From NCBI GenBank assembly GCA_964304625.1, contig OZ199838.1, positions 481,059-545,058 on the forward strand: 64,000 nt of DNA, written 5' to 3'. This document shows, piece after piece, positions 1-64,000 of this stretch (positions are counted from its first letter, which is position 1; each line of letters begins with the position of its first letter). The notes under the pieces were generated by a model. The model did no database searches and was not told the origin of the DNA. It saw only the letters and a program-made list of their open reading frames with translations. The position numbers and the translations under genes are program-made. Origin of the DNA: Kudoa neothunni (taxonomy: Eukaryota; Animalia; Cnidaria).

Positions 1-72
1 GTTGAATTCCTCCACTCATATCGATACAAATTTAAACAAAATATTTTTTATTAATTTACAAATAGTAAGATA

Positions 73-3000
73 ATGATGATGAGATTATCTTTACGACAAC
101 GAATCACTTCTACAACATACCTGGTCATCTTCACTCGTATTTTTCTTTGAGATTATATATATATTAATCGTTATTAGTGTTTTTTGCAAACAATGTGATC
201 TCTGATAATATTGATAATAATATAATGAAAGTTAATTTTTCACATAATAAAGAGAAATATATTATTTCAATTTCTGGATATGATATTGAGAATAGCTTCA
301 GACATTGTGCCCTCCAATACTATGGACAAACTAAGGAAGCAATTAGCTTCGCCTCTAAATGTGCTACGGACATAAGTGGTGCAAAATTGGATCAGAAATT
401 AAATATGTGTACTTACACATGTAAAAAAATTGAATTAAATCTGAATGGTACAGAGTTTAAAACAATCAAATTTTTAAAATGGTGCCAAGGTATGAATGAG
501 AATGATGTAAAAAAATGCACAACCAAGAGAGTTTTTGCCATAAAAAGTATAGCAACATATATCATATTATTTAATATAGAAAAATAGATCTTTACATAAA
601 GAGTTCGTTGACTGCAACCAAAACGAATGGTACGTTCACTATTTCAGTTCGAAGTAAAGAAAGCCGTGGTTTGATTGTCAAAGACATTCCTGCTTCAAAA
701 GTTAGCCAAGAATCATCACCTGAATTTTATACAGCCAAATCTATTACACTACCTTCTAAATCATATCAACCTACGTATGTGATTGAAGTCGATCAAAAAA
801 CGCCAGCAATTTTATTGAGTCCAAAAAACATTAATGAGGATTGGTTTATTGCTACTGGATCAAAACAAACCCACATTAATAATTATTATACAGTTACGCT
901 CCAAAATCCGAAACCTTCTCAAATTTGTTACTTTGGAATAAAAAATATTAATGACTCTCATTTTTCCTCTAGTTGCTCAGCTATGAATCGAGCTGGACCC
1001 TGTTTTCAACCTTGTTATAAAGCAACTTTGTATCATGATCAAATTTTTGATTTCGCTCAAGTACTTGTAAAACCCCTAGACAAGATCATATCCAAAGAGT
1101 TTATTCAAACTATAACATGTAAATTGTAATTTATCTGTTGTTTTTTATCGATTCTATAGTCTGTTGCAATCAACCCACTGTTACTGTAACTGGAAAGAAT
1201 GGAGCGACCTTAGCGTTAACTAATCTAAATAAAAATAAAGACACCAAACAAGCTGTAGAGGGAGCGTCTATTGTAGAAATCAAAATAATAGAGAAAAATC
1301 TGGGAATTAACGATAATTGGGAAAATCTCCCGTGCAACGGAGAATGTAACAGTTTTCAACCGATAACTTTGAGCTTGCTTGTACCACTAACAGAATACAT
1401 TTTAAAAGTTAAAATAAAAGGACTTGAAACATTAGATTCTATCGAAGTTAATTATTATCACCGTTATTTTTATTTCAAAACTGAAGGTACCGATAAATAT
1501 TTACTCTATATCTATAATTTCTATTAGGGGATAACTTAGCAAATAATGGTCCTTTTACGCCAGGCAACACCCCTGATCAACATAATAAACTAACCCTAAC
1601 CCTATCGAATTCATTTACCGGCGAAAACATTAATAACGAAATATGTGATCTCTATTATTCAGTCGCTGAAAGTGATTCACAAATATATCCTGCTACATGT
1701 GAAGAAGGTAGAGCTAAAAAATTTTGTTCTGGTACTTGTAATAGCCAGTTCTATATAATAAATCTTGATCCTAAAACAAACTACAAAATAACTGTTTGCC
1801 CGAAAGGATATAACTGCATTACAAGCGTTACGGTGCCGAGTAATTTATTTATGGAATATAAGAATAATTAATTTAAATAGCTAGCGGAATCGATATAACA
1901 ATAGCCATATCGGAAGTTGATGGGCAAAAGAAAACTAAAGCTACAGTAACTGCTGCAGGTAAAGAATTGGGAGCTTCATGGGCGTACGTTTTACTGGAAC
2001 AAAAATCTAACAAAATTATCAAGGATTGTTTGAATGGCGGTTGTCAACCTGCTGTAACGAATGAAGCTAACACAATAGATTTATTATGGGATTCTCTCGA
2101 CTCCGAAGTTGCATATCAAATAGTGGTTATAAATGAAGAATACTCTAAACCAACAGATAAGAAAATAGAATGTAATTGCTCTTTTGTATAAATAATAATT
2201 TTATATTTTTAGCTGGTATTGAGGAAGGTGATCAGAAAATGATTCTATATTTCAATAAGCTAGAACAAGGGTACAAAGTTAAGTTCATAGATGATAAACT
2301 AACTAGTAAGAAAAAAAAAACTTACACGGTAAAAAAATCTAGTAATGACCTTTTGAGTTACGGAAATGCTGGAAAAACTAACTTAGTAATTACAAAACAA
2401 TGCAATGAACTTACATCATTTTTCGACATTGATCCTCATAGTCAGAATAAACCAAATTATATTTCCGTCACTTATTTGCACACTAAAGCTGATAATGTAG
2501 ACAATCTTCAAAAATCGGCGATTAAGAAAGAAATTATTGCGAAATCGCAATCAGTTAACGGAATCCTGCTTTCAGGAAGCAGCAATGCGGACGAGCTACT
2601 TATAGGAAATAACGGCGACACAGGGGTGATAACAAATCCAAAAGCATTACGTTCATCATCTGAAATAGAAAAACAGACTAAAACAACGACAAAAGACGTC
2701 CCTTTTAACGTAGGAAAGGTCTATTCATACTACATAGGTAATATTTAACTTTTTTCTGAATTAAATCATTTTTTGAAGATCATTACGAAGAAATTACCCA
2801 CACAGCTAAATTAGAAGACGACAATATAAAATTGGGTATAAATAAATGCTCATTAAAATGCAAATCATTCAAGGATACCAAAGAACAAAATGTTGTGAAG
2901 CAACCACAATCTTGCGGCACTCATGATAAAGTTGAAAGTTATTCGATTCAATTTGATGAATTAGTTAAAGATTATTACATAAGCTGCCCAGAATATTTTG

Positions 3001-6000
3001 ACTTCCATTATTTCTATGACAATACATTTGTTAAAAATCAAGCTCCCTTTTTCAGTAGATTTTATTACGAATTAAAAAATGTTGAACAAAAAGATACATT
3101 TACAGTTCAACTTACAAATCCAGAGCCGTCTGAAATGTGCACATTCGAATGGATAGACGCCACAGCATCAGCTTCAAACAGTTTTTTTTCGAATGAATGT
3201 AATAATATGGAAAATTGTTTTCTCAGTAGGTGCAACAGCTACAAATTTGGAAATGTGCAGCCGAGTGTAAAGGCGGTTAAAATAAGGGTGCTAAAACTAG
3301 GAATGAAACCTACTATCGGCTATCAAAATAATATACACATACGTAAGATTTAGATATATATTTAGTAAATAACACAAAATATTTTAGTGAAACATGGTGA
3401 CGATGTTCCTGCGACAACAGTTGAAAATAATATTCAAATAAACATTAAGGGGAAAGATAAAAACGAGGTTGGCCAGGATGTCAAACCAACTGTTATATGC
3501 TCCCTAAAGTTTTGGAATACATACGCTCCATTAGTTTCCGAAACTGGAAGGAAAGAGGTGAATAATCGATCAACCGATTGTAACTCTGAGGAAGTTAAAA
3601 TTACTCCTGAACCAACTCATTTACATAATGATATTATGGTAACCATAACGGGTATACCTAATTACTCGCCAAGAAAATATTTTTTCCATAAAATAGGTAT
3701 TTGATAAAATTAGACGTTATTTTAAATATTTTTTCTGCTCAAGGAAGCCAACAACTTTCCATTCCAGAGTCTTCAATCAGAACTAATGCAAATGGAATCA
3801 CAATTAACGAAAATTCAGAGGCTCCAGAAAATATTTGTACTATCTACATAAAAGAGGAAAGCGATTTATATTATCCTGCAACTTGCTTGGGAAATGTGTT
3901 GTGTGTAAAATCGTGCAAATTAAAGTTCGAGATCATTAGACTTAACTCCCATACCACGTATGCTCTCAAAATTGTCCCTAGTGGAGCTTACGAAACTCTA
4001 ATTTTTAATAATAAAAAAACCAGTAATAGTCATTATTTATATATTTAATGAGTGAATTAATAATAAATAGTTGGTAACGAAATTGAATTTGTAATTTCAA
4101 ATAATTCCGAGAAGAACAAGCTCATAATACAAACGAAGCAACCTTTGGATAACGCAAGCGATACAAAATGTTACTATCAGTTATATAAACATGAATCAAA
4201 TGAAAGTATTTGTATCATGTTACCTTTATTATCATTAAATAGCTTCACCTACGAGAATAATGAAGTCCTGCATTGATTGTGTTAATGAGGCTGATGTTAT
4301 AAAATGCAACGTTATTCAGTTTGATCATAATACATACAGTAGTAAGTATAACTACAGGATAATGATTTATGCGGACAAAAATTCGTCATCATTCAAACTA
4401 TCGATACCAGGTAACATTTACAGAGAAGTTTACATTGACATACATTTATAGCTTTTATTCGACGTGGAAAACTTGAACAAAAGTTTATAAAATCCTCGGG
4501 TGCAGAAGCTGAGAAATTTTCAGTTACATTGAAAGATTTTTCAGCGACTAAGTGTGTGATAAAAATCGCTGATTTTAGGGAAAATGCATTTAGCAAGCCA
4601 CAACTCTGCACAGGTGATAATGGTGATTGTTTAGTGAACTGCAATGAGAATGAGTTTGAAGTCGGATACATTAATTCAAAAGTTTATCGATATATATCAG
4701 TTTGTTACGGCGCAGACGACGCAGAAGCCAGAAGATGTAAAAAGATGCAAGTGTTCCCAATAATAATGAGTAATTAAAAATAATAATATTTATATAATAT
4801 AGTTTTCAACAATATTTTTTTATAGATTACAAACAAGATAACACTTATGCAATATCTTATGCTGCCGGAAAAGTTAGTTTCTCTTACAAATCAAACTCAA
4901 TAACTGAATGGAATATACAATATGACGGGAAGGATGATCCACAGAGTGACACAGAAAAGACCAAAATAAAAATCGAAGCTAATTCTGAGACTCCACAAGT
5001 TAAATCATCGTCTCTCCCACTTGATAGATACATAAGTTATTATAATGTCAGTTCAACACTGTTATGGCCTGGAATATTATATTATATGAATAATAGTTAC
5101 GTGAAATCTGAGACCCCCCTAAAATCTCAGATCATTTATTCTGTTTCAAGCGTTGTTGATAACAATAGAAACCTTCAGATTAAATTCTCTCCTGGTCCAT
5201 ATAATGACGAGATTTGTCACATCAAAGTATTTAAGGTAAGTGAAACTGACGTAGATCAAGAACCTAAGATTCTGAATGGATGCACTGGAGAGAAAAAAGA
5301 GTGCTTTCAGCTTTGTCAAGATGGTATCATTAGCTTGACGGAAGAAGGTGATAAAGTTGGAATAATTGTAAAACGAAGGTTTGATACCTCTGGATTCAAA
5401 CAATACTTTAAAAGTAGTATTGGATTCAACTTCAAAAATAATATCTTATAGGAAATGACAATGGCATAAATATAAGCAACATTAAGGATACGGAAGTCAC
5501 TCTTACCGGACTTGACGTCTATAAGCGTATGAAGACTGATGGCAATACTTCTGAATGTGCAATTAAAATACGCCTAGCAAATACTTTTTCGACTGAAAAA
5601 AAAGCTGAATGTAAGGAAAATGGTGAATGTAGTGCTGGCTGTGAAGGGTCATACACTATTAATAACCTTCAGGCCGATACAAATTATGTAGTTTCTGTCG
5701 CCATAACTAACATTGGAATTACTGATTATATTAAGAAAACAACATTCCGAACAAGTAATAGCATATTTAAAACATTGAAGTTTAACAATACATTTAGCTG
5801 AGGGAGGAACTGTAGCCGCCAAGGTTTCAAAACAAAACATAAAGAATTCCACTGCTACAATAACACCATTTGAATCTGAAAATCATTTTTCAGTCTGCAG
5901 AATATATGTTAAAAAAAATGGGACCTCAGATCCAAAATATATGGCTACGTGTGACGAAATAGGAGCATGCGAGAACAAATGTGATGTTGAGTTCAGAATA

Positions 6001-6995
6001 GTCAACCTAGAATTAGGAACTACCTACAAAGTGACCGTCGAACCATCTGATGGCAAAAAACAAAAGGAGTATTCCATTGAAACAAGTATTCCAAATCTAT
6101 CAGCTTGTTTAATTATTTTTTATAGTAAATGGTACTATTTCAATTAAGCATTCGTTGTATGGAGAAAGTGACTTGACAATTGATGTGCGTTTCGAAGGAA
6201 AAGATAACAATTCAAAATGTCCATTTATGATTCAGGAAAAAATAGGAGACAATCAGGAAGGGAAAATTGTTACATGGTGCAATGATGATGAAGAATGCTC
6301 TGCCAATAAGTGTATCATTAACATCAATAACTTGTCGAAAGGAAAAGATTACATATTGAAATTAAAAGCAAAGGATTACTCACTCTATAACAAATATATA
6401 ATTCAATGTAAACATATTTTGTTTAAACTATTAAATAATCCTTATTGTTTCATAATATATTTTGCGAAGACTCAAGAATAGGTGAAATGAAAGGGTAATT
6501 AAATTCCAATTATTTACCATATAAATAAAATAATTTATTTAGTGAATTAAATAAAAAATCCTTATGGAATAAAAAATTTATAGGAGGAGAAAATATAAGG
6601 AGTGAGTATGCTAACATTGTAGTAGATAATATTGTTCAGAAAGTAATAGAAAAGGTTGAGAAAGGGTAAAAACAATTGTTCATGTCATATTTATAAAATT
6701 ATATTTAGTAACATTATTTTAATTTAATGATCTGATAAAAAAGAAACATTGTAGATAGTAAAGAAAACCACAATTTCGATGCTGCAAAGAATAGTTATTC
6801 GTAATTTACATTTATATTTTCGAGTTTTACATTAGATAGGTCTGTTGGAAGTTACATGTAATAGAATATACATATTTGTTGTAGATAAGCTTTCTTAGAT
6901 TATATGCAATGATACCCATCGTGGTTTCACTTTTGGTAATGATAGGTATAGCTGTTTACAGAAGGAATTCTGAGGACGTTTCTTACGATCTATAA
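73..6995 (+). CDS. Large type-I membrane protein with tandem Cys-containing FN3-like modules, paralogue 1 (22 exons, ~1,970 aa)
   Basis: Manual exons: 73-136, 178-546, 588-1118, 1160-1486, 1528-1839, 1881-2171, 2213-2737, 2779-3342, 3388-3696, 3744-4022, 4071-4205, 4243-4410, 4452-4769, 4826-5413, 5452-5754, 5798-6085, 6126-6407, 6470-6493, 6584-6664, 6755-6800, 6840-6857, 6899-6995. They join into one frame with GT-AG introns (two of them nested). N-term MMMRLSLRQRITSTTYLVIFTLFFANNVIS is signal-like. Repeats end in FN3-type motifs (INLDPKTNYKITV, NNLQADTNYVVSV, VNLELGTTYKVTV, LLVPLTEYILKV). C-term YILYAMIPIVVSLLVMIGIAVY-RRNSEDVSYDL*. Confidence 0.85.
6494..6583 (+). other. Candidate nested twin intron ([D1,2] type) no. 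1, paralogue 1
   Basis: aaag|G[gtaatt..tttag 6495-6542]tgaatt..tttatag|gagga. Same layout at 10448-10536 (-) and 33342-33432 (+). Confidence 0.6.
6665..6754 (+). other. Candidate nested twin intron ([D1,2] type) no. 2, paralogue 1
   Basis: aaag|G[gtaaaa..tttag 6666-6708]taacat..ttgtag|atagt. Same layout at 10277-10366 (-) and 33514-33604 (+). Confidence 0.5.
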
Positions 6996-7489
6996 AGTCC
7001 ATGATACATTCATCATTCATTACATCAATTACCTATATTATTATAAAATTTAGTAAACAAATTTGTTATTAATTATTTAAAAATTATATTTGAATATTAT
7101 ATTTATAGTTGATAATGATTAGAATTTTTCATATTGAACTTGATTCATTTTTATCTAAACCTATATAAGAGCTTTAAAAACATACATTTTGCGCATCATT
7201 TCTTAATTCTTATTTTTTAATCCTTTTGTGCCTAATGTTCATTAAAAATTTAAATGAACAAGAGAAAAAATTACATTTACACGATTCTCTATTTTAATAT
7301 TTTCTCTGAAATAGGTTTAAAATGTTATGGTAATTATTATCTATTTAAAAACAAATTAACAATTTTTATGGATTATAACACTAGAATATGTATTCAAAAA
7401 ATTGACATGGCGCCGTTTTAAAGAATGTAACTTATTTCCATGCATTATCGTAATTAATTCAAATAAAGGTTTTTGTCAAATATATTATA

Positions 7490-7965
7490 TTTTTTTACAA
7501 GATAGAACCTCGGCGCAACTTATTATATATATTGTGGAACTCTGGTTGGTCAGACCACTTCCATTAACACTGTAGGCACTTCAGGATGTAACATGAAACC
7601 CCGCCCCCTCTCCTTGTGCGGTAGTGTGGGATTTTAACCCATGAAACATCCACGTCTCAGGGCGACCACCACCCCACATCCTATCCCTTTAAGGACGTTG
7701 GCTCTGTGAGCCCTGAAAATTACTTGCCTTCAGATGGGTTCCGGCGATTCAAACTACTATTCACGCTCAGCACTTCACGCGAATTTATTTGGCTGCCAGC
7801 CAGTGCATCCCACTTCACAGCGAGCGTACACTTTAACCACAGCTCCCAAATATGGGATAGAGACCCACCGACACGGAAGCAGTATTCTGACCACCGGTAG
7901 ATTCGAACCCATCACCTCAAGGTTCCGAGTCCGAGTGTCACGCTGATGTATTATCTGTCCTCGGC
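7490..7965 (-). mobile_element. tRNA-derived SINE (~470 bp)
   Basis: Minus-strand head gccgaggacagataatacatcagcg.. contains a B-box GGTTCGAATC, and the tail is A-rich. A full-length second copy lies at 35765-36229. Confidence 0.8.
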
Positions 7966-8354
7966 TAGTTGTTTATTAATTAACTGGATCCATGTAGGAT
8001 GTACTAATGTCTCTTGGATAACCGGAAAATTTAGTTTTTTTTTCATCGTCTTTATTTCTATATGTGATATTTTTTAATTGATACTTCAATAATGTTAAAA
8101 GTGGTTGAAAATCGTACTGTCCAACTAAAAAGATTTCTTTCGAGATGGCTAAAACTTACCTGCGCATGCGTAGTGAACGGTTGACCGGGGTTGTCAGGAT
8201 TGGTACGTTCGTACCGAAGTGCTACCTTTTCACCTTCAAGGCAAACATTTTAATTCTATCGACGATATTCGGTTCCCGGTTAGGTATTAATAACGAATGC
8301 AAAATATCATTAAAGGCTTATTTAAAAATTTATACTTTTTGCGTTTAATTAGTA

Positions 8355-9524
8355 CTAGCGAGAATTTCCCAGCATTACTTGGGGAAGATTTCGCCTAGGT
8401 ACTTTTTTTAATAGCATTCGAAAAATATATTGAAATTTCGAATTAGCCCCTAGAAATAATATAATTAATAAGTTTTAAGCAATATACTTTAACGATTTGG
8501 ACTATGAAATTTAAATTATGATCATTTCTTTAAAGGAGTGTTCCAATCCCGGTGTTCATTTAAAAATTCTGTGGCTCAGCACCAACGCTAAATACGTTAA
8601 CGTCATCGTCGAATTTTTTTCATTCTCGAATTACTTAATCCCGTTAAAGTGACATCTAAAACGTTATTTTTTGGCTCGATGGATTTTTAGAATCCAATTC
8701 TGCCAAGCTCGGGAACTATATGCACCACTAATGTTTTAAGGGAAAAAAAATAGAAAAAGTAATAGAGATAGAAGAAAACGTACGAAAATTAGTTGATAGT
8801 GCTAAAATTAGCATCGCTTGGCCCAGCAATAACTCAATGCACTTTTTCCCATAAACAGCCACGAATCGCCTAAACTTCAACATAAACAATTTAAATAATT
8901 TGGTGAAATAAAATTACAACCATCTGCATTGAATGTAATCACGGAAAGTTAAACTTAGCGGACGATTTCAATGAAATCTACGAATGCAGTATTTCCATTA
9001 TAATGCTTAAATCAATATGATCTTAACGTTCACGGCCAAACAGTTATTCATTAAACATATATAGATTTTTATCATATCTAAAGCGATTAATAGAAACTTC
9101 AAAATGTGTTTATCAAGTCATATACGTTAAAACCCCACAAATAAGGAGTGTAATTAAACAGGCACCCAAATTAAAACGCCAACCTTATACATAAAGATAG
9201 ATAGCAGAAGTTAATGAAAATTTGATTTGGAATATAAGGAGGTAAGTCAACTTCAACCGACCATCAGCAGGTCATACGCATATATATGTTAATCCTATTC
9301 TTGAACTCAAGTAATCCGTTAAACAAACTTTGAATGGACAAAATCACCATTTTCTAAATACATCTTGGAACATTTTATAGTGTGAAAACGATTTAAAGAT
9401 TTTTTAAAACATTGCGATTTTCAAAAAATTTCATAAATGTTTCTCTAAAAGGGAAAATTTTGGACGCACATGTGTACTGCTGAGACACACGGACTTTTCA
9501 GCTTTATATATATAGATAGATAGA
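8355..9524 (-). mobile_element. Non-autonomous Helitron-like element
   Basis: On the minus strand it starts A|TCTATCTATCTATATATATAAAG and ends with an imperfect hairpin cccaagtaatgctggg ~10 nt before CTAG|T. No TSD, no ORF. Confidence 0.65.
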
Positions 9525-10035
9525 TTTAAACTTTTAAAAATAATATTTTAACAAAAAACTCTAATGAAATTAATTACGATAATGTATGGAAATTAGTTAC
9601 ATTTTTTAAAAAGGCGCTATTTAAAATTATTGAAATCGTATTTTAGTGTTTTAATTTACCAACATTATTTCGAATTTGTTTTAAATAGATATAAACTATC
9701 ACATCATTTCAAAAATATTTCGGAAAAAATATTAAAAATAGAGAATCGTGTAAATTTAATTTTTTCTCTTGTTCAATTAAATTCTGAATGAATATTAGGA
9801 ACCAAGGGTTAATAAATAAGAATAAAGAAGTAATGCACCAAAAAATGTTGTTTAAGCGCCTATATAATCTTAGAAAAAAATAAATCTATGTTCGATATGA
9901 AAAAATACTAGTAGTTATCAACTATAATTATATTATTTTAAATATAATTTTTAAACAACTAATAACAAATTTGTTAACTAAATTTTACAATAATATAGGT
10001 AATTGATGTAATGAATGATGAATGTATCATGGACT

Positions 10036-13000
10036 TTATAGATCGTAAGAAACGTCCTCAGAATTCCTTCTGTAAACAGCTATACCTATCATTACCAAAA
10101 GTGAAACCACGATGGGTATCATTGCATATAATCTAAGAAAGCTTATCTACAACAAATATGTATATTCTATTACATGTAACTTCCAACAGACCTATCTAAT
10201 GTAAAACTCGAAAATATAAATGTAAATTACGAATAACTATTCTTTGCAGCATCGAAATTGTGGTTTTCTTTACTATCTACAATGTTTCTTTTTTATCAGA
10301 TCATTAAATTAAAATAATGTTACTAAATATAATTTTATAAATATGACATGAACAATTGTTTTTACCCTTTCTCAACCTTTTCTATTACTTTCTGAACGAT
10401 ATCATCTACTACAATGTTGGCATACTCACTCCTTATATTTTCTCCTCCTATAAATTTTTAATTCGATACATTGTTTTAGTGAATTCACTAAATAAATTAT
10501 TTTATTTATATGGTAAATAATTAGAATTCTATCACCCTTTCATTTTATTAATTCTTGAGTCTTCGCAAAATATATTATGAAACAATAAGGATTATTGAAT
10601 AGTTTAAACAAAATATGTTTACATTGAATAATATATTTTTTATAGAGTGAGTAATCCTTTGCTTTTAATTTCAATATGTAATCTTTTCCTTTCGACAAGT
10701 TATTGATGTTAATGATACACTTATTGGCAGAGCATTCTTCATCATCATTGCACCATGTAACAATTTTCCCTTCCTGATTGTCTCCTATTTTTTCCTGAAT
10801 CATAAATGGACATTTTGAATTGTTATCTTTTCCTTCGAAACGCACATCAATTGTCAAGTCACTTTCTCCATACAACGAATGCTTAATTGAAATAGTACCA
10901 TTTACTATAAAAAATAATTAAACATAAGCTTATTGATTTTGAGTACTGGTTTGAATAGAATACTCCTTTTGTTGTTTTCCATCGGATGGTTCGACGGTCA
11001 CTTTGTAAGTAGCTCCTAATTCTAGGTTGACTATTCTGAACTCAGCATCACATTTGTTCTCGCATGCTCCTATTTCGTCACACGTAGCCATATATTTTGG
11101 ATCTGAGACTCCACTTTTTTTAACATAAATTCTGCAGACCGGCAAAAGATTTTCAGATTCAAATGGTGTTATTGTAGCAGTGGAATTCTTTATGTTTTGT
11201 TTTGAAACCTTGGCGGCTACAGTTCCTCCCTCAGCTAAATGTATTGTTAAACTTTAATGTTTTAAATATGCTATTACTTGTTCGGAATGTTGTTTTCTTA
11301 ATATAATCAGTAATTCCAATGTTAGTTATGGCGACAGAAACTACATAATTTGTATCGGCCTGAAGGTTATTAATAGTGTATGACCCTTCACAGCCAGCAC
11401 TACATTCACCATTTTCCTTACATTCAGCTTTTTTTTCAGTCGAAAAAGTATTTGCTCGGCGTATTTTAATTGCACATTCAGAAGTATTGCCATCAATCTT
11501 CATACGCTTATAGACGTCAAGTCCGATAAGAGTGACTTCCATATCCTTAATGTTGCTTATATTTATGCCATTGTCATTTCCTATAAGATATTATTTTTGA
11601 AGTTGAATCCAATACTACTTTTAAAGTATTGTTTGAATCCAGCGGTATCAAACCTTCGTTTTACAACTATTCCAAATTTATCACCTTCCTCCGTCAAGCT
11701 AATGATATTATCTTGACAAAGCTGAAAGCACTCTTTTTTCTCTCCAGTGCATCCATTCAGAATATTAGGTTCTTGATCTACGTCTGTTTCACTTACCTTA
11801 AATACTTTGATGTGACAAATCTCGTCATTATATGGGCCAGGAGAGAATTTTATTTTGAGTTTTCTATTGTTATTAGCATCGCTTGAAACGGAATAAATGA
11901 TCTGAGATTTAAGAGGAATTTCAGATTTCAAATAGGTATTATTCATGTAATAGAATATTCCAGGCCATAACAGCGTTGAACTGATATTATAATAACTTAT
12001 GTATCTATCAATTGAAAGAGCGGCAGATTTATCTTGTGGAGTCTCAGAATTGGCTCCCATTTTCAAGCTGGTCTTTACTGTGTCACTATATGGATCATCC
12101 TTCCCATCGTATTGTACATTCCAATCAGTTATTGAGTTTGATAAGTAAGAGACATTAACATTGCTGTCAGTATAAGATATTTTATAAGTGTTATCTTGTT
12201 TGAAGTCTATAAATGTTATTTACTCTTTAAGTAAAATATATTTTTTAAATACTCATTATTATCGAGAAAATTTGAACTTTTTTACACTTTTTGGCTTCTT
12301 TTTTGTCTGCGTCATAACAAACTGATATATATCGATCAACTTTTGAATTAATATATCCGATGTTAAGATCACTTCTGGTGCAGTCCACTAAACAATCATC
12401 TATATCTACGTCTTCGCAAAGTTGTGGTTTATTAAATTCAGTCCCAGCGAAATTAACTATTTTTATTACACAGTTATTATTATTAGGAAAATTATAAAGT
12501 TTAATTGAAAATTTGTCAATTCCTTTATCCGAAGATGACATATACTTCATTTCAAGTTTTCCACTTCGAGTAAAAGCTATCAATGTATGTCAATTTTAAC
12601 TTCTGTGTAAATGTTACCTGGTATCGATAGCTTTGTTGGCGATGATTTTTTGTCTGCATAAATCATCAACCTGTAGTTATACTTATTATCGTATATATTG
12701 TCAAATTCAATTTTGTTGCATTTTTTAATATCAGCACCTGTATTACAATCAATGCAAGACTTTATTATTCTCGTGGGTGAAGCTATTTGAAGATAATAAA
12801 AATAATATGACGTTACTACCTTCATCTGTTTCGTGTCTATATAACTGATAGTAGCATTTTGTATTGCTTGCTTCTTTGAATGATTGTTTTATTTGTATTA
12901 TGAGCTTGTTCTTCTTGGACTGATTCGAAACTTCAAATTCAATTTGTTCATCACCTATTGATTAATTACTCATTTATTTATTTATTCATTCATTCATTCA

Positions 13001-16000
13001 TTCAATATATAAGTAATGACCGTTGCTTGTTTTTTTGTTTCCAAAAGTTTTTGAGTCATAATTTCCACTAGGAACAAATTTCAGTTCATAAGTGGTATCG
13101 GAGTTAAGTCCAATAATGATGAATTTTGAGTTGCAGGGTTTTATACACAACTCCTTCTCTGCACAAGTAGCAGGATAATATAATTTATTACTCTCTTTTA
13201 CGTAAATGGTACATATCGTCCCTAGAGCTGCTGAATTTGCGGAAATTGTGAATCCATTTGCATTAGGAGAGATTGAAGACTCTTGAATGGAAACTTGGTT
13301 GCGTTGAGCTGAATATACATTTTAAAAAAATTTAATTTCTATTAAATACTTATTTTATGGAAAAAATATTTTCTTGGTGAGTAATTAGGTATACCCGTTA
13401 TGATTACCATAACATCATAATGTAAATAAGTTGGGACAGGAGTAATTTGAACCTTCCCAAAGCTACAAGCAGGCGATGGATCTGTAACATCTTTCCTCCC
13501 AGTTTCAATAACTAATGGAGCGTATGCGTTCCATAACTTTATCGAGCATCCAACATTTAGACCAGTAAGGTCCTCGCCATCTTCGTTTTTATCTTTCCCA
13601 CTAATGTCGATTAGAATCTTTGTATCTGCTGTTGTCACAGAAACATCATTTCCATGTTTCACTAAAAAATTTTATCTTATTTATTAAATATATCTAAAGC
13701 ATACGTATGTGTATATTATTTTGATAACCGATAGTTGGTTTCATTCCTAGTTTTAAAACCCTTATTTTAACCGCCTTTACATTTGTATGCACATTTACGA
13801 ATTTATAACTGATGCACAAACTAAAAAAACAATTTCCTTTATTATCACATTCATTCGAAAAAAAACTGTTTGAGTTTGATGCTGTGGCATCTATCCATTC
13901 GAATGTGCACATTTCAGATGCTTCTGAATTAACTAGTTTAACTGTGAATGCATTGGTTTGTCCATTATTTTTTAGTTCGTAATAAAATCTGCTAAAAACA
14001 GGTGTGTGATTTGCAACAAACGTATTGTCGTAGAAATAATGAAAGTCAAAATATTCTGGACAGCTTATATAATAATCTTTTACTAGCTCGTCGAATTGAA
14101 TCGAGTAACTTTCAAATTCACCTTGGGAGGTTGAGGACTTTGTTCCCGTCACAGATCCCTGTAATTTGGCATCCTTATATGCTTTGCATAACAATGAGCA
14201 TTTATTCAAACCTAATTTTATTTTGTCGCCTCCTAATTCTGCTTTGTGAGTAAGTTCTTTGAAATGATCTTAAGAAATGATTAAATTAATATAGGAATTA
14301 TATAATACCTATATAGTACGAATAGACTTTTCCTACTTTAATGTCGACTTTTTTCGGGTTTTCTTGAGATTTTAATTGTGTATCTGATAAAGGTGCTCCA
14401 TTATGATCATTTTTTCCCCCTTTGCCGCTGCCTTTTGCCGTCGATGGACTTGCGTTCATTGCAAGCGATTTTGAAATTACTTCTTTGTTAATACCAGATT
14501 TTTCCATAGGTGTTATAGGGATAGTTTTGGTGTCTGGATAAGTGACAGAAATATAATATAATCCATTCTGACTACCAGAATCAATTTCGAACGCTTTTGA
14601 AAGGTCATTACATTGTTTTGGCGTTAATCCCCTAATTCCATCGTTCGTATAACTCATCAGATTATCGCTAGATTTTTTGACTGTGCATATTTTATCGCTC
14701 TTACTAATTAGTTCATCCTCTTTGAATTTTACCTTGTAACTATGTGCAGATTTATCGTAATAAAGCACCATTTTCTGATCACCTTCATCAATACCACCTA
14801 TAAATATTAAGTTAATATTTCTATAAAAGAGTATTTACATTCTATGTTTTTTTCTATTGGTTTAGAATGGTTTACATTTATAACAACTAGTTTATATGTA
14901 ACTTCACAATTGAGAGAATTCCATGAGAAATCTATCGTGTAAGATCCACTCGTTACCGTTACAGCTGGATTACATAAGCTATTCAAACAATCCTTGGTAA
15001 TTTTTTTAGATTCTTGTTCCAGTAAGATGTATGTCCAAGAATTTTCTAATATTTGACCTGAAGCAGCGACAAATTTAAGCGTTGTTGTCTTTCCCTTATC
15101 ATTTTCTGAGGTTTCTATTGTTATTTCATTCCCAGTAGCTATTTAAATTCATTATTATTATAAAAATAAAAACAAATTACTTAATATTTCATTGCTTTTA
15201 ACGCAGTTATATCCTTTTGGGCAAACAGTTATTTTGTAGTTCGTTTTAGGATCAAGGTTTATTATATTAAAATTGCCATTACAAGCATCAGAACAAAATT
15301 TTTTGCCTTCACAGGTAGCAGGATACATCGGTGAATAATTTCCAGTAGATGAATAATAGAGATCACATTTTGCCTGATTAACTCTTTCATCGGAAAATGA
15401 ACTAGATGGACTTAGAGTTAGTGCATTATGTTGACCAGAAAATGTTAGCGTTAGTTCACCAGTTTTTATTATTTCTTCTCCTATATAAACTTAGAAATAT
15501 AGAGTTAATATTTAGCGTTACCTTTAGTTTTGAAATAGAAATAACGATGGTAATAATTAACTTCAGGAGAATCTAATGTTGTAAGTCCTTTTATTTTAAC
15601 TTTTAAAATATATTCTGTTAGTGGCAGTAGAGAGCTCAAACTGATTGTTTTGAATCCATTACACCCTCCATTACATGTTGGATCGTTCCAATTGTCTTTA
15701 ATTCCCAGATTTTTCTCTATTATTTTAACTTCTAAAATATCTACTCCATCTACCACAGCGACATCCCCGATTTCATTTTTATTTGAATTAGTTAAATCTA
15801 CCGTTACACCATCCGTTCCAGTGATAGTAATAGTGGGTTGCCTGCCGACTATAGAATCGATAAGAAACATCTGATAAATTACAATTTACATGTGATTATT
15901 TGAATAAACTCTTTTGATGTTATCTTATCAAGGGGTTTAACGAGTACTTGGGCGAACTTTAAATCTTTCTCATGATATAAGGTCGCTTTGTAGCAAGGCT

Positions 16001-16934
16001 GAAGACAGGGTCCAGCTCTATTCATTCCTGAGCAATTAGAAGAAAAATGGGAGTCATTAATATTTTTAATTCCAAAGTAACAAATTTGTGAAGGTTTCGG
16101 ATTTTGGAGTGTAATTGTATAATAATAATTAATGCCGTTGTCTTTTGACCCAGTTGCAATAAACCAATCCTCATCAAGGTTTTTTGGACTCAATAAAATT
16201 TCTGATGACACATTGTCGACTTCAACCACATACGTAGGTTGATATGATTTAGAAGGTAATGTAATTGATTTTTCTGTATAAAAATCAGTCGATGATGGTT
16301 GACTATGTTGTGAAGCAGAAACTCCTTTGACAGCCAACTCTCTGCTTTCTTTCCTTTGAACAGAAAGAGTGAATGTATTATTTTTTATGGTTGCTGTCTG
16401 CAAACTCTTTATGTAAAGATCTGTTCGATTATATTAAAATATTATCAAATAAATTAATATACCTTTTATAGAAAAAACTTTATTGATGGGGCATTTTTTT
16501 ACAACAGTATCATCCTTACCTTGGCACCATTTTATATATTTAATGGATTTAAACTCTTGACCACTGAGATTTAATTCAACTTTTTTACATTTGTAAATAC
16601 ACATTTTTAAATTTGGATCCAATTTTGTATCACTTATGCCTGTATTACACTTGGAAGAGAAGTCGATTGTTTCCTTAGTTTTTCCATAATATACGAGTGC
16701 ACAATGTTTGAAGCTATTCTCAATATCATATCCAGAAACTGAAATAATATATTTCTCTTTATTATGTGAAAAATTAACTTTCATTATATTATTATCAATA
16801 TTATCAGAGATCACATTTTTTGTACATAACACTAATAACGATTAATATATATGATCTCAAAGAAAATTACGTGTGAAAATGACGAGATATATTGTAGAAG
16901 CATATCGTTGTCTCAAAGACAATCTTATCATCAT
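10036..16934 (-). CDS. FN3/Cys-repeat type-I membrane protein, paralogue 2
   Basis: Colinear exon-by-exon homology with paralogue 1. Starts MMIRLSLRQRYASTIYLVIFTLLCTKNVIS and ends RRNSEDVSYDL*. The exons I translated were open. Confidence 0.85.
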
Positions 16935-17324
16935 TATCTTACTATTTGTGAATTAACAAAAAATAATTTGTTTAAATTTGTGTCGATATGAATGGAGGAA
17001 TTCAGCTTTCTAATTTTTCATACGTCCAATTCAATTATAAAATAACCAGCTTCGATCTTACGAAAAGATAATAACTATTCAAATGTGACAAAATTTTATA
17101 TGAATAGACAATCATCCTTTCGATTATTATTGATTATTTCGGATGCCCCAACCATCACGTTTATCATTCATCTAAACGATTTTTGTAATATACATGAGAT
17201 ATTATTTTAATATTATAAAACGTACATAATTTATAAAAATCCCATGTGACTGATTTACGATTAGTCAATAAGCATAAAAAAAATAATTTTGTAAACTGCA
17301 TAATTGATAAATTTTAGGCCGAAG

Positions 17325-17460
17325 TTATTTACATGGTAAATTTAAAACCCAAATATCATGTAAATGTGCACTACGAAAATTTTAATTCCGCCCGCTCTTG
17401 CTCGCAAGTCATATACAGATTTAATTAAATATAGTCTAAACTAGTGACATCTGAATAGTA
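17325..17460. repeat. Dispersed repeat in the upstream region of paralogues 2 and 3, also at ~60945-61115
   Basis: tatttacatggtaaattt..cc.aaa..tca.g..ctc.caag....atatagatttaatta..agtgaca..tgaa is shared by 17325-17460, 26450-26590 (rc) and 60945-61115. Confidence 0.55.
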
Positions 17461-18253
17461 TTTACCATGCCAATAGCAACTTCCTTTATTTTGGGATAAT
17501 CGCTAATTGTATTTTTAGGTATTACAATGTAAGAAAAATTAGTCAATGTTAAATTAGAATTACACTTTACTATTCAATAATGCCTAGTTTTTAAAAAATA
17601 TAAAATATTCGTATTTTCTAAAAACTTATTTTAATGTAAAAATATTTACTTGGTTTTATAAATTATTATATAATATTTTTGGTTGAAATAAAGAAATTGT
17701 GTAACCATTTGCCTAAAAAATTAGGCGACCATTATTATTTGGCGTTATTTTGAAAAAATGATTAATTTATATTAAATAATTATTGTAAAAAAATATCACA
17801 ATTAAATATTTTTTATATACGTTAAACAAAAATATATGTAACTCCTGAATTTTAGAATAAAATAAAATTGAATACCAAAAGTTTGACGTTTACGAACACT
17901 TGTCATCTGTTTCATTTTAAAAATACATTTTTCATAAGGAACAAGTATACATAATTTTATAAAATTATCGTGATAATTCAAAATAAATTTAATTTTATAT
18001 ACTTATGTAAAATTAATAATATATTACTTGCTATGATGACGATATTTATGAATTATTATACCTCACAAATAAATAATAATTTATTATATATTTAATTTAT
18101 TTTAATTCCATTAAAATTTATTAATGAAAAGATTAACTTCGAATATGGAAGTTTAGAGAATTAGGTTTACTCCTTTATTTCAATGAATCTAATTATTTTA
18201 CAACATTATTATTACTCATTACCTTTAAATATCGAAGGGAATAATAAATTCAT

Positions 18254-19870
18254 GGCAGTGGCTATTCTCATGGAAACGAATAACTCCACCGTTATAGGCG
18301 ATATGTCAAATCTGACTTCATATTTGAATTGAGCTATTTTTAATCTAATTTTTATGTAATAATTGTTTGAAATTTAAAGAATAAAACTTCAACACTTTGC
18401 CTGCCCTATTTACACTGTTCATTAGTGGTACACTCACGTTTTTTAGTCTAATATTAGGTAACATAAACATTATAATTGAAATGAAACGTAAACATATCTA
18501 ATCATGGTTAGAAACCTTTAGTTTAATACGTTTTCAACGCACGCAGTTAACTTAGAATAAGTCATCTCCAATCATTTACGAAACGTGTATGTTTCTATCT
18601 AAACATTTTTTAATATAAATTTAACAAAATTGTCGGCAATTAATGGATATTAATTGGATTCAAACCATTTTACACCGATGTAAACCACTTTTCATATGTA
18701 TCTGTAAGATTGTACCATAATTTCGGTGAATTTTCGTTGTTTTATCCCTACAAATGTATTTACTTTAATCAGAAGTACGAGAAAGATTTTCATGGTGCCT
18801 ATTCGTGAATACAGAACTTATAAATACAGGAACCTATGAGTTTAAATTTAAGAGTAAACCTATACTTGTTGATTTAAACTCAATTATCAATTTTTAACAA
18901 GCAGGGTGATTCTGAATTTTCTGCACTAATTCCTCTGGTATCGTTTCAAGGGGTAGATTTATAAAATGAAAATTGTTGAATGGTGATTTTTAGGGTACGT
19001 TGGTTTGGCTATTGTAAAGCGAGCCAACGAAGAAATGTAGTAAGTATTTATAATAAACAATGTTGGAGTTAAAATAACGGTTAATTCGTCCTTGAGCGTT
19101 TTGAATTGTTATGAATAGTTTCATTTTAATATTTTTAACATTTGTTTCCTGATACTGAGAGATGTGTAATTTTAATAGTTCAGAAAAATCAATTTTCACT
19201 CCAATGAAGAATTGATCAACTTATCCACCCGCCATGGTTGTTTAGTTGTACGCCCAAAAAATTTATCCAAAATAACCACATTTGAAATTTTAACAGTACA
19301 ATAATATTTTTTAATAAAAGGTATAAGTTTGAGAAAATCAATTTAAAAGTGATTCATAGGAAGCAATAATGACACCAATTTTCAGACTTATTCCACGCAA
19401 TTGGTGTTTTATATCTTACAAAAGCTTAAATTTCTCTTCTACAATTTAATGTAATATATAAACTAGTTCTACAGATTTTAGTTATTTCTAAGTTTTTTTA
19501 AATTTAGAAATAGTCCCACGAAATAGAACGTCCCACAACCAAATAGGATTCACGCGCATATTCAGACATGGTGGGTGACAGTGACACAAGAATGCACGAA
19601 CAGAACGGTTTCCAATTATTAGAATATGTTTTTACATTTTATTTTAATTATAATGTTTATATTACATAATATTAGACTCAAAAACGTGAGTGTACTACTA
19701 GGGAACAGTGTAAATAGGGCAGGCAAAGTGTGGAATTTTTATCCTTCAAATTTCAAACAACTTTTACACAAAAAATTAGAATAAAAATGGCTCAATTCAT
19801 ATATGAAGTCAGATTTGAAATATCGCCTATAACGGCGGAGTTATTCGTTTCCATGGGAATAGCCACTGTC
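18254..19870. mobile_element. Non-autonomous Mutator-like (MULE) element with ~200-bp TIRs
   Basis: TIRs ggcagtggctattctcatggaaacgaataactcc.. (18254-~18455) and ..ggagttattcgtttccatgggaatagccactgtc (~19670-19870). 9-bp TSD taaattcat/taaattcaa. The empty site, with one taaattcaa, is in the paralogous arm at ~25657-25665 (rc). Confidence 0.85.
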
Positions 19871-20152
19871 TAAATTCAACGCTTATATTTTTAAACTTAT
19901 TCACACATATTTAGGGATAACAATATAGAATGGCAATTCATTCAATAAAAAAGCACAAGTGAGCACATAACATAAGATAAATAATTTAAAATTAAAATGT
20001 TTAATTTCTATAAAAATATTATTCAATAATTATATTTGTGACCCCATAGTCGATTAATAGCATTCTTCTTGAAGGTATTAAATTGAATTTTTAACTAACA
20101 CTCCTCTTCTTCTTCCATGAATTTTTTAGTGGACCTCAGCAAGCATCTATTT

Positions 20153-23100
20153 CAGTGGTTCTCTACAAATTTTTCTCTCGCACCCCCAGGCAACCGCCGA
20201 AATTATGTCCGCACCCAACATTAATTCACGGTATCAAGGATTAAAAAAACCAGTTCTCTAATACGACCTTAATTTATACATTTATATTTAAAGTATTAAT
20301 TATTCTTAGGATTAATTGAATTTTATAAAAATTAAAATTGAAACAATCGTTTGAGAATTCGATTGATTAATTTTTCATACGTAAACTTAAAAATACTAAA
20401 AAATATTTTGAATTATAAAAAAAATAGTTAATTTTATCTTTTAAAAAGTTTATTTTGAAAATAAATTAAACCTATTGATTTTAAATCATTTACGTACAAG
20501 ATTCAAAATATGAATTAAATGGACACGCACGAAAATCAATAAATCCATTGAATAAACATTTTAGAAACAACAAAAAGGATCAAATATTCTTTAATTATCT
20601 ACTTTCGTTTTCTATGCGACCGTTAAGTAACAGTTAAATCGTGGTTCTTTGTTAGTTAATGAGATTTGCAAATCATTCTCGGGATTTAACAAATTTCTAT
20701 ATTGGTTTTTTATATGCAACGAAAATGAAAAACCTGACTCACACAACCGAATAGTGGAAAATGGAACCAGAATATTCAACGCTCGTTTTGCAAGGGATGG
20801 GTAAGCAGTGTGAGCATGACGCCATAATTTTTCAAGTGTATTTATGTCATATACGAGTGTCATCACTTGACATTTTTGCAAATCAATTAGCTCTTCTATA
20901 TCGTGATCGTCATTAAGTATATATTTCAAATTTAAATGAGAATGAGTTGATGATCCAAATGTCAGTTTCGTACAAATTTCTTGCCGAAAAATACCCATCG
21001 AATAAGAGAATCAACGTTTTAACCCATTAATTGATATTGTTCACTTTCCATCACCTTAGTAAAATTATGTTTTTTCTATAAGTAATTATTATCTGGAAGT
21101 TTTGCTCTTAATTGTTTATTATATTGCAAAATAATATCATTATATAAATTTTGGCTTAATTTAAAAAATAGAACCCTGAATGGGTTAAGATGGTGAACAA
21201 CGTCAGCCATTACATTTTTTCTAAATTTTTGATTATTTTCAACCTGAAAAACTTTTTCAAGAGATGAAAAGTTTTCGAAACTTTCAACTTGTATTCTTGA
21301 GCTCCACAGAAGTAATTTCTTACGAAAAGCACGCAGTTTTTTGGAGGTTCTCACAATATTCATTTCGTTCTCTTGAATTAAATAATTCAAATCGTTAATA
21401 TATAAAAATATATCTTTCAAGTAGGCCAGTATTTTTAAAAAGTTCGGCTCCTCATAAGCATCAACCAGCTCTGATTTTGATTTGCTAAAAAATTCTTTGA
21501 TTTTGTTTCTAGGGCTAAAAAATCTTTCCAAGACTTTAACTCGAGAAAGTCATCTAACTTCGGTATGAAATAATAAAACTGAAGAATCGGCGTCAAATTC
21601 ACTTCAAAAAGCCTTGAACAAGCGATGATATAAAGCTCTTCTAGGAGCAAAGTTAACGATTTTCACACATACATCCACACTTTTCTTAAAATTATCCGGT
21701 AAAGTCTTAGACTTCAACGCTTGACGATGAAGGGAACAGTGTGTAATCAAAATATCGAGTACTTAATTTCTGATCAATGAAACAAATCCAGATCTATTAC
21801 CTAGCATGACTGGAGTTCCGTCAATACAAACAGACCCCATTCGATTAAAAGAGATGCACATATTATTGAAAAAATATTTCTTTGTATTAAATATGTATTT
21901 CACGCTTGTTGTGGATTCAAGAGTTTTACAGAAAAGAAACTCTTCCTCCATTGGGTTTTCCTTTATGTAGCAAACAAAGCAGATAATTTGACTACAGTTT
22001 TCAACGCCCGTGGATTCATCCAACTGTATTGAAATCTTTAAAGGTGATGATTTGATATCCAAAATTATTTGATTAAGAATATTCTCTCCAAGCGCACCGA
22101 TTCTATTTCAAACAACATTATTCGACATAAGAACCCATTTAAGTTTATTTGCAGTCTCATCATCAAATGCAATTCGTGCTGATTCAATAATTCAAGGTTT
22201 TCTAAGATTCTCTGTGACTGTGATTTTTTTTACTAGTTCAAAAGCAATTTTTAAGGATGCCATAAGCAAGGGTTTATCCAAAGAAACAAATTCTAATTTT
22301 TGACGTGTATCCTTCATATCGTAGCGAATCCTTTTATTTTTCAATGAATAAAAATCATTTCCTATCTGTAAACTTCCACCGTGTTTAACTCGTAAATGCT
22401 ATTCAGGTTTTGATGGTTTCAGATTTGAGTTGGAAAATGTTGGACTACAAAGCACACGACGTGGTCGATCAATCCCATCAATAACAATTTTAGTGAAACC
22501 ATAGCGATTTTTTTCCTCCTTCTATTTTCTAATCTTTTGCTGATCAACTATAATTAAAATGTAATGAATATTAAGAGAGAGATTAGGGAAGCAGAATCCA
22601 GATTTATCCTGTTTATGATTATTGCATCCACAAAACAATATCAGTATAAATTTTTTATGCTTAAAACATAAAAAATGGATGTATCAATATTTTATTTATT
22701 TAAAAATCAAATCTAAATTGTTAGGTTTTTAAGCGAGGAAAATAAATCGTTGAAAATTAACAAATCCAGACCAATACCTGAGTCCAAAACGTGATTAATA
22801 AATGTTAATAGTATGTGGGCGACAATGAAAATACGTAGAATTATTATAATAGAAATCATGCTAACCATAAATATTCAATACAAATTCAAAAAACTTATTG
22901 TAATAATGAATGCAATGGAGCTCATTATCTATATAATAAATTTTATACTATCTATAATTTTTTATGATCCAAATTTTTATTTAAAACTGAAATGATTTCG
23001 TGAAATGTGCCACAAAGTGGTAGATGCACACGGTTCTGATAAATAATTTTTTTAATATATATCATTTATAAATAATTTTTCAACAGTATTTGTTATACCT

Positions 23101-23535
23101 TTTTTTAGTATAATGAAAAAAACGGAAGCATTATTAATAATATATAAATGATAACTCTCGAATGTTAGAAATAAGAAAGCCAAACACATTAACACTCACC
23201 TCTTAATAAATATTAAATATATGTCGGCGGAATATTTTATTAAAATGTATTAAATAGAATTATCCACTGTTGATCTAGCAACCACTATCATTAGGTAAGA
23301 TTCGATACTAGAATATATTGGCCAAAGTTCATTTTTAGTATCGATACATCTAATATTATTTGTTTCTTACTGTGTCGTCGCATAATTAACAACCAATTAT
23401 CTTAACAATTAAACGGTAATAACTTTGTATGTTTAACAAATTATTGGACCAAAACTTCACCATCATGAAACTTGCAAAAAGATTATTTCTACATTCATTT
23501 TTTAATGATTTTCGCACCCCCGTAGGGAACCAGTG
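20153..23535 (-). mobile_element. Decayed hAT (Buster/Charlie, ZBED5/SCAND3-like) DNA transposon
   Basis: TIRs cagtggttctctac / gtagggaaccagtg. Minus-strand transposase fragments ISIQLDEST..EEFLFCK..VCIDGTPVMLG, LAYLKDIF..NDLN and YPSLAKRALNILVPFSTIRLCESGFS (dimerisation domain) carry stops and frameshifts. TSD not intact. Confidence 0.9.
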
Positions 23536-23809
23536 ATTTTAAAGGAATCCTTAAACCATCAAAGGGACATACAGAAAATAATTTAGCTTTCTATGAATTA
23601 TGAACAAAATACGTCTTTTGAGGTCGTTGAGTGTCCCACCTCGGATAGGCATGGTTAAAAACTTATTCCTAAAAATAATTAGAGCATTTCTGCCTATTTG
23701 TAATTGAGTTTAATACCCCGAGTAATATAATTTCTTCGAAATTTTTATATCCTTCACAAATCCCATTATGCAAAAATTTCCATTATCCAATTTTATTGTT
23801 ATTAAATTT

Positions 23810-23830
23810 CCGCCCGGTTGAGAACCCCTA
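23810..23830. mobile_element. Solo hAT-type terminal inverted repeat
   Basis: cggttgagaaccccta followed by tattagat (NNNTANNN, Buster-type target). Confidence 0.4.
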
Positions 23831-23904
23831 TATTAGATAATTAAAACTAATTATTGAGAAAATTGGATAAACTATAACTTTAGATGCATCGCATATAATA
23901 ATGA

Positions 23905-25383
23905 GGATGTACCTTAACTACAGTTTGACTTTATTACGGAGTAGGGGGAAGCGTAGAAGCAACGATCCGACAGGGATCGGGTAATGATAATTTATCTCAT
24001 TTCTTTTATTATGACTTTTAAAATAATATGGAAATAATGAAATTACAAAAATCAAAATATCAAAAATGGAATTAAATTTTTCTTCCCAGTTCAGATCGAT
24101 AAGAATAATTGATTGCTTAATATTTTTTTATTTGTCAAACAATGAATTAGTCTCTATACTTGTTCGACAATAACCTGGAAATTTTGGTTTTCCTATATTT
24201 TCATTCTAGTTAGCATTAATTTTTTATTTTTTCAAAGTTACTCACACATATTTCTATACTTTACCTTGTTATGAGTATGAGAGGATATAATGTTTTAAAA
24301 TGGATTAAATTTCCCACGTTCCTCTTAAAAGACACTTTCTAGGTTTCTTATATGGTAAATTTATTTCGTTATATAATTTTACTATGTAAAATTCAATGCT
24401 TTGATTAGAAAAGGTCACTTCAAGAATTCTACAAGATACTCTAATTACTATAATTTTTACCGCTTCTATTTGACAAAATAAATTAAATATTTAAGAACCG
24501 ATTACATACATGTCCTCGTATAAATGTATTAACGTTAATTGCACTCTTATTTGTGACCGAAAAAAATTATTTTTTTAATAATTTTAATTTACATATTGCG
24601 TTTAGGCATTAAACTTAAATCCCTCTTTTAAATGAGAAATTTTTTGCCAATAACATCGGGTTCTTTAGTAGGAATAGTAAAAAATCATTAGAACTGATCT
24701 ATTGTCGGTCTATGGAACATATAATATTTGTTAATATATGTACAATAAAGACGAGAAAACTGACCGCTTTGAACTGGGTTGAACAACTCCAAAAACTGTA
24801 TGCCGCTAGTATTATAAAAAAGCATCCAATTAGCGGATAAGGATAAATTGTGGGGGGTGATGGGTATCCTTTATAAGGAAAAAGAAAAAACAAGCACCGT
24901 TTACTAACAGGAGATAACTAGAAACTAAACAATAAGTATTAATCGGAGTCTAGTAATTATAATTTGGATACAAATGGATCAAATATTATGAATTTAACGA
25001 CGTAGTTACGGAGAAAGAGTGCGAGCGAATAATGTATTTTTGAAGGGGAAACTTCACGTAATAATTGATGACATCTATATATAATTTTATGATACGAAAG
25101 CCCCATCAGAGGGAATGATCGGAGAACCTTGTTGATGGATCCGGGATATTTGGTTTAACACTTTGCCAAGTAGAAATAGGGGTGAGAGATCCTTTAACGA
25201 GGTTCGGTTATTATTTCTCCAAGCATCAGATATGGAAACTTTAACCCAAATTATCCAAAATGAAACCAAACCCAGTTCTTTTTACTATGAGGACGGATAG
25301 GCAACCTGCAATTATTTGGGATCATTGATGTACAGACATACCACAACCAGCAACTCCGAAGAATATGTTGGGAAAACAATAAC
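23905..25383 (+). mobile_element. Truncated, decayed Merlin (IS1595/ISXO2-like) transposon fragment
   Basis: Interrupted frames at ~25045-25370 read KLHVIIDD..IFGLT..ETLTQIIQNETKPSSF..LGSLMYRHTTTSNSEEYV, resembling the ISXO2 motifs VEIDE..WVFG..TL..II..PGS..Y.H.TVNHS. Left end (ggatgtacc) is tentative. Confidence 0.55.
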
Positions 25384-26977
25384 AAATTAGAAGCTTGCTG
25401 AGGTCCACTAAAAAAAAATTCATAGAATAAGAAGAGGAGTGTTAGCTAAAAATTTAATTCAATATCTTCAAGAAGAATACTTTCGATCGACTATGGGATC
25501 ACAAATATAATTATTGAATTATATTTTTATAGGAATAAATATTTTTATTTATTTATCTTGTGTTATTATATGCTCACTCGTTCTTTTATTATCGAATGAT
25601 TTGCCATTCTCTATTGTTATCCCTAAATATGTGTGAATAAGTTTAAAAATATAAGCATTGAATTTATTATTTCTTTCAATATTTAAAAGTAAATGAGTAA
25701 TGAAAATGTTGTAAAATAATTTGATTAATTGAAATAAAGAAGTAAATCTAATTCTCTAAAATTCCATATTCGAAGTTAATCTTTTCATTAATAAATTTTA
25801 ATGGAATTAAAATAAATTAAATATATAATAAATTATTATTTATTTGTGAGGTATAATAATTCATAAATATCGTCATCTTATCAGGTTATATTTTATTAAT
25901 TTTATATAAGTATATAAAATTAAATTTATTTTGAATTATCACGATAATTTTGTAAAATCATGTAAACTTGTTTCTTATTAAAAATAAATTTTTAAAATGA
26001 AATAGATGACAAGTGTTCGTAAACGTCAAACTTTTGGTATTTAATTTTGTTATGTTGTAAAATTCAGGAGCTACGAATATTTTTGTTTAATATATATGAA
26101 ACATATTTAATGGGGAAATTTTTTTATAATAATTATTTAATACAAATTAATAATTATTAACAATAACGCCAAATATTAAAGATCGCCTATTTTGTTAGGA
26201 AATTGATTACATAATTTCTTTATTTCAACCAAAAACTTTATATAACAATTTATAAAATAACGAAAATATTTTTACATTAAAATAAGTTTTTAGAAAATAC
26301 GAATATTTTATATTTTTTGGAAACTAGGCATTATTGAATAGTATAAGTGTAATTCTAATTAAACATTGACAAATTTATCTTACAGTGTAATACCTAAAAA
26401 TACAATTGGAAACTTTCCTAAAATATAAGAAGTTGCTATTGGCATGATAAATACTATTCAGATGTCACTAATTTAGATTATATTAAATTATATCTGTATA
26501 TAACTTGCGAGTAAGAGCTGGCGGAATTAAAATTTTCGTAATGCACATTTACATTATATTTGGGTTTTAAAATTACCATGTAAATAACTTCGGACTAAAA
26601 TTTATCAATTATGCAATTTATAATGTTATTTGTTTATGCTTATTGACTAATCGTAAATCAACCACATGGAATTTTTATAAATTATGTACATTTTGTAATA
26701 TGAAAATAATATTTCATGTATATTATATAAAATTTTTTGGATCAATGAAGAACGTGATGGTTGGAGCATCAGAAATAATCAATAATAATCGGAAAGATGA
26801 TTGTCTATTCACCTAAAATTTTGTCACATTTGAATAGTTATTATCTTTTCGTAAGATCGAAGCTGGTTACTTTATAATTGAATTGGACGTATGAAAAATT
26901 AGACAGTTGAATTCCTCCATTCATATCGACACAAATTTAAACAAAACATTTTTTGTTAATTCGCAAATAGTAAGATA

Positions 26978-29900
26978 ATGATGATGAGATTATCTTTACG
27001 GCAACGATACACTTCTACAACATACCTCGTCATTTTCACTTGTATTTTTCTCTGAAATTATATATATATATATATATATATATTAATCGTGATTAGTGTT
27101 ATGTACGAAAAATGTGATCTCTGATAATATTGATAATAATATAATTAAAATTATTTTTTCACAAAGTGAGGGGAGCTATATTGTTTCACTTTCTGGATAC
27201 TATATTGAGAATAGCTTTAAACACTGTGCCCTCCAATATTATGGACAAACTAAGGAAACAATCGATTTCTCCTCCAAGTGTAATACAGGCATAGGTGGTA
27301 CGCAAATAAATGATAATTCAAAGATGTGTATTTACAAATGTCAAAAACTCGAATTAAATCTCACTGGTCAAGAGTTTAAATCCATTAAAAACATAAAGTG
27401 GTGTCAAGGTATGAATGAAAATGATGTAAAAAGCTGTCCTACCAAGATGGTTTTTGCTATGAAAGGTATATAACTTATTTGATAATATTTAATATAATAA
27501 AATAGATCTTTATATAAAGAGTTCGCTAACAGTAACAAAAGAAAATAATACATTCACTCTTTCAGTTCTAAGTAAGGAAAACAGCGAGTTGGTTGTCAAA
27601 GAAGATTCTGTTTCAAAATCCAGTCAACCATCGTCTACTGTTTTTTATACATCCAAGTCTATTACAATACATTCTAAATCACATCAATCTACGTATGTGG
27701 TTGAACTCGACAATTACCTACCAGAAATTTTATTGAATCAAAAAAATCTTGATGAGGATTGGTTTATTGCAACAGGATCAAATGAAAACAATGATAATTA
27801 CTATACAATTATGCTCCAAAATCCAAAACCTTCACGAATTTGTTATTTTGGAATAAAAGATATTAATGACTCTCATTTTTCTTCTAATTGTTCAAAGATG
27901 AAGAAAGCTGGGCCTTGTCTTCAGCCTTGCTACAAAGCGACCTTATATCATGAGAAAGATTTAAAGTTCGCCCAAGTAATCGTTAAACCCCTTGATAAGA
28001 TAACATCAAAAGAGTTTATTCAAACCATCACATGTAAATTCTAATTTATCTGATGTTTCATATCGATTGTATAGTCGCTACCGGTCAACCCACTGTGACT
28101 GTCACTGGAAAGAACGTGGCAACTGTAGTGTTAACTAATTTAAATCAAAATGAAGGAGTCAATAGTGCTGTAGGAGGAGTAGATATCTTAGAAATTAAAA
28201 TAATAGAAAAATTCCTAGGAATTGAAGGTAATTGGAAAAATCCTACATGTAGCGGAGAATGTAAAACATTCGAGTCAATCAGTTTGAGCTCGCTTCTGCC
28301 ACTTACAGAATATATTTTAAAAGTTAAAATAAAAGGACTTACACCGTTAGATTCTCCAGAAGTCAATTATTATCATCGTTATTTTTATTTCAAAACTAAA
28401 GGTAACTTTAAATATTAGCTCTATATCTGTAATTTCAAATAGGGGATGTATTAACAAAAACTGGCGGTCTTAAACCAACCACCACTTCTGACCAACATAA
28501 TAAACTAACTCTTAACTTATCCAATTTATTTTCTGATGCAAACAGTAATGAAAAACAATGTGATCTCTATTATTCAGTCGCTGGACGTGATACATCGATA
28601 TATCCTGCTACTTGTGATGGAAAAAAGTTTTGTTCTGGTCCTTGTAATATCGTGTTTAATGTAATAAACCTTGATCCCAAAACAACATACAAAATAACTC
28701 TTTGTCCTAAAGGATATAATTGTATTGAAAGCACCGAGGAGTCAAGTAATTTATTTATTAAATTTAATAATAATGAGATTAAATAGCTACCGGAACCGAT
28801 ATAACAATAAGCACCTCAGAAGATGATGGAGATAACAAAACCAAGGCCACATTAACTGCTTCTCCAGCTGGAAATTTAGGATCTTCGTGGGCATACATCC
28901 TACTGGAAGAAGGATCCAATAAAGTTATCAAGGATTGTTTGAATAGCGAATGCGATCCTGCTGTAACAAATGGACCTAACACAGTAGATTTCTTATGGGA
29001 TTCTCTCAACTGCGAAATTACATATAAACTAGTTGTTATAAATGTTGAATCTTCCAAACCAACCGAAAAAAGCATCGAATGTAATTTCATTTTTATATAA
29101 ATATTAATTATATATTTATAGGTGGTGTTGAAGAAGGTAATCAGAACATGGTCCTATATTACAATAAATCAGAACCAAAGTACATGATTAAATTCAAAGA
29201 CAATGATCTAACTAGCATGAGTGGTAAACAATGCACCGTCCAAAAATCTAGTGTTAATCTTTTGAGTTACGTTGATGTTCAAATAAACGGAGGAAAAATT
29301 CAAAAAACATGCGACAATCTTTCAACAAAATTCGGCATTGACATTAATAGTCAGAATAAACCAAATTATATTTCTGTCACTTATCTAGACACCAAAACTA
29401 TCCCTGCAAAAAAGGCCGAACTCTCACATATTAGGAAAGAAATTATCTCAAAATCGCATTCAGCCAGCGAAAATTTAAAAGGACCAAAAATAAACGGTGG
29501 AGAAAAAAAAGAAGACATAATTGAACTACAGCCGGAAGTAGTAACTTTCAATGTAGGAAAGGTCTATTCATACTACATAGGTAATATAAAATTTCGTTAG
29601 AAATTTAACCATTTCTTTTAAGATCATTTCAACGAACTTACTCACAAAGCTGAATTAAAAGATGACAAAATAAAGTTGGGTTTAAATAAATGTTCAATAG
29701 AGTGCAATGCATATAAGGACACCGACGTGCAAGGATCTGTGAAGGAACCACAATCTTGTGGCCCCCAAGATGGTATTGGAAGTTATTCGATTCAATTTGA
29801 TGAGTTAATAAAAGATTATTATATAAGCTGTCCAAAATATTTTGACTTTCATTATTTCTACGATAATACATTTGTTAAAAATCAAGCCCCTATTTTCAGT

Positions 29901-32900
29901 AGATTTTATTACAAACTAAAAAATGATAAAAACCCTGATTCATTCACAATTCAATTGGTTAATCCAGAGCCATCTGAAATGTGTACGTTCGAATGGATTG
30001 ACGCCACAGCATCAAATTCAAACAGTTTTTTTTCGAATGAATGTGATAACACGGAAAACTGTTTTTTCAGTATGTGCAACAGCTTCAGATTTGGAAATGT
30101 GCAGCCGAGTGTAAAGGCCATTAAAATAAGGGTCCTAAAACTAGGAATGAAACCTACTATCGGTTATCAAAATAATATACACATACGTATGATTTTGATA
30201 TATTTAATAAATAACACAAAATATTTTAGTGAAACATGGTGACGATGTTTCGGTGACAACCACTGGAACAAAAATTAAAATCGATATTAATGGGAAAAAT
30301 AAAAACGAAGATGGTGAGGAAGTTACCAGCCCAGCTGCTACATGCGCGGTAAGGTTTTGGAACGCGTACGCCCCATTAGTTACTGAAACTGGAATGAAAC
30401 TTGTGACTAATCTATCGTCGGATTGTAACTTTGGGGAGATTCAAATTACTCCTGTCCCAACTTATTTACATTATGATGTTATGGTAATCATAACGGGTAT
30501 ACCTAATTACTCACCAAGAAAATATTTTTTCCATAAAATAAGTATTTAGTCAGATTAAAAATTCTTTTAAATATATTTTCAGCTCAAAACGAACAAATTT
30601 CCATTCAAGATAATTCAATCTCTCCTAATTCAAATGGATTCACAATTACCCCAACTTCAGTAACTCAATCAATAATTTGTACTATCTACATAAAAGAGAA
30701 AAGTGATTTATATTACCCTGCAATTTGTTCATTAAAGGAGTTGTGTGTAAAACCGTGCGACTCAACGTTCGGCATTATTGGGCTTAACTCCGATACTTCT
30801 TATGGTCTCAAAATTGTTCCTAGTGGAGCTTATGACACTCAAATTGTTAATAATAAAAAAACAAGTAACAACCATTATTGATAAGTTTAATAAGTGAATA
30901 AATATTCAATAGGCGGTGAAACAATTGAATTTGAAATTTCAAATCAGTCCAAAAAGAACAAGCTCATTATACAAGTGAAACAATCATTCAATGGAGCAAG
31001 CGATACAAAATGCTACTATCAGCTATATAAACATGATACAAACGAAAGTAATAATGCCATATTTATTTTTACTATCTTTAAATAGCTTCACCCACGAGAA
31101 TAATAAAGTCTTGCATTGATTGTACTAATGACGATGATGTTAAAAAATGCGATGATATCAAGTTTGATAATGATATTTACGATAACAAATATAACTACAG
31201 GTTGATGATTTATGCAGAACAAAAATCGTCACCTTTCAAACTATCGATACCAGGTAACATTTACAAAGAAGCTAAAAACTGACATACATTTGTAGCTTTT
31301 ATTCGGCGTGGAAAACTTGAACAAAAGTTTATAAAATCTTCGGTGGATGATGTTGAAAAATTCTCAATTACACTAAAAGATTTTCCCAATACTAATAAGT
31401 GTGTAATAAAAATGGCGAATTTGGCAGGAACTACATTTAAGAAGCCACAACTCTGCACAGACGTAGATGAAGGTGATTGTTTGGTGGAATGCACCAAAAG
31501 TGATCTTAATGTCGGATATATTAATTCAAAAGTGCTCGATATATAACAGTTTGTTATGGCACAGACAACGCAGAAGCCAAAAGTTGTAAAATGGTTCAAG
31601 TATTCCCAATAATAATGAGTAATTAATAAGAATAATATTTTGATAATATAATTTTCAACGATACTCTTTTTAGATTACAAACAGGATAACACTTATGCAA
31701 TAACTCATACTGACGGCGAAATTAGTTTCTCTTATAAATCAAACTCAAAAACGAGTGGAATATACAATATGACGGGATCGATGATAAACACATCGGTACA
31801 CAAAAGACTTTATTAGCTATATCAACTTATTCCGAGACTACAGATGTTAAAACTGCTTTTCTCTCGATTGATAGATACATAAGTTATTACAATATCAGTT
31901 CAACACTGCTCTGGCCAGGAATATTCTATTACGTGAATAATACTTACTTGAATTCGGAGATCCCTCAAAAATCAGAGATCACTTATTCTTTATCAAGCGT
32001 TGCGAATAACAATAGGCAACTTCGGATAAAATTCTCTCCTGGTCCATATAATGACGAGATTTGTCACATCAAAGTATTTAAGGTAGATGAGAATGGAGCA
32101 GATCAAGAAAGTAATGTTCTGAATGGATGCACTGAGGAGAAAAAGAGTGCTTCCACCTTTGTCAAGATGGTGTTATCAATTTGACAGAAGAAAGTGAGAA
32201 TATTGGAATAATTGTAAAACGAAGATTTGATACCGCTGGATTCAAACAATACTTTAAAAGTAGTATTGGATTTAACTTCAAAAATAATGTCTTATAGGAA
32301 TTGACAGTGGTATAAATATAAGCGATATTAAGTATACGGAAGTCACCCTTACCGGACTTAATGTCTATAAGGATATGAAAGCAGGTTCCTCTGCTTCAGT
32401 GTGTACAATTACAATACGTCGAGCAAATACTTTTTCGACTGAATCAAGGGCTATTTGTGATAATAATAACCAATGTGACACTAGCTGTGAAGAGTCGTAC
32501 ACTATTAAGAGGCCTTCTCGCCGGCACAACTTATGTAATTTCTGTAACAGTAACCAACATTGGAATTATCGGGTACACAAAGGAAACAACATTCCGAACA
32601 AGTAACGGAAAATTAAATGGTCATATGTTAACAATTTATTCAGCTGGAGGAGATGAATTAACGGCGGGTGAATCAGAATCTACCATAAAGAATTCCACTG
32701 CCACAATAACACCATTTGGATCTAATAATTATTTGCCGGTCTGTAGAATTTATATTAAAAAAAGTGGAGTCTTGGATCCAAAATATATGGCTACGTGTGG
32801 TGGAATGGGAGCATGCGAGAATAAATGTGATGCTGAGTTCATAATTGTTAACCTAGAATTAGGAGCAACCTACAAAATAACCGTCGAACCATTCTGATGG

Positions 32901-33845
32901 CAAAAAGCAAAAGGAATATTCTGTTAAGACAAGTATTCCAAATATATTAGTATATGTTTAATAATATTTTTTAGTAAATGGTGCTATTTCAATTAAGCAT
33001 TCGTTGAACGGAGGTAGTGATTTGACAATTGAAGTCGGTTTCACAGGGAAAAATGACAATTCAAGATGTCCGTTTATGATTCAGGAAAAAATCGGAGACA
33101 ACGAGGAGGGGGAAATTATTACATGGTGTAATGATGATGAAAAATGCTCTGCCAATAAATGTACCGTTAACATCAATACTTGTCGAGGGAAAAAGACTAC
33201 ATTTTGAAATTAAAAGCAAAGGATTATTCACTCTATAACAAATATAGTATTCAGTGTAAATATATTTTGTTTAAATAATTAAATAATCCCTATTGTTTAA
33301 TGATATATTTTACAAAGATTCCAGAATTAGTATAATTAAAGGGTAATAAAATTCTAGTTATTTATTACATATTTATAATTATTTAATTTTAGTAAATTAA
33401 ATAAAAAAACATATAGAGTTAAAAATTTATAGAAGGAGAAAACATTAGGAGCGAGCATGTCAACATTGTAATAGATGATATCGTTCAGAATGTAATAAAA
33501 AGGGTTGAGAAAGGGTAAAAACAATTTCTTATGCCATATTTTATAGTATCATATATAGTAAAATATAAATAATTGAATGATCTGAAATATAAGAAAAATT
33601 GTAGATAGTAAAGAAAATCGCAATTACGATGCTGCGAAGAATAGTTATTCGTAATTTGCATTTATATTTTCAAGTTTGACATTAGATAGGTCTGTTGGAA
33701 GTTACATGTAATAGAATATACACATTTGTTATACATAATCTCTTTTAGATTATATGCAATGATACCCATCGTGGCTTCACTTTTGGTAGTGATAGGTATA
33801 GCTGTTTATAGGAAGAATTCTAAAGACATATCTTACGATCTATAA
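26978..33845 (+). CDS. FN3/Cys-repeat type-I membrane protein, paralogue 3 (six single-base frameshifts in the 3' third: assembly error or recent pseudogene)
   Basis: Same exon layout. Starts MMMRLSLRQRYTSTTYLVIFTLLCTKNVIS and ends RKNSKDISYDL*. Indels relative to the paralogues at ~31533, 31752, 32142, 32508, 32893, 33178. Confidence 0.75.
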
Positions 33846-34334
33846 AGTCTATGATACATTCACCATCCATTATAACAGTTACCTATATTTACATAAAATT
33901 TAGTTAACAAATTTGTTATTAGTTGTTTAAAAATTATATTTAAAATAATATAATTATAGTCGATAATGATTAGACTTTTTTCATATTGAACATAGATTTA
34001 TTTTTATCTAAAATTATATAAGCGCTAAACAACATTTATTTTGCGTATCACTTCCTAATTCTTATTTATTAATCCTTCATTCCAAATGTCTATTTAAAAT
34101 TTAAATGAACAAGAGTAAAAATTGCATCTACATGACGCTCTATTTTTAAATTATTTTCCGAATTAATTTTGAGACGATGTGATGATTTTTATCTATTTAA
34201 AAACGAATTCAAAATAATTTTAGAGGATTATTCCAAGTAGAGTACGTATTTCAAAAAATGTAACTTATTTCCATGCATTATCGTGATTAATTAAAATATG
34301 AATTTTTATAGCTTAAAATATATATATATATCCA

Positions 34335-37300
34335 GTTTCATGCGTGTGCGTCACACTGTAAAATACGATTTTCTTGTGCTTACGTTTGATGATTATTCCT
34401 ACAAACAAACATTGTTAAAACACAGATAACATAGAGTTCAATTAAGGAAGAGTTATTAAATTTTGTGAAAAAATCTTGTGATTTTTGTATGTCGAAATCT
34501 TTTGATTGATATTTTTTAAATTCTGTCCGTTATGGAATATAAATCAAAAAATTCAGATGGAACCTCTTGAATTAAAACTTTCATTAAAATGTTAACTATA
34601 TTTTTTATTGATTTGATTAAGATTTTGACTTTTTTACTAATTGGTTTGATATCATCAGATTAACCAACCATTGTGGGCAATAAGTCCGCATGATTTTGAT
34701 TCGCACATGTTGCAGCGTTATCATCGTCAAATATATTTTCGTAAACTTCGAATTCATTTAATACGATTAATTATGTATACATAAAATATTGTTTGGTGAA
34801 ATGTTTCTGACTTGGGATATCTTTCTTAAATCTTCTTGTTCTATAAACTGATATATCTTGTTTGTTACGGTTTTATATGTTACTACCAAACATTTTTGAA
34901 TTTTAAAACAATTAAATGTAATTTCTGATATAATACTCTCCCGAAGTTTAATTAATGACCTGATTGAGTTTAGTAATGTTTATTTTTCAATGATAAAAGC
35001 TTTATATAAAACCGTGTGCTTTGTCATTGTATTCCTGCTATACTTTAATGCATTTAATGATTTCTAAATTAAGGGTTGTAGAATATTACTTGTATTTTTT
35101 GGAGGTAAAAATACAGATATTGTTAAAAAATAAATATTTTTGGGCTGAAAAGGATATTGATTCAACAATTTAAGACTTTTCTGTTCTCATCTATCATCAT
35201 TTTGTTTAATTTTCTCATTATGTTTATAAATATATTACACATCATACATGTGTTTTTTTGAATAATATTCACGCGGCAGATGTTCAACTCAGTTGAAACG
35301 TCTAGGATCCTGAAATTTAACAGTAGAAACTGATGGAAGTTCACCCTTATTTAAAAAAGAGCGACAGTAAAACATTCACTATTTTTTGGATATTTTTTGC
35401 CTTATATTCCGACTTCATCCTTTAAAACATAACTAATGTTTTGTAACTGCTCACAAAAGTAGGTTAGTTTCATCTAAGTTTATAACGTCTTTAGGAAGTT
35501 ATGCCGTAACCAAATTAATGTTTTCAACAGATGAAATATATGTATTCCCAGCCTCACCATGAAACATTTTGAAAGCTATCCCATATTTTGACGTGGACTT
35601 TGAAAAGCGCCCTTCACGAGACTTTAAATTGGAAAATTCTTTTTGTTTGCAGTGTATATAGTGATTTCGATAAAAACACATCTCAGCAGAATATTATCAT
35701 CCGACCATTTTTAACGATCCAATCAAACAGCTCACCATCTATATTTTTAAATTTCCCCAAATAATTTTTTTTTGTTTACAAGGTAAAACCCCTGGCGCAA
35801 CTTATTACGTTGTGGAATTCTGGTTGGTCAGACCTCTTCCATTAACGCTTTAGGTACTACAGGACATAACACGAAACCCCGCGCTTATCTTTATACGGTA
35901 GTGTGGGACTTTAACCCACTAAACATCCTCGTCTCAGGGCGACCACCACCCCAAACCCTATCCCTTTAAGGAGGCTAGCTCTGTAGGAACTGCAAATTAC
36001 TTTGCCTTTCAATGGGTTCCGGAGATTCAAACTCCTATTCACGAAAATCTGGCTGCCAATGCATCAGTGCATCACACTCCACAGCGAGCTTACACTTTAA
36101 CCAAAGCTCCCAAATATGGGATAGACACCCACCGACACGGAAGTAGTAATCTGATCAATGGCGGATTCGAACCCATCACTTCAAAGTTCTGAGTCCGAGT
36201 GTCACACCGATGTGCTATCTGTCCACGGCATTCATTGATAAAGCTTGTGCATCAGTTGTTTCCTTAAAGACATTTATGAAATCACTGATCAGTCTTTTGC
36301 AGAGGCTTCCATTGGGTAACGGAGACCATGCAGAGTAGGAGTAGGAGTAGGGGGGAAGGAAAATCGTGGACAACATGTAAACAATATTGTCTAAGACAGA
36401 TTTGTGATGTGATATTCGGATTTTAGACCAAAATGAGTATTCGAAGAAAAGAACTACAGTAAATAATGCGCTTTTCTTACCCTTTTATAAGAAATTAATT
36501 GCAAATGTTTAGATAGAATCAGAAAGTTCATCGATGGTCTAATTTAACTGGAAAACTGTTTAAACTGAATTTTCCGAAAATTATATCAACGCTGTGAAAT
36601 AGCATAACATGACATGTTTTAAAAATATTTTTACATATAATGGTCGCTCCAAAAAACTTAACATTAGAATTTCTCAGACTTCCTCAGCCCTGTCGATTCC
36701 ATATTTATTGTGTGCGGTATCGAGTTATTACATTACTTGAGGATGATTCGTTAGAACCATTCATAAGTTTTGGGACTAAAATTAATGCTTCAATAGTTAT
36801 CATTAAATTTAATAAAAATGCTATTCATATATTTCGAGACATCCCATAAATTTTTTGTCGAACATAATAAGCATTGAGAACTAATGTTGTTGGCTTGAAA
36901 GTTTATTCTTCATAGAACTGTAATTTGTATACGGATCAGCTTTATTTCATCTGAGTCACATTGCAAAATTATTATTAAAGATATTATTCCATAATTAATA
37001 GTAATGAAGGTTAAAGTTTTTTACTTGAGATGCTAAAAATTGATTTTTTATTTAATTTCCAATAAATTGTTTTTGTTACAACAATGAGATATTGTTGTAT
37101 GAAAAACAATAATCCTTGAATAATTTTGTATATATCAGTTCTCCCCGCTTTTTAAAACATGTAGTAATGTCTCCTTTTTACAGTCAATTATATATCAATG
37201 CAAATCTTTAATGAAATATAATTGATATATGTTAAAACGTTTCCTCATTTAAGGTTTTTAGGCGTGATGAACGTCACGCTAATCACGCCGTGGCACGCGT

Positions 37301-37376
37301 AGAAACTCTGGTCCTGACCGATAGTTCGCAATTTTTTACGGTCTCGAGGAGATTACGTATTATCGGTTGTCTACTG
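34335..37376 (-). mobile_element. Decayed pogo/Tigger DNA transposon, copy A, interrupted by a SINE
   Basis: Minus-strand remnants FHGEAG, NLDET and FLPPKNTSNILQPL (DDE_1 type) at ~35000-35760. A Tigger-like terminus TA|CAGTAGACAACCGATAATACG lies at 37376; its linkage to this copy is tentative. Confidence 0.7.
35765..36229 (-). mobile_element. tRNA-derived SINE, second copy
   Basis: Full-length homology to 7490-7965. Head has A-box-like tagcacatcgg and B-box ggttcgaatcc. Confidence 0.8.
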
Positions 37377-38889
37377 TAGTGGGGCGCGGTCGTATTTTGT
37401 ATTTAAAAGTTACATTTTCTTTCTTATATTAATGATAACTCATAGATATTCATACAAAGTTGATTGTTAAACAAAAAACAACAAATATCGAATAAATACA
37501 CTATAATTATTCGAAAATATGTAGAATTTTGTAATAGTTAGTTATTTTATCATTCTTTTACGAACCTTATCTTATTTTACAGACGGAGAAGTTATATTTT
37601 GTTTTATTTTCTAACACAGGTAAGTCAGGAGCAAAAAAATTTTCTCTTAATTTATTTAAATACTCAATAACTTCATTAATGGAACTAATAATGCCAGTTT
37701 TTTCATAACTTTCAACAGTAAACGATTTATACATTGCGTTTACTTAATTATTTATTGAGTTAACATATTTACCTTCTGGACCTTTAAATGAAGTAATTTC
37801 TTCTATATTAACCCGACCTTCAGTTAGATTTTTGTAGGGATTTACTTCCAATCGAAAGGATAATGCCTCCTGATCCACAAATTATTAACAAGAATGATTT
37901 TTTAAAACAGTTTTGGATTGTTTCTTCACTCATTAATTTTCACACTTCTTTCAGTATGTACATATCATCAAGTAAATCTGGTGGATTATTATTTAAAATG
38001 TTATTAAAAATACTAATGGAATTAACAGAAACTTTATTTATCGAATAATTCGTCAGATAATTTTTGTAAATATATTAAAAACCACAAATAATTCCTCGAT
38101 TTGATTGTTGCAATACGCTGGTTGTTTCTCGTGTGGGAAAACAGATTTGAATATTTGAAAAATACACTGTACGAAACAATATCAAACTTGTGGAGGCCGA
38201 AATAAATCATGGCTGGTTAAACTGAAAACATATTGTCAATGGATAAGTTCAACCATTTAATAGTTAATAATAAAAATACTTTTGTTTTTAGGAGTTAGAG
38301 CGTTAGCTAAAAATGCATAATACACCACGCATCATATATAATATATATTCAGTTGCAATCAGTACAATTAAATTGTGTGAACTTCTATTTTTAAAAAAAA
38401 TCCCGCGTAAAAATATTCGAAATATAATAAAAAGAAAATCGATTTTTATTTACAGTACAAGAACTGTTACAATCATAAGATTCACGGGAGAGTGCTATCC
38501 AAAATTTTCTTATCATGTGCATACTTTTTAAAACGAATAAAAGATATATCATTTATAAAGATTTCATTATTATCTTCCAAAATTTTACGATGGTTCTTCT
38601 TAATTGTATTATCATAGATATTTAATTATCAGCTTTTATTACCCTTAAAAAAGCAACAAAATGTCATCCATTTTTTCCTTTTCCCATTTTGGTCAGTGCA
38701 CATAATCACAATTACAGGAGTTTTGAATTAAAAACTGAATATTGTAAAGCTATTGAATTTCGTCACTTCGTAAATAAATAAATAAATAAATAAATAAACG
38801 ACATCAATATAAAAGTAATTTGAATGTGAAATTTTAATAAAATTACATATAATATTAAATCATCTAAGAATAAAAAAATAGGTCGAATG

Positions 38890-40588
38890 CTATCGAATAA
38901 ACCGATATAATGAGATAGAAGATATTGCGAAAGAAACAAGACACGAAAAAAAATTAAAAAGTTGCCAAAACACTATCCGTTTGGAAGTTTTACCGGCGAA
39001 TAACTAAAATAGCAAAGGGGCAATAAGCGAGCTCCTAAATATTCAAATCAAATGGCCAAATCACAAACAACAACAACAAACTTGTATTTTAGTTGTTTAA
39101 GGAATGGCGTTTTAATGAGTTTGGGGCTATCGAGACAGTTATCCGGAAGTTCATAAAGGTCTAAATCTTCCCTGTCGATGTCAGGAGCAGGACGTTCATG
39201 ACTACACATACATAAGATGAATAGATGTGATGCATAAAAGCAATTACAAATCGTTCCTTTTCAAAAGCAAATCACACGTACGCGGAGAAGCGACTACCAA
39301 AAGCAAGGGCTCATCAGGAAGATTTTGAAGTGTTGGATCTACATATAGAGATTAAGACAGACCTTACATTGATGGCATACCGGAGAGTTTAGCTTTTCTG
39401 ATTTTTTCTCTCATTTCTACTTTCAAATGATCGACAGCCGCCATCAAATTGAAACATTTTGCCATATGGTTGAGGGCATAAAAGGGAGTATTTTCTATGG
39501 CGAAACTGCTGTGATCCAGTTGATATCGATATCTCCTACAAACCCATTTCAGAATGTATTAAAATTGACTGCTATTCAGCGTACACAAAATCAAGAACGT
39601 AAGCATTGAGTAATTGATTGAAACCGATCCATGCCAACTTAAGTTTAACATGTCTCGGCAATTCTGGTAGTTGCATGCCAATCTTAATGATGAAAATTCA
39701 ACATAACAGTATGCGAATCTCTTCAAATATCTCACTTCGTTGTATCCAAATCTTCCACCCGAATACACTTTACAACCAAGAATACCGCTTGACTAACAAA
39801 TCACACAATCAATATCACCATTTTCATTCATTGAATCTCAACTAAATAATACATGGCTTAAAATCCATCTGTAATTTTCGTAAGGATCCGAATTTCGATA
39901 GAAAGGATGGTTACGAAGTATCTTGTGATAGAGACGATCGTATTCTCCATCAAAAAACCCTCTCTACAATAAAACGAATACACGCATCAATTTCGAACTC
40001 ACACATTAAAAATGTATGAATGGAAACCTTTAGGATATTGTTTGGTGCTCTAAATACACTGGCATAGTAGCCGGCAAGATTGAAGGGGTCAGGTGAGGTA
40101 ATATATGGGCGAAATTCATCTTCAACCGCCATTAAAAATTATATCAGGTTGTATTTGTTGTAACAACTAAAAACCAACACATTAATAGCACAATTCAGAC
40201 ACCAAATTGTCTACATCTTGATAATAATTTTGACAATCTTTCACTTTACGAAGTGGAGACGCCACGGCCAAATAACTGAACGAATTGTGGCGTAGTTTTT
40301 GAGGAATTCTTCGATCAGGTTTGATATGAATATTTTTTTGTCGACTATTCACTCTGCTTATCCATAACGATACTTCGATTGTTCCAACTTTTGAATCGGC
40401 AATCTCAATAGCTTCATCTGCGTTCAAATATGTTAAACCAGTGTGCTACATAAATTTAATAATAATCCTATGAAATCCATATTTGATGGACATACAGAGA
40501 ACCTTTTATGCGTGTGGTTCACTGGAGCAAACGCTGATGTGTTTCTAACACAACTGGTGTCAAAAATACGAGATATGCGCCTCAACAT
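38890..40588 (-). CDS. Multi-exon gene of uncertain identity; weakly TraB-domain (TRABD)-like, with C-terminal hydrophobic anchor
   Basis: MLRRISRIFDTSCVRNTSAF.. start and GT-AG introns. Motif LLQQIQPDIIF(M)AVE resembles TraB IxxVQPDVVVVE. Last exon IVFWQLFNFFSCLVSFAISSISLYRFIR*. One apparent +1 indel near 40135; 3' exon structure uncertain. Confidence 0.5.
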
Positions 40589-40836
40589 TCAAAATTGGCG
40601 AATTTCTGCGAATAATTACGATTACATCCGAATCATGTGTTTTCCAAATTTAAATTTGGTTCAACTCTCCTCTATTAGACAACTAAACTATTAATTTCTT
40701 ATATTTATATATTCATATACTCATATACTCATGTAGATTAGTTGATATTAAATTTAAACTAAATAATTCCTCGCATACCAAAAGATAAAAGAATACTATT
40801 CCATGTTTAAAACAGATTATTTATGTCATGTGACTG
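40589..40836. promoter_or_regulatory. Short divergent intergenic region, putative bidirectional promoter
   Basis: 248 bp between head-to-head start codons (40588 minus, 40837 plus). Confidence 0.45.
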
Positions 40837-42281
40837 ATGTTAGGGAGAGTTACCAGAAGGTTAGCAGCTTTTGTGAAGAGTTTTGGTCGTTGTTACAATC
40901 ATCACTCGAATAAACAAACGCCTTTGACAGGCGATGTTTTTGATAGACAGTTAAAAATGAGACAGCGTGACGCGTTGGCTATTAACGCCGAATTACTAGC
41001 CAATTATAACTTTTTACACACTGAAGTAATAACTCGACTATATATATATATATATATATACACACATAATATCACATGATTGAAACTTAATTTTTGCAGT
41101 GTGCTGGAATAATTCTTGATAGAATTGGATGTGTGAAAAGGTGAAATTAACAAAAAATAGAATTTTTATATTTTTTAGGGATTTTGATTCGATATTAAAT
41201 ATTGGAGCGTTCGGAGGAACGTTTACCTCGCGAATATTTCAAATTTATCAACCATAGCGAATCACCCACCCAACAACAACCATCGATATACGTCGAATCG
41301 GATATATCGATAGAGATGCTTGTAACTCATGAATGTGTTTAATTTTTATTTGTTATTAATTGGCTAGCGAGCATCAAAGAAACTCAACTCTCATACAAAT
41401 ATCCATTTCGTACAATGTGACAACGATTTTTTGCCGTTTGAAAAAAAACTGTTTTGATTTGGTGGTGAGTTGTTTGGAGTAATCCGATTATGTTCAGAAT
41501 TAAAGAACGAACAATAACTAGAATATTTATTAAGTTTCCAGTGGGCTAATCGACTTGATGATCTGATGAAACAGATTGAGATTTGTCTTAAACCAGATGG
41601 AGTGCTTTTATTTGGTATGATTTCGAATCCGTCGTTCAGAGAAATTCAAGATTGTCTCGATCGCGCCTGTGTAAACGAAGGATTGGTAAGTATTGTGTGT
41701 GTGTGTGTGGAGATTAAAATTTAATATCCAACCTAAAGAGTTCTAACAACTATGTGTCCCCAATGATTGATGGCGCCATTCTATCTCACGTGATGGATAA
41801 ATCGGGGCTTATCTCCTGTACTATTGTAATAAGAATTAAGAGGATAATTAATTACGCCGAATAATGATATTGTTATTGTAAGTAGGATTTTGAGGAATTT
41901 CAACTCAAATGTAACTCACTCGAGGAGGCATTAGATAATATTGAAGGTATGCGAGCATTTAAATTGTGGTTTCGTGATTAAAAATTATTGTATTCGAATA
42001 GGAATGGGAGAAAGCTTGGCCAATGAAGGAGCCAAAGAAAATCCCATTCGTACTCTATCGTCAACAATCCTCCACCAAGCTAACAATATATTTTTAAGTG
42101 ATTATTGTTTTTTATTGTTATTTAACAATTATTAGACAAATATCAAAACAATGTAACAATCAATATTGCATTTGGAATTGGTTGGAAGGATGGTCCTCTG
42201 TCAAAAATTCAACCTCAACAACACCAGAAACAAAATGACACCACTGACACACTTAAAAATATCGAAAACTACATCAACTAG
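40837..42281 (+). CDS. NDUFAF5: NDUFAF5-like mitochondrial complex I assembly factor (methyltransferase fold)
   Basis: Spliced motifs VFDRQLKMRQRD, ILDRIGCVKRDF, LPF..FDLVVSCL..QWANRL, CLKPDGVLL, YVSPMI, GMGES, GIGWK. Two apparent +1 indels (~41219, ~41448). Confidence 0.85.
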
Positions 42282-42898
42282 AGATTTGTTTTCAGATATT
42301 GTTGTAACCTTTCTACAATAGCTTCTAAATCTTCCTCGGCGTCGCGATATTTCTCTCTTAAGCTAAATAATAGTGGAGTGTTGTTGTGAGAGTTAAAAAT
42401 TGAAAATAAGGGATTTTCACGTTACCTAGGAATTAATGCCATGGCTTCTTTACTCGACTGAGGACAAAGGTTAGCAATAAGAGCAATCTCGAATGGATGC
42501 AAACGCGATTCTACGTCGTGATCAAAAAGTCTAAATTGAAAATATTCGCTAAGTTATTCTCCGCTTCAATTGAGCAATTAGTCAGACATAGAGTAGCACT
42601 TACGATCTCACATATCCAACAAATTCGGCCGGAAACCGCTGAAAACTGCTCACATATTTGAAGGATTTCTCGAAGTACACGTGATGATCCACAATACCAA
42701 CATGCATAGGCTGGGATTTTCTATCGGTGAGAATTTTCAAAACCTCGTCATTAAAAATTGGAACAGCTTCCTCAAAACCTACATCAATTGAATAGATATT
42801 TGTGTTAATATTTGGGCCATCAATTGCGTCACACCTTTAGGGAAAAGCAGTTTGTTGCAATCCTCTTCGGTTTCGGCTGATGTTCCGTTAACGTTCAT
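42278..42898 (-). CDS. POLR2D: RNA polymerase II subunit RPB4
   Basis: EEDCNKLLFPKGFEEAVPIFNDEVLKIL..LHPFEIALIANLCPQSSKEAMALIPSL..LEAIVERLQ; three GT-AG introns. Confidence 0.9.
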
Positions 42899-43849
42899 TG
42901 GCTGACGAAACGCGCCTGCGCACAAAAAATTAACAACGTATTATAGTTCTCTGCTCTAATCAACTTGAATTATTTTACGTATTCTAAATTACAGGTGGTT
43001 GTTTAGTTGATAAATAAATTACATTGTGATCAATAGACGACTTGATATTTATTATGTAAAATTTTCCTTATGATAAAATTACTGCGATTGCGCATTAAAT
43101 AAATACGCATACATTCATTATTATTAGGTATTTTTTAACATTGCATAATAATCTGAAATTACAAACATACCTTTCGTTATCGGTTCTCATAAATATTCTA
43201 TATTAATTACAATATTTCGTTGTGTTTAATTTATTTTATAAAAAATATTTCTTATTATTGCAGACTGTGCAATTATAATGATTACTCCTATTACAACGGC
43301 CTATCATTATGAAACCAGATTTCCATAAAAACAGTCACTGAATCACCTATATGCTTCCAAATTCTTTGGTAGAATTATGTGAACGCATTGATAAAAAGCA
43401 GCTACACAAATCTCATTAAATATTCTTTTTATGTGTATTATTTATGTAAAAATTGATATTTTATATGGCAACAATATAGTCGAGATTGGATAATGCGAAA
43501 TTTCGACGTTATTCTTTTTAGGGAGAAATCTAGTTTTTTTGGTATTGTTATTATTTTATCATTTTGTAAACATAGTTAACATTAAAAAATAAATTTAATT
43601 ATTTATTTATACATTAAGTCTCGTTATTGCGTGGTTTTTGTGGCCGTTTTATGTAAAACTAAGAGTGTTTTCCTCATTATGTCTTCTAGAAAAGTAATAG
43701 TTAAGAGAAAGGAGAAATTATTGATTATTATGAGTCGATAAATGACATTTCTGAGTTTAAATTGAGTAATGTGGTGATCTATGTTGAATATTAATATATT
43801 GCCACGTTAAAAATCATTTAGAAATTGATTGAATTCTTTAAACGAAGGT

Positions 43850-45225
43850 AAATTCAAAAATACGGATATTAAAACTAAAAAGTGGACATATTTTTCGGAA
43901 AAATTAAAAATATAGATAATGAGCTGTATGATTGGCTCGTTAAACAATGGTCGAATGATAATGTTTTGCTGAGACATAATATTATCGAAAGTGCTTTATA
44001 TATTGCAAATAAAAAAGAAATTTCCAATTTAAAGTCTAGTTTAGGGTGGTTTTCAGAGTCCCGCCAAAATATGGGATAGCTTTCAAAATGTTTCATCTGT
44101 TGAATACATTATTTTGGTTAAGGCATAACTTCTTAAAGGCGTTATAAACTTAGATGAAACTAACCTACTTTTGTGAGCAGTTACAAAACATTAGTTATGT
44201 TTCAAAGGATGAAGTCGAAATATAAGGCGAAAAATATCCAAAAAATAGTGAATGTTTTACTGTCGCTCTTTTTTAAATAAGGGTGAACTTCCATCAGTTT
44301 CTACTGTTAAATTTCAGGATCCTAGACGTTTCAACTGAGTTGAACATCTGCCGCGTGAATATTATTCAAAAAAACACATGTATGATGTGTAATATATTTA
44401 TAAACATAATGAGAAAATTAAACAAAATGATGATAGATGAGAACAGAAAAGTCTTAAATTGTTGAATCAATATCCTTTTCAGCCCAAAAATATTTATTTT
44501 TTAACAATATCTGTATTTTTACCTCCAAAAAATACAAGTAATATTCTACAACCCTTAATTTAGAAATCATTAAATGCATTAAAGTATAGCAGGAATACAA
44601 TGACAAAGCACACGGTTTTATATAAAGCTTTTATCATTGAAAAATAAATATCACTAAACAGTAGGAGAGTATTCCGCTAGAAATTATATTTAGTCATTTT
44701 AAAAATCAAAAATATTTAATAATGATATATAGAGCAGTTTTATCAGTTTATACAACAGGAAGATTGAAGAAAAATGTCCCAAGTCAGAAAAAATTCTCAA
44801 AGTAATATTTTATGTGTACATACTTAATTTTTTCGATGAAATCAAAGTCTACGAAAATATTTTTGATGATAATAAGGCGGCAACATGTGAGTATCAAAAT
44901 TATGCGGATTTATTTCCCACAAATGGTTAATCTAGTGATATCGAACCAATTATTAAAAAAATCAAAATTTCAATAAAACAAATATATAATATAATTAACA
45001 TTTTAACTAAAGCTTTAATTCAAGAAGCTCTATCTGGATTGTTTGAGTTATATCCCACAACGGAAAAAATCTAAAAAATATCAATAGAAAAATTTTTTGA
45101 AAAAATTTAATAAGTTTACCTTAATTGAACTCAATTTTATCTGTGTTTTAACAAATCTTGTTTTTAGGAATAATCATCAAACGTTAGTACAAGAAAATCT
45201 TATTTTACAATGCAATGCGCACGCA
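43850..45225 (+). mobile_element. Decayed pogo/Tigger transposon, copy B (inverted relative to copy A)
   Basis: CENP-B-type HTH IDNELYDWLVKQ..LKSSLGWF followed by DDE remnants. Reverse-complement homology to ~34340-35765. Confidence 0.75.
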
Positions 45226-45613
45226 ATATCAAAATTTCGACTCTATTTCAATTACTATAAGAACATTTTTCATTTAGAACTTTTCTATAGATTTTACTTC
45301 AACAAATTTACACGTGTATATATAATAATTCAACAAATTTCATTAAACTTTTTATTTTTAATTATGCGTTATTTTATTTAATTAGAATTTCAATAATTTC
45401 TAAAAAATGAATGCGAAGAATTTCATAGTTAATTTTTTATTTTTATACCAAAAATTAATCATGTATTAGTGATTAAAAATCGTTTATAAATATTTTAAAC
45501 AAAACCACTACATAATTGATTTACATAATAAACATTTTAATAAAATTGGGAATACTAGATAAATAATTTAACTTCTTTGTTCGAAAATTTGTTTTTTGCA
45601 TAGAGATATTTTG

Positions 45614-45755
45614 AAATTAAAATAATATTTAAATTAAAATAACATTTAAATTAAAATAACATTTAAATTAAAATAATATTTAAATTAAAATAATATTTAA
45701 ATTAAAATAATATTTAAATTAAAATAACATTTAAATTAAAATAACATTTAAATTA
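45614..45755. repeat. 17-bp minisatellite (aaattaaaataa[t/c]attt) x ~8
   Basis: Read directly from the sequence. Confidence 0.95.
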
Positions 45756-45941
45756 TTCAAAGGTTAACTTTTATTTCTTAAAAGTGAATAATTTTAAATA
45801 CTTTTTAATCTGTCTAAAAGACGAAAAATGGGTAAGAAGGCATTAAAATATTTATATGTATGATTGGATTATCCATTAAAACAAGTTAGGATCGTTGGTT
45901 AGTTTATTGAACACATTAGGGGTCAGCTAGCAAGAAACACG

Positions 45942-45959
45942 AAAGGTTAAGAACCACTG
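45942..45959. mobile_element. Solo hAT-type terminal inverted repeat
   Basis: aaaggttaagaaccactg is the reverse complement of CAGTGGTTCTTAACCTTT. No partner end found. Confidence 0.45.
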
Positions 45960-46558
45960 TTCTAATTAATGCATAATTATTTTTTTATCCGTTTTTTTCA
46001 CATATTTTTGGTTGAATAATTGAGTAACAGTTTTTTATTATTACTACATGTTCAGTTAAATATTTCTGATCTTTCGATTCTTTTATAACGTTTTTACATC
46101 TGAATAAAACTATATGAAGTGAGAATAAAGTAGACGATTGGAAAACTTCAACTAAGGTTACGTGATTAAACGTTCTGTCACAAATTTACAAAAATCTATT
46201 GAATTTTTTCCTTTGATGGAGATGGAGATGGAGATGGAGTTTACTTTGAGATATTAGAAAAATTCTTTGTAGTAAACTTCAAAGAAATTTTTCGAAACAA
46301 ATGCGAATGACAAAATCTACTTAATAAAAGTTTTAAATTAATCAGTATCATATTCTCTCGAGAGTTTCAACTTTTGAAGGTAAGGATGGATCTACCACCG
46401 GAAATAACACAGAAAAAAATTGAATATTATATTTTTTCATATAAAAGCAGATACACTTTATAGTTACTCGCGGGAAACATGCACAAAAAAACCCAATTGA
46501 AAAAACTTTGCAAACAATCTAAATGCTATATATGTGCTCTGAGGGAAACACGTACAAT

Positions 46559-49042
46559 TCACAATCCAAAGTAACGATCAGCGAAATTACCTAAAATTAA
46601 ACTCATAAATAACTCTAATAAAAGTGCTATAAGATTACCTATATTATCATTAAAGTTGACTGATCCATTATTTACAGAACTGGCAGCTTCATCGTCGACA
46701 TTGGCGCAAACAATTTTAACACCAGGAAAGATGTTGGTTAGGGTGTAGGCGGCTGCCTTTGTTAAATAGAGGCAGGTTACAAATATGTTTTCTTGTTTGA
46801 CATCATGATCCTAAAGATGATAAATTATAGAAAGCGAGATTTTCAAATTAGATCAAATGAAGGCGACTAACCAACAAAATTTTAATAGCCATAAGAATAG
46901 CAGCCCCAGTGTATCCAGAAGCGTCCATCAAAAGAACAATACCATCAGAAATGTGTGCAGGTAGTTTCAAGTAATGCAACTACATAGAAACAGTAGTGTC
47001 AGAGAACACAAATTGTTTAGTTGGACAGCCAACTAAACAATAAAAACCACTATACTTCAGGTTCTTTGGTGGTTTCGTTAGTCTGGATGAGGATTTTGCC
47101 GAGTGAAACATTCATGTATGTTTTGGTGAGCACACTTTCAATAATTTCACCGGCTCGTAGAATCGATACACCGAACACCTATTGAGTGTGAAATTTGAAA
47201 TATTTACTTTAATGAGACAATCTGCAAAATCACATTAGAGAATTCAGGTGTGGAACCATTAAATTCAACGTCGTTACTATCTTTGCAGTTGATTTTCTAG
47301 ACAAAAAATTGCACTTAACGACGCTAAACAAACTCATTCTACACCTACTCCAAATGGGGCTAAACTGAACACAAAGTTAAGCAAAATTCGGCACAAACGC
47401 TGACACTCAAACACAAACATTTGAGTAGATGTTTCTTTGTTGAGAAGAATGGAGTGAATGTTTTTGATTTTAGGAGTCTGCTCTAAAACGTGCAAATTCG
47501 TGAGACCTTTCTCATTGATAGTTTTGGGGTCGATTGTGGAGAGTAATTGTTTTCTATATGGTTGAGAAGATATTATAGTTTTAAAGTTACAGTTAAATCG
47601 GGATGCAAAAATATCGCTATATCAATATATCAATGTACCTAGTGTTGAAGCCCCTCTAAATAACACAGATGTTATCAAAGAAATTAAACTATTAATTCAA
47701 CTACATTATTCAATTCTCTAATAACATGATTCACAATAAGACCAATCGCAACATTGTTGGTGTAATCTGTCATTAAAAAATTGTAACGAGGAACAAAGAT
47801 GATAAATTGGCAGTACTCCATGGTACGACCATATCAGCATATTTCACCAATCGTTCCACATATTTATCATAATTCTATAAGTGGAAATAAAGATTTGATG
47901 TGTCAACCAACCATGGCATTATATACCGGTTTAACAAACGACATGTATTGTTTGATGATCCCTGGAACCTCTCGACCTCTTTCTACCACATCCCTGCGTA
48001 ACCTATTTGACCCCTCTCATATTATCATATAATCATTATCATCATATAATCATCATATTATGCAGTTTTTTGTAAAAAAATATTTGTACAATCGTATACT
48101 ACCTTCGTGTGAGACGCACATCACCGTCAGTCTCAATAAAAATTTTCAAATCAAGCAACTAAAATTAGCACCAAATCAATCAAGCTAAAATATTGGTCGT
48201 ATTACATCTCTTAATTTTTGGTGTAAAAAAGTCATTATTCCCTCGATTATAATAACATTAGCCCCGTAGACAGTGATCTACAAAGAGATTGTTCAATTAT
48301 TAAGAGAATTTTAATTCGCTAATTGATTAAAATGTGTGTATGTGTGTGTGTGTGTGTGTGTATTACTGAATGTTTTTCGCGATCATGCTTCACAAAATTA
48401 TACACTGGCACCTAATTTAACAGAGATAGTAGGAATTGTGAGCAGCCGAATGTAGCTGAATGTGTAGCGTGGGCAAAAAGACAAAAATTACATCGACTTT
48501 CTTGCCTATTTTTAGTCGTTGTATGAGTGTGGCAGCATAATCCAAATCCAACGCATCTAACAACCATATGAATATATGTTATTTCCACAATTGACGAGTG
48601 TGTTAGAGATCAACCTGGACAATCAAAGTCGTATTCGGATTTGTGTGCTGCAGCTTTTTCATCCTCGTCCAATTTCTATTCAAATCAATCGATAAAACTT
48701 TTGGTAATCTTCAAAAATAGTAATTGCCTTGTAAAATGAATCCAGCCCAATCAGAACCACCCATGGAATTTTTAAGGTTTCAATAATTCTACTGGACACT
48801 GTGGTCTTGCCCGATCCACTACCACCACATATACCTATCACAAATGCGTCTTTCTGGTCGCCTTGATGGTTGTACCACGGAGGACGACCTACAAATTATG
48901 TTATAATCGAGTGCCAACCTCAACAACCACGAGAAAACAGAATTTTGTTGTTTTTCCTACCTTGAGAAAACAACAATCTACTGTTGTGTTTACGCGGACC
49001 ACACACCGAATACACCGCTTCTCTCCCATCAAATGAATCCAT
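46559..49042 (-). CDS. UCKL1: Uridine-cytidine kinase-like 1 (uridine kinase + UPRTase domains)
   Basis: [102 protein letters not shown]. One GC-AG intron (48676-48727), one +1 indel (~48770). Start codon tentative. Confidence 0.9.
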
Positions 49043-50661
49043 TTTACAAAGTGTTGGTACGCCAACTGCGATTTAAATGGGGATTCGATGATTTACAATC
49101 ACGTGCTTGTATTCAACCCTGTCGTGCACAACGTGTTTCCCCCGGCCAACTGATACTGATACTGATACTAATACTTATCCGGATCGTTTACAAATCACCA
49201 ATGAGACCTACGAACCTATTGTTGTCGGGGTGTAAAGTTTTTGTCGCCAGATGACTAATGTCGTATCCTTTTTCTAATGCACAATCGTATATCCAACCGA
49301 TAGATACGTGTGCAATTTAATGAGGTTGTATCTATCCGATATGAATGTTAAACAAAATATCTCGTTGAAAACTAATTCGATTCTGGTCTGAGCAAAACGA
49401 ACAAACAAACAAAAAAGTCGGGGGCACATCGTTACTGCTTGCCTGCGTTCGTTGTTCTTATTAAAGGTCATCAAGATCTACCTGGGGTTTATTTGATTAC
49501 TTGTTTGTGTATTGAATATGCGACAATATTAAAGCTAATTAATGCAATGTGTGTTAAAATGTATTTAATACACATATTTATTGCACAAAATTCACAGTAT
49601 TTTGCTGATTCATTGAGAACCTTGGTTGTTGACAGAAATAAACACATAACATTGATTCTACGAAGAGATAGTTTGGTGTTTCCTTCGAAACTATTTTTGA
49701 CAGATTTTAAAAGATTAAGTATAAATATAACACTTACTATTAGGAGGAATTAGTTGATGCTACAACAAACTTTAATTTCTATTTGATGTGGTTTTTAAAT
49801 TATACCTATCTAATCTAACAATTTGAATACTGAATGGGATCAATATACGGAGTACACTACGTGGAAATATCTACAGCGATTGGAGTCGATCACGATTGTC
49901 GCCTCTGATTTCTCTATAATGTTGAATGTGATTACACTCAATGACTGATTTTATGTATTTTTTTAAAAAGCGATACAACTTGAGTAGTTAGGGACAAGGG
50001 TCAGGAATAATTGGTTGTTGTTTGTAAAAACAATTATTGATCTTGCAATAAATAATTGCAATTATTAAAATTGTTCTAGAGGTATATTTTCATACCAATT
50101 GTGAACAATCGAATCTATCATCAGCCTTTAATATTAAAAATTGAAATAAAATTTGTTAATAACTATAGTTTCGTTATAATCATTATTTTCTTAATAAAAT
50201 TAAATATATTTTTCTATTGAATTAATAAAATAACGTAAAGCGCTATATTATATAAAAAACCTTATTAATACAAATTATTTTAACCTTATAAGTTAAGTTT
50301 TACGTAGCTGAAGGATTTACCTCTAAAAATAAAAGTCAGCATTTACTGACAAAATATGAGGAAAATTCATCGAGTAAATTTTGAATAAATGACCCATTAT
50401 TAAAGTTGTATTCTATGTGCGCATGCGGGTATATTTGTTTGTTACGTTTCTTTAGAGTATGATTGTATTTGTGCGTTTTTTAGTTTTCATTGTTAATTCA
50501 AGTTTCACAACAGCTGCCAATTAATTTATCCTATTTTAAACAACGCAATGTGATACTGCGAAGAAAAACATAAAATGACGGCAAACAGTGCTTATTTCAC
50601 TAACAAATTTTCATATGTTTTTTAATGCTCTCTATAATGCGAAACTAAGAATATTGATTAA

Positions 50662-53528
50662 CCGTTACAGGACGGTGTTCGGAAAATGTACGTATGTTCC
50701 GGTGTGGGGCCCGCGCGGACCCCAGCGATTATTTCATTATGTAAGCGCAATTTTTATAATAACTAACATTTTATGATATTACTATATTATAAAGATACGG
50801 AAACAATTATTATTTGGTTGAAACTGTCTATATAGTTTTGTAAAAAATGGATAGATAAGCAGAATTTTCTACTGAAGGCAAAGCTTCACAAAACCACTGT
50901 GACACTCTCGCATGACACCGATAGGCAGTATAAAATAGCTCTTCCATGACAATGATTAAGACATTCAGTAGCATTGTTTGTATTCGAGAATATCTAAAGG
51001 ACCAGTTAGTCACGCCTAATCGCGGACGATTATAATTATAATAAAATTGTTATTTGTTAATAAACATAGAAATCACATAATATAATATTTTTATTAATAA
51101 AATATTACATTGATTTTATTTATATACCAATAATAGAATTATTTATTCGCTATAAAATAAAAAACTTAAATTTAAACTTGTAAGCTTCAATTAATCATCG
51201 ATACATGTAAAATCCTCTAAAATTGATATCCGTATCTATACAGTACGTTTATTTGGTCTGAGTATTTTTTCACCTTGAAGACATTTTTATTTCTATGTGA
51301 TTTTAAAATTAAAAAGTAATACGAAATATTAGCTCGATATTTTTTAGATAGTTTCATTAAAGTCAATTCAACAAAATACAATAAATAAAATCATAAACGA
51401 CGGCGAAATATTTGTTAATTTAATAAATATTAAATTTTAGAACGATTATTTTGCTAAAATATAATGAAAATTTGTGTTTATTTTAGTTTCTGTTTTTTAT
51501 AAGAAAATGTTAGAATAATTATGAGAAATTTGTCTGAAATTTTAAATTAAAATAAACCATATATAAAATTCAAACTGTTGTTATGCTGAACAACCATTGG
51601 TTTGAACACGTCGAAAAGTTATGAAAAAACTATTTCTATTTTGAAAATCTTTTTAAAATACGTATATAATTAAAAATATTTTTTATAATGCAGCAAAAGA
51701 ATGAGCCAATTTAAAATAGATTTAACTTTCGTTAGACAGGATAATAATTCAACAATAAACCAATCATTCGAATCATCTTGACAGTCTCGGAAAATGATTA
51801 TAATTTTCTGAATTTTATGAAGTGAGAAAATTGGTTTGTTACAAGATGAACATTTTGCTTTGGTTTTCCTGTCCATGTTACGTGGGCGGCATACGCATCG
51901 TCCTTTTTTAGATAATGTTGAATCATGTTGCATATTTGAATCCGTATTGTAAATCTGAATGGTACAAAGTAAAGGTTTCTTGATGACGCAATACGTTAGA
52001 GGTGACCAATTGAATCCCTAATTCTCGAAGGAAGGTTTGACGCAGACTGGGATCATTCGAGCGCCAATCAGGAAATCTGGTTGTCCATACATATAATATA
52101 TGCATTTAACGCAGATATATCGATCAGATCCATGAAAACACGGAATGTCCAACGATTGGTTCTTCTATAACAACCATAAAGTTTGGTCATCTGGTCTCCA
52201 TTGTCAACCGCCTCCTTTTGTGTGATAGTAATGAACGATAAGTTCAGGTCTTTTCTTATCACCTCATTCGATGACATCATCATGGAACTCTGTTGATAAT
52301 AAAATGACATCTTTGTTTTTCTTGGGAACATATGAAACTATGGTTAAGTCATCAGAGAAGCAAAACATTGAGGAATTTTCATCACGATCTTTCACACTAA
52401 GAATATTTTTTGGGATGTAAAAAAGTTGTCAGTCGTTATACCACGACGACTTCCATAATAAGGAGAAATTAAATCCTTGGCGACTAGTTCTCCTTGGTTT
52501 TTCTCTCTGATACCGTTAACTTTACCAAGGTAAGGTTGGGTATTTAATAGGTAGGATGTATCCACATCTGAAACCACCCACAACTTCATCCCGAAACGAC
52601 CGGATTTATTCTTCATGTAAATACGAAAAGGACACCTTCCGCGAAATAAAATCATTCTTTCATCTACAGTTATATGTGTACCCGGTGAATAATTCCGTGT
52701 GAACGAGGAATTTAAATCGTCGAAGATTTCTTGCATTGCTTCAAATTTGTTGTCAGATATGATCATGATTCCAATAAAAGACTTCAGCTCTACCATTGTT
52801 ATGGTAGCCTTATCGCTATATTTTTCATTCGATAGGCAATACTTATTGGTAAAATATAATATTTTTTCCAACACAATACTCGAAAAAATAGCGAGAATGT
52901 TTCCATAATCTTTTGTACATCTTTAGACTCTTCTGTAAGTCCAGATTTTGGCATGTCTAGATTGTGGCTTTTGTGTTTCCTCCTCATTTTTCCACTACAA
53001 CTCCACTTAAATCCAGTGCTGGAGTTAGAAATTTCCATCAAATTTTCAAAATCATCATAATCATCATTGCAATCTGAAATAGCAGTTAGCGGTCCCTCAA
53101 AATCAAGAACATTGTCGATTTCATCGTTCTCAACAGGATCACTTAATAAATCATCAGAATATTCTTTTGGTATCGCTCTAGTGGAGTTTAATTAAAAAAA
53201 AACCAATAATTTACTTATATTGTACACAAACAACGTGGATTTTAATTTAAACCTCTAATCCTTGAATATTCTATGGGTATATATATTTGTATTTGTCGGA
53301 CGATGATATAAAATGATAGAAATACATACATATTGATTTAAAATATAATTAAAGCACACATTTAATGAAGTTTCATTAATTATTTTATTTTACATATTAA
53401 TCTCAATTATAAAGCTAACTAAATAACCCCTTTATCAAAAACATGCACGAATGAAGTAAATTTATTTCGATTAATTTTAAATATAAAAAAATTAGGGCCC
53501 GCATGAACTCCACACCGTCCCGCGAGGG
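50662..53528 (-). mobile_element. Full-extent but decayed piggyBac transposon
   Basis: TTAA on both sides (50658-61, 53529-32). TIRs ccgttacaggacggtgt / acaccgtcccgcgaggg. Transposase fragments ITVDERMILFRGRCPFRIYMKNK, ITTDNFFTS, AVDNGDQM..RRTNRW and a C-terminal Cys-rich domain; frameshifted and internally deleted. Confidence 0.92.
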
Positions 53529-54250
53529 TTAACAGTTTTCTCATATGTTTTTGGATGACATTTGCAACACTTAACTAAACAATTTAATGAAAACTCGTCA
53601 AACTTTGAATAATTGCTATAAGATAAATAAGAGAATGAGGAGCTATCGTATTCTGGTTCTGGAGAGGGTGGCATGCTTAAATCGATGTTGCGCGTGGGGG
53701 AAGGGATCGAATGCATAGTGTTTCGTTATTTATTCATTATTTACTTAATAGAATTTCCGTAAATTTTTAAAAATGACATTTATCAATATTTTAAATAATT
53801 TTATTCGGAAGATGTTTTTATAAAGATAAAAGATTATAAAATCTGGAGAGGAGTTATGTTCCATTAATACGTTATAATATTGTTGACAAAATTCACTTGT
53901 GGTAGAAATCTACCCCCATTTTACCTAGAAGGTTAACGAAAACGCTCGTAATAAACAATTAATCATTTTTATTGTAGCTATAAGAATAAATATGTTTATG
54001 AATTATTTTAACTGTGTTAAATCTTAATTAATTAAGGTTATAATTGATGTTGTTTTATATTATTGTCTATTATAGACAAATTAAATATAAAATCGAGTTA
54101 AAAAACGTGTCTCAATAATAAATGATACATAATACCATAATACTACCGTAATGTAATAACAAAGATATGAGCAAAAAAAATACTTCAAATGTGTGAATTT
54201 AAAGAGATGATTCAAATTTGTGTTTCAAAAATCTAGATTTTTATTAAAAA

Positions 54251-54660
54251 TTTTTTTCTGTTTACGAGGTCAAACCCCCAAGCAACTTGTTAGGTTGTGA
54301 AGTTCGGGCTGGTTAGGTCTTCCCCATTTACGTCTTAGGTACCGCGGCGTCATATTAAGGCGAATAACGTTTATGCGGTCGTGTGGGATTATAACCCATT
54401 AATGTTAAACATCCTCGTTTTGGAACAACGACCACCCCATAATTAGTCTGGGAAAGTCGTCTGAATGAGGGCGTCGATTCTGCGGAAATCCTCTACTGGG
54501 TTTTATTACGTTCGTGTACCCCGGCGTTTCTAAGCGCCCGAATTCTACCCTTCCGACAGACTCTCCTCCCAGCTTCAAGCAAAGCCACGATAAATCGAAG
54601 ATCCCTGCGATTACTACAGCGCTCCCATTTAATTTGGGATTAGGAGTACAAGCCTATAAA
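54251..54660 (-). mobile_element. Diverged relative of the SINE family (shared 3' part only)
   Basis: Shares gcaactt..ttgtg, cggt.gtgtggga.t.taaccca, aaacatcctcgt and gaccacccc blocks with 7490-7965 and 35765-36229. tRNA head not recognisable. Confidence 0.55.
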
Positions 54661-57600
54661 ATGGAAATAAATCTTAAGTCGAGCACATTCGGATTCACGT
54701 GGAATCTATATGTTGTCGATAAATACAACAAAAAAATTATTATTTCTCTATAATTTTAACAAATTTAAAGTCGTTAATTGTTCACTGATTTTTTTTATTT
54801 GTATTTGATGGTAATAAGTTGGTAAATGTTCAATCTTGTGACTTCTTATTTTAAAAACAGAACTTTCTGATTTTTTTGCTATTCAGCATAAGAACGAAGA
54901 TGTTTCAATTTAACGATGGAATTCAATAATGTGGTTTTTAGTTTATAAATTTTTTTTGGTAGTTTATTCATGATTTAAACAATTTTACAGCAATATTTGT
55001 TCCAAAATTCAAACATGAAATTTTGAAATTTATTTGATTAAGTTATCTTTTTATTTATATATACTAAGTACCTAAAAATAAAAATATTTAGTAATTTTAT
55101 TTAATTAAAATTAACTTTAAAGTAGAGCAATCGTCACAATTCAAAATATACAATTTTTAAGAACACTAAGTTGAATCATTACGGAAGTTAGTAAGTCAAA
55201 AACATTTTTTTATTTCGTATCTCAACAGTATAGAAATGGTGTAAAATCTAAAAATAAACCTTTATTACTTAGTTTTTGAATATAAAGTAAAATATTACAT
55301 CATATTTTGTAATCTATTTCAAGTTTTTTGTGTGGTTTAATGTTTCAACACATAATCACCCTCGATTTTTTAAAGGCCTAGTTCCTATTGAGCTTTTACA
55401 GTCGAAGAGAAAAGAGACATACACATCCATTTTTGCCTTCACTGAAAGTTTTATATTGCTTTCATATACTGAAAAAAATACTTACGTCATTATATTAAGC
55501 TCCTTTCAACATAAACTAGTGTAATAGACTTCAATCATCCCCGTAAGCTTCCGGAAATTATTTATTTATATATTTCCACCAACGGAGAATTCAACGCAAT
55601 CGACCAAATTTGGGCAAGGATTATACGTTTGAAATATTAAAAGGTAGCCAACGGTAATATTTAATGCACTTCCGGATGTAGCTTTTATAAATTGGTATGG
55701 AACTTTTTGTCTAGGAACGAAAAAAATTCTTAAAATCATTACATATACACTTTATATACAAACAAATGAATCAAAAATATAGTTATTTAATTTATCATTA
55801 ATATTAATACAGATTAGATGAATAGAGAAGAAATCATCTACGTGTTCGCGAAAACTCTCTTAAACCACCGTCAAAATACAATATTTTCATTAGCGATATT
55901 TACAAAAAATGTTTTTAAATTATTTTTAATAGTTTATTAAATAAATATCCATATAAACAAATTTTTATTTTGTCTTCTTAAAGCCTTAAAGAGCGCATGC
56001 ATGCTTTCATGTAGTTTTTTGGAACCTGCTCTTAAAGGGTTTCTTGTGCATTCACAATAAAACTTTGAAAAAATGAAAACTCACTGTAAATATTTTGTTT
56101 AACTTGAAAAACGATTAAGTATCTAACATAATTTCCTTTCAAGCGTACTTTTAACAACATAACATGGTATTTTCAGTTTATTCCCTTGTGTATTTCATTA
56201 CGTAACTGAATAAATATATTAAGTCCTTCCAACAGACTAACTGAAGTTGAGATTATTCATTATCTAATTCTATTTTAGAGATTTAATGATTCTATTTCGG
56301 TACTTTATTATAATTGCAGATGAATTGTATTTAAAGCCTTCATTTATTTGGTTTTTTGACAAAATAATCTATATATAAAATAAATAACAACTAATTTTCT
56401 ACATGACATGTCTTTGTATTTTATTATATTTATTAATTTTTAATCAAAACTTGTTTTATTTTGCATTTTTTAAGCCACATAATAAAATAAGTAAGCATTC
56501 AACTGGATTATCTAGAAAATGATTAACTAAAAGTTGCACTATCGGAAAGGTCTTAATAATATTCAACGTTTCAATCATAAATGTTGAATGAACGTAGCCC
56601 ATATTTCAGCATAAATGAAAACATTAATGTACAGTAATCCAGTCTTATCCATGAACATACATTCCAAGTCTCAGCGCAGATAAAGGAAACATTCTTATAA
56701 ATAGACTCCGAGTATATAATTGTCACTTTTATGCCAAATTGAAAGTAATAATGTGCAATATATAAGCAATTAATTCAGTTTCAAGTTATAAAAGAACTTT
56801 TTAGTCTAGATCGATCGCGGGTTTAATCGTGAAGATTAAGAAAATACATCTCGTCTCATGTGAAATAAGAATTGTACTTACTAATCATTATTTGATGGAA
56901 CGATATATTCTAGTATAAATATTTGTTATTAATTTTATTTATCAAATCATAAAATTATTGTGTAATGAAGCAGAAAATTAATGAACGGAATATGTATTTT
57001 TACAAGGTAAATGGGAATAACATAATTTATACAAAAATATTCGTTCGATTCATTCGATTCATTAATTGGAGTAATGTGAAAATCACATATATCTAAAAGT
57101 TGATATTAAGGTTCCATTGTATACTGTTCACATTTTTCATATTATTATGGCACAACCGTTCAAAAGGTATTTCCAGTTTTTAATATATCTCATATTATTT
57201 GCAGAATTAAATTTTAGTTAAAAAGTCTCCAACATTTATAAATATTAAAGTTTGATTTAGTTTATAAATTTTTTGGAGGGATTTACTTTCAGTAATTTAA
57301 AAAATATTACATCTTTTTTTTTTTAACTCAATATGCATTTTTATAAATAATTTTTTCGTCGTATTAATATGTTGTACGATTACATATTAATGTAAAAAAA
57401 AAATATAATAAGGGTGTGTTAAAAAGCGATGATACAACATATATAAAAATAATAAATAAAAATCATGTTTGGATCAAATACCTTACATTTGATACGTAAT
57501 TTTTTTTCTGATGCATTAGTTATAAAAATTTTTTCCCATCTCATTGTTAGTATATAAAATAATAATTGTGTAAATAATGGAAACAATGTACATGAAAGAC

Positions 57601-58553
57601 TGATGGCGACAACAAACAATTATTTTTTAGTGCAAACCACGTGAAATTGTTAGAGAAATAATGATGCAAAATTTAAGCTGGTTGATCGCTAGATTGTCTT
57701 TTAAAAAAATCCAATAAGTTTTTGCGATGTTAAAAATAATAATTAAAAAAATTTATTCGGATTAAACGATCAGACGGATACGCATAATTTCGTTAAATCG
57801 TTTCCAACTGTCGGCTAGCACGTGTAAGTGAAATTAATATGTTTAGATACTTTCACTTTATGATGGAGTTCATTTCACCTTTGTTTAAGTATGAAACATA
57901 TAAGATGTAATTTTATTAATAACATATTTTTTTGTTTAATTAATAGATACGAATATTTTATTTATATTATGAGTGAAGAAATAAACTCCAGTTGAGCGCC
58001 ACAAAATAACCGATTACATCCGAAACCTGTTCCGATATACAGCTAAAATAAATGTATATGCGTAAGTAGCTAATCACGTAAACGATTATTTTAATCCTCC
58101 CCCTTTTTCTCATAATAAGCTCAGGAGAATTTTTAAAAAAATGTATTAATTTATCTCATTTATATATATATATATAGATTATTTAAATAACGAACACAAT
58201 ACAAATAATAAAATAGAATGTGTTGTTAATAAGATCAAAACAAAGCTTATCTCGACTAGGTCTTCTTGGAGTATTTTCAGGAATCTTTGAATATTTTTAC
58301 TCATATCGAAATCTCATAATGCAAAAAATTGGCATATGAACACGTTTTTATTCATCTTGAGAATAAAAAACTTCTATTAATTGAAAATAATCTTATTTGT
58401 AGTTTTACTTTTTATTTCGTGTTTATGTTACAAGTCAAGGTGATTGTTTTTTTAAGTGTGTTAATGAGGTGAAAACGTCTTGTAGGGGTAGGGAGTGCCT
58501 TAATTTATCACGAGGCTCACATTCTACGGCCATTTGCTAAATACCCTTAATAA

Positions 58554-59943
58554 ATGGCTTCAAAACGAAGGCGTCAAGCAATTGATTCGTTGCATCTTTG
58601 CTCGAAACATTCAATTAATGAAGAAAGTATCCAAAAAATTAGAACCAATCTCCGAGAATGGTACCATTCAAATGCTAGAGACCTTCCCTGGCGGAATACC
58701 CAACACTTCACTCAGAACGACATTGCATACAGAGTTCTTGTGTCGGAAATAATGCTTCAACAAACCCAAGTGAAAACCGTTATCGACTATTATAATCGAT
58801 GGATGGAACGTTGGCCAACATTGAACTCATTGGCCAACGAGGCAGATGTTCAGCAGGTTTTAACTGCTTGGTCTGGTCTGGGATACTATAATAGAGCCAA
58901 GAGACTTTATGAAACTGCACAGATCGTGGCTAAAAATTTTGATGGAATATTTCCGAGGTATATTTTTTATATGTGTTGAGAGGTGTATGCCTGCATTGGA
59001 TAGTGATTATGAGCTGCTGATAAGTAACCTTCCAGGGATTGGGGCGTACACAGCTGGAGCTATTTGTTCAATTGCTTTCAACCAACCTATTCCTGCTGTA
59101 GATGGCAATATTTTGCGAATTTTTTCGAGGTTGTATGGGCTCTCCACTTTAATGTTTAAAAATAAAAGTTACTTGACACGTATTGCTAGCAAGGCGTGTG
59201 AGTCGGTTATTGATATCGAACAACCAGGTCATTTCAATCAGTGTCTTATGGATATTGGCGCCACTATTTGTATCCCTAAAGGCGTTCCAAAATGTACAGA
59301 ATGTCCACTGAATGAGGTTTGTCTAACCCACAACAACTTGGATAAATTGGTCGACAATTCTGAGTTGGGTGAAGATGGTTGTTATGTCTGTGAAAATATG
59401 TTGGAAAATTCAGCATCCTTAAGATATGAATATGGCAGTTTCCCCGGGTCAACCAAGGCGAAACCCTCCCCAACTACTCACTATATAGTGATTGCGTTGG
59501 AGTTGTGCAAACAGCAGAAGCAACGTCGTTGGCTTATGTCTCAACGTCCATCTACAGGCCTGCTTTCTAGTCTTTGGGAGTTTGTTCTTGTGGATGCTTC
59601 GAAGTTTAATCGCCTTCAAAGAGCTGAAGAAATATGCGACGAGGATATTAAAGATTTTTTGAGTGGTAAACTTGAAACAATTGACCATTTTATAGTCTCA
59701 TCAATGGAGATTATCTACAAAACAACACTGAAACATATTTTCAGCCATAGAATTCATGTGTATCAGTTATTCCATGCAAAGATTGATGGATTTGATGGTG
59801 ATGATCGGTTGGTTTCATTTCTCAATTCCAATCTCAACTTCCTCGAAAATGCTTCACAAAAGTTTAGAGCGGTCAACTCAAATGAACTAACTTCTGTGCC
59901 TATCTCAACCTCTGTGAAGAAAATGTTAAAATTTTTAAGCTAA
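58554..59943 (+). CDS. MUTYH: Adenine DNA glycosylase MutY homologue (2 exons; intron 58958-59003)
   Basis: RDLPWR, VLVSEIMLQQTQV, WSGLGYYNRA, HhH LPGIGAYTAGAI, VDGNILRIFSRL, FeS motif CIPKGVPKCTECPLNEVC, NUDIX-like QRPSTGLLSSLWEF, HIFSH. Confidence 0.95.
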
Positions 59944-61243
59944 TTATTAGAATTTATATTTTTTACTCTTCAGTTAGCCGTTATTTGTGATCTTTATTTA
60001 ATGAAAAACAAGAATCAACTACCTTACCAATAAAATAATAAAATAAGGTACATTTGGGTTCATTGATTTTATTTTATTTTTTTGAAATAACATTTTATAT
60101 CTGTTTTGAAAATTTCATTCTCACACTCAAACGACTTTATCATTAATTCTATATTAATATTTGAGTGTGCGTGCATATATATCCAAAACGTTCGTGTAGA
60201 CTCCGATTGCTCATGTTAATGACTGATTTTCACTACAATAAATATTTAAATTTTACTATTAGTCAGCTTTTAAATATCTGAATAATTATCCATTCTGAAA
60301 GTATATGCATCAATTTACAACACAATAAATATAATCATATATATTCTTCAATTTTTTATTCATAGTACCAAAAATTAAAAAAGAAATATTTTTTAATAAT
60401 GAGTCAAAATTAATTTTTAGTGGCAATAGTTAATATTATATTTCATAAAAATAATTGTAATAAAATATGTTATACAATGCTACCTCGGAGTTCGACCAAT
60501 AATTTTGAGTCAGAATCACGTTTGATTCCGAAAATAGAGAATAAAAGAAATTATAGAAAAGTCGTTCGGTTAAATTGTGCGAACAACATTGAAGATGGAT
60601 CCTATATTTCATTCTTAATATTGTTTTAACCATTTATTGGTTATATTCTATAAATATGTTATATGCACGTTTTATCGTGAATAAGTATAAAAATAGTCAT
60701 TTATTTTATGCGCTATACGGATTAAACTAATTTTCATTATTTTGCAAGGGGCAAAATTTTTTTGGAGTTCGAACTGTATTTATGTTAAAAATAATTATCA
60801 TTAGATTCTTTTAGATTAGGAGTTTTCTTCCGTTATTTAAATTTTACTCTTAGGCTTGGTGAAAGATCCAAATTTAACCCCTTAACTTGGAAACTAAATT
60901 CATATTAACTTAAAGGTTTTATATTGGTTTAGCTGTGGTAGGGGCTATTTACATGGTAAATTTTAATCCTAAACGTCACGGACGCAAGCGCCAATTGAAA
61001 TGTTTGATCCTAGAAGATTTTACTCACAAGCTAAATATAGATTTAATTATTTCAATCCCACCTCTTCCTTTTATTTACAATAATTAATTCAGTATAATCC
61101 AAATAAGTGACACTTGAACATTACACAGACCATCGATAATACGCACTAAATCGCATGCGCAGTTAATATTTGGGCGTTTTCTGTATTTTTCACGGTGGGT
61201 ATTACACCTTTTATTTAAATAGAATAACCAAAAACATTATTGG

Positions 61244-62101
61244 CCCTCTAACGGACCGAACAACGAACATCCTTAAACGGATTTTGGGACTGTGGAACTC
61301 TAGATTTTTTTGGGTTTAATTTAATTAAAAAATTCGATCGACAATATTTTGAAAATCGCACACTACTGAATGAATTAATCCTCAATAATCCGATCTGGTG
61401 CTACTTTGTAATCACGTGCAATTAATGTAAATTAGCACGCTTGGAAGAATGTGAACCCAACATATTCAACAATGGGATTCGTTAAACAAATAAGTTTTTA
61501 ATATCAATATTTTTTTAAAATTATTGAATAAAAACCCAAATTGACGAAATAACTCGAAAAACCCTACGAACACGAACAATTACAATTGGACCAGGACTAG
61601 AATCCTTGATATTCAAAATTGAATTTCTTGAAGATAATGACTAAATTTTTAATAAATTATACAAACAGCAAAAGTTGAATAATTTTAAAAATAAACAAGT
61701 TCCTATTATTCCATTCGAACGTTTGGATATTCCAAGTGTTGTTGCATTAAAACCACTACCGAGAGATTGAAATTTGTCATTGAAATAATGAGAATTTTTA
61801 TTAGTTATCACACCTACCAGTTATTAATAAAAAAGGAGCATGTAATAAGTGAAAGGCTTAAAAATTAAACTATACTTATTAAAATATTGTTACTATAAAA
61901 AATGACGAGAATATTTTTAAATTAACGAATTTTTCAAGTTTATAAGCTACTAAATACATTAATATATATATATATATATATATACTTTACATAAATATAT
62001 AAGAATATCCAAGATTATAGACTTGAATGTTTATTAGAAAATTTTGTATGGGCAATATAATGTGTCGTTGGGGTCCCACAGACTCTAAGTCCATTAGAGG
62101 A
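61244..62101. mobile_element. Non-autonomous piggyBac-like element
   Basis: Termini ccctctaacggac / gtccattagagga|TTAA with asymmetric subterminal repeats (gggactgtggaactc vs gggtcccacagactc). Left TTAA degraded to ttgg. Confidence 0.5.
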
Positions 62102-63063
62102 TTAAGATTATTTGGCTGGAAAACAATTTGCAATGTTTATTGAGGTCATATTTATTGATAAAATATTTATATCCTTTCATACTGGGGTAAAATATGACGA
62201 ATGGTCAGTTCTAAAAAATTATAAATACTAATTTCTTTTTTGATAGATATCTCAAAAAAATTCAATCTACGTGAGTTGGCGGGAAAATGCATATTATGTG
62301 CTAGTCACGTGACACAACAGACAGGAAATTCCTAGTTTAATTCAACAATATTTTTAAAGACATTTATTCTCTTATAATCCAAAAAAATTACGAAATTTGT
62401 AATTTGTAACCCAATATATATATATATATATATGTAAAGAATGATTGTTATACACATGATATTGAATGGTAGATATGTATCAACTATTCAATACAATGGA
62501 CAACAGCTTATTAATTTGCTGCAATGTTGTTAGGTACTTACTAAATAAAACGAGTATTATGGATTTATTTTGAGTAAACAATTACAAAATTTGATAACAA
62601 CACAATGGCAATTAAACAGCAATTAAAGTCGTTGTTTCATGAATAGTAAATTGGTGCATATCACCATAGTTACAACAAAAATACAATAATGTCATAAAAT
62701 AGAACGTTTGTGTTTTATTGGAGAAAAGATAATAAATTACAAATTTTCAAAACTTAAGTGATACAACAAAAATTTTCACACTTATTCATCCGCAACAATT
62801 GCAACACAATCAAGCATATCAGAGAATACATAGAGAGTATTAGCACCTAGCAATTGATCGTGACTTTGTCATCAAACAATGAGCAATAATAGCGCGTAAA
62901 CTGATAACATGCGGGAAAAATAGAAAAGGAAGATGATTTCGTTGGGATATCTTTAAAATCACCCAAAACACACTATATAAGGGTAAGCTGGAAAAGCTTC
63001 AACCCTCGTGCATAATCGGTATCTGGCGCACCACACCTAGGTGTTTCTTGATTGCGGTGGGTT

Positions 63064-64000
63064 ATGCACTTCCTGTACTTCAAGTTTAGAAGCACAATTG
63101 AGTATGAGAAGCTTGCGATAGATTCGAGAGTTATTACTGTTGGCGAGTTTAAAAAGTTGATCGCTGAGCATAAGGCAATAGGGAAGAATGCTGACACTAG
63201 AATTGAGGTGAAAAATGCCACCACCGATCAAAGTAAGTTTTTACATGGAGGAAGCACCCACACATATAAACAACCGCCTCATAGATTACACTGACGACAG
63301 CGAGTTAATTCATGAGAATTCGACATTGGTCCTTCGACGTGTTCCTTCATATCTTAACTCAACCTCAATTCCACTGATTAAGTCATCTCAAATAAACGAC
63401 CAATTGGGGGCTGTTCCCAATCAATCTTTGATCGTACATAATTGTGTCATTTTAATAATTTTAATACAATCCACTCAACTCACATTGTAGGTAAATAATG
63501 CCACTTTTATCAGCAGCAGCAGCAGCAGCAACATCACTACCACTACCACTACCACCACCAATAACTTTCCTGCCACTACAGAAGAGGAAAGATTGAAAGT
63601 TATCATGAATCAAAATCAAAGTGTGATTGAATACGAACAAAAGTATGTTTGGTGTTGTTTGACCACCTAGTAGAATTAAGCTTGGAATTTGACTCACATT
63701 GTTATTAGCCAAAGTGACCTAATGAAAACGGGCAAACGAACCGGAAAAGTGCCGATTTGTTATCATTGCAAGGCGGTCGGCCATGTTTATCGTGCTTGTC
63801 CTCTACTTACACAGCAGTCCCAAGTTATGAGAGATGAACCTACTCATATATTTTTAAAATCGTATTTTTTTCTACATTCCATAGTATGCTGCGCTGTCAT
63901 GTTCTGTATTGCGTGATTGGATTAAATTGGTTGCAGAATTGTTCTTGTGATTGATTGAATCCTCTCAACCATAATTTTTTTAACAACCCAATTAAGCGAT
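63064..64000 (+). CDS. RBBP6: RBBP6/Mpe1-like protein, 5' part (DWNN domain + zinc knuckle); probably runs off the window
   Basis: MHFLYFKFRSTIEYEKL..IEVKNATTDQ|YTDDSELIHENSTLVLRRVP (DWNN), TEEERLKVIMNQ, CYHCKAVGHVYRACP. Confidence 0.85.

What the first reader, a model, noticed from the sequence alone, without database searches (positions are those of the whole stretch)
73..33845. Three-copy cluster of an unrecognised ~1,970-aa polymorphic surface receptor built from Cys-insert FN3-like modules
Seen: the scattered short ORFs splice into one type-I membrane protein. A ~95-105-aa module recurs with the pattern C-x-I/L-Y/x-I..C-x(3-8)-C-x3-C..I-x-N-L-x-P/x-x-T-x-Y-x-I/V-x-V, e.g. ICDLYYSV..YPATC..FCSGTC..IINLDPKTNYKITV; ICTIYIKE..YPATC..LCVKSC..IIRLNSHTTYALKI; VCRIYVKK..YMATC..ACENKC..IVNLELGTTYKVTV. 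Established: LxPxTxYxVxV is the FN3 E-F strand signature, and canonical FN3 lacks such a 4-Cys insert. Inference: a lineage-specific adhesin, variant antigen or allorecognition-type family, loosely analogous to the clustered cnidarian Alr receptors, which carry a Cys-rich FN3-like domain.
Basis: partly seen in the sequence, partly recalled or inferred. Interest (0 to 1): 0.8.

Follow-up and report, generated by a model that had tools for sequence, protein, structure and literature searches.

The report
Kudoa four-cysteine FN3 surface-protein genes
Three neighbouring genes (two intact, one broken) of the tuna-muscle parasite Kudoa neothunni encode about 1,970-residue membrane-anchored proteins built from roughly twenty disulfide-stapled fibronectin-III-like modules. 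They belong to an undescribed family of at least sixty genes that probably forms part of the parasite's outer surface.

Summary
The short ORFs at 73-33845 assemble into three paralogous 22-exon genes (+, -, +). Introns are 31-62 nt and the module exons all lie in phase 1. Copy 1 (1,977 aa) and copy 2 (1,969 aa) are open from a signal-peptide-like start to a transmembrane helix and an 11-residue tail. Copy 3 carries six 1-nt frameshifts in exons 13-17.

The recurring module is real: four cysteines are invariant in 27 modules. It is a fibronectin type III domain by profile (PDB FN3 domains, E down to 7.5e-8) and by predicted fold (TM 0.63-0.74). The cysteines sit in strand C and the C'-E region.

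The genome matches the published Kudoa neothunni assembly. The window's three copies are part of a ten-copy array. About 60 genes in the genome share this architecture, and over 150 hits suggest a larger superfamily. I found no full-length protein in public databases and no paper describing the family.

Selection is purifying but relaxed (dN/dS 0.48). The 3' ends are homogenised. Nothing supports allorecognition or antigen switching. No RNA evidence could be obtained. The scan had already noted this family at other loci of the same genome.

The parts
73..6995 (+). Copy 1, an intact 22-exon gene of 1,977 codons. Exons: 73-136, 178-546, 588-1118, 1160-1486, 1528-1839, 1881-2171, 2213-2737, 2779-3342, 3388-3696, 3744-4028, 4071-4211, 4243-4410, 4452-4769, 4826-5416, 5452-5754, 5798-6085, 6126-6407, 6470-6493, 6584-6664, 6755-6800, 6840-6857, 6899-6995.
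   Evidence: DP model with all junctions of exons 1-17 in phase 1. Tail exons fixed by a 23-paralogue comparison. No internal stop.
10036..16934 (-). Copy 2, an intact 22-exon gene of 1,969 codons, tail-to-tail with copy 1.
   Evidence: Same exon order and phases as copy 1.
26978..33845 (+). Copy 3. Exons 1-12 are open. The 3' third is broken by six 1-nt indels at about 31533, 31753, 32140, 32511, 32892 and 33178.
   Evidence: Three-way alignment. The DP model needed non-consensus splice sites from about 31300 onwards. Only one of the six indels lies in a homopolymer.
73..200 (+). Signal-peptide-like N-terminus: a basic n-region followed by a roughly 12-residue hydrophobic core that spans the exon 1/2 junction.
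   Evidence: Read from the sequence. Inference only; no predictor was run.
1528..1839 (+). Canonical four-Cys FN3 module (exon 5).
   Evidence: Module HMM i-Evalue 2e-25.
2213..2737 (+). Exon 7, the most variable exon. It contains a Ser/Thr/Gly/Asn-rich stretch of variable length, probably a flexible linker.
   Evidence: 49% aa identity between copies 1 and 2, with 30-66-nt in-frame indels.
2779..3342 (+). Exon 8, the most conserved ectodomain unit (187 aa, 8 Cys in copy 1). It is predicted as two beta-sandwich domains.
   Evidence: Alignment A3 has 56% mean column identity. AF2 gives an all-beta model at pLDDT 67.5. Best Foldseek matches are Ig/FN3 tandems such as NCAM Ig5-FN1. dN/dS is 0.26.
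3744..4028 (+). Canonical four-Cys FN3 module (exon 10).
   Evidence: i-Evalue 2e-23.
4071..4410 (+). Four-Cys module split by a phase-1 intron (exons 11 and 12).
   Evidence: Exon translations. Weak HMM hits on each half.
4452..4769 (+). Canonical four-Cys FN3 module (exon 13).
   Evidence: i-Evalue 2e-24.
5452..6407 (+). Three membrane-proximal canonical modules (exons 15, 16, 17).
   Evidence: i-Evalues 4e-31, 4e-26 and 3e-18. The exon 15 module folds as FN3.
6494..6583 (+). First 90-nt interval that begins GG. It reads as a nested pair: an internal intron at 6495-6542 sits between the G and the T of an outer donor.
   Evidence: The pattern is conserved in the 23 aligned paralogues, and the frame is open in 23 of 23 only under this reading.
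6665..6754 (+). Second interval of the same kind.
6840..6857 (+). 18-nt micro-exon flanked by 39- and 41-nt introns.
   Evidence: The length is invariant and the frame is open in 23 paralogues.
6899..6995 (+). Last exon: the transmembrane helix and an 11-residue tail that ends in a conserved Y-D/E-L carboxy terminus.
4819..7094 (.). Inner arm of the copy 1/copy 2 inverted repeat. Its partner is 9937-12213. Identity is 93-98%, against 75-86% for the outer arms.

Best explanation
The region holds three adjacent members of a large, Kudoa-restricted family of single-pass type-I membrane proteins. Two are intact and one has a broken 3' third.

Each intact gene encodes a signal-peptide-like start and an ectodomain of about 1,900 residues. 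A 21-residue transmembrane helix and an 11-residue tail ending in Y-D/E-L follow. The ectodomain is a string of roughly twenty beta-sandwich modules, almost all encoded by symmetric phase-1 exons. At least seven modules are a fibronectin type III variant. In this variant strands E-F-G are canonical, and strand C plus the C'-E region carry four invariant cysteines, inferred to form two disulfides. A C-x3-C motif sits just before strand E.

Most likely function (inferred, not shown): an extended, glycosylated, disulfide-stabilised rod on the parasite's outer membrane. It would serve as surface coat or adhesin at the interface with host muscle or between parasite stages. The very short tail implies anchoring rather than signalling.

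The family grows and diversifies by tandem and inverted duplication. Gene conversion keeps the membrane-proximal part and the 3' end alike. The membrane-distal and linker exons drift under relaxed purifying selection.
For: Gene models:
- Phase-1 exons with 31-56-nt introns.
- Copy 1 is 1,977 aa and copy 2 is 1,969 aa, both without stops.
- The 3' model is open in 23 of 23 paralogues, with exon lengths 24/81(78)/46/18/97 and indels only in multiples of 3.

Module:
- Four invariant Cys in 27 modules.
- The profile hits PDB FN3 domains: titin 7.5e-8, Dscam 5.6e-6, fibronectin and neogenin. All matches fall on profile positions 53-94.
- AF2 gives pLDDT 78 and pTM 0.68. Foldseek best matches are all FN3 (tenascin, FN3con, monobodies) at TM 0.63-0.72.
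- Atlas FN3 clusters match at TM 0.67-0.74.
- 10 of 27 modules give sub-threshold Pfam fn3 hits.
- C-x3-C occurs in 10 exons of copy 1.
- Exon 8 resembles tandem Ig/FN3 domains.

Functional constraint:
- dN/dS is 0.48 overall and 0.22-0.81 per exon.
- About 58 of 68 exon-8 copies are intact.
- The same exon order and intron positions occur in genomic contigs of at least two other organisms, at 20-66% aa identity.

Homogenisation:
- Exons 15-17 and the 3' end are 94-99% identical between copies 1 and 2, against 68-82% upstream.
- The inverted-repeat arms show the same contrast.

Organism:
- Contig sizes, 40.26 Mb total, GC of about 30% and a single (TAAACC)n chromosome end match PMC12239612.
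Against: - There is no transcript, protein or localisation evidence. The source paper reports that very few RNA reads map to the parasite.
- The signal peptide and TM helix were read by eye, not scored by a predictor.
- Linking the ectodomain to the TM exon needs two unconventional GG..AG intervals. If these are not removed as proposed, the product would end soon after exon 17 and be secreted.
- Introns are about as conserved between the paralogues as exons. Much of the similarity therefore reflects recent duplication or conversion rather than selection.
- The N-terminal exon 2 and exons 6, 7 and 9 have no assigned fold.
- The coat/adhesin role rests only on architecture and analogy.
Confidence: 0.6

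Rival explanations
1. A variant-surface-antigen repertoire. One or a few family members are expressed at a time on the plasmodium or sporoplasm surface. Gene conversion among tandem and inverted copies creates mosaics that evade fish antibodies.
For: - The family is large: about 60 genes with this architecture and more than 150 exon-8-like hits.
- Copies occur in arrays and inverted pairs with conversion tracts.
- Pseudogene copies could act as donors.
- The membrane-distal half is variable and the stalk and 3' end are constant.
- Variant-surface-like families are currently proposed for another myxozoan (bioRxiv 10.64898/2026.02.11.705288).
Against: - No exon has dN/dS above 1.
- The most variable stretch looks like a low-complexity linker, not a binding face.
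- There are no expression data.
- Loci are spread over all three chromosomes rather than sitting in dedicated expression sites.
- Kudoa plasmodia live inside muscle fibres, where antibody pressure is doubtful (general knowledge).
Confidence: 0.15
2. A parasite-internal adhesion, self-recognition or structural family. It would hold together the cells of the plasmodium or sporoblast, or build the spore valves. In the recognition version it would act as an allorecognition-like system.
For: - Long FN3/Ig arrays with short tails are typical of cell-adhesion molecules (PDB matches to NCAM, Dscam and neogenin).
- Myxozoans are cnidarians, and Hydractinia Alr genes are a clustered surface family in a cnidarian (PMC9546547).
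Against: - The tail lacks ITAM and ITIM motifs.
- No V-set-like domain was detected.
- The Alr Fn3-like fold keeps FN3 features in strands A-C and diverges in D-G. This is the opposite of the Kudoa module, which keeps E-G.
- About sixty paralogues is many for a purely structural role.
Confidence: 0.15
3. Mostly decaying repeated DNA. The copies are relics of an amplified segment, and the long open frames are not expressed genes.
For: - The source paper classes 45.6% of the genome as repeats and predicts only 5,316 proteins with a median of 348 aa.
- Copy 3 and several other copies carry stops or frameshifts.
- Introns are as similar as exons between the copies.
Against: - Open frames of about 5.9 kb span 22 exons in two copies.
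- dN/dS is 0.48, with the lowest values (0.22-0.32) in exons 3, 8 and 17.
- Splice sites, exon lengths and the tail frame are conserved in 23 of 23 paralogues down to 66% identity.
- The same architecture is kept in other species.
Confidence: 0.05
4. A divergent orthologue of a known metazoan FN3 receptor, for example the ectodomain of a receptor tyrosine phosphatase, or usherin.
For: The top hits of the module profile among 1.84 billion proteins include receptor phosphatases with many FN3 repeats (P0002).
Against: - Those hits align only to strands E-G (profile positions about 56-94) and lack the four Cys.
- The gene has no phosphatase or other cytoplasmic domain; the tail is 11 residues.
- Pfam finds nothing else in any exon.
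Confidence: 0.03

Closest known systems
Canonical fibronectin type III domain (Pfam PF00041), as in tenascin, fibronectin, titin, Dscam and neogenin
   Same: Seven-strand sandwich in the predicted model (TM 0.63-0.74). The sequence signature of strands E-F-G is the same, including the Y-x-[IV]-x-x-L...T-x-Y-x-[IV]-x-V core and a terminal F-R-T. Modules are encoded by phase-1 exons.
   Different: The N-terminal half is too divergent for Pfam's threshold; the best score is 21 bits against a cut-off of 25. The conserved Trp of strand B is not evident. Strand C starts with an invariant Cys, and the C' region is replaced by a loop with three more invariant Cys, including C-x3-C.
Multi-FN3 type-I receptors (receptor tyrosine phosphatases of the PTPRJ/DEP-1 type, NCAM/Dscam-type adhesion molecules)
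   Same: A long rod of beta-sandwich modules, a single TM helix, and an extracellular adhesion or recognition role. These are the best database hits.
   Different: There is no catalytic or signalling cytoplasmic domain. No orthology was found. Here it is a family of about 60 recent paralogues, not one or a few conserved genes.
Hydractinia Alr allorecognition family (PMC9546547)
   Same: A cnidarian, clustered, rapidly diversifying family of type-I surface proteins with pseudogenes. Alr proteins contain an Fn3-like fold that Pfam does not recognise.
   Different: Alr proteins have a V-set domain, I-set domains and one membrane-proximal Fn3-like fold, and many have tails with ITAM or ITIM motifs. 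The Kudoa proteins have about 20 modules and an 11-residue tail without such motifs. Their FN3 similarity lies in the opposite half of the domain. No sequence comparison with Alr proteins could be run, because no reference sequence was at hand.
Expanded surface-protein families of parasites (Giardia VSPs; the VSP-like and RIFIN/STEVOR-like genes reported for the myxozoan Sphaerospora molnari, bioRxiv 10.64898/2026.02.11.705288)
   Same: Large lineage-specific families of cysteine-containing type-I membrane proteins with very short conserved tails, organised in arrays.
   Different: The fold is unrelated: FN3 arrays rather than CXXC-rich VSP repeats. Cys content is much lower, at 63 in 1,977 residues. 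No switching or exclusive expression has been shown.
N-terminal FN3 domain of class I cytokine-receptor homology modules (from general knowledge)
   Same: An FN3-type domain with four conserved cysteines forming two disulfides. gp130 and G-CSF receptor appear among the fold matches of exon 8.
   Different: In cytokine receptors the cysteines lie in strands A/B and C'/E (general knowledge). Here they lie in strand C and the C'-E loop. No WSxWS motif occurs in any exon.

Membership tests
Fibronectin type III domain superfamily | Sequence profile similarity to FN3 domains | tested here: met
   The module profile hits PDB FN3 domains at E 7.5e-8 to 1e-4. 10 of 27 modules give Pfam fn3 hits at E<=0.01, but all fall below the 25-bit gathering score.
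Fibronectin type III domain superfamily | Seven-strand beta-sandwich of FN3/C2 topology | tested here: met
   AF2 model at pLDDT 78. All top Foldseek PDB matches are FN3 at TM 0.63-0.72. Atlas FN3 clusters match at TM 0.67-0.74. This is a prediction, not a solved structure.
Fibronectin type III domain superfamily | Conserved core residues of the N-terminal half (Pro in strand A, Trp in strand B, Tyr in strand C) | tested here: inconclusive
   PDB and Pfam alignments cover only profile positions of about 42-94. No conserved Trp column appears in alignment A2.
Type-I single-pass membrane protein | N-terminal signal peptide | tested here: inconclusive
   A basic n-region and a hydrophobic core of about 12 residues are present in all three copies. 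No signal-peptide predictor was available.
Type-I single-pass membrane protein | One C-terminal hydrophobic helix followed by a basic cytoplasmic stretch, in frame with the ectodomain | tested here: met
   A hydrophobic stretch of about 21 residues is followed by R/K-R/K. It is in frame in 23 of 23 paralogues under the nested-intron model. The joining itself is unverified by RNA.
Hydractinia Alr family | N-terminal V-set Ig domain followed by I-set domains and one Fn3-like fold | tested here: not met
   The architecture has about 20 modules, at least 7 of them FN3-type. No Ig-family hit was found in Pfam for any exon. The definition of the Alr architecture comes from PMC9546547.
Hydractinia Alr family | Cytoplasmic tail with ITAM or ITIM in many members | tested here: not met
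   The 11-residue tail matches neither motif. The tail is conserved in 23 paralogues.
Hydractinia Alr family | High allelic polymorphism and homophilic trans binding | not testable with these tools
   This needs population data and binding assays.
Variant surface antigen system | Large family of surface-exposed paralogues | tested here: met
   There are about 58 intact exon-8 copies and 59 exon-5-type copies. Surface exposure is inferred only.
Variant surface antigen system | Mutually exclusive or switching expression | not testable with these tools
   No RNA data could be reached.
Variant surface antigen system | Diversifying selection on exposed parts | tested here: not met
   Pairwise dN/dS is 0.22-0.81 per exon and none exceeds 1. 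A site-wise test on many paralogues was not done.
Class I cytokine-receptor homology module | WSxWS motif in the second FN3 domain | tested here: not met
   A regular-expression scan of all copy 1 exon translations found none.
[D1,2] spliceosomal twin intron (stwintron) | An internal GT..AG intron lies between nt 1 and nt 2 of an outer donor, so that its removal creates a new GT donor | tested here: met
   The sequence pattern N|G|GTRxxx..YAG|T[AG][AT]xxx..AG is present at both sites in the aligned paralogues. Each half is 40-50 nt, the usual intron size here. The definition comes from PMC12403724.
[D1,2] spliceosomal twin intron (stwintron) | Two consecutive splicing reactions with a detectable intermediate | not testable with these tools
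   This needs RT-PCR or RNA-seq of the splicing intermediate.

The most novel reading that the evidence does not exclude
The family is the myxozoan counterpart of a variant-surface-antigen repertoire. It would comprise dozens to hundreds of FN3-rod coat genes, of which few are expressed at a time, reshuffled by gene conversion between tandem and inverted neighbours. Its conserved 3' end would be processed through two nested [D1,2] twin introns. Those would be the first such introns shown in an animal and could act as a shared control point for the whole family.
Probability: 0.12. Interest if true: 0.85.

Novelty: new variant of a known kind. Interest (0 to 1): 0.55.

Why it matters
Myxozoans are economically important fish parasites, and their surface molecules are almost unknown. 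Here a family of about 60 genes of roughly 7 kb each occupies about 1% of a 40-Mb genome for which only 5,316 mostly short proteins were predicted. More than 150 exon-8-like hits suggest a larger superfamily.

The family is absent from public protein collections except for five exon-sized fragments. It is not mentioned in the genome paper or in any other paper I could search.

If these proteins coat the parasite, they are the obvious candidates for host interaction, diagnostics and vaccine antigens. They would also mean the published gene count is an underestimate. The four-cysteine FN3 variant is a compact, disulfide-stapled scaffold that would be worth a structure. The 3' end offers a testable case of nested introns outside fungi.

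Tried and rejected
- The joined spliced protein was never sent to any search or folding tool. Exons were searched one by one by reference. Joining was done only inside scripts, to count length and stops and to print the roughly 110 C-terminal residues.
- Rfam and tRNA scans of the window found nothing.
- Pfam on ten exons gave only sub-threshold fn3 hits.
- Nematode hypothesis: I considered a Strongyloididae genome because of the three chromosomes and size of about 40 Mb. I rejected it because there is no SL1 leader gene within 3 mismatches and because the Kudoa assembly matches.
- Word-indexed protein search with exon 8 gave only two fragments.
- Atlas feature searches of exons 2 and 14 gave nothing usable.
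- hhalign of the exon-8 profile against the module profile aligns the four Cys, but only at E 0.0036 and probability 9%. This is suggestive, not proof.
- Canonical-only 3' models:
  - Reading exon 19 from 6543 is open in copy 1 only.
  - A 215-nt intron plus a weak AAAAAAG acceptor works in copies 1 and 2. That acceptor is absent in several paralogues.
  - I dropped both in favour of the nested model, which is open in 23 of 23 paralogues.
- Disulfide pairing: two-Cys modules (exons 4 and 6) retain different cysteine pairs, so the pairing could not be deduced.
Full report
WHAT IS THERE

The window is AT-rich (GC 0.23-0.36). Between 73 and 33845 it carries three runs of 90-190-codon ORFs that are visibly paralogous, arranged +, -, +. 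A dynamic-programming search for the longest stop-free GT..AG path from the first ATG gave the same plan for copies 1 and 2. That plan has seventeen exons with every junction in phase 1, and introns of 31-56 nt that are mostly 41 nt. Nearly every exon is one 94-122-residue unit or one 174-196-residue double unit. Symmetric phase-1 exons are the classical packaging of extracellular domains in animals.

GENE MODELS AND THE 3' END

Downstream of exon 17 a hydrophobic helix followed by a basic stretch is plainly readable at 6899-6995. To connect it I aligned the 3' 600 nt of the three copies with twenty further paralogues from the same genome, covering 66-97% identity.

- The alignment shows five small exons of invariant length (24, 81 or 78, 46, 18 and 97 nt).
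- Indels inside these exons occur only in multiples of three, and substitutions favour third codon positions.
- With these exons the tail is open from exon 18 to the stop in 23 of 23 paralogues.
- Copy 1 becomes 1,977 codons and copy 2 becomes 1,969, with no internal stop.

There is a catch. Two of the intervening stretches (6494-6583 and 6665-6754) are 90 nt and begin GG.
- Both have the conserved layout N|G|GTRxxx...(40-50 nt)...YAG|T[AG][AT]xxx...(40-47 nt)...AG|.
- This means an ordinary-sized intron sits between the G and the T of a second ordinary-sized intron's donor.
- That is the [D1,2] 'stwintron' arrangement described in fungi (PMC12403724, PMC9024468).
- Canonical one-step alternatives work only in copy 1, or only in copies 1 and 2.
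- The type-I reading is therefore well supported comparatively, but it is not shown by RNA.
- The joined protein was not submitted to any search or fold. Exons were searched singly by reference.

COPY 3

Exons 1-12 of copy 3 are open. Relative to copies 1 and 2 it has six single-base indels in exons 13-17, at about 31533, 31753, 32140, 32511, 32892 and 33178. Only one lies in a homopolymer. In this assembly it is a gene with a broken 3' third.

THE MODULE

- Eleven window modules and sixteen from elsewhere in the genome align with four invariant Cys. The consensus is C-T-I-x-I...C-x5-C-x3-C-x2-S-Y-x-I-x2-L-x2-G-T-x-Y-x2-S-V...F-R-T.
- An HMM of this alignment finds six exons per gene at E 3e-18 to 4e-31. 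It gives weaker matches in exon 4 and in the C-terminal halves of exons 3, 8 and 14. Exons 11 and 12 together make a seventh module.
- C-x3-C occurs in ten exons of copy 1.
- Against PDB sequences the profile hits only FN3 proteins: titin 7.5e-8, Dscam 5.6e-6, fibronectin and neogenin. All matches use profile positions 53-94, which correspond to strands E-G.
- AlphaFold2 of the exon-15 module gives pLDDT 78 and pTM 0.68. Foldseek returns only FN3 domains at TM 0.63-0.72. The Atlas search agrees at TM 0.67-0.74.
- In the model the first Cys opens strand C and the other three lie where strand C' normally is.
- Exon 8 is the most conserved unit (56% column identity; dN/dS 0.26). It folds, at modest confidence, into two beta-sandwiches resembling Ig/FN3 tandems.
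- Exons 2, 6, 7 and 9 remain unassigned.

ORGANISM

- The genome has contigs of 17.15, 12.04 and 11.05 Mb plus 18.2 kb, totalling 40.26 Mb.
- The published K. neothunni assembly spans 40.2 Mb with N50 12.0 Mb. It has three chromosomes plus a circular mitogenome, GC 30.41%, a median intron of 49 bp and a (TAAACC)n telomere at one chromosome end (PMC12239612).
- A (TAAACC)n array occurs at exactly one place, the last 535 bases of contig 2.

The identification is sound.

FAMILY SIZE AND RANGE

- Exon 8 has about 58 intact full-length matches at 48-89% identity on all three chromosomes and about ten degenerate ones.
- An exon-5-type query finds 59 sites.
- Eighteen genes share the 3' 600 nt at 82% identity or more. 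Ten of them lie in C1:338-515 kb, which includes the window.
- A profile search of 1.84 billion representative proteins returned generic multi-FN3 proteins matching strands E-G only. Just three exon-sized fragments cover the whole module.
- The word-indexed search found two more fragments.
- These fragments come from four short genomic contigs: two Logan runs and one ENA metagenome. The contigs carry the same exon order and roughly 40-nt intron gaps, at 20-66% identity to the window exons. The two fragments searched against the whole genome reach at most 32% and 62% identity. They therefore come from other species.
- No paper I could search describes the family.

DYNAMICS

- Copies 1 and 2 form a 17-kb tail-to-tail inverted pair. 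The inner 2.3 kb of each arm is 93-98% identical and the rest is 75-86%.
- dS falls from 0.2-0.8 to 0-0.14 in exons 15-17, which indicates recent conversion.
- dN/dS is 0.48 overall and never above 1.
- Exon 7 is the most variable. It has 30-66-nt in-frame indels in a Ser/Thr/Gly/Asn-rich stretch that looks like a linker.

FUNCTION

Shown: a conserved, constrained, very large family encoding long FN3-type arrays with a membrane anchor and a minimal tail.

Inferred: a surface coat or adhesin of the parasite. I put about 0.6 on this overall reading. The structural part is near certain and the functional part is much less so.

Rival readings are a true antigenic-variation system (0.15), parasite-internal adhesion, recognition or spore structure (0.15), decaying repeats (0.05), and a divergent known receptor (0.03).

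The Alr analogy fails the tests that could be run. The tail has no ITAM or ITIM, no V-set domain is present, and the FN3 similarity lies in the opposite half of the domain.

STANDING

This is a new variant of a known kind of protein, and the scan had already met the family at other loci of this genome.

Noticed in passing
window 6494-6583 and 6665-6754 (also copy 2 at 10448-10536 and 10277-10366, copy 3, and loci L040-L059): Two 90-nt intervals begin GG. Each reads as an intron nested between nt 1 and nt 2 of another intron's donor, and each half is 40-50 nt. The T after the internal AG is invariant in 23 paralogues. Only this reading keeps the tail frame open in all 23. If RNA confirms it, these would be stwintron-type introns in an animal.
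   Followed up: partly
window 6840-6857: An 18-nt micro-exon sits between 39- and 41-nt introns. Its length is invariant and its frame is open in 23 paralogues. The surrounding sequence is among the most conserved of the whole 3' region.
   Followed up: partly
window 6960-6995 and loci L040-L059: The cytoplasmic tail is only 11 residues and ends in a conserved Y-D/E-L carboxy terminus, preceded by Ser, Thr or Ala in most copies. This holds even in paralogues of 66-70% nucleotide identity. It may be a sorting or PDZ-type signal.
   Followed up: no
window 7480-7960: A relatively GC-rich element of about 470 bp lies in the spacer between copies 1 and 2. It is a dispersed repeat with at least 262 candidate copies at 78-89% identity on all three chromosomes. 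It is SINE- or MITE-like and has no Pfam or Rfam match.
   Followed up: partly
window 20612-22062 (-): Fragments of a hAT transposase lie between copies 2 and 3. The C-terminal dimerisation domain matches at E 1.7e-5. The reading frame is split into several ORFs.
   Followed up: partly
window 52068-53041 (-): Fragments of a piggyBac-type transposase (DDE_Tnp_1_7, E 8e-29 and 5e-6), split into several ORFs.
   Followed up: partly
window 58554-59943 (+): A MUTYH-like adenine DNA glycosylase with HhH-GPD and NUDIX_4 domains. It appears to have a single short intron or frame change near 58909-58979.
   Followed up: no
G000:C1:470974-475182, about 6-10 kb before the window start: A further family copy lies immediately upstream of the window. 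Its exon 8 carries stop codons, while its 3' 600 nt are 95% identical to copy 1. It is another degenerate member kept similar at the 3' end.
   Followed up: no
G000:C2:12039536-12040069: The (TAAACC)n telomeric array occurs at one chromosome end only, as the assembly paper states.
   Followed up: yes
loci L017, L018, L060, L061: Short public contigs (Logan SRR33849685 and SRR33529766; ENA ERZ28624939) carry the same exon order and roughly 40-nt introns at 20-66% aa identity. They presumably come from other Kudoa-like parasites hidden in host or metagenome data. The source organisms were not identified.
   Followed up: partly

Follow-up and report, generated by a model that had tools for sequence, protein, structure and literature searches.

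The stretch of DNA analysed here, which we call the window, comprises 64,000 nucleotides of contig OZ199838.1 (positions 481,059 to 545,058, forward strand) of the Kudoa neothunni assembly GCA_964304625.1 and is AT-rich, with a G+C content of 30.2%. Kudoa neothunni is a myxozoan cnidarian and therefore an animal. Its assembly, obtained from a yellowfin tuna sample, has a size of 40.2 Mb, an N50 of 12.0 Mb and a G+C content of 30.41%, with a mitochondrial contig of 18,219 bp, and the RNA reads that mapped to the parasite were too scarce for annotation (PMC12239612). The window carries the 3' ends of one multi-exon gene three times, referred to in the following as copy 1 (plus strand), copy 2 (minus strand) and copy 3 (plus strand). 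The corresponding gene family, which is found at positions 1-7000 of the window (plus strand) and at approximately 65 genomic sites, is large and lineage-specific and encodes multi-domain proteins. Their last domain possesses invariant Cys and Trp residues (CPF..W C..C S.N.C); after it come a membrane anchor and a short tail with the terminal residues Y(D/E)L, which are conserved across all lineages. The only Pfam match is to fn3, and as this match is sub-threshold (21.2 bits compared to a cut-off of 25) we leave the family unnamed. A word-indexed search of protein databases with the last-domain exon retrieved no relatives, a search of 1.84-billion representative proteins with the same exon returned spurious bacterial MBG_2 repeat proteins only, and a 13-row family profile found no relatives in public protein collections. 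It is probable that the genes encode surface proteins of the fish parasite. All comparisons of conservation presented below are made between paralogues of one genome, that of Kudoa neothunni. Apart from the gene family, the window contains a decayed piggyBac-type transposase at positions 52050-52950 on the minus strand (PF13843, E = 1.4e-25).

The features at the 3' end of copy 1 are collected in Table 1, along with the equivalent segments of copies 2 and 3. Between the microexon E1 and exon E2 of copy 1 the exon frames demand a net excision of positions 6494-6583, i.e. 90 nt which read GG..AG, and canonical GT-AG sites can achieve this excision in two steps only. The segment starts within a GGG run (6493-6495) and harbors an intron-like sequence placed between G6494 and T6543. 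Joining these two bases generates the sequence GTGAATT, which has the appearance of an ordinary splice donor, and once the resulting 42-nt outer intron is removed as well, phase 1 is regained. Directly after the 81-nt exon E2 a second segment of the same layout (x-G-GT..AG-T..AG) follows. We refer to the two segments as twin intron 1 and twin intron 2, to the embedded sequence as the inner intron and to the surrounding one as the outer intron, the latter being 42, 41 and 41 nt long in twin intron 1 of copies 1, 2 and 3, respectively. All coordinates and lengths that a first-pass annotation of this DNA had claimed for the three copies are correct, as judged by direct reading of the sequence. 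Further downstream, the last intron of the subfamily to which copies 1 and 2 belong offers two frame-keeping acceptors, yielding introns of 32 nt or 41 nt, of which other lineages favour the 41-nt version. An analysis of RNA structure at positions 6470-6600 gave no signal (z = -0.6).

Table 1. Features of the 3' gene ends in the window (positions are those of the window)
Feature	Position	Strand	Length (nt)	Remarks
Copy 1, last large domain exon E0	6126-6408	+		phase-1 end with T, before donor gtaaac
Copy 1, ordinary GT-AG intron before the microexon	6409-6469	+	61	37-66 nt across copies
Copy 1, microexon E1	6470-6493	+	24	phase 1 to phase 1; constant length
Copy 1, G, putative first base of the outer donor	6494	+		invariant in all parsed copies
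Copy 1, inner intron of twin intron 1, GTAATT..TTTAG	6495-6542	+	48	family range 39-57 nt
Copy 1, outer-intron remainder, TGAATT..TTTATAG	6543-6583	+	41	with G6494, a 42-nt GT-AG intron
Copy 1, exon E2, GENIRSEY..VEKG	6584-6664	+	81	phase 1 to phase 1; purifying selection in the inferred frame
Copy 1, twin intron 2	6665-6754	+		G6665; inner intron 6666-6708 (43 nt); remainder 6709-6754 (46 nt); G-GT..AG-T layout
Copy 1, exon E3	6755-6800	+	46	phase 1 to phase 2; AAKN motif used for the family search
Copy 1, intron	6801-6839	+		gene end
Copy 1, microexon	6840-6857	+		gene end
Copy 1, last intron	6858-6898	+	41	gene end; 32-nt alternative likewise in frame
Copy 1, last exon: membrane anchor, YDL tail, stop	6899-6995	+		gene end
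Copy 2, twin intron 1	10448-10536	-		G10536; inner intron 10535-10488 (48 nt); remainder 10487-10448 (40 nt)
Copy 2, twin intron 2	10277-10366	-		
Copy 3, twin intron 1	33342-33432	+		G33342; inner intron 33343-33392 (50 nt); remainder 33393-33432 (40 nt)
Copy 3, twin intron 2	33514-33604	+		

The exons that flank twin intron 1 allow the mature mRNA to be predicted. Exon E2 shows a dN/dS ratio of 0.19 in the inferred frame, compared to 1.05 and 1.99 when read in the two remaining frames, and its internal full-codon part is always a multiple of three, ranging from 75 to 87 nt (78-90 nt for the whole exon). The microexon E1 is 24 nt long and free of in-frame stops in 36 copies, which represent 27 distinct sequences and include synonymous variants. 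In all parsed copies the codon split between E0 and E1 reads T+AY and thus encodes Tyr, and skipping of the microexon leads to a stop in 27 of 35 copies. Taken together, the selection on E2, the length and frame of E1, the split Tyr codon and the stops caused by skipping lead to the prediction that the mRNA joins position 6493 to position 6584. With both twin introns taken out in the nested manner, all 35 copies have an open path that leads from E1 through the conserved membrane anchor and the Y(D/E)L tail to the stop codon. Splicing from the inner donor directly to the outer acceptor never results in an in-frame reading of E2 among the 35 parsed copies. For all three copies of the window this route (GT6495 to 6583 in copy 1) terminates after 6-7 codons, which bears out the stop that the first-pass annotation had assigned to it. 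Retention of the inner intron produces an immediate stop (GGG TAA). Read-through of the middle piece is in frame in 12 of 35 copies; among the window copies the piece is open in copy 1 only and contains a stop in copies 2 and 3, just as had been noted before.

Copy 3 carries several 1-nt insertions or deletions in its upstream domain exons (32000-33300, plus strand), and its last domain exon is open over 28 codons only. It is thus probably a pseudogene, in which both twin layouts nevertheless persist. The earlier statement that the layout is conserved in all three paralogues thus counts one probable pseudogene among them. Copies 1 and 2 are arranged as an inverted pair and show 0-1 differences per 50 nt over positions 6150-6350 and 6650-7000. 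In the 170 nt which contain the microexon and twin intron 1 (6450-6620 compared to 10410-10580, minus strand) about 20 positions differ, and judging from its divergence this stretch looks like a conversion patch that may have come from another paralogue.

An error in a homopolymer or in the assembly has to be considered. DNA contigs of two sequencing runs, which may be the assembly's own source, span positions 6493-6495 without insertion or deletion. The GGG run is present in these read contigs and recurs, at two sites per copy, in approximately 60 members of the family, so that this explanation can be dismissed, in agreement with the first-pass annotation, which had argued against a homopolymer slip. 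A loose contig end in the reads matches the AAAGGGTGATAG of copy 2, and one read-contig variant shows the substitution G6482A. The four sequencing runs in which the locus was found are DNA, and their contigs cross the introns unspliced; a search for the locus in two raw RNA runs filed under the same label returned zero reads.

To evaluate how widely the layout is distributed in the family, we searched the genome with a 23-nt degenerate pattern derived from the exon after twin intron 2, which matched 45 places compared to 0 for a reversed control, 44 of the 45 being family 3' ends. A profile search with the last domain gave 67 places. The survey set consists of 64 fetched and parsed 3' ends plus one (L018) taken from an alignment, i.e. 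65 in total. Twin intron 1 is found in frame in approximately 61 of these 65 3' ends, with the general form x-G-GT..(39-57 nt)..AG-T[AG]..(36-45 nt)..AG. As to the exceptions, L067 carries insertions of 1 nt in the microexon and of 2 nt two exons further on, in L077 all sequence past twin intron 1 is gone, L083 is without a usable outer acceptor and in L072 the stretch reads N. The layout of twin intron 2 is present in 35 of 37 parsed copies, with L043 broken by one extra G at this site. No resolved single canonical intron, as would result from the loss of one partner, was found at the twin position among the approximately 65 copies, and discordant canonical introns one base apart, which are predicted from the loss of either internal intron, are likewise not seen in the family. 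Since all copies derive from one ancestor, the two twin introns represent at most two origins.

Among 10 lineages the similarity of the intron interiors amounts to 0.56, compared to 0.53 for shuffled sequences, and is thus at shuffle level, although neither the G that precedes the inner GT nor the T that follows the inner AG ever changes. This extends to the parsed family copies what had been noted for the window copies, namely conserved G-GT and AG-T junctions with diverged interiors. In canonical introns of these genes, for comparison, position -1 is G in 16% and position +1 is T in 28% of cases. The exon bases on both sides are variable: E1 ends with G in 31, A in 2 and C in 2 copies, and E2 starts with G in 9, A in 22, C in 3 and T in 1. 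This variability rules out, as a general route, both the reverse nesting order, in which the acceptor rather than the donor would be disrupted ([A2,3]), and a reading of the segment as GT..GG. Both are possible in 9 of 35 copies, including copies 1 and 2, where the next exon starts with G and where, as correctly stated before, the [A2,3] order leads to the same mRNA. Position and layout are thus kept in 10 or more lineages, as is expected by comparative standards of a spliceosomal twin intron (stwintron) of the [D1,2] type, in which an internal intron separates the first and second base of the donor of another.

Next to its conservation, the quality of the individual splice sites can be assessed. 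The ordinary introns of the gene have a modal length of 41-42 nt, lie in phase 1 in 75 of 84 cases (junctions between long open frames) and follow the consensus GTA(A/T)(T/A) at the donor and (T/A)TA(T)AG at the acceptor. Position weight matrices were built on 69 canonical introns, and as these training introns are paralogous, the exon-side columns may reflect coding bias, which has to be kept in mind for the following scores: the rebuilt outer donor reaches a median of 7.8 bits in twin intron 1 and 7.6 bits in twin intron 2, compared to 8.1 bits for canonical donors, while the GT of the outer donor in its unspliced context scores a median of 1.1 and 0.9 bits, with 1.4 bits for all GT sites. 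Inner donors show medians of 5.7 and 7.4 bits (background median 1.4 bits) and inner acceptors of 5.2 and 4.9 bits (background median -0.8 bits). The scores of inner donors and acceptors thus fall into the range of canonical introns. The inner intron is therefore canonical at both of its splice sites and normal in length (39-57 nt), is located between the donor bases G and T, and leaves, upon excision, a canonical outer intron of 36-45 nt.

According to a recent study, only GTa is left of the donor signal in myxozoans (PMC13644364). In the Kudoa genome U1 starts with the canonical ACUUACCUG and U6 carries the canonical ACAGAGA. There are two U1 genes, which lie head to head at a distance of about 350 bp, and one U6 gene (L092:1501-1660; L094, reverse strand). 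A search of the genome for U12 snRNA gave no match, which constitutes a weak negative. Ordinary junctions between open reading frames in the window have a GT-AG solution in 49 of 58 cases, and the remaining 9 are not rescued by allowing GG. General use of a GG donor, which is needed by none of the 58 junctions, was accordingly rejected. When the intervals between long open reading frames of the window were scanned for nested parses, the sole match without a canonical alternative was a 105-nt segment at 52338-52442 (minus strand), which lies in the decayed piggyBac transposase and is taken as a chance occurrence.

With a probability of roughly 70%, we interpret positions 6494-6583 as a [D1,2] stwintron, i.e. 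a donor-disrupted nested spliceosomal intron that would be excised in two steps. In the first step, the ordinary 48-nt intron 6495-6542 would be removed, whereby G6494 meets T6543. The junction G|TGAATT would then serve as the donor of the second step, in which the 42-nt intron is cut to the acceptor at 6583, so that the end of E1 at 6493 is joined to the start of E2 at 6584 in phase 1. The same two-step excision would take place again 81 nt downstream, at 6665-6754. We infer both the stepwise nature of the reaction and the order of its steps from the arrangement of the sites; where the next exon has an initial G, as in copies 1 and 2, the reverse order [A2,3] would lead to an identical product. 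The family-wide comparison strongly supports the [D1,2] reading of the first-pass annotation, with the reservation that canonical in-frame alternatives exist at the expense of conserved codons. Those alternatives, along with two readings that do not rely on a canonical single intron, have to be weighed against the stwintron.

A single-step, non-canonical GG-AG cut before 6494 and after 6583, removing the 90 nt at once, would yield an identical mRNA, so that all arguments drawn from the reading frames fit it equally well, and G6494 would be constrained under such a model, too. What it leaves unexplained is the invariant internal AG plus T and the donor-like TRAWT within interiors that are otherwise at shuffle level, as well as the fact that both halves (39-57 nt and 36-45 nt) have the size of normal introns. 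Moreover, the lack of any need for GG donors at the 58 ordinary window junctions and the canonical U1 and U6 both speak against it. An equivalent GT..GG cut could apply where the next exon begins with G and is impossible in 26 of 35 copies. We thus regard a one-step cut as unlikely. For twin intron 2, a one-step in-frame option exists in many copies, albeit not in all, in which the inner donor is spliced to an AG located 4 nt past the outer acceptor. A second alternative, which the first-pass annotation had named itself, is one canonical intron of 105-108 nt that leads from GT6495 to an in-frame AG within E2 (6599 or 6602) and results in a protein without GENIR. Such an AG is available in 35 of 35 copies, which is explained by the codons of a conserved Arg (AGR) and a conserved Ser (AGY) that supply it. 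However, the bases that would be removed behave as codons: the motif [GE][GE][EQH][NQ]I[RK] is conserved, its spacing changes in threes, and the deleted stretch contains synonymous variants (AAC/AAT, ATA/ATT and Arg AGG/AGA/CGA). In addition, the site is purine-rich and weak and is preceded, at a distance of 16 nt, by the strong acceptor TTTATAG, and the intron would be 2.5 times as long as the modal intron. This alternative is accordingly on hand in every copy, is disfavoured solely by codon-type conservation as far as the frames are concerned, and appears distinctly improbable to us.

For one subfamily, to which copies 1 and 3 belong, a canonical intron could be envisaged that runs from GT6482 to 6583, measures about 102 nt and leaves 12 nt of E1. 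In 14 of 36 copies codon 5 of E1 (GGT or AGT) offers a phase-1 GT that keeps the frame, again at the expense of conserved codons, but it is absent from copy 2 and from all other lineages (22 of 36), is abolished by G6482A in the one read-contig variant, and does not account for an E1 that is 24 nt long and open everywhere; we therefore consider it very unlikely. It could also be argued that the 3' ends are spliced unproductively, with transcripts that stop or change frame at the twin introns, that the family forms anchor-less, truncated proteins and that the downstream exons are relics. The immediate stop caused by retention of the inner intron would be in line with this, as would the existence of broken copies (copy 3, L043, L067, L077 and L083). 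Yet purifying selection acts on the downstream exons (dN/dS 0.19) and the anchor and cytoplasmic tail are conserved in all lineages, which makes it equally hard to credit a relic status. We thus retain the [D1,2] stwintron as the preferred reading.

Stwintrons of the [D1,2] type have been described in filamentous ascomycetes, namely Aspergillus, Hypoxylaceae and Xylariaceae (PMC5639578, PMC9024468, PMC12403724). The stwintron literature that we searched deals with fungi only and contained no animal case, consistent with what the first-pass annotation had assumed; in some of the fungal papers, which were checked for this point, animals, Drosophila and recursive splicing go unmentioned. We regard the Kudoa twin introns as putative [D1,2] stwintrons in a new kingdom, the layout having so far been proven in fungi only. 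As in the fungal examples, an ordinary U2-type intron is located between donor bases 1 and 2, its removal would rebuild the donor, and each of the two partners is as long as a normal short intron. Also in common is the use of positional conservation across related genes as a means of verification without expression data (PMC9024468). The Kudoa case differs in its host, a myxozoan animal, in being predicted from the layout of the DNA, and in the presence of two such elements back to back, 81 nt apart. Furthermore, the Kudoa twins have been inherited within one family of about 65 copies, whereas fungal 'sister' stwintrons are similar in sequence and scattered at new positions. In Trichoderma reesei a DHA1 antiporter gene contains an alternatively spliced [D1,2]/[A2,3] stwintron (PMC5587772). 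It resembles copies 1 and 2 and in total 9 of 35 family copies in that the alternative internal introns share one G and lead to the same mRNA. Unlike in DHA1, 26 of 35 Kudoa copies have A, C or T as the first base of the next exon, and hence only the [D1,2] order works there.

Stepwise excision is also known from animals in a different form. Recursive splicing in Drosophila and vertebrates proceeds via zero-nucleotide ratchet points with the sequence AG|GT, which are located in long introns (10.1101/006163, PMC8605326, PMC10156609). Like the reaction proposed for the Kudoa twin, it removes an intron step by step and re-creates a 5' splice site after the first step. At ratchet points, however, both bases of the GT come after the junction, whereas the Kudoa segment shows AG|T with the G contributed from upstream, in a unit of only 90 nt. 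With the donor G coming from upstream, the upstream exon would be trimmed by one base. An assignment as a zero-nucleotide recursive splice site was thus rejected, the junction reading AG|T[AG]A without a G after the AG and the whole unit measuring 90 nt. The U2/U12 twintrons of insects and vertebrates, which consist of competing alternative introns for two types of spliceosome (PMC3564746), likewise comprise two introns at one position and, in contrast to what is proposed for the Kudoa twin, are not removed sequentially.

A regulatory role of the two consecutive twin introns can be imagined, although we consider it unlikely: they might act as a checkpoint, with four ordered splicing steps to be completed before the membrane-anchor exons are reached. 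The suggestion of the first-pass annotation that the membrane anchor is gated by obligatory two-step splicing is, likewise, purely speculative. If so, shortcuts, i.e. splicing from the inner donor to the outer acceptor, or removal of the 3' half first where the next exon lacks an initial G, would shift the frame and yield an anchor-less, possibly secreted form, and the parasite could tune the ratio of anchored to released forms of a large, variant family of surface proteins.

If confirmed by RNA, the [D1,2] stwintron of Kudoa neothunni would represent the first case beyond fungi of a nested spliceosomal intron with a disrupted donor, found in an animal whose introns are among the shortest known. 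It would mean that an animal spliceosome can run obligatory, ordered double excisions on introns of 40 nt, and it would provide a natural case of re-splicing that takes one base off the upstream exon. Introns that look like GG-AG, are twice as long as the modal intron and contain YAG-T offer a signature by which similar elements can be searched for in other compact genomes. Gene predictors that accept GT/GC-AG introns only will truncate or mis-frame all of the approximately 65 genes of the family, and the membrane anchors are therefore likely to be missing from current annotations of this family in a commercially relevant tuna parasite.
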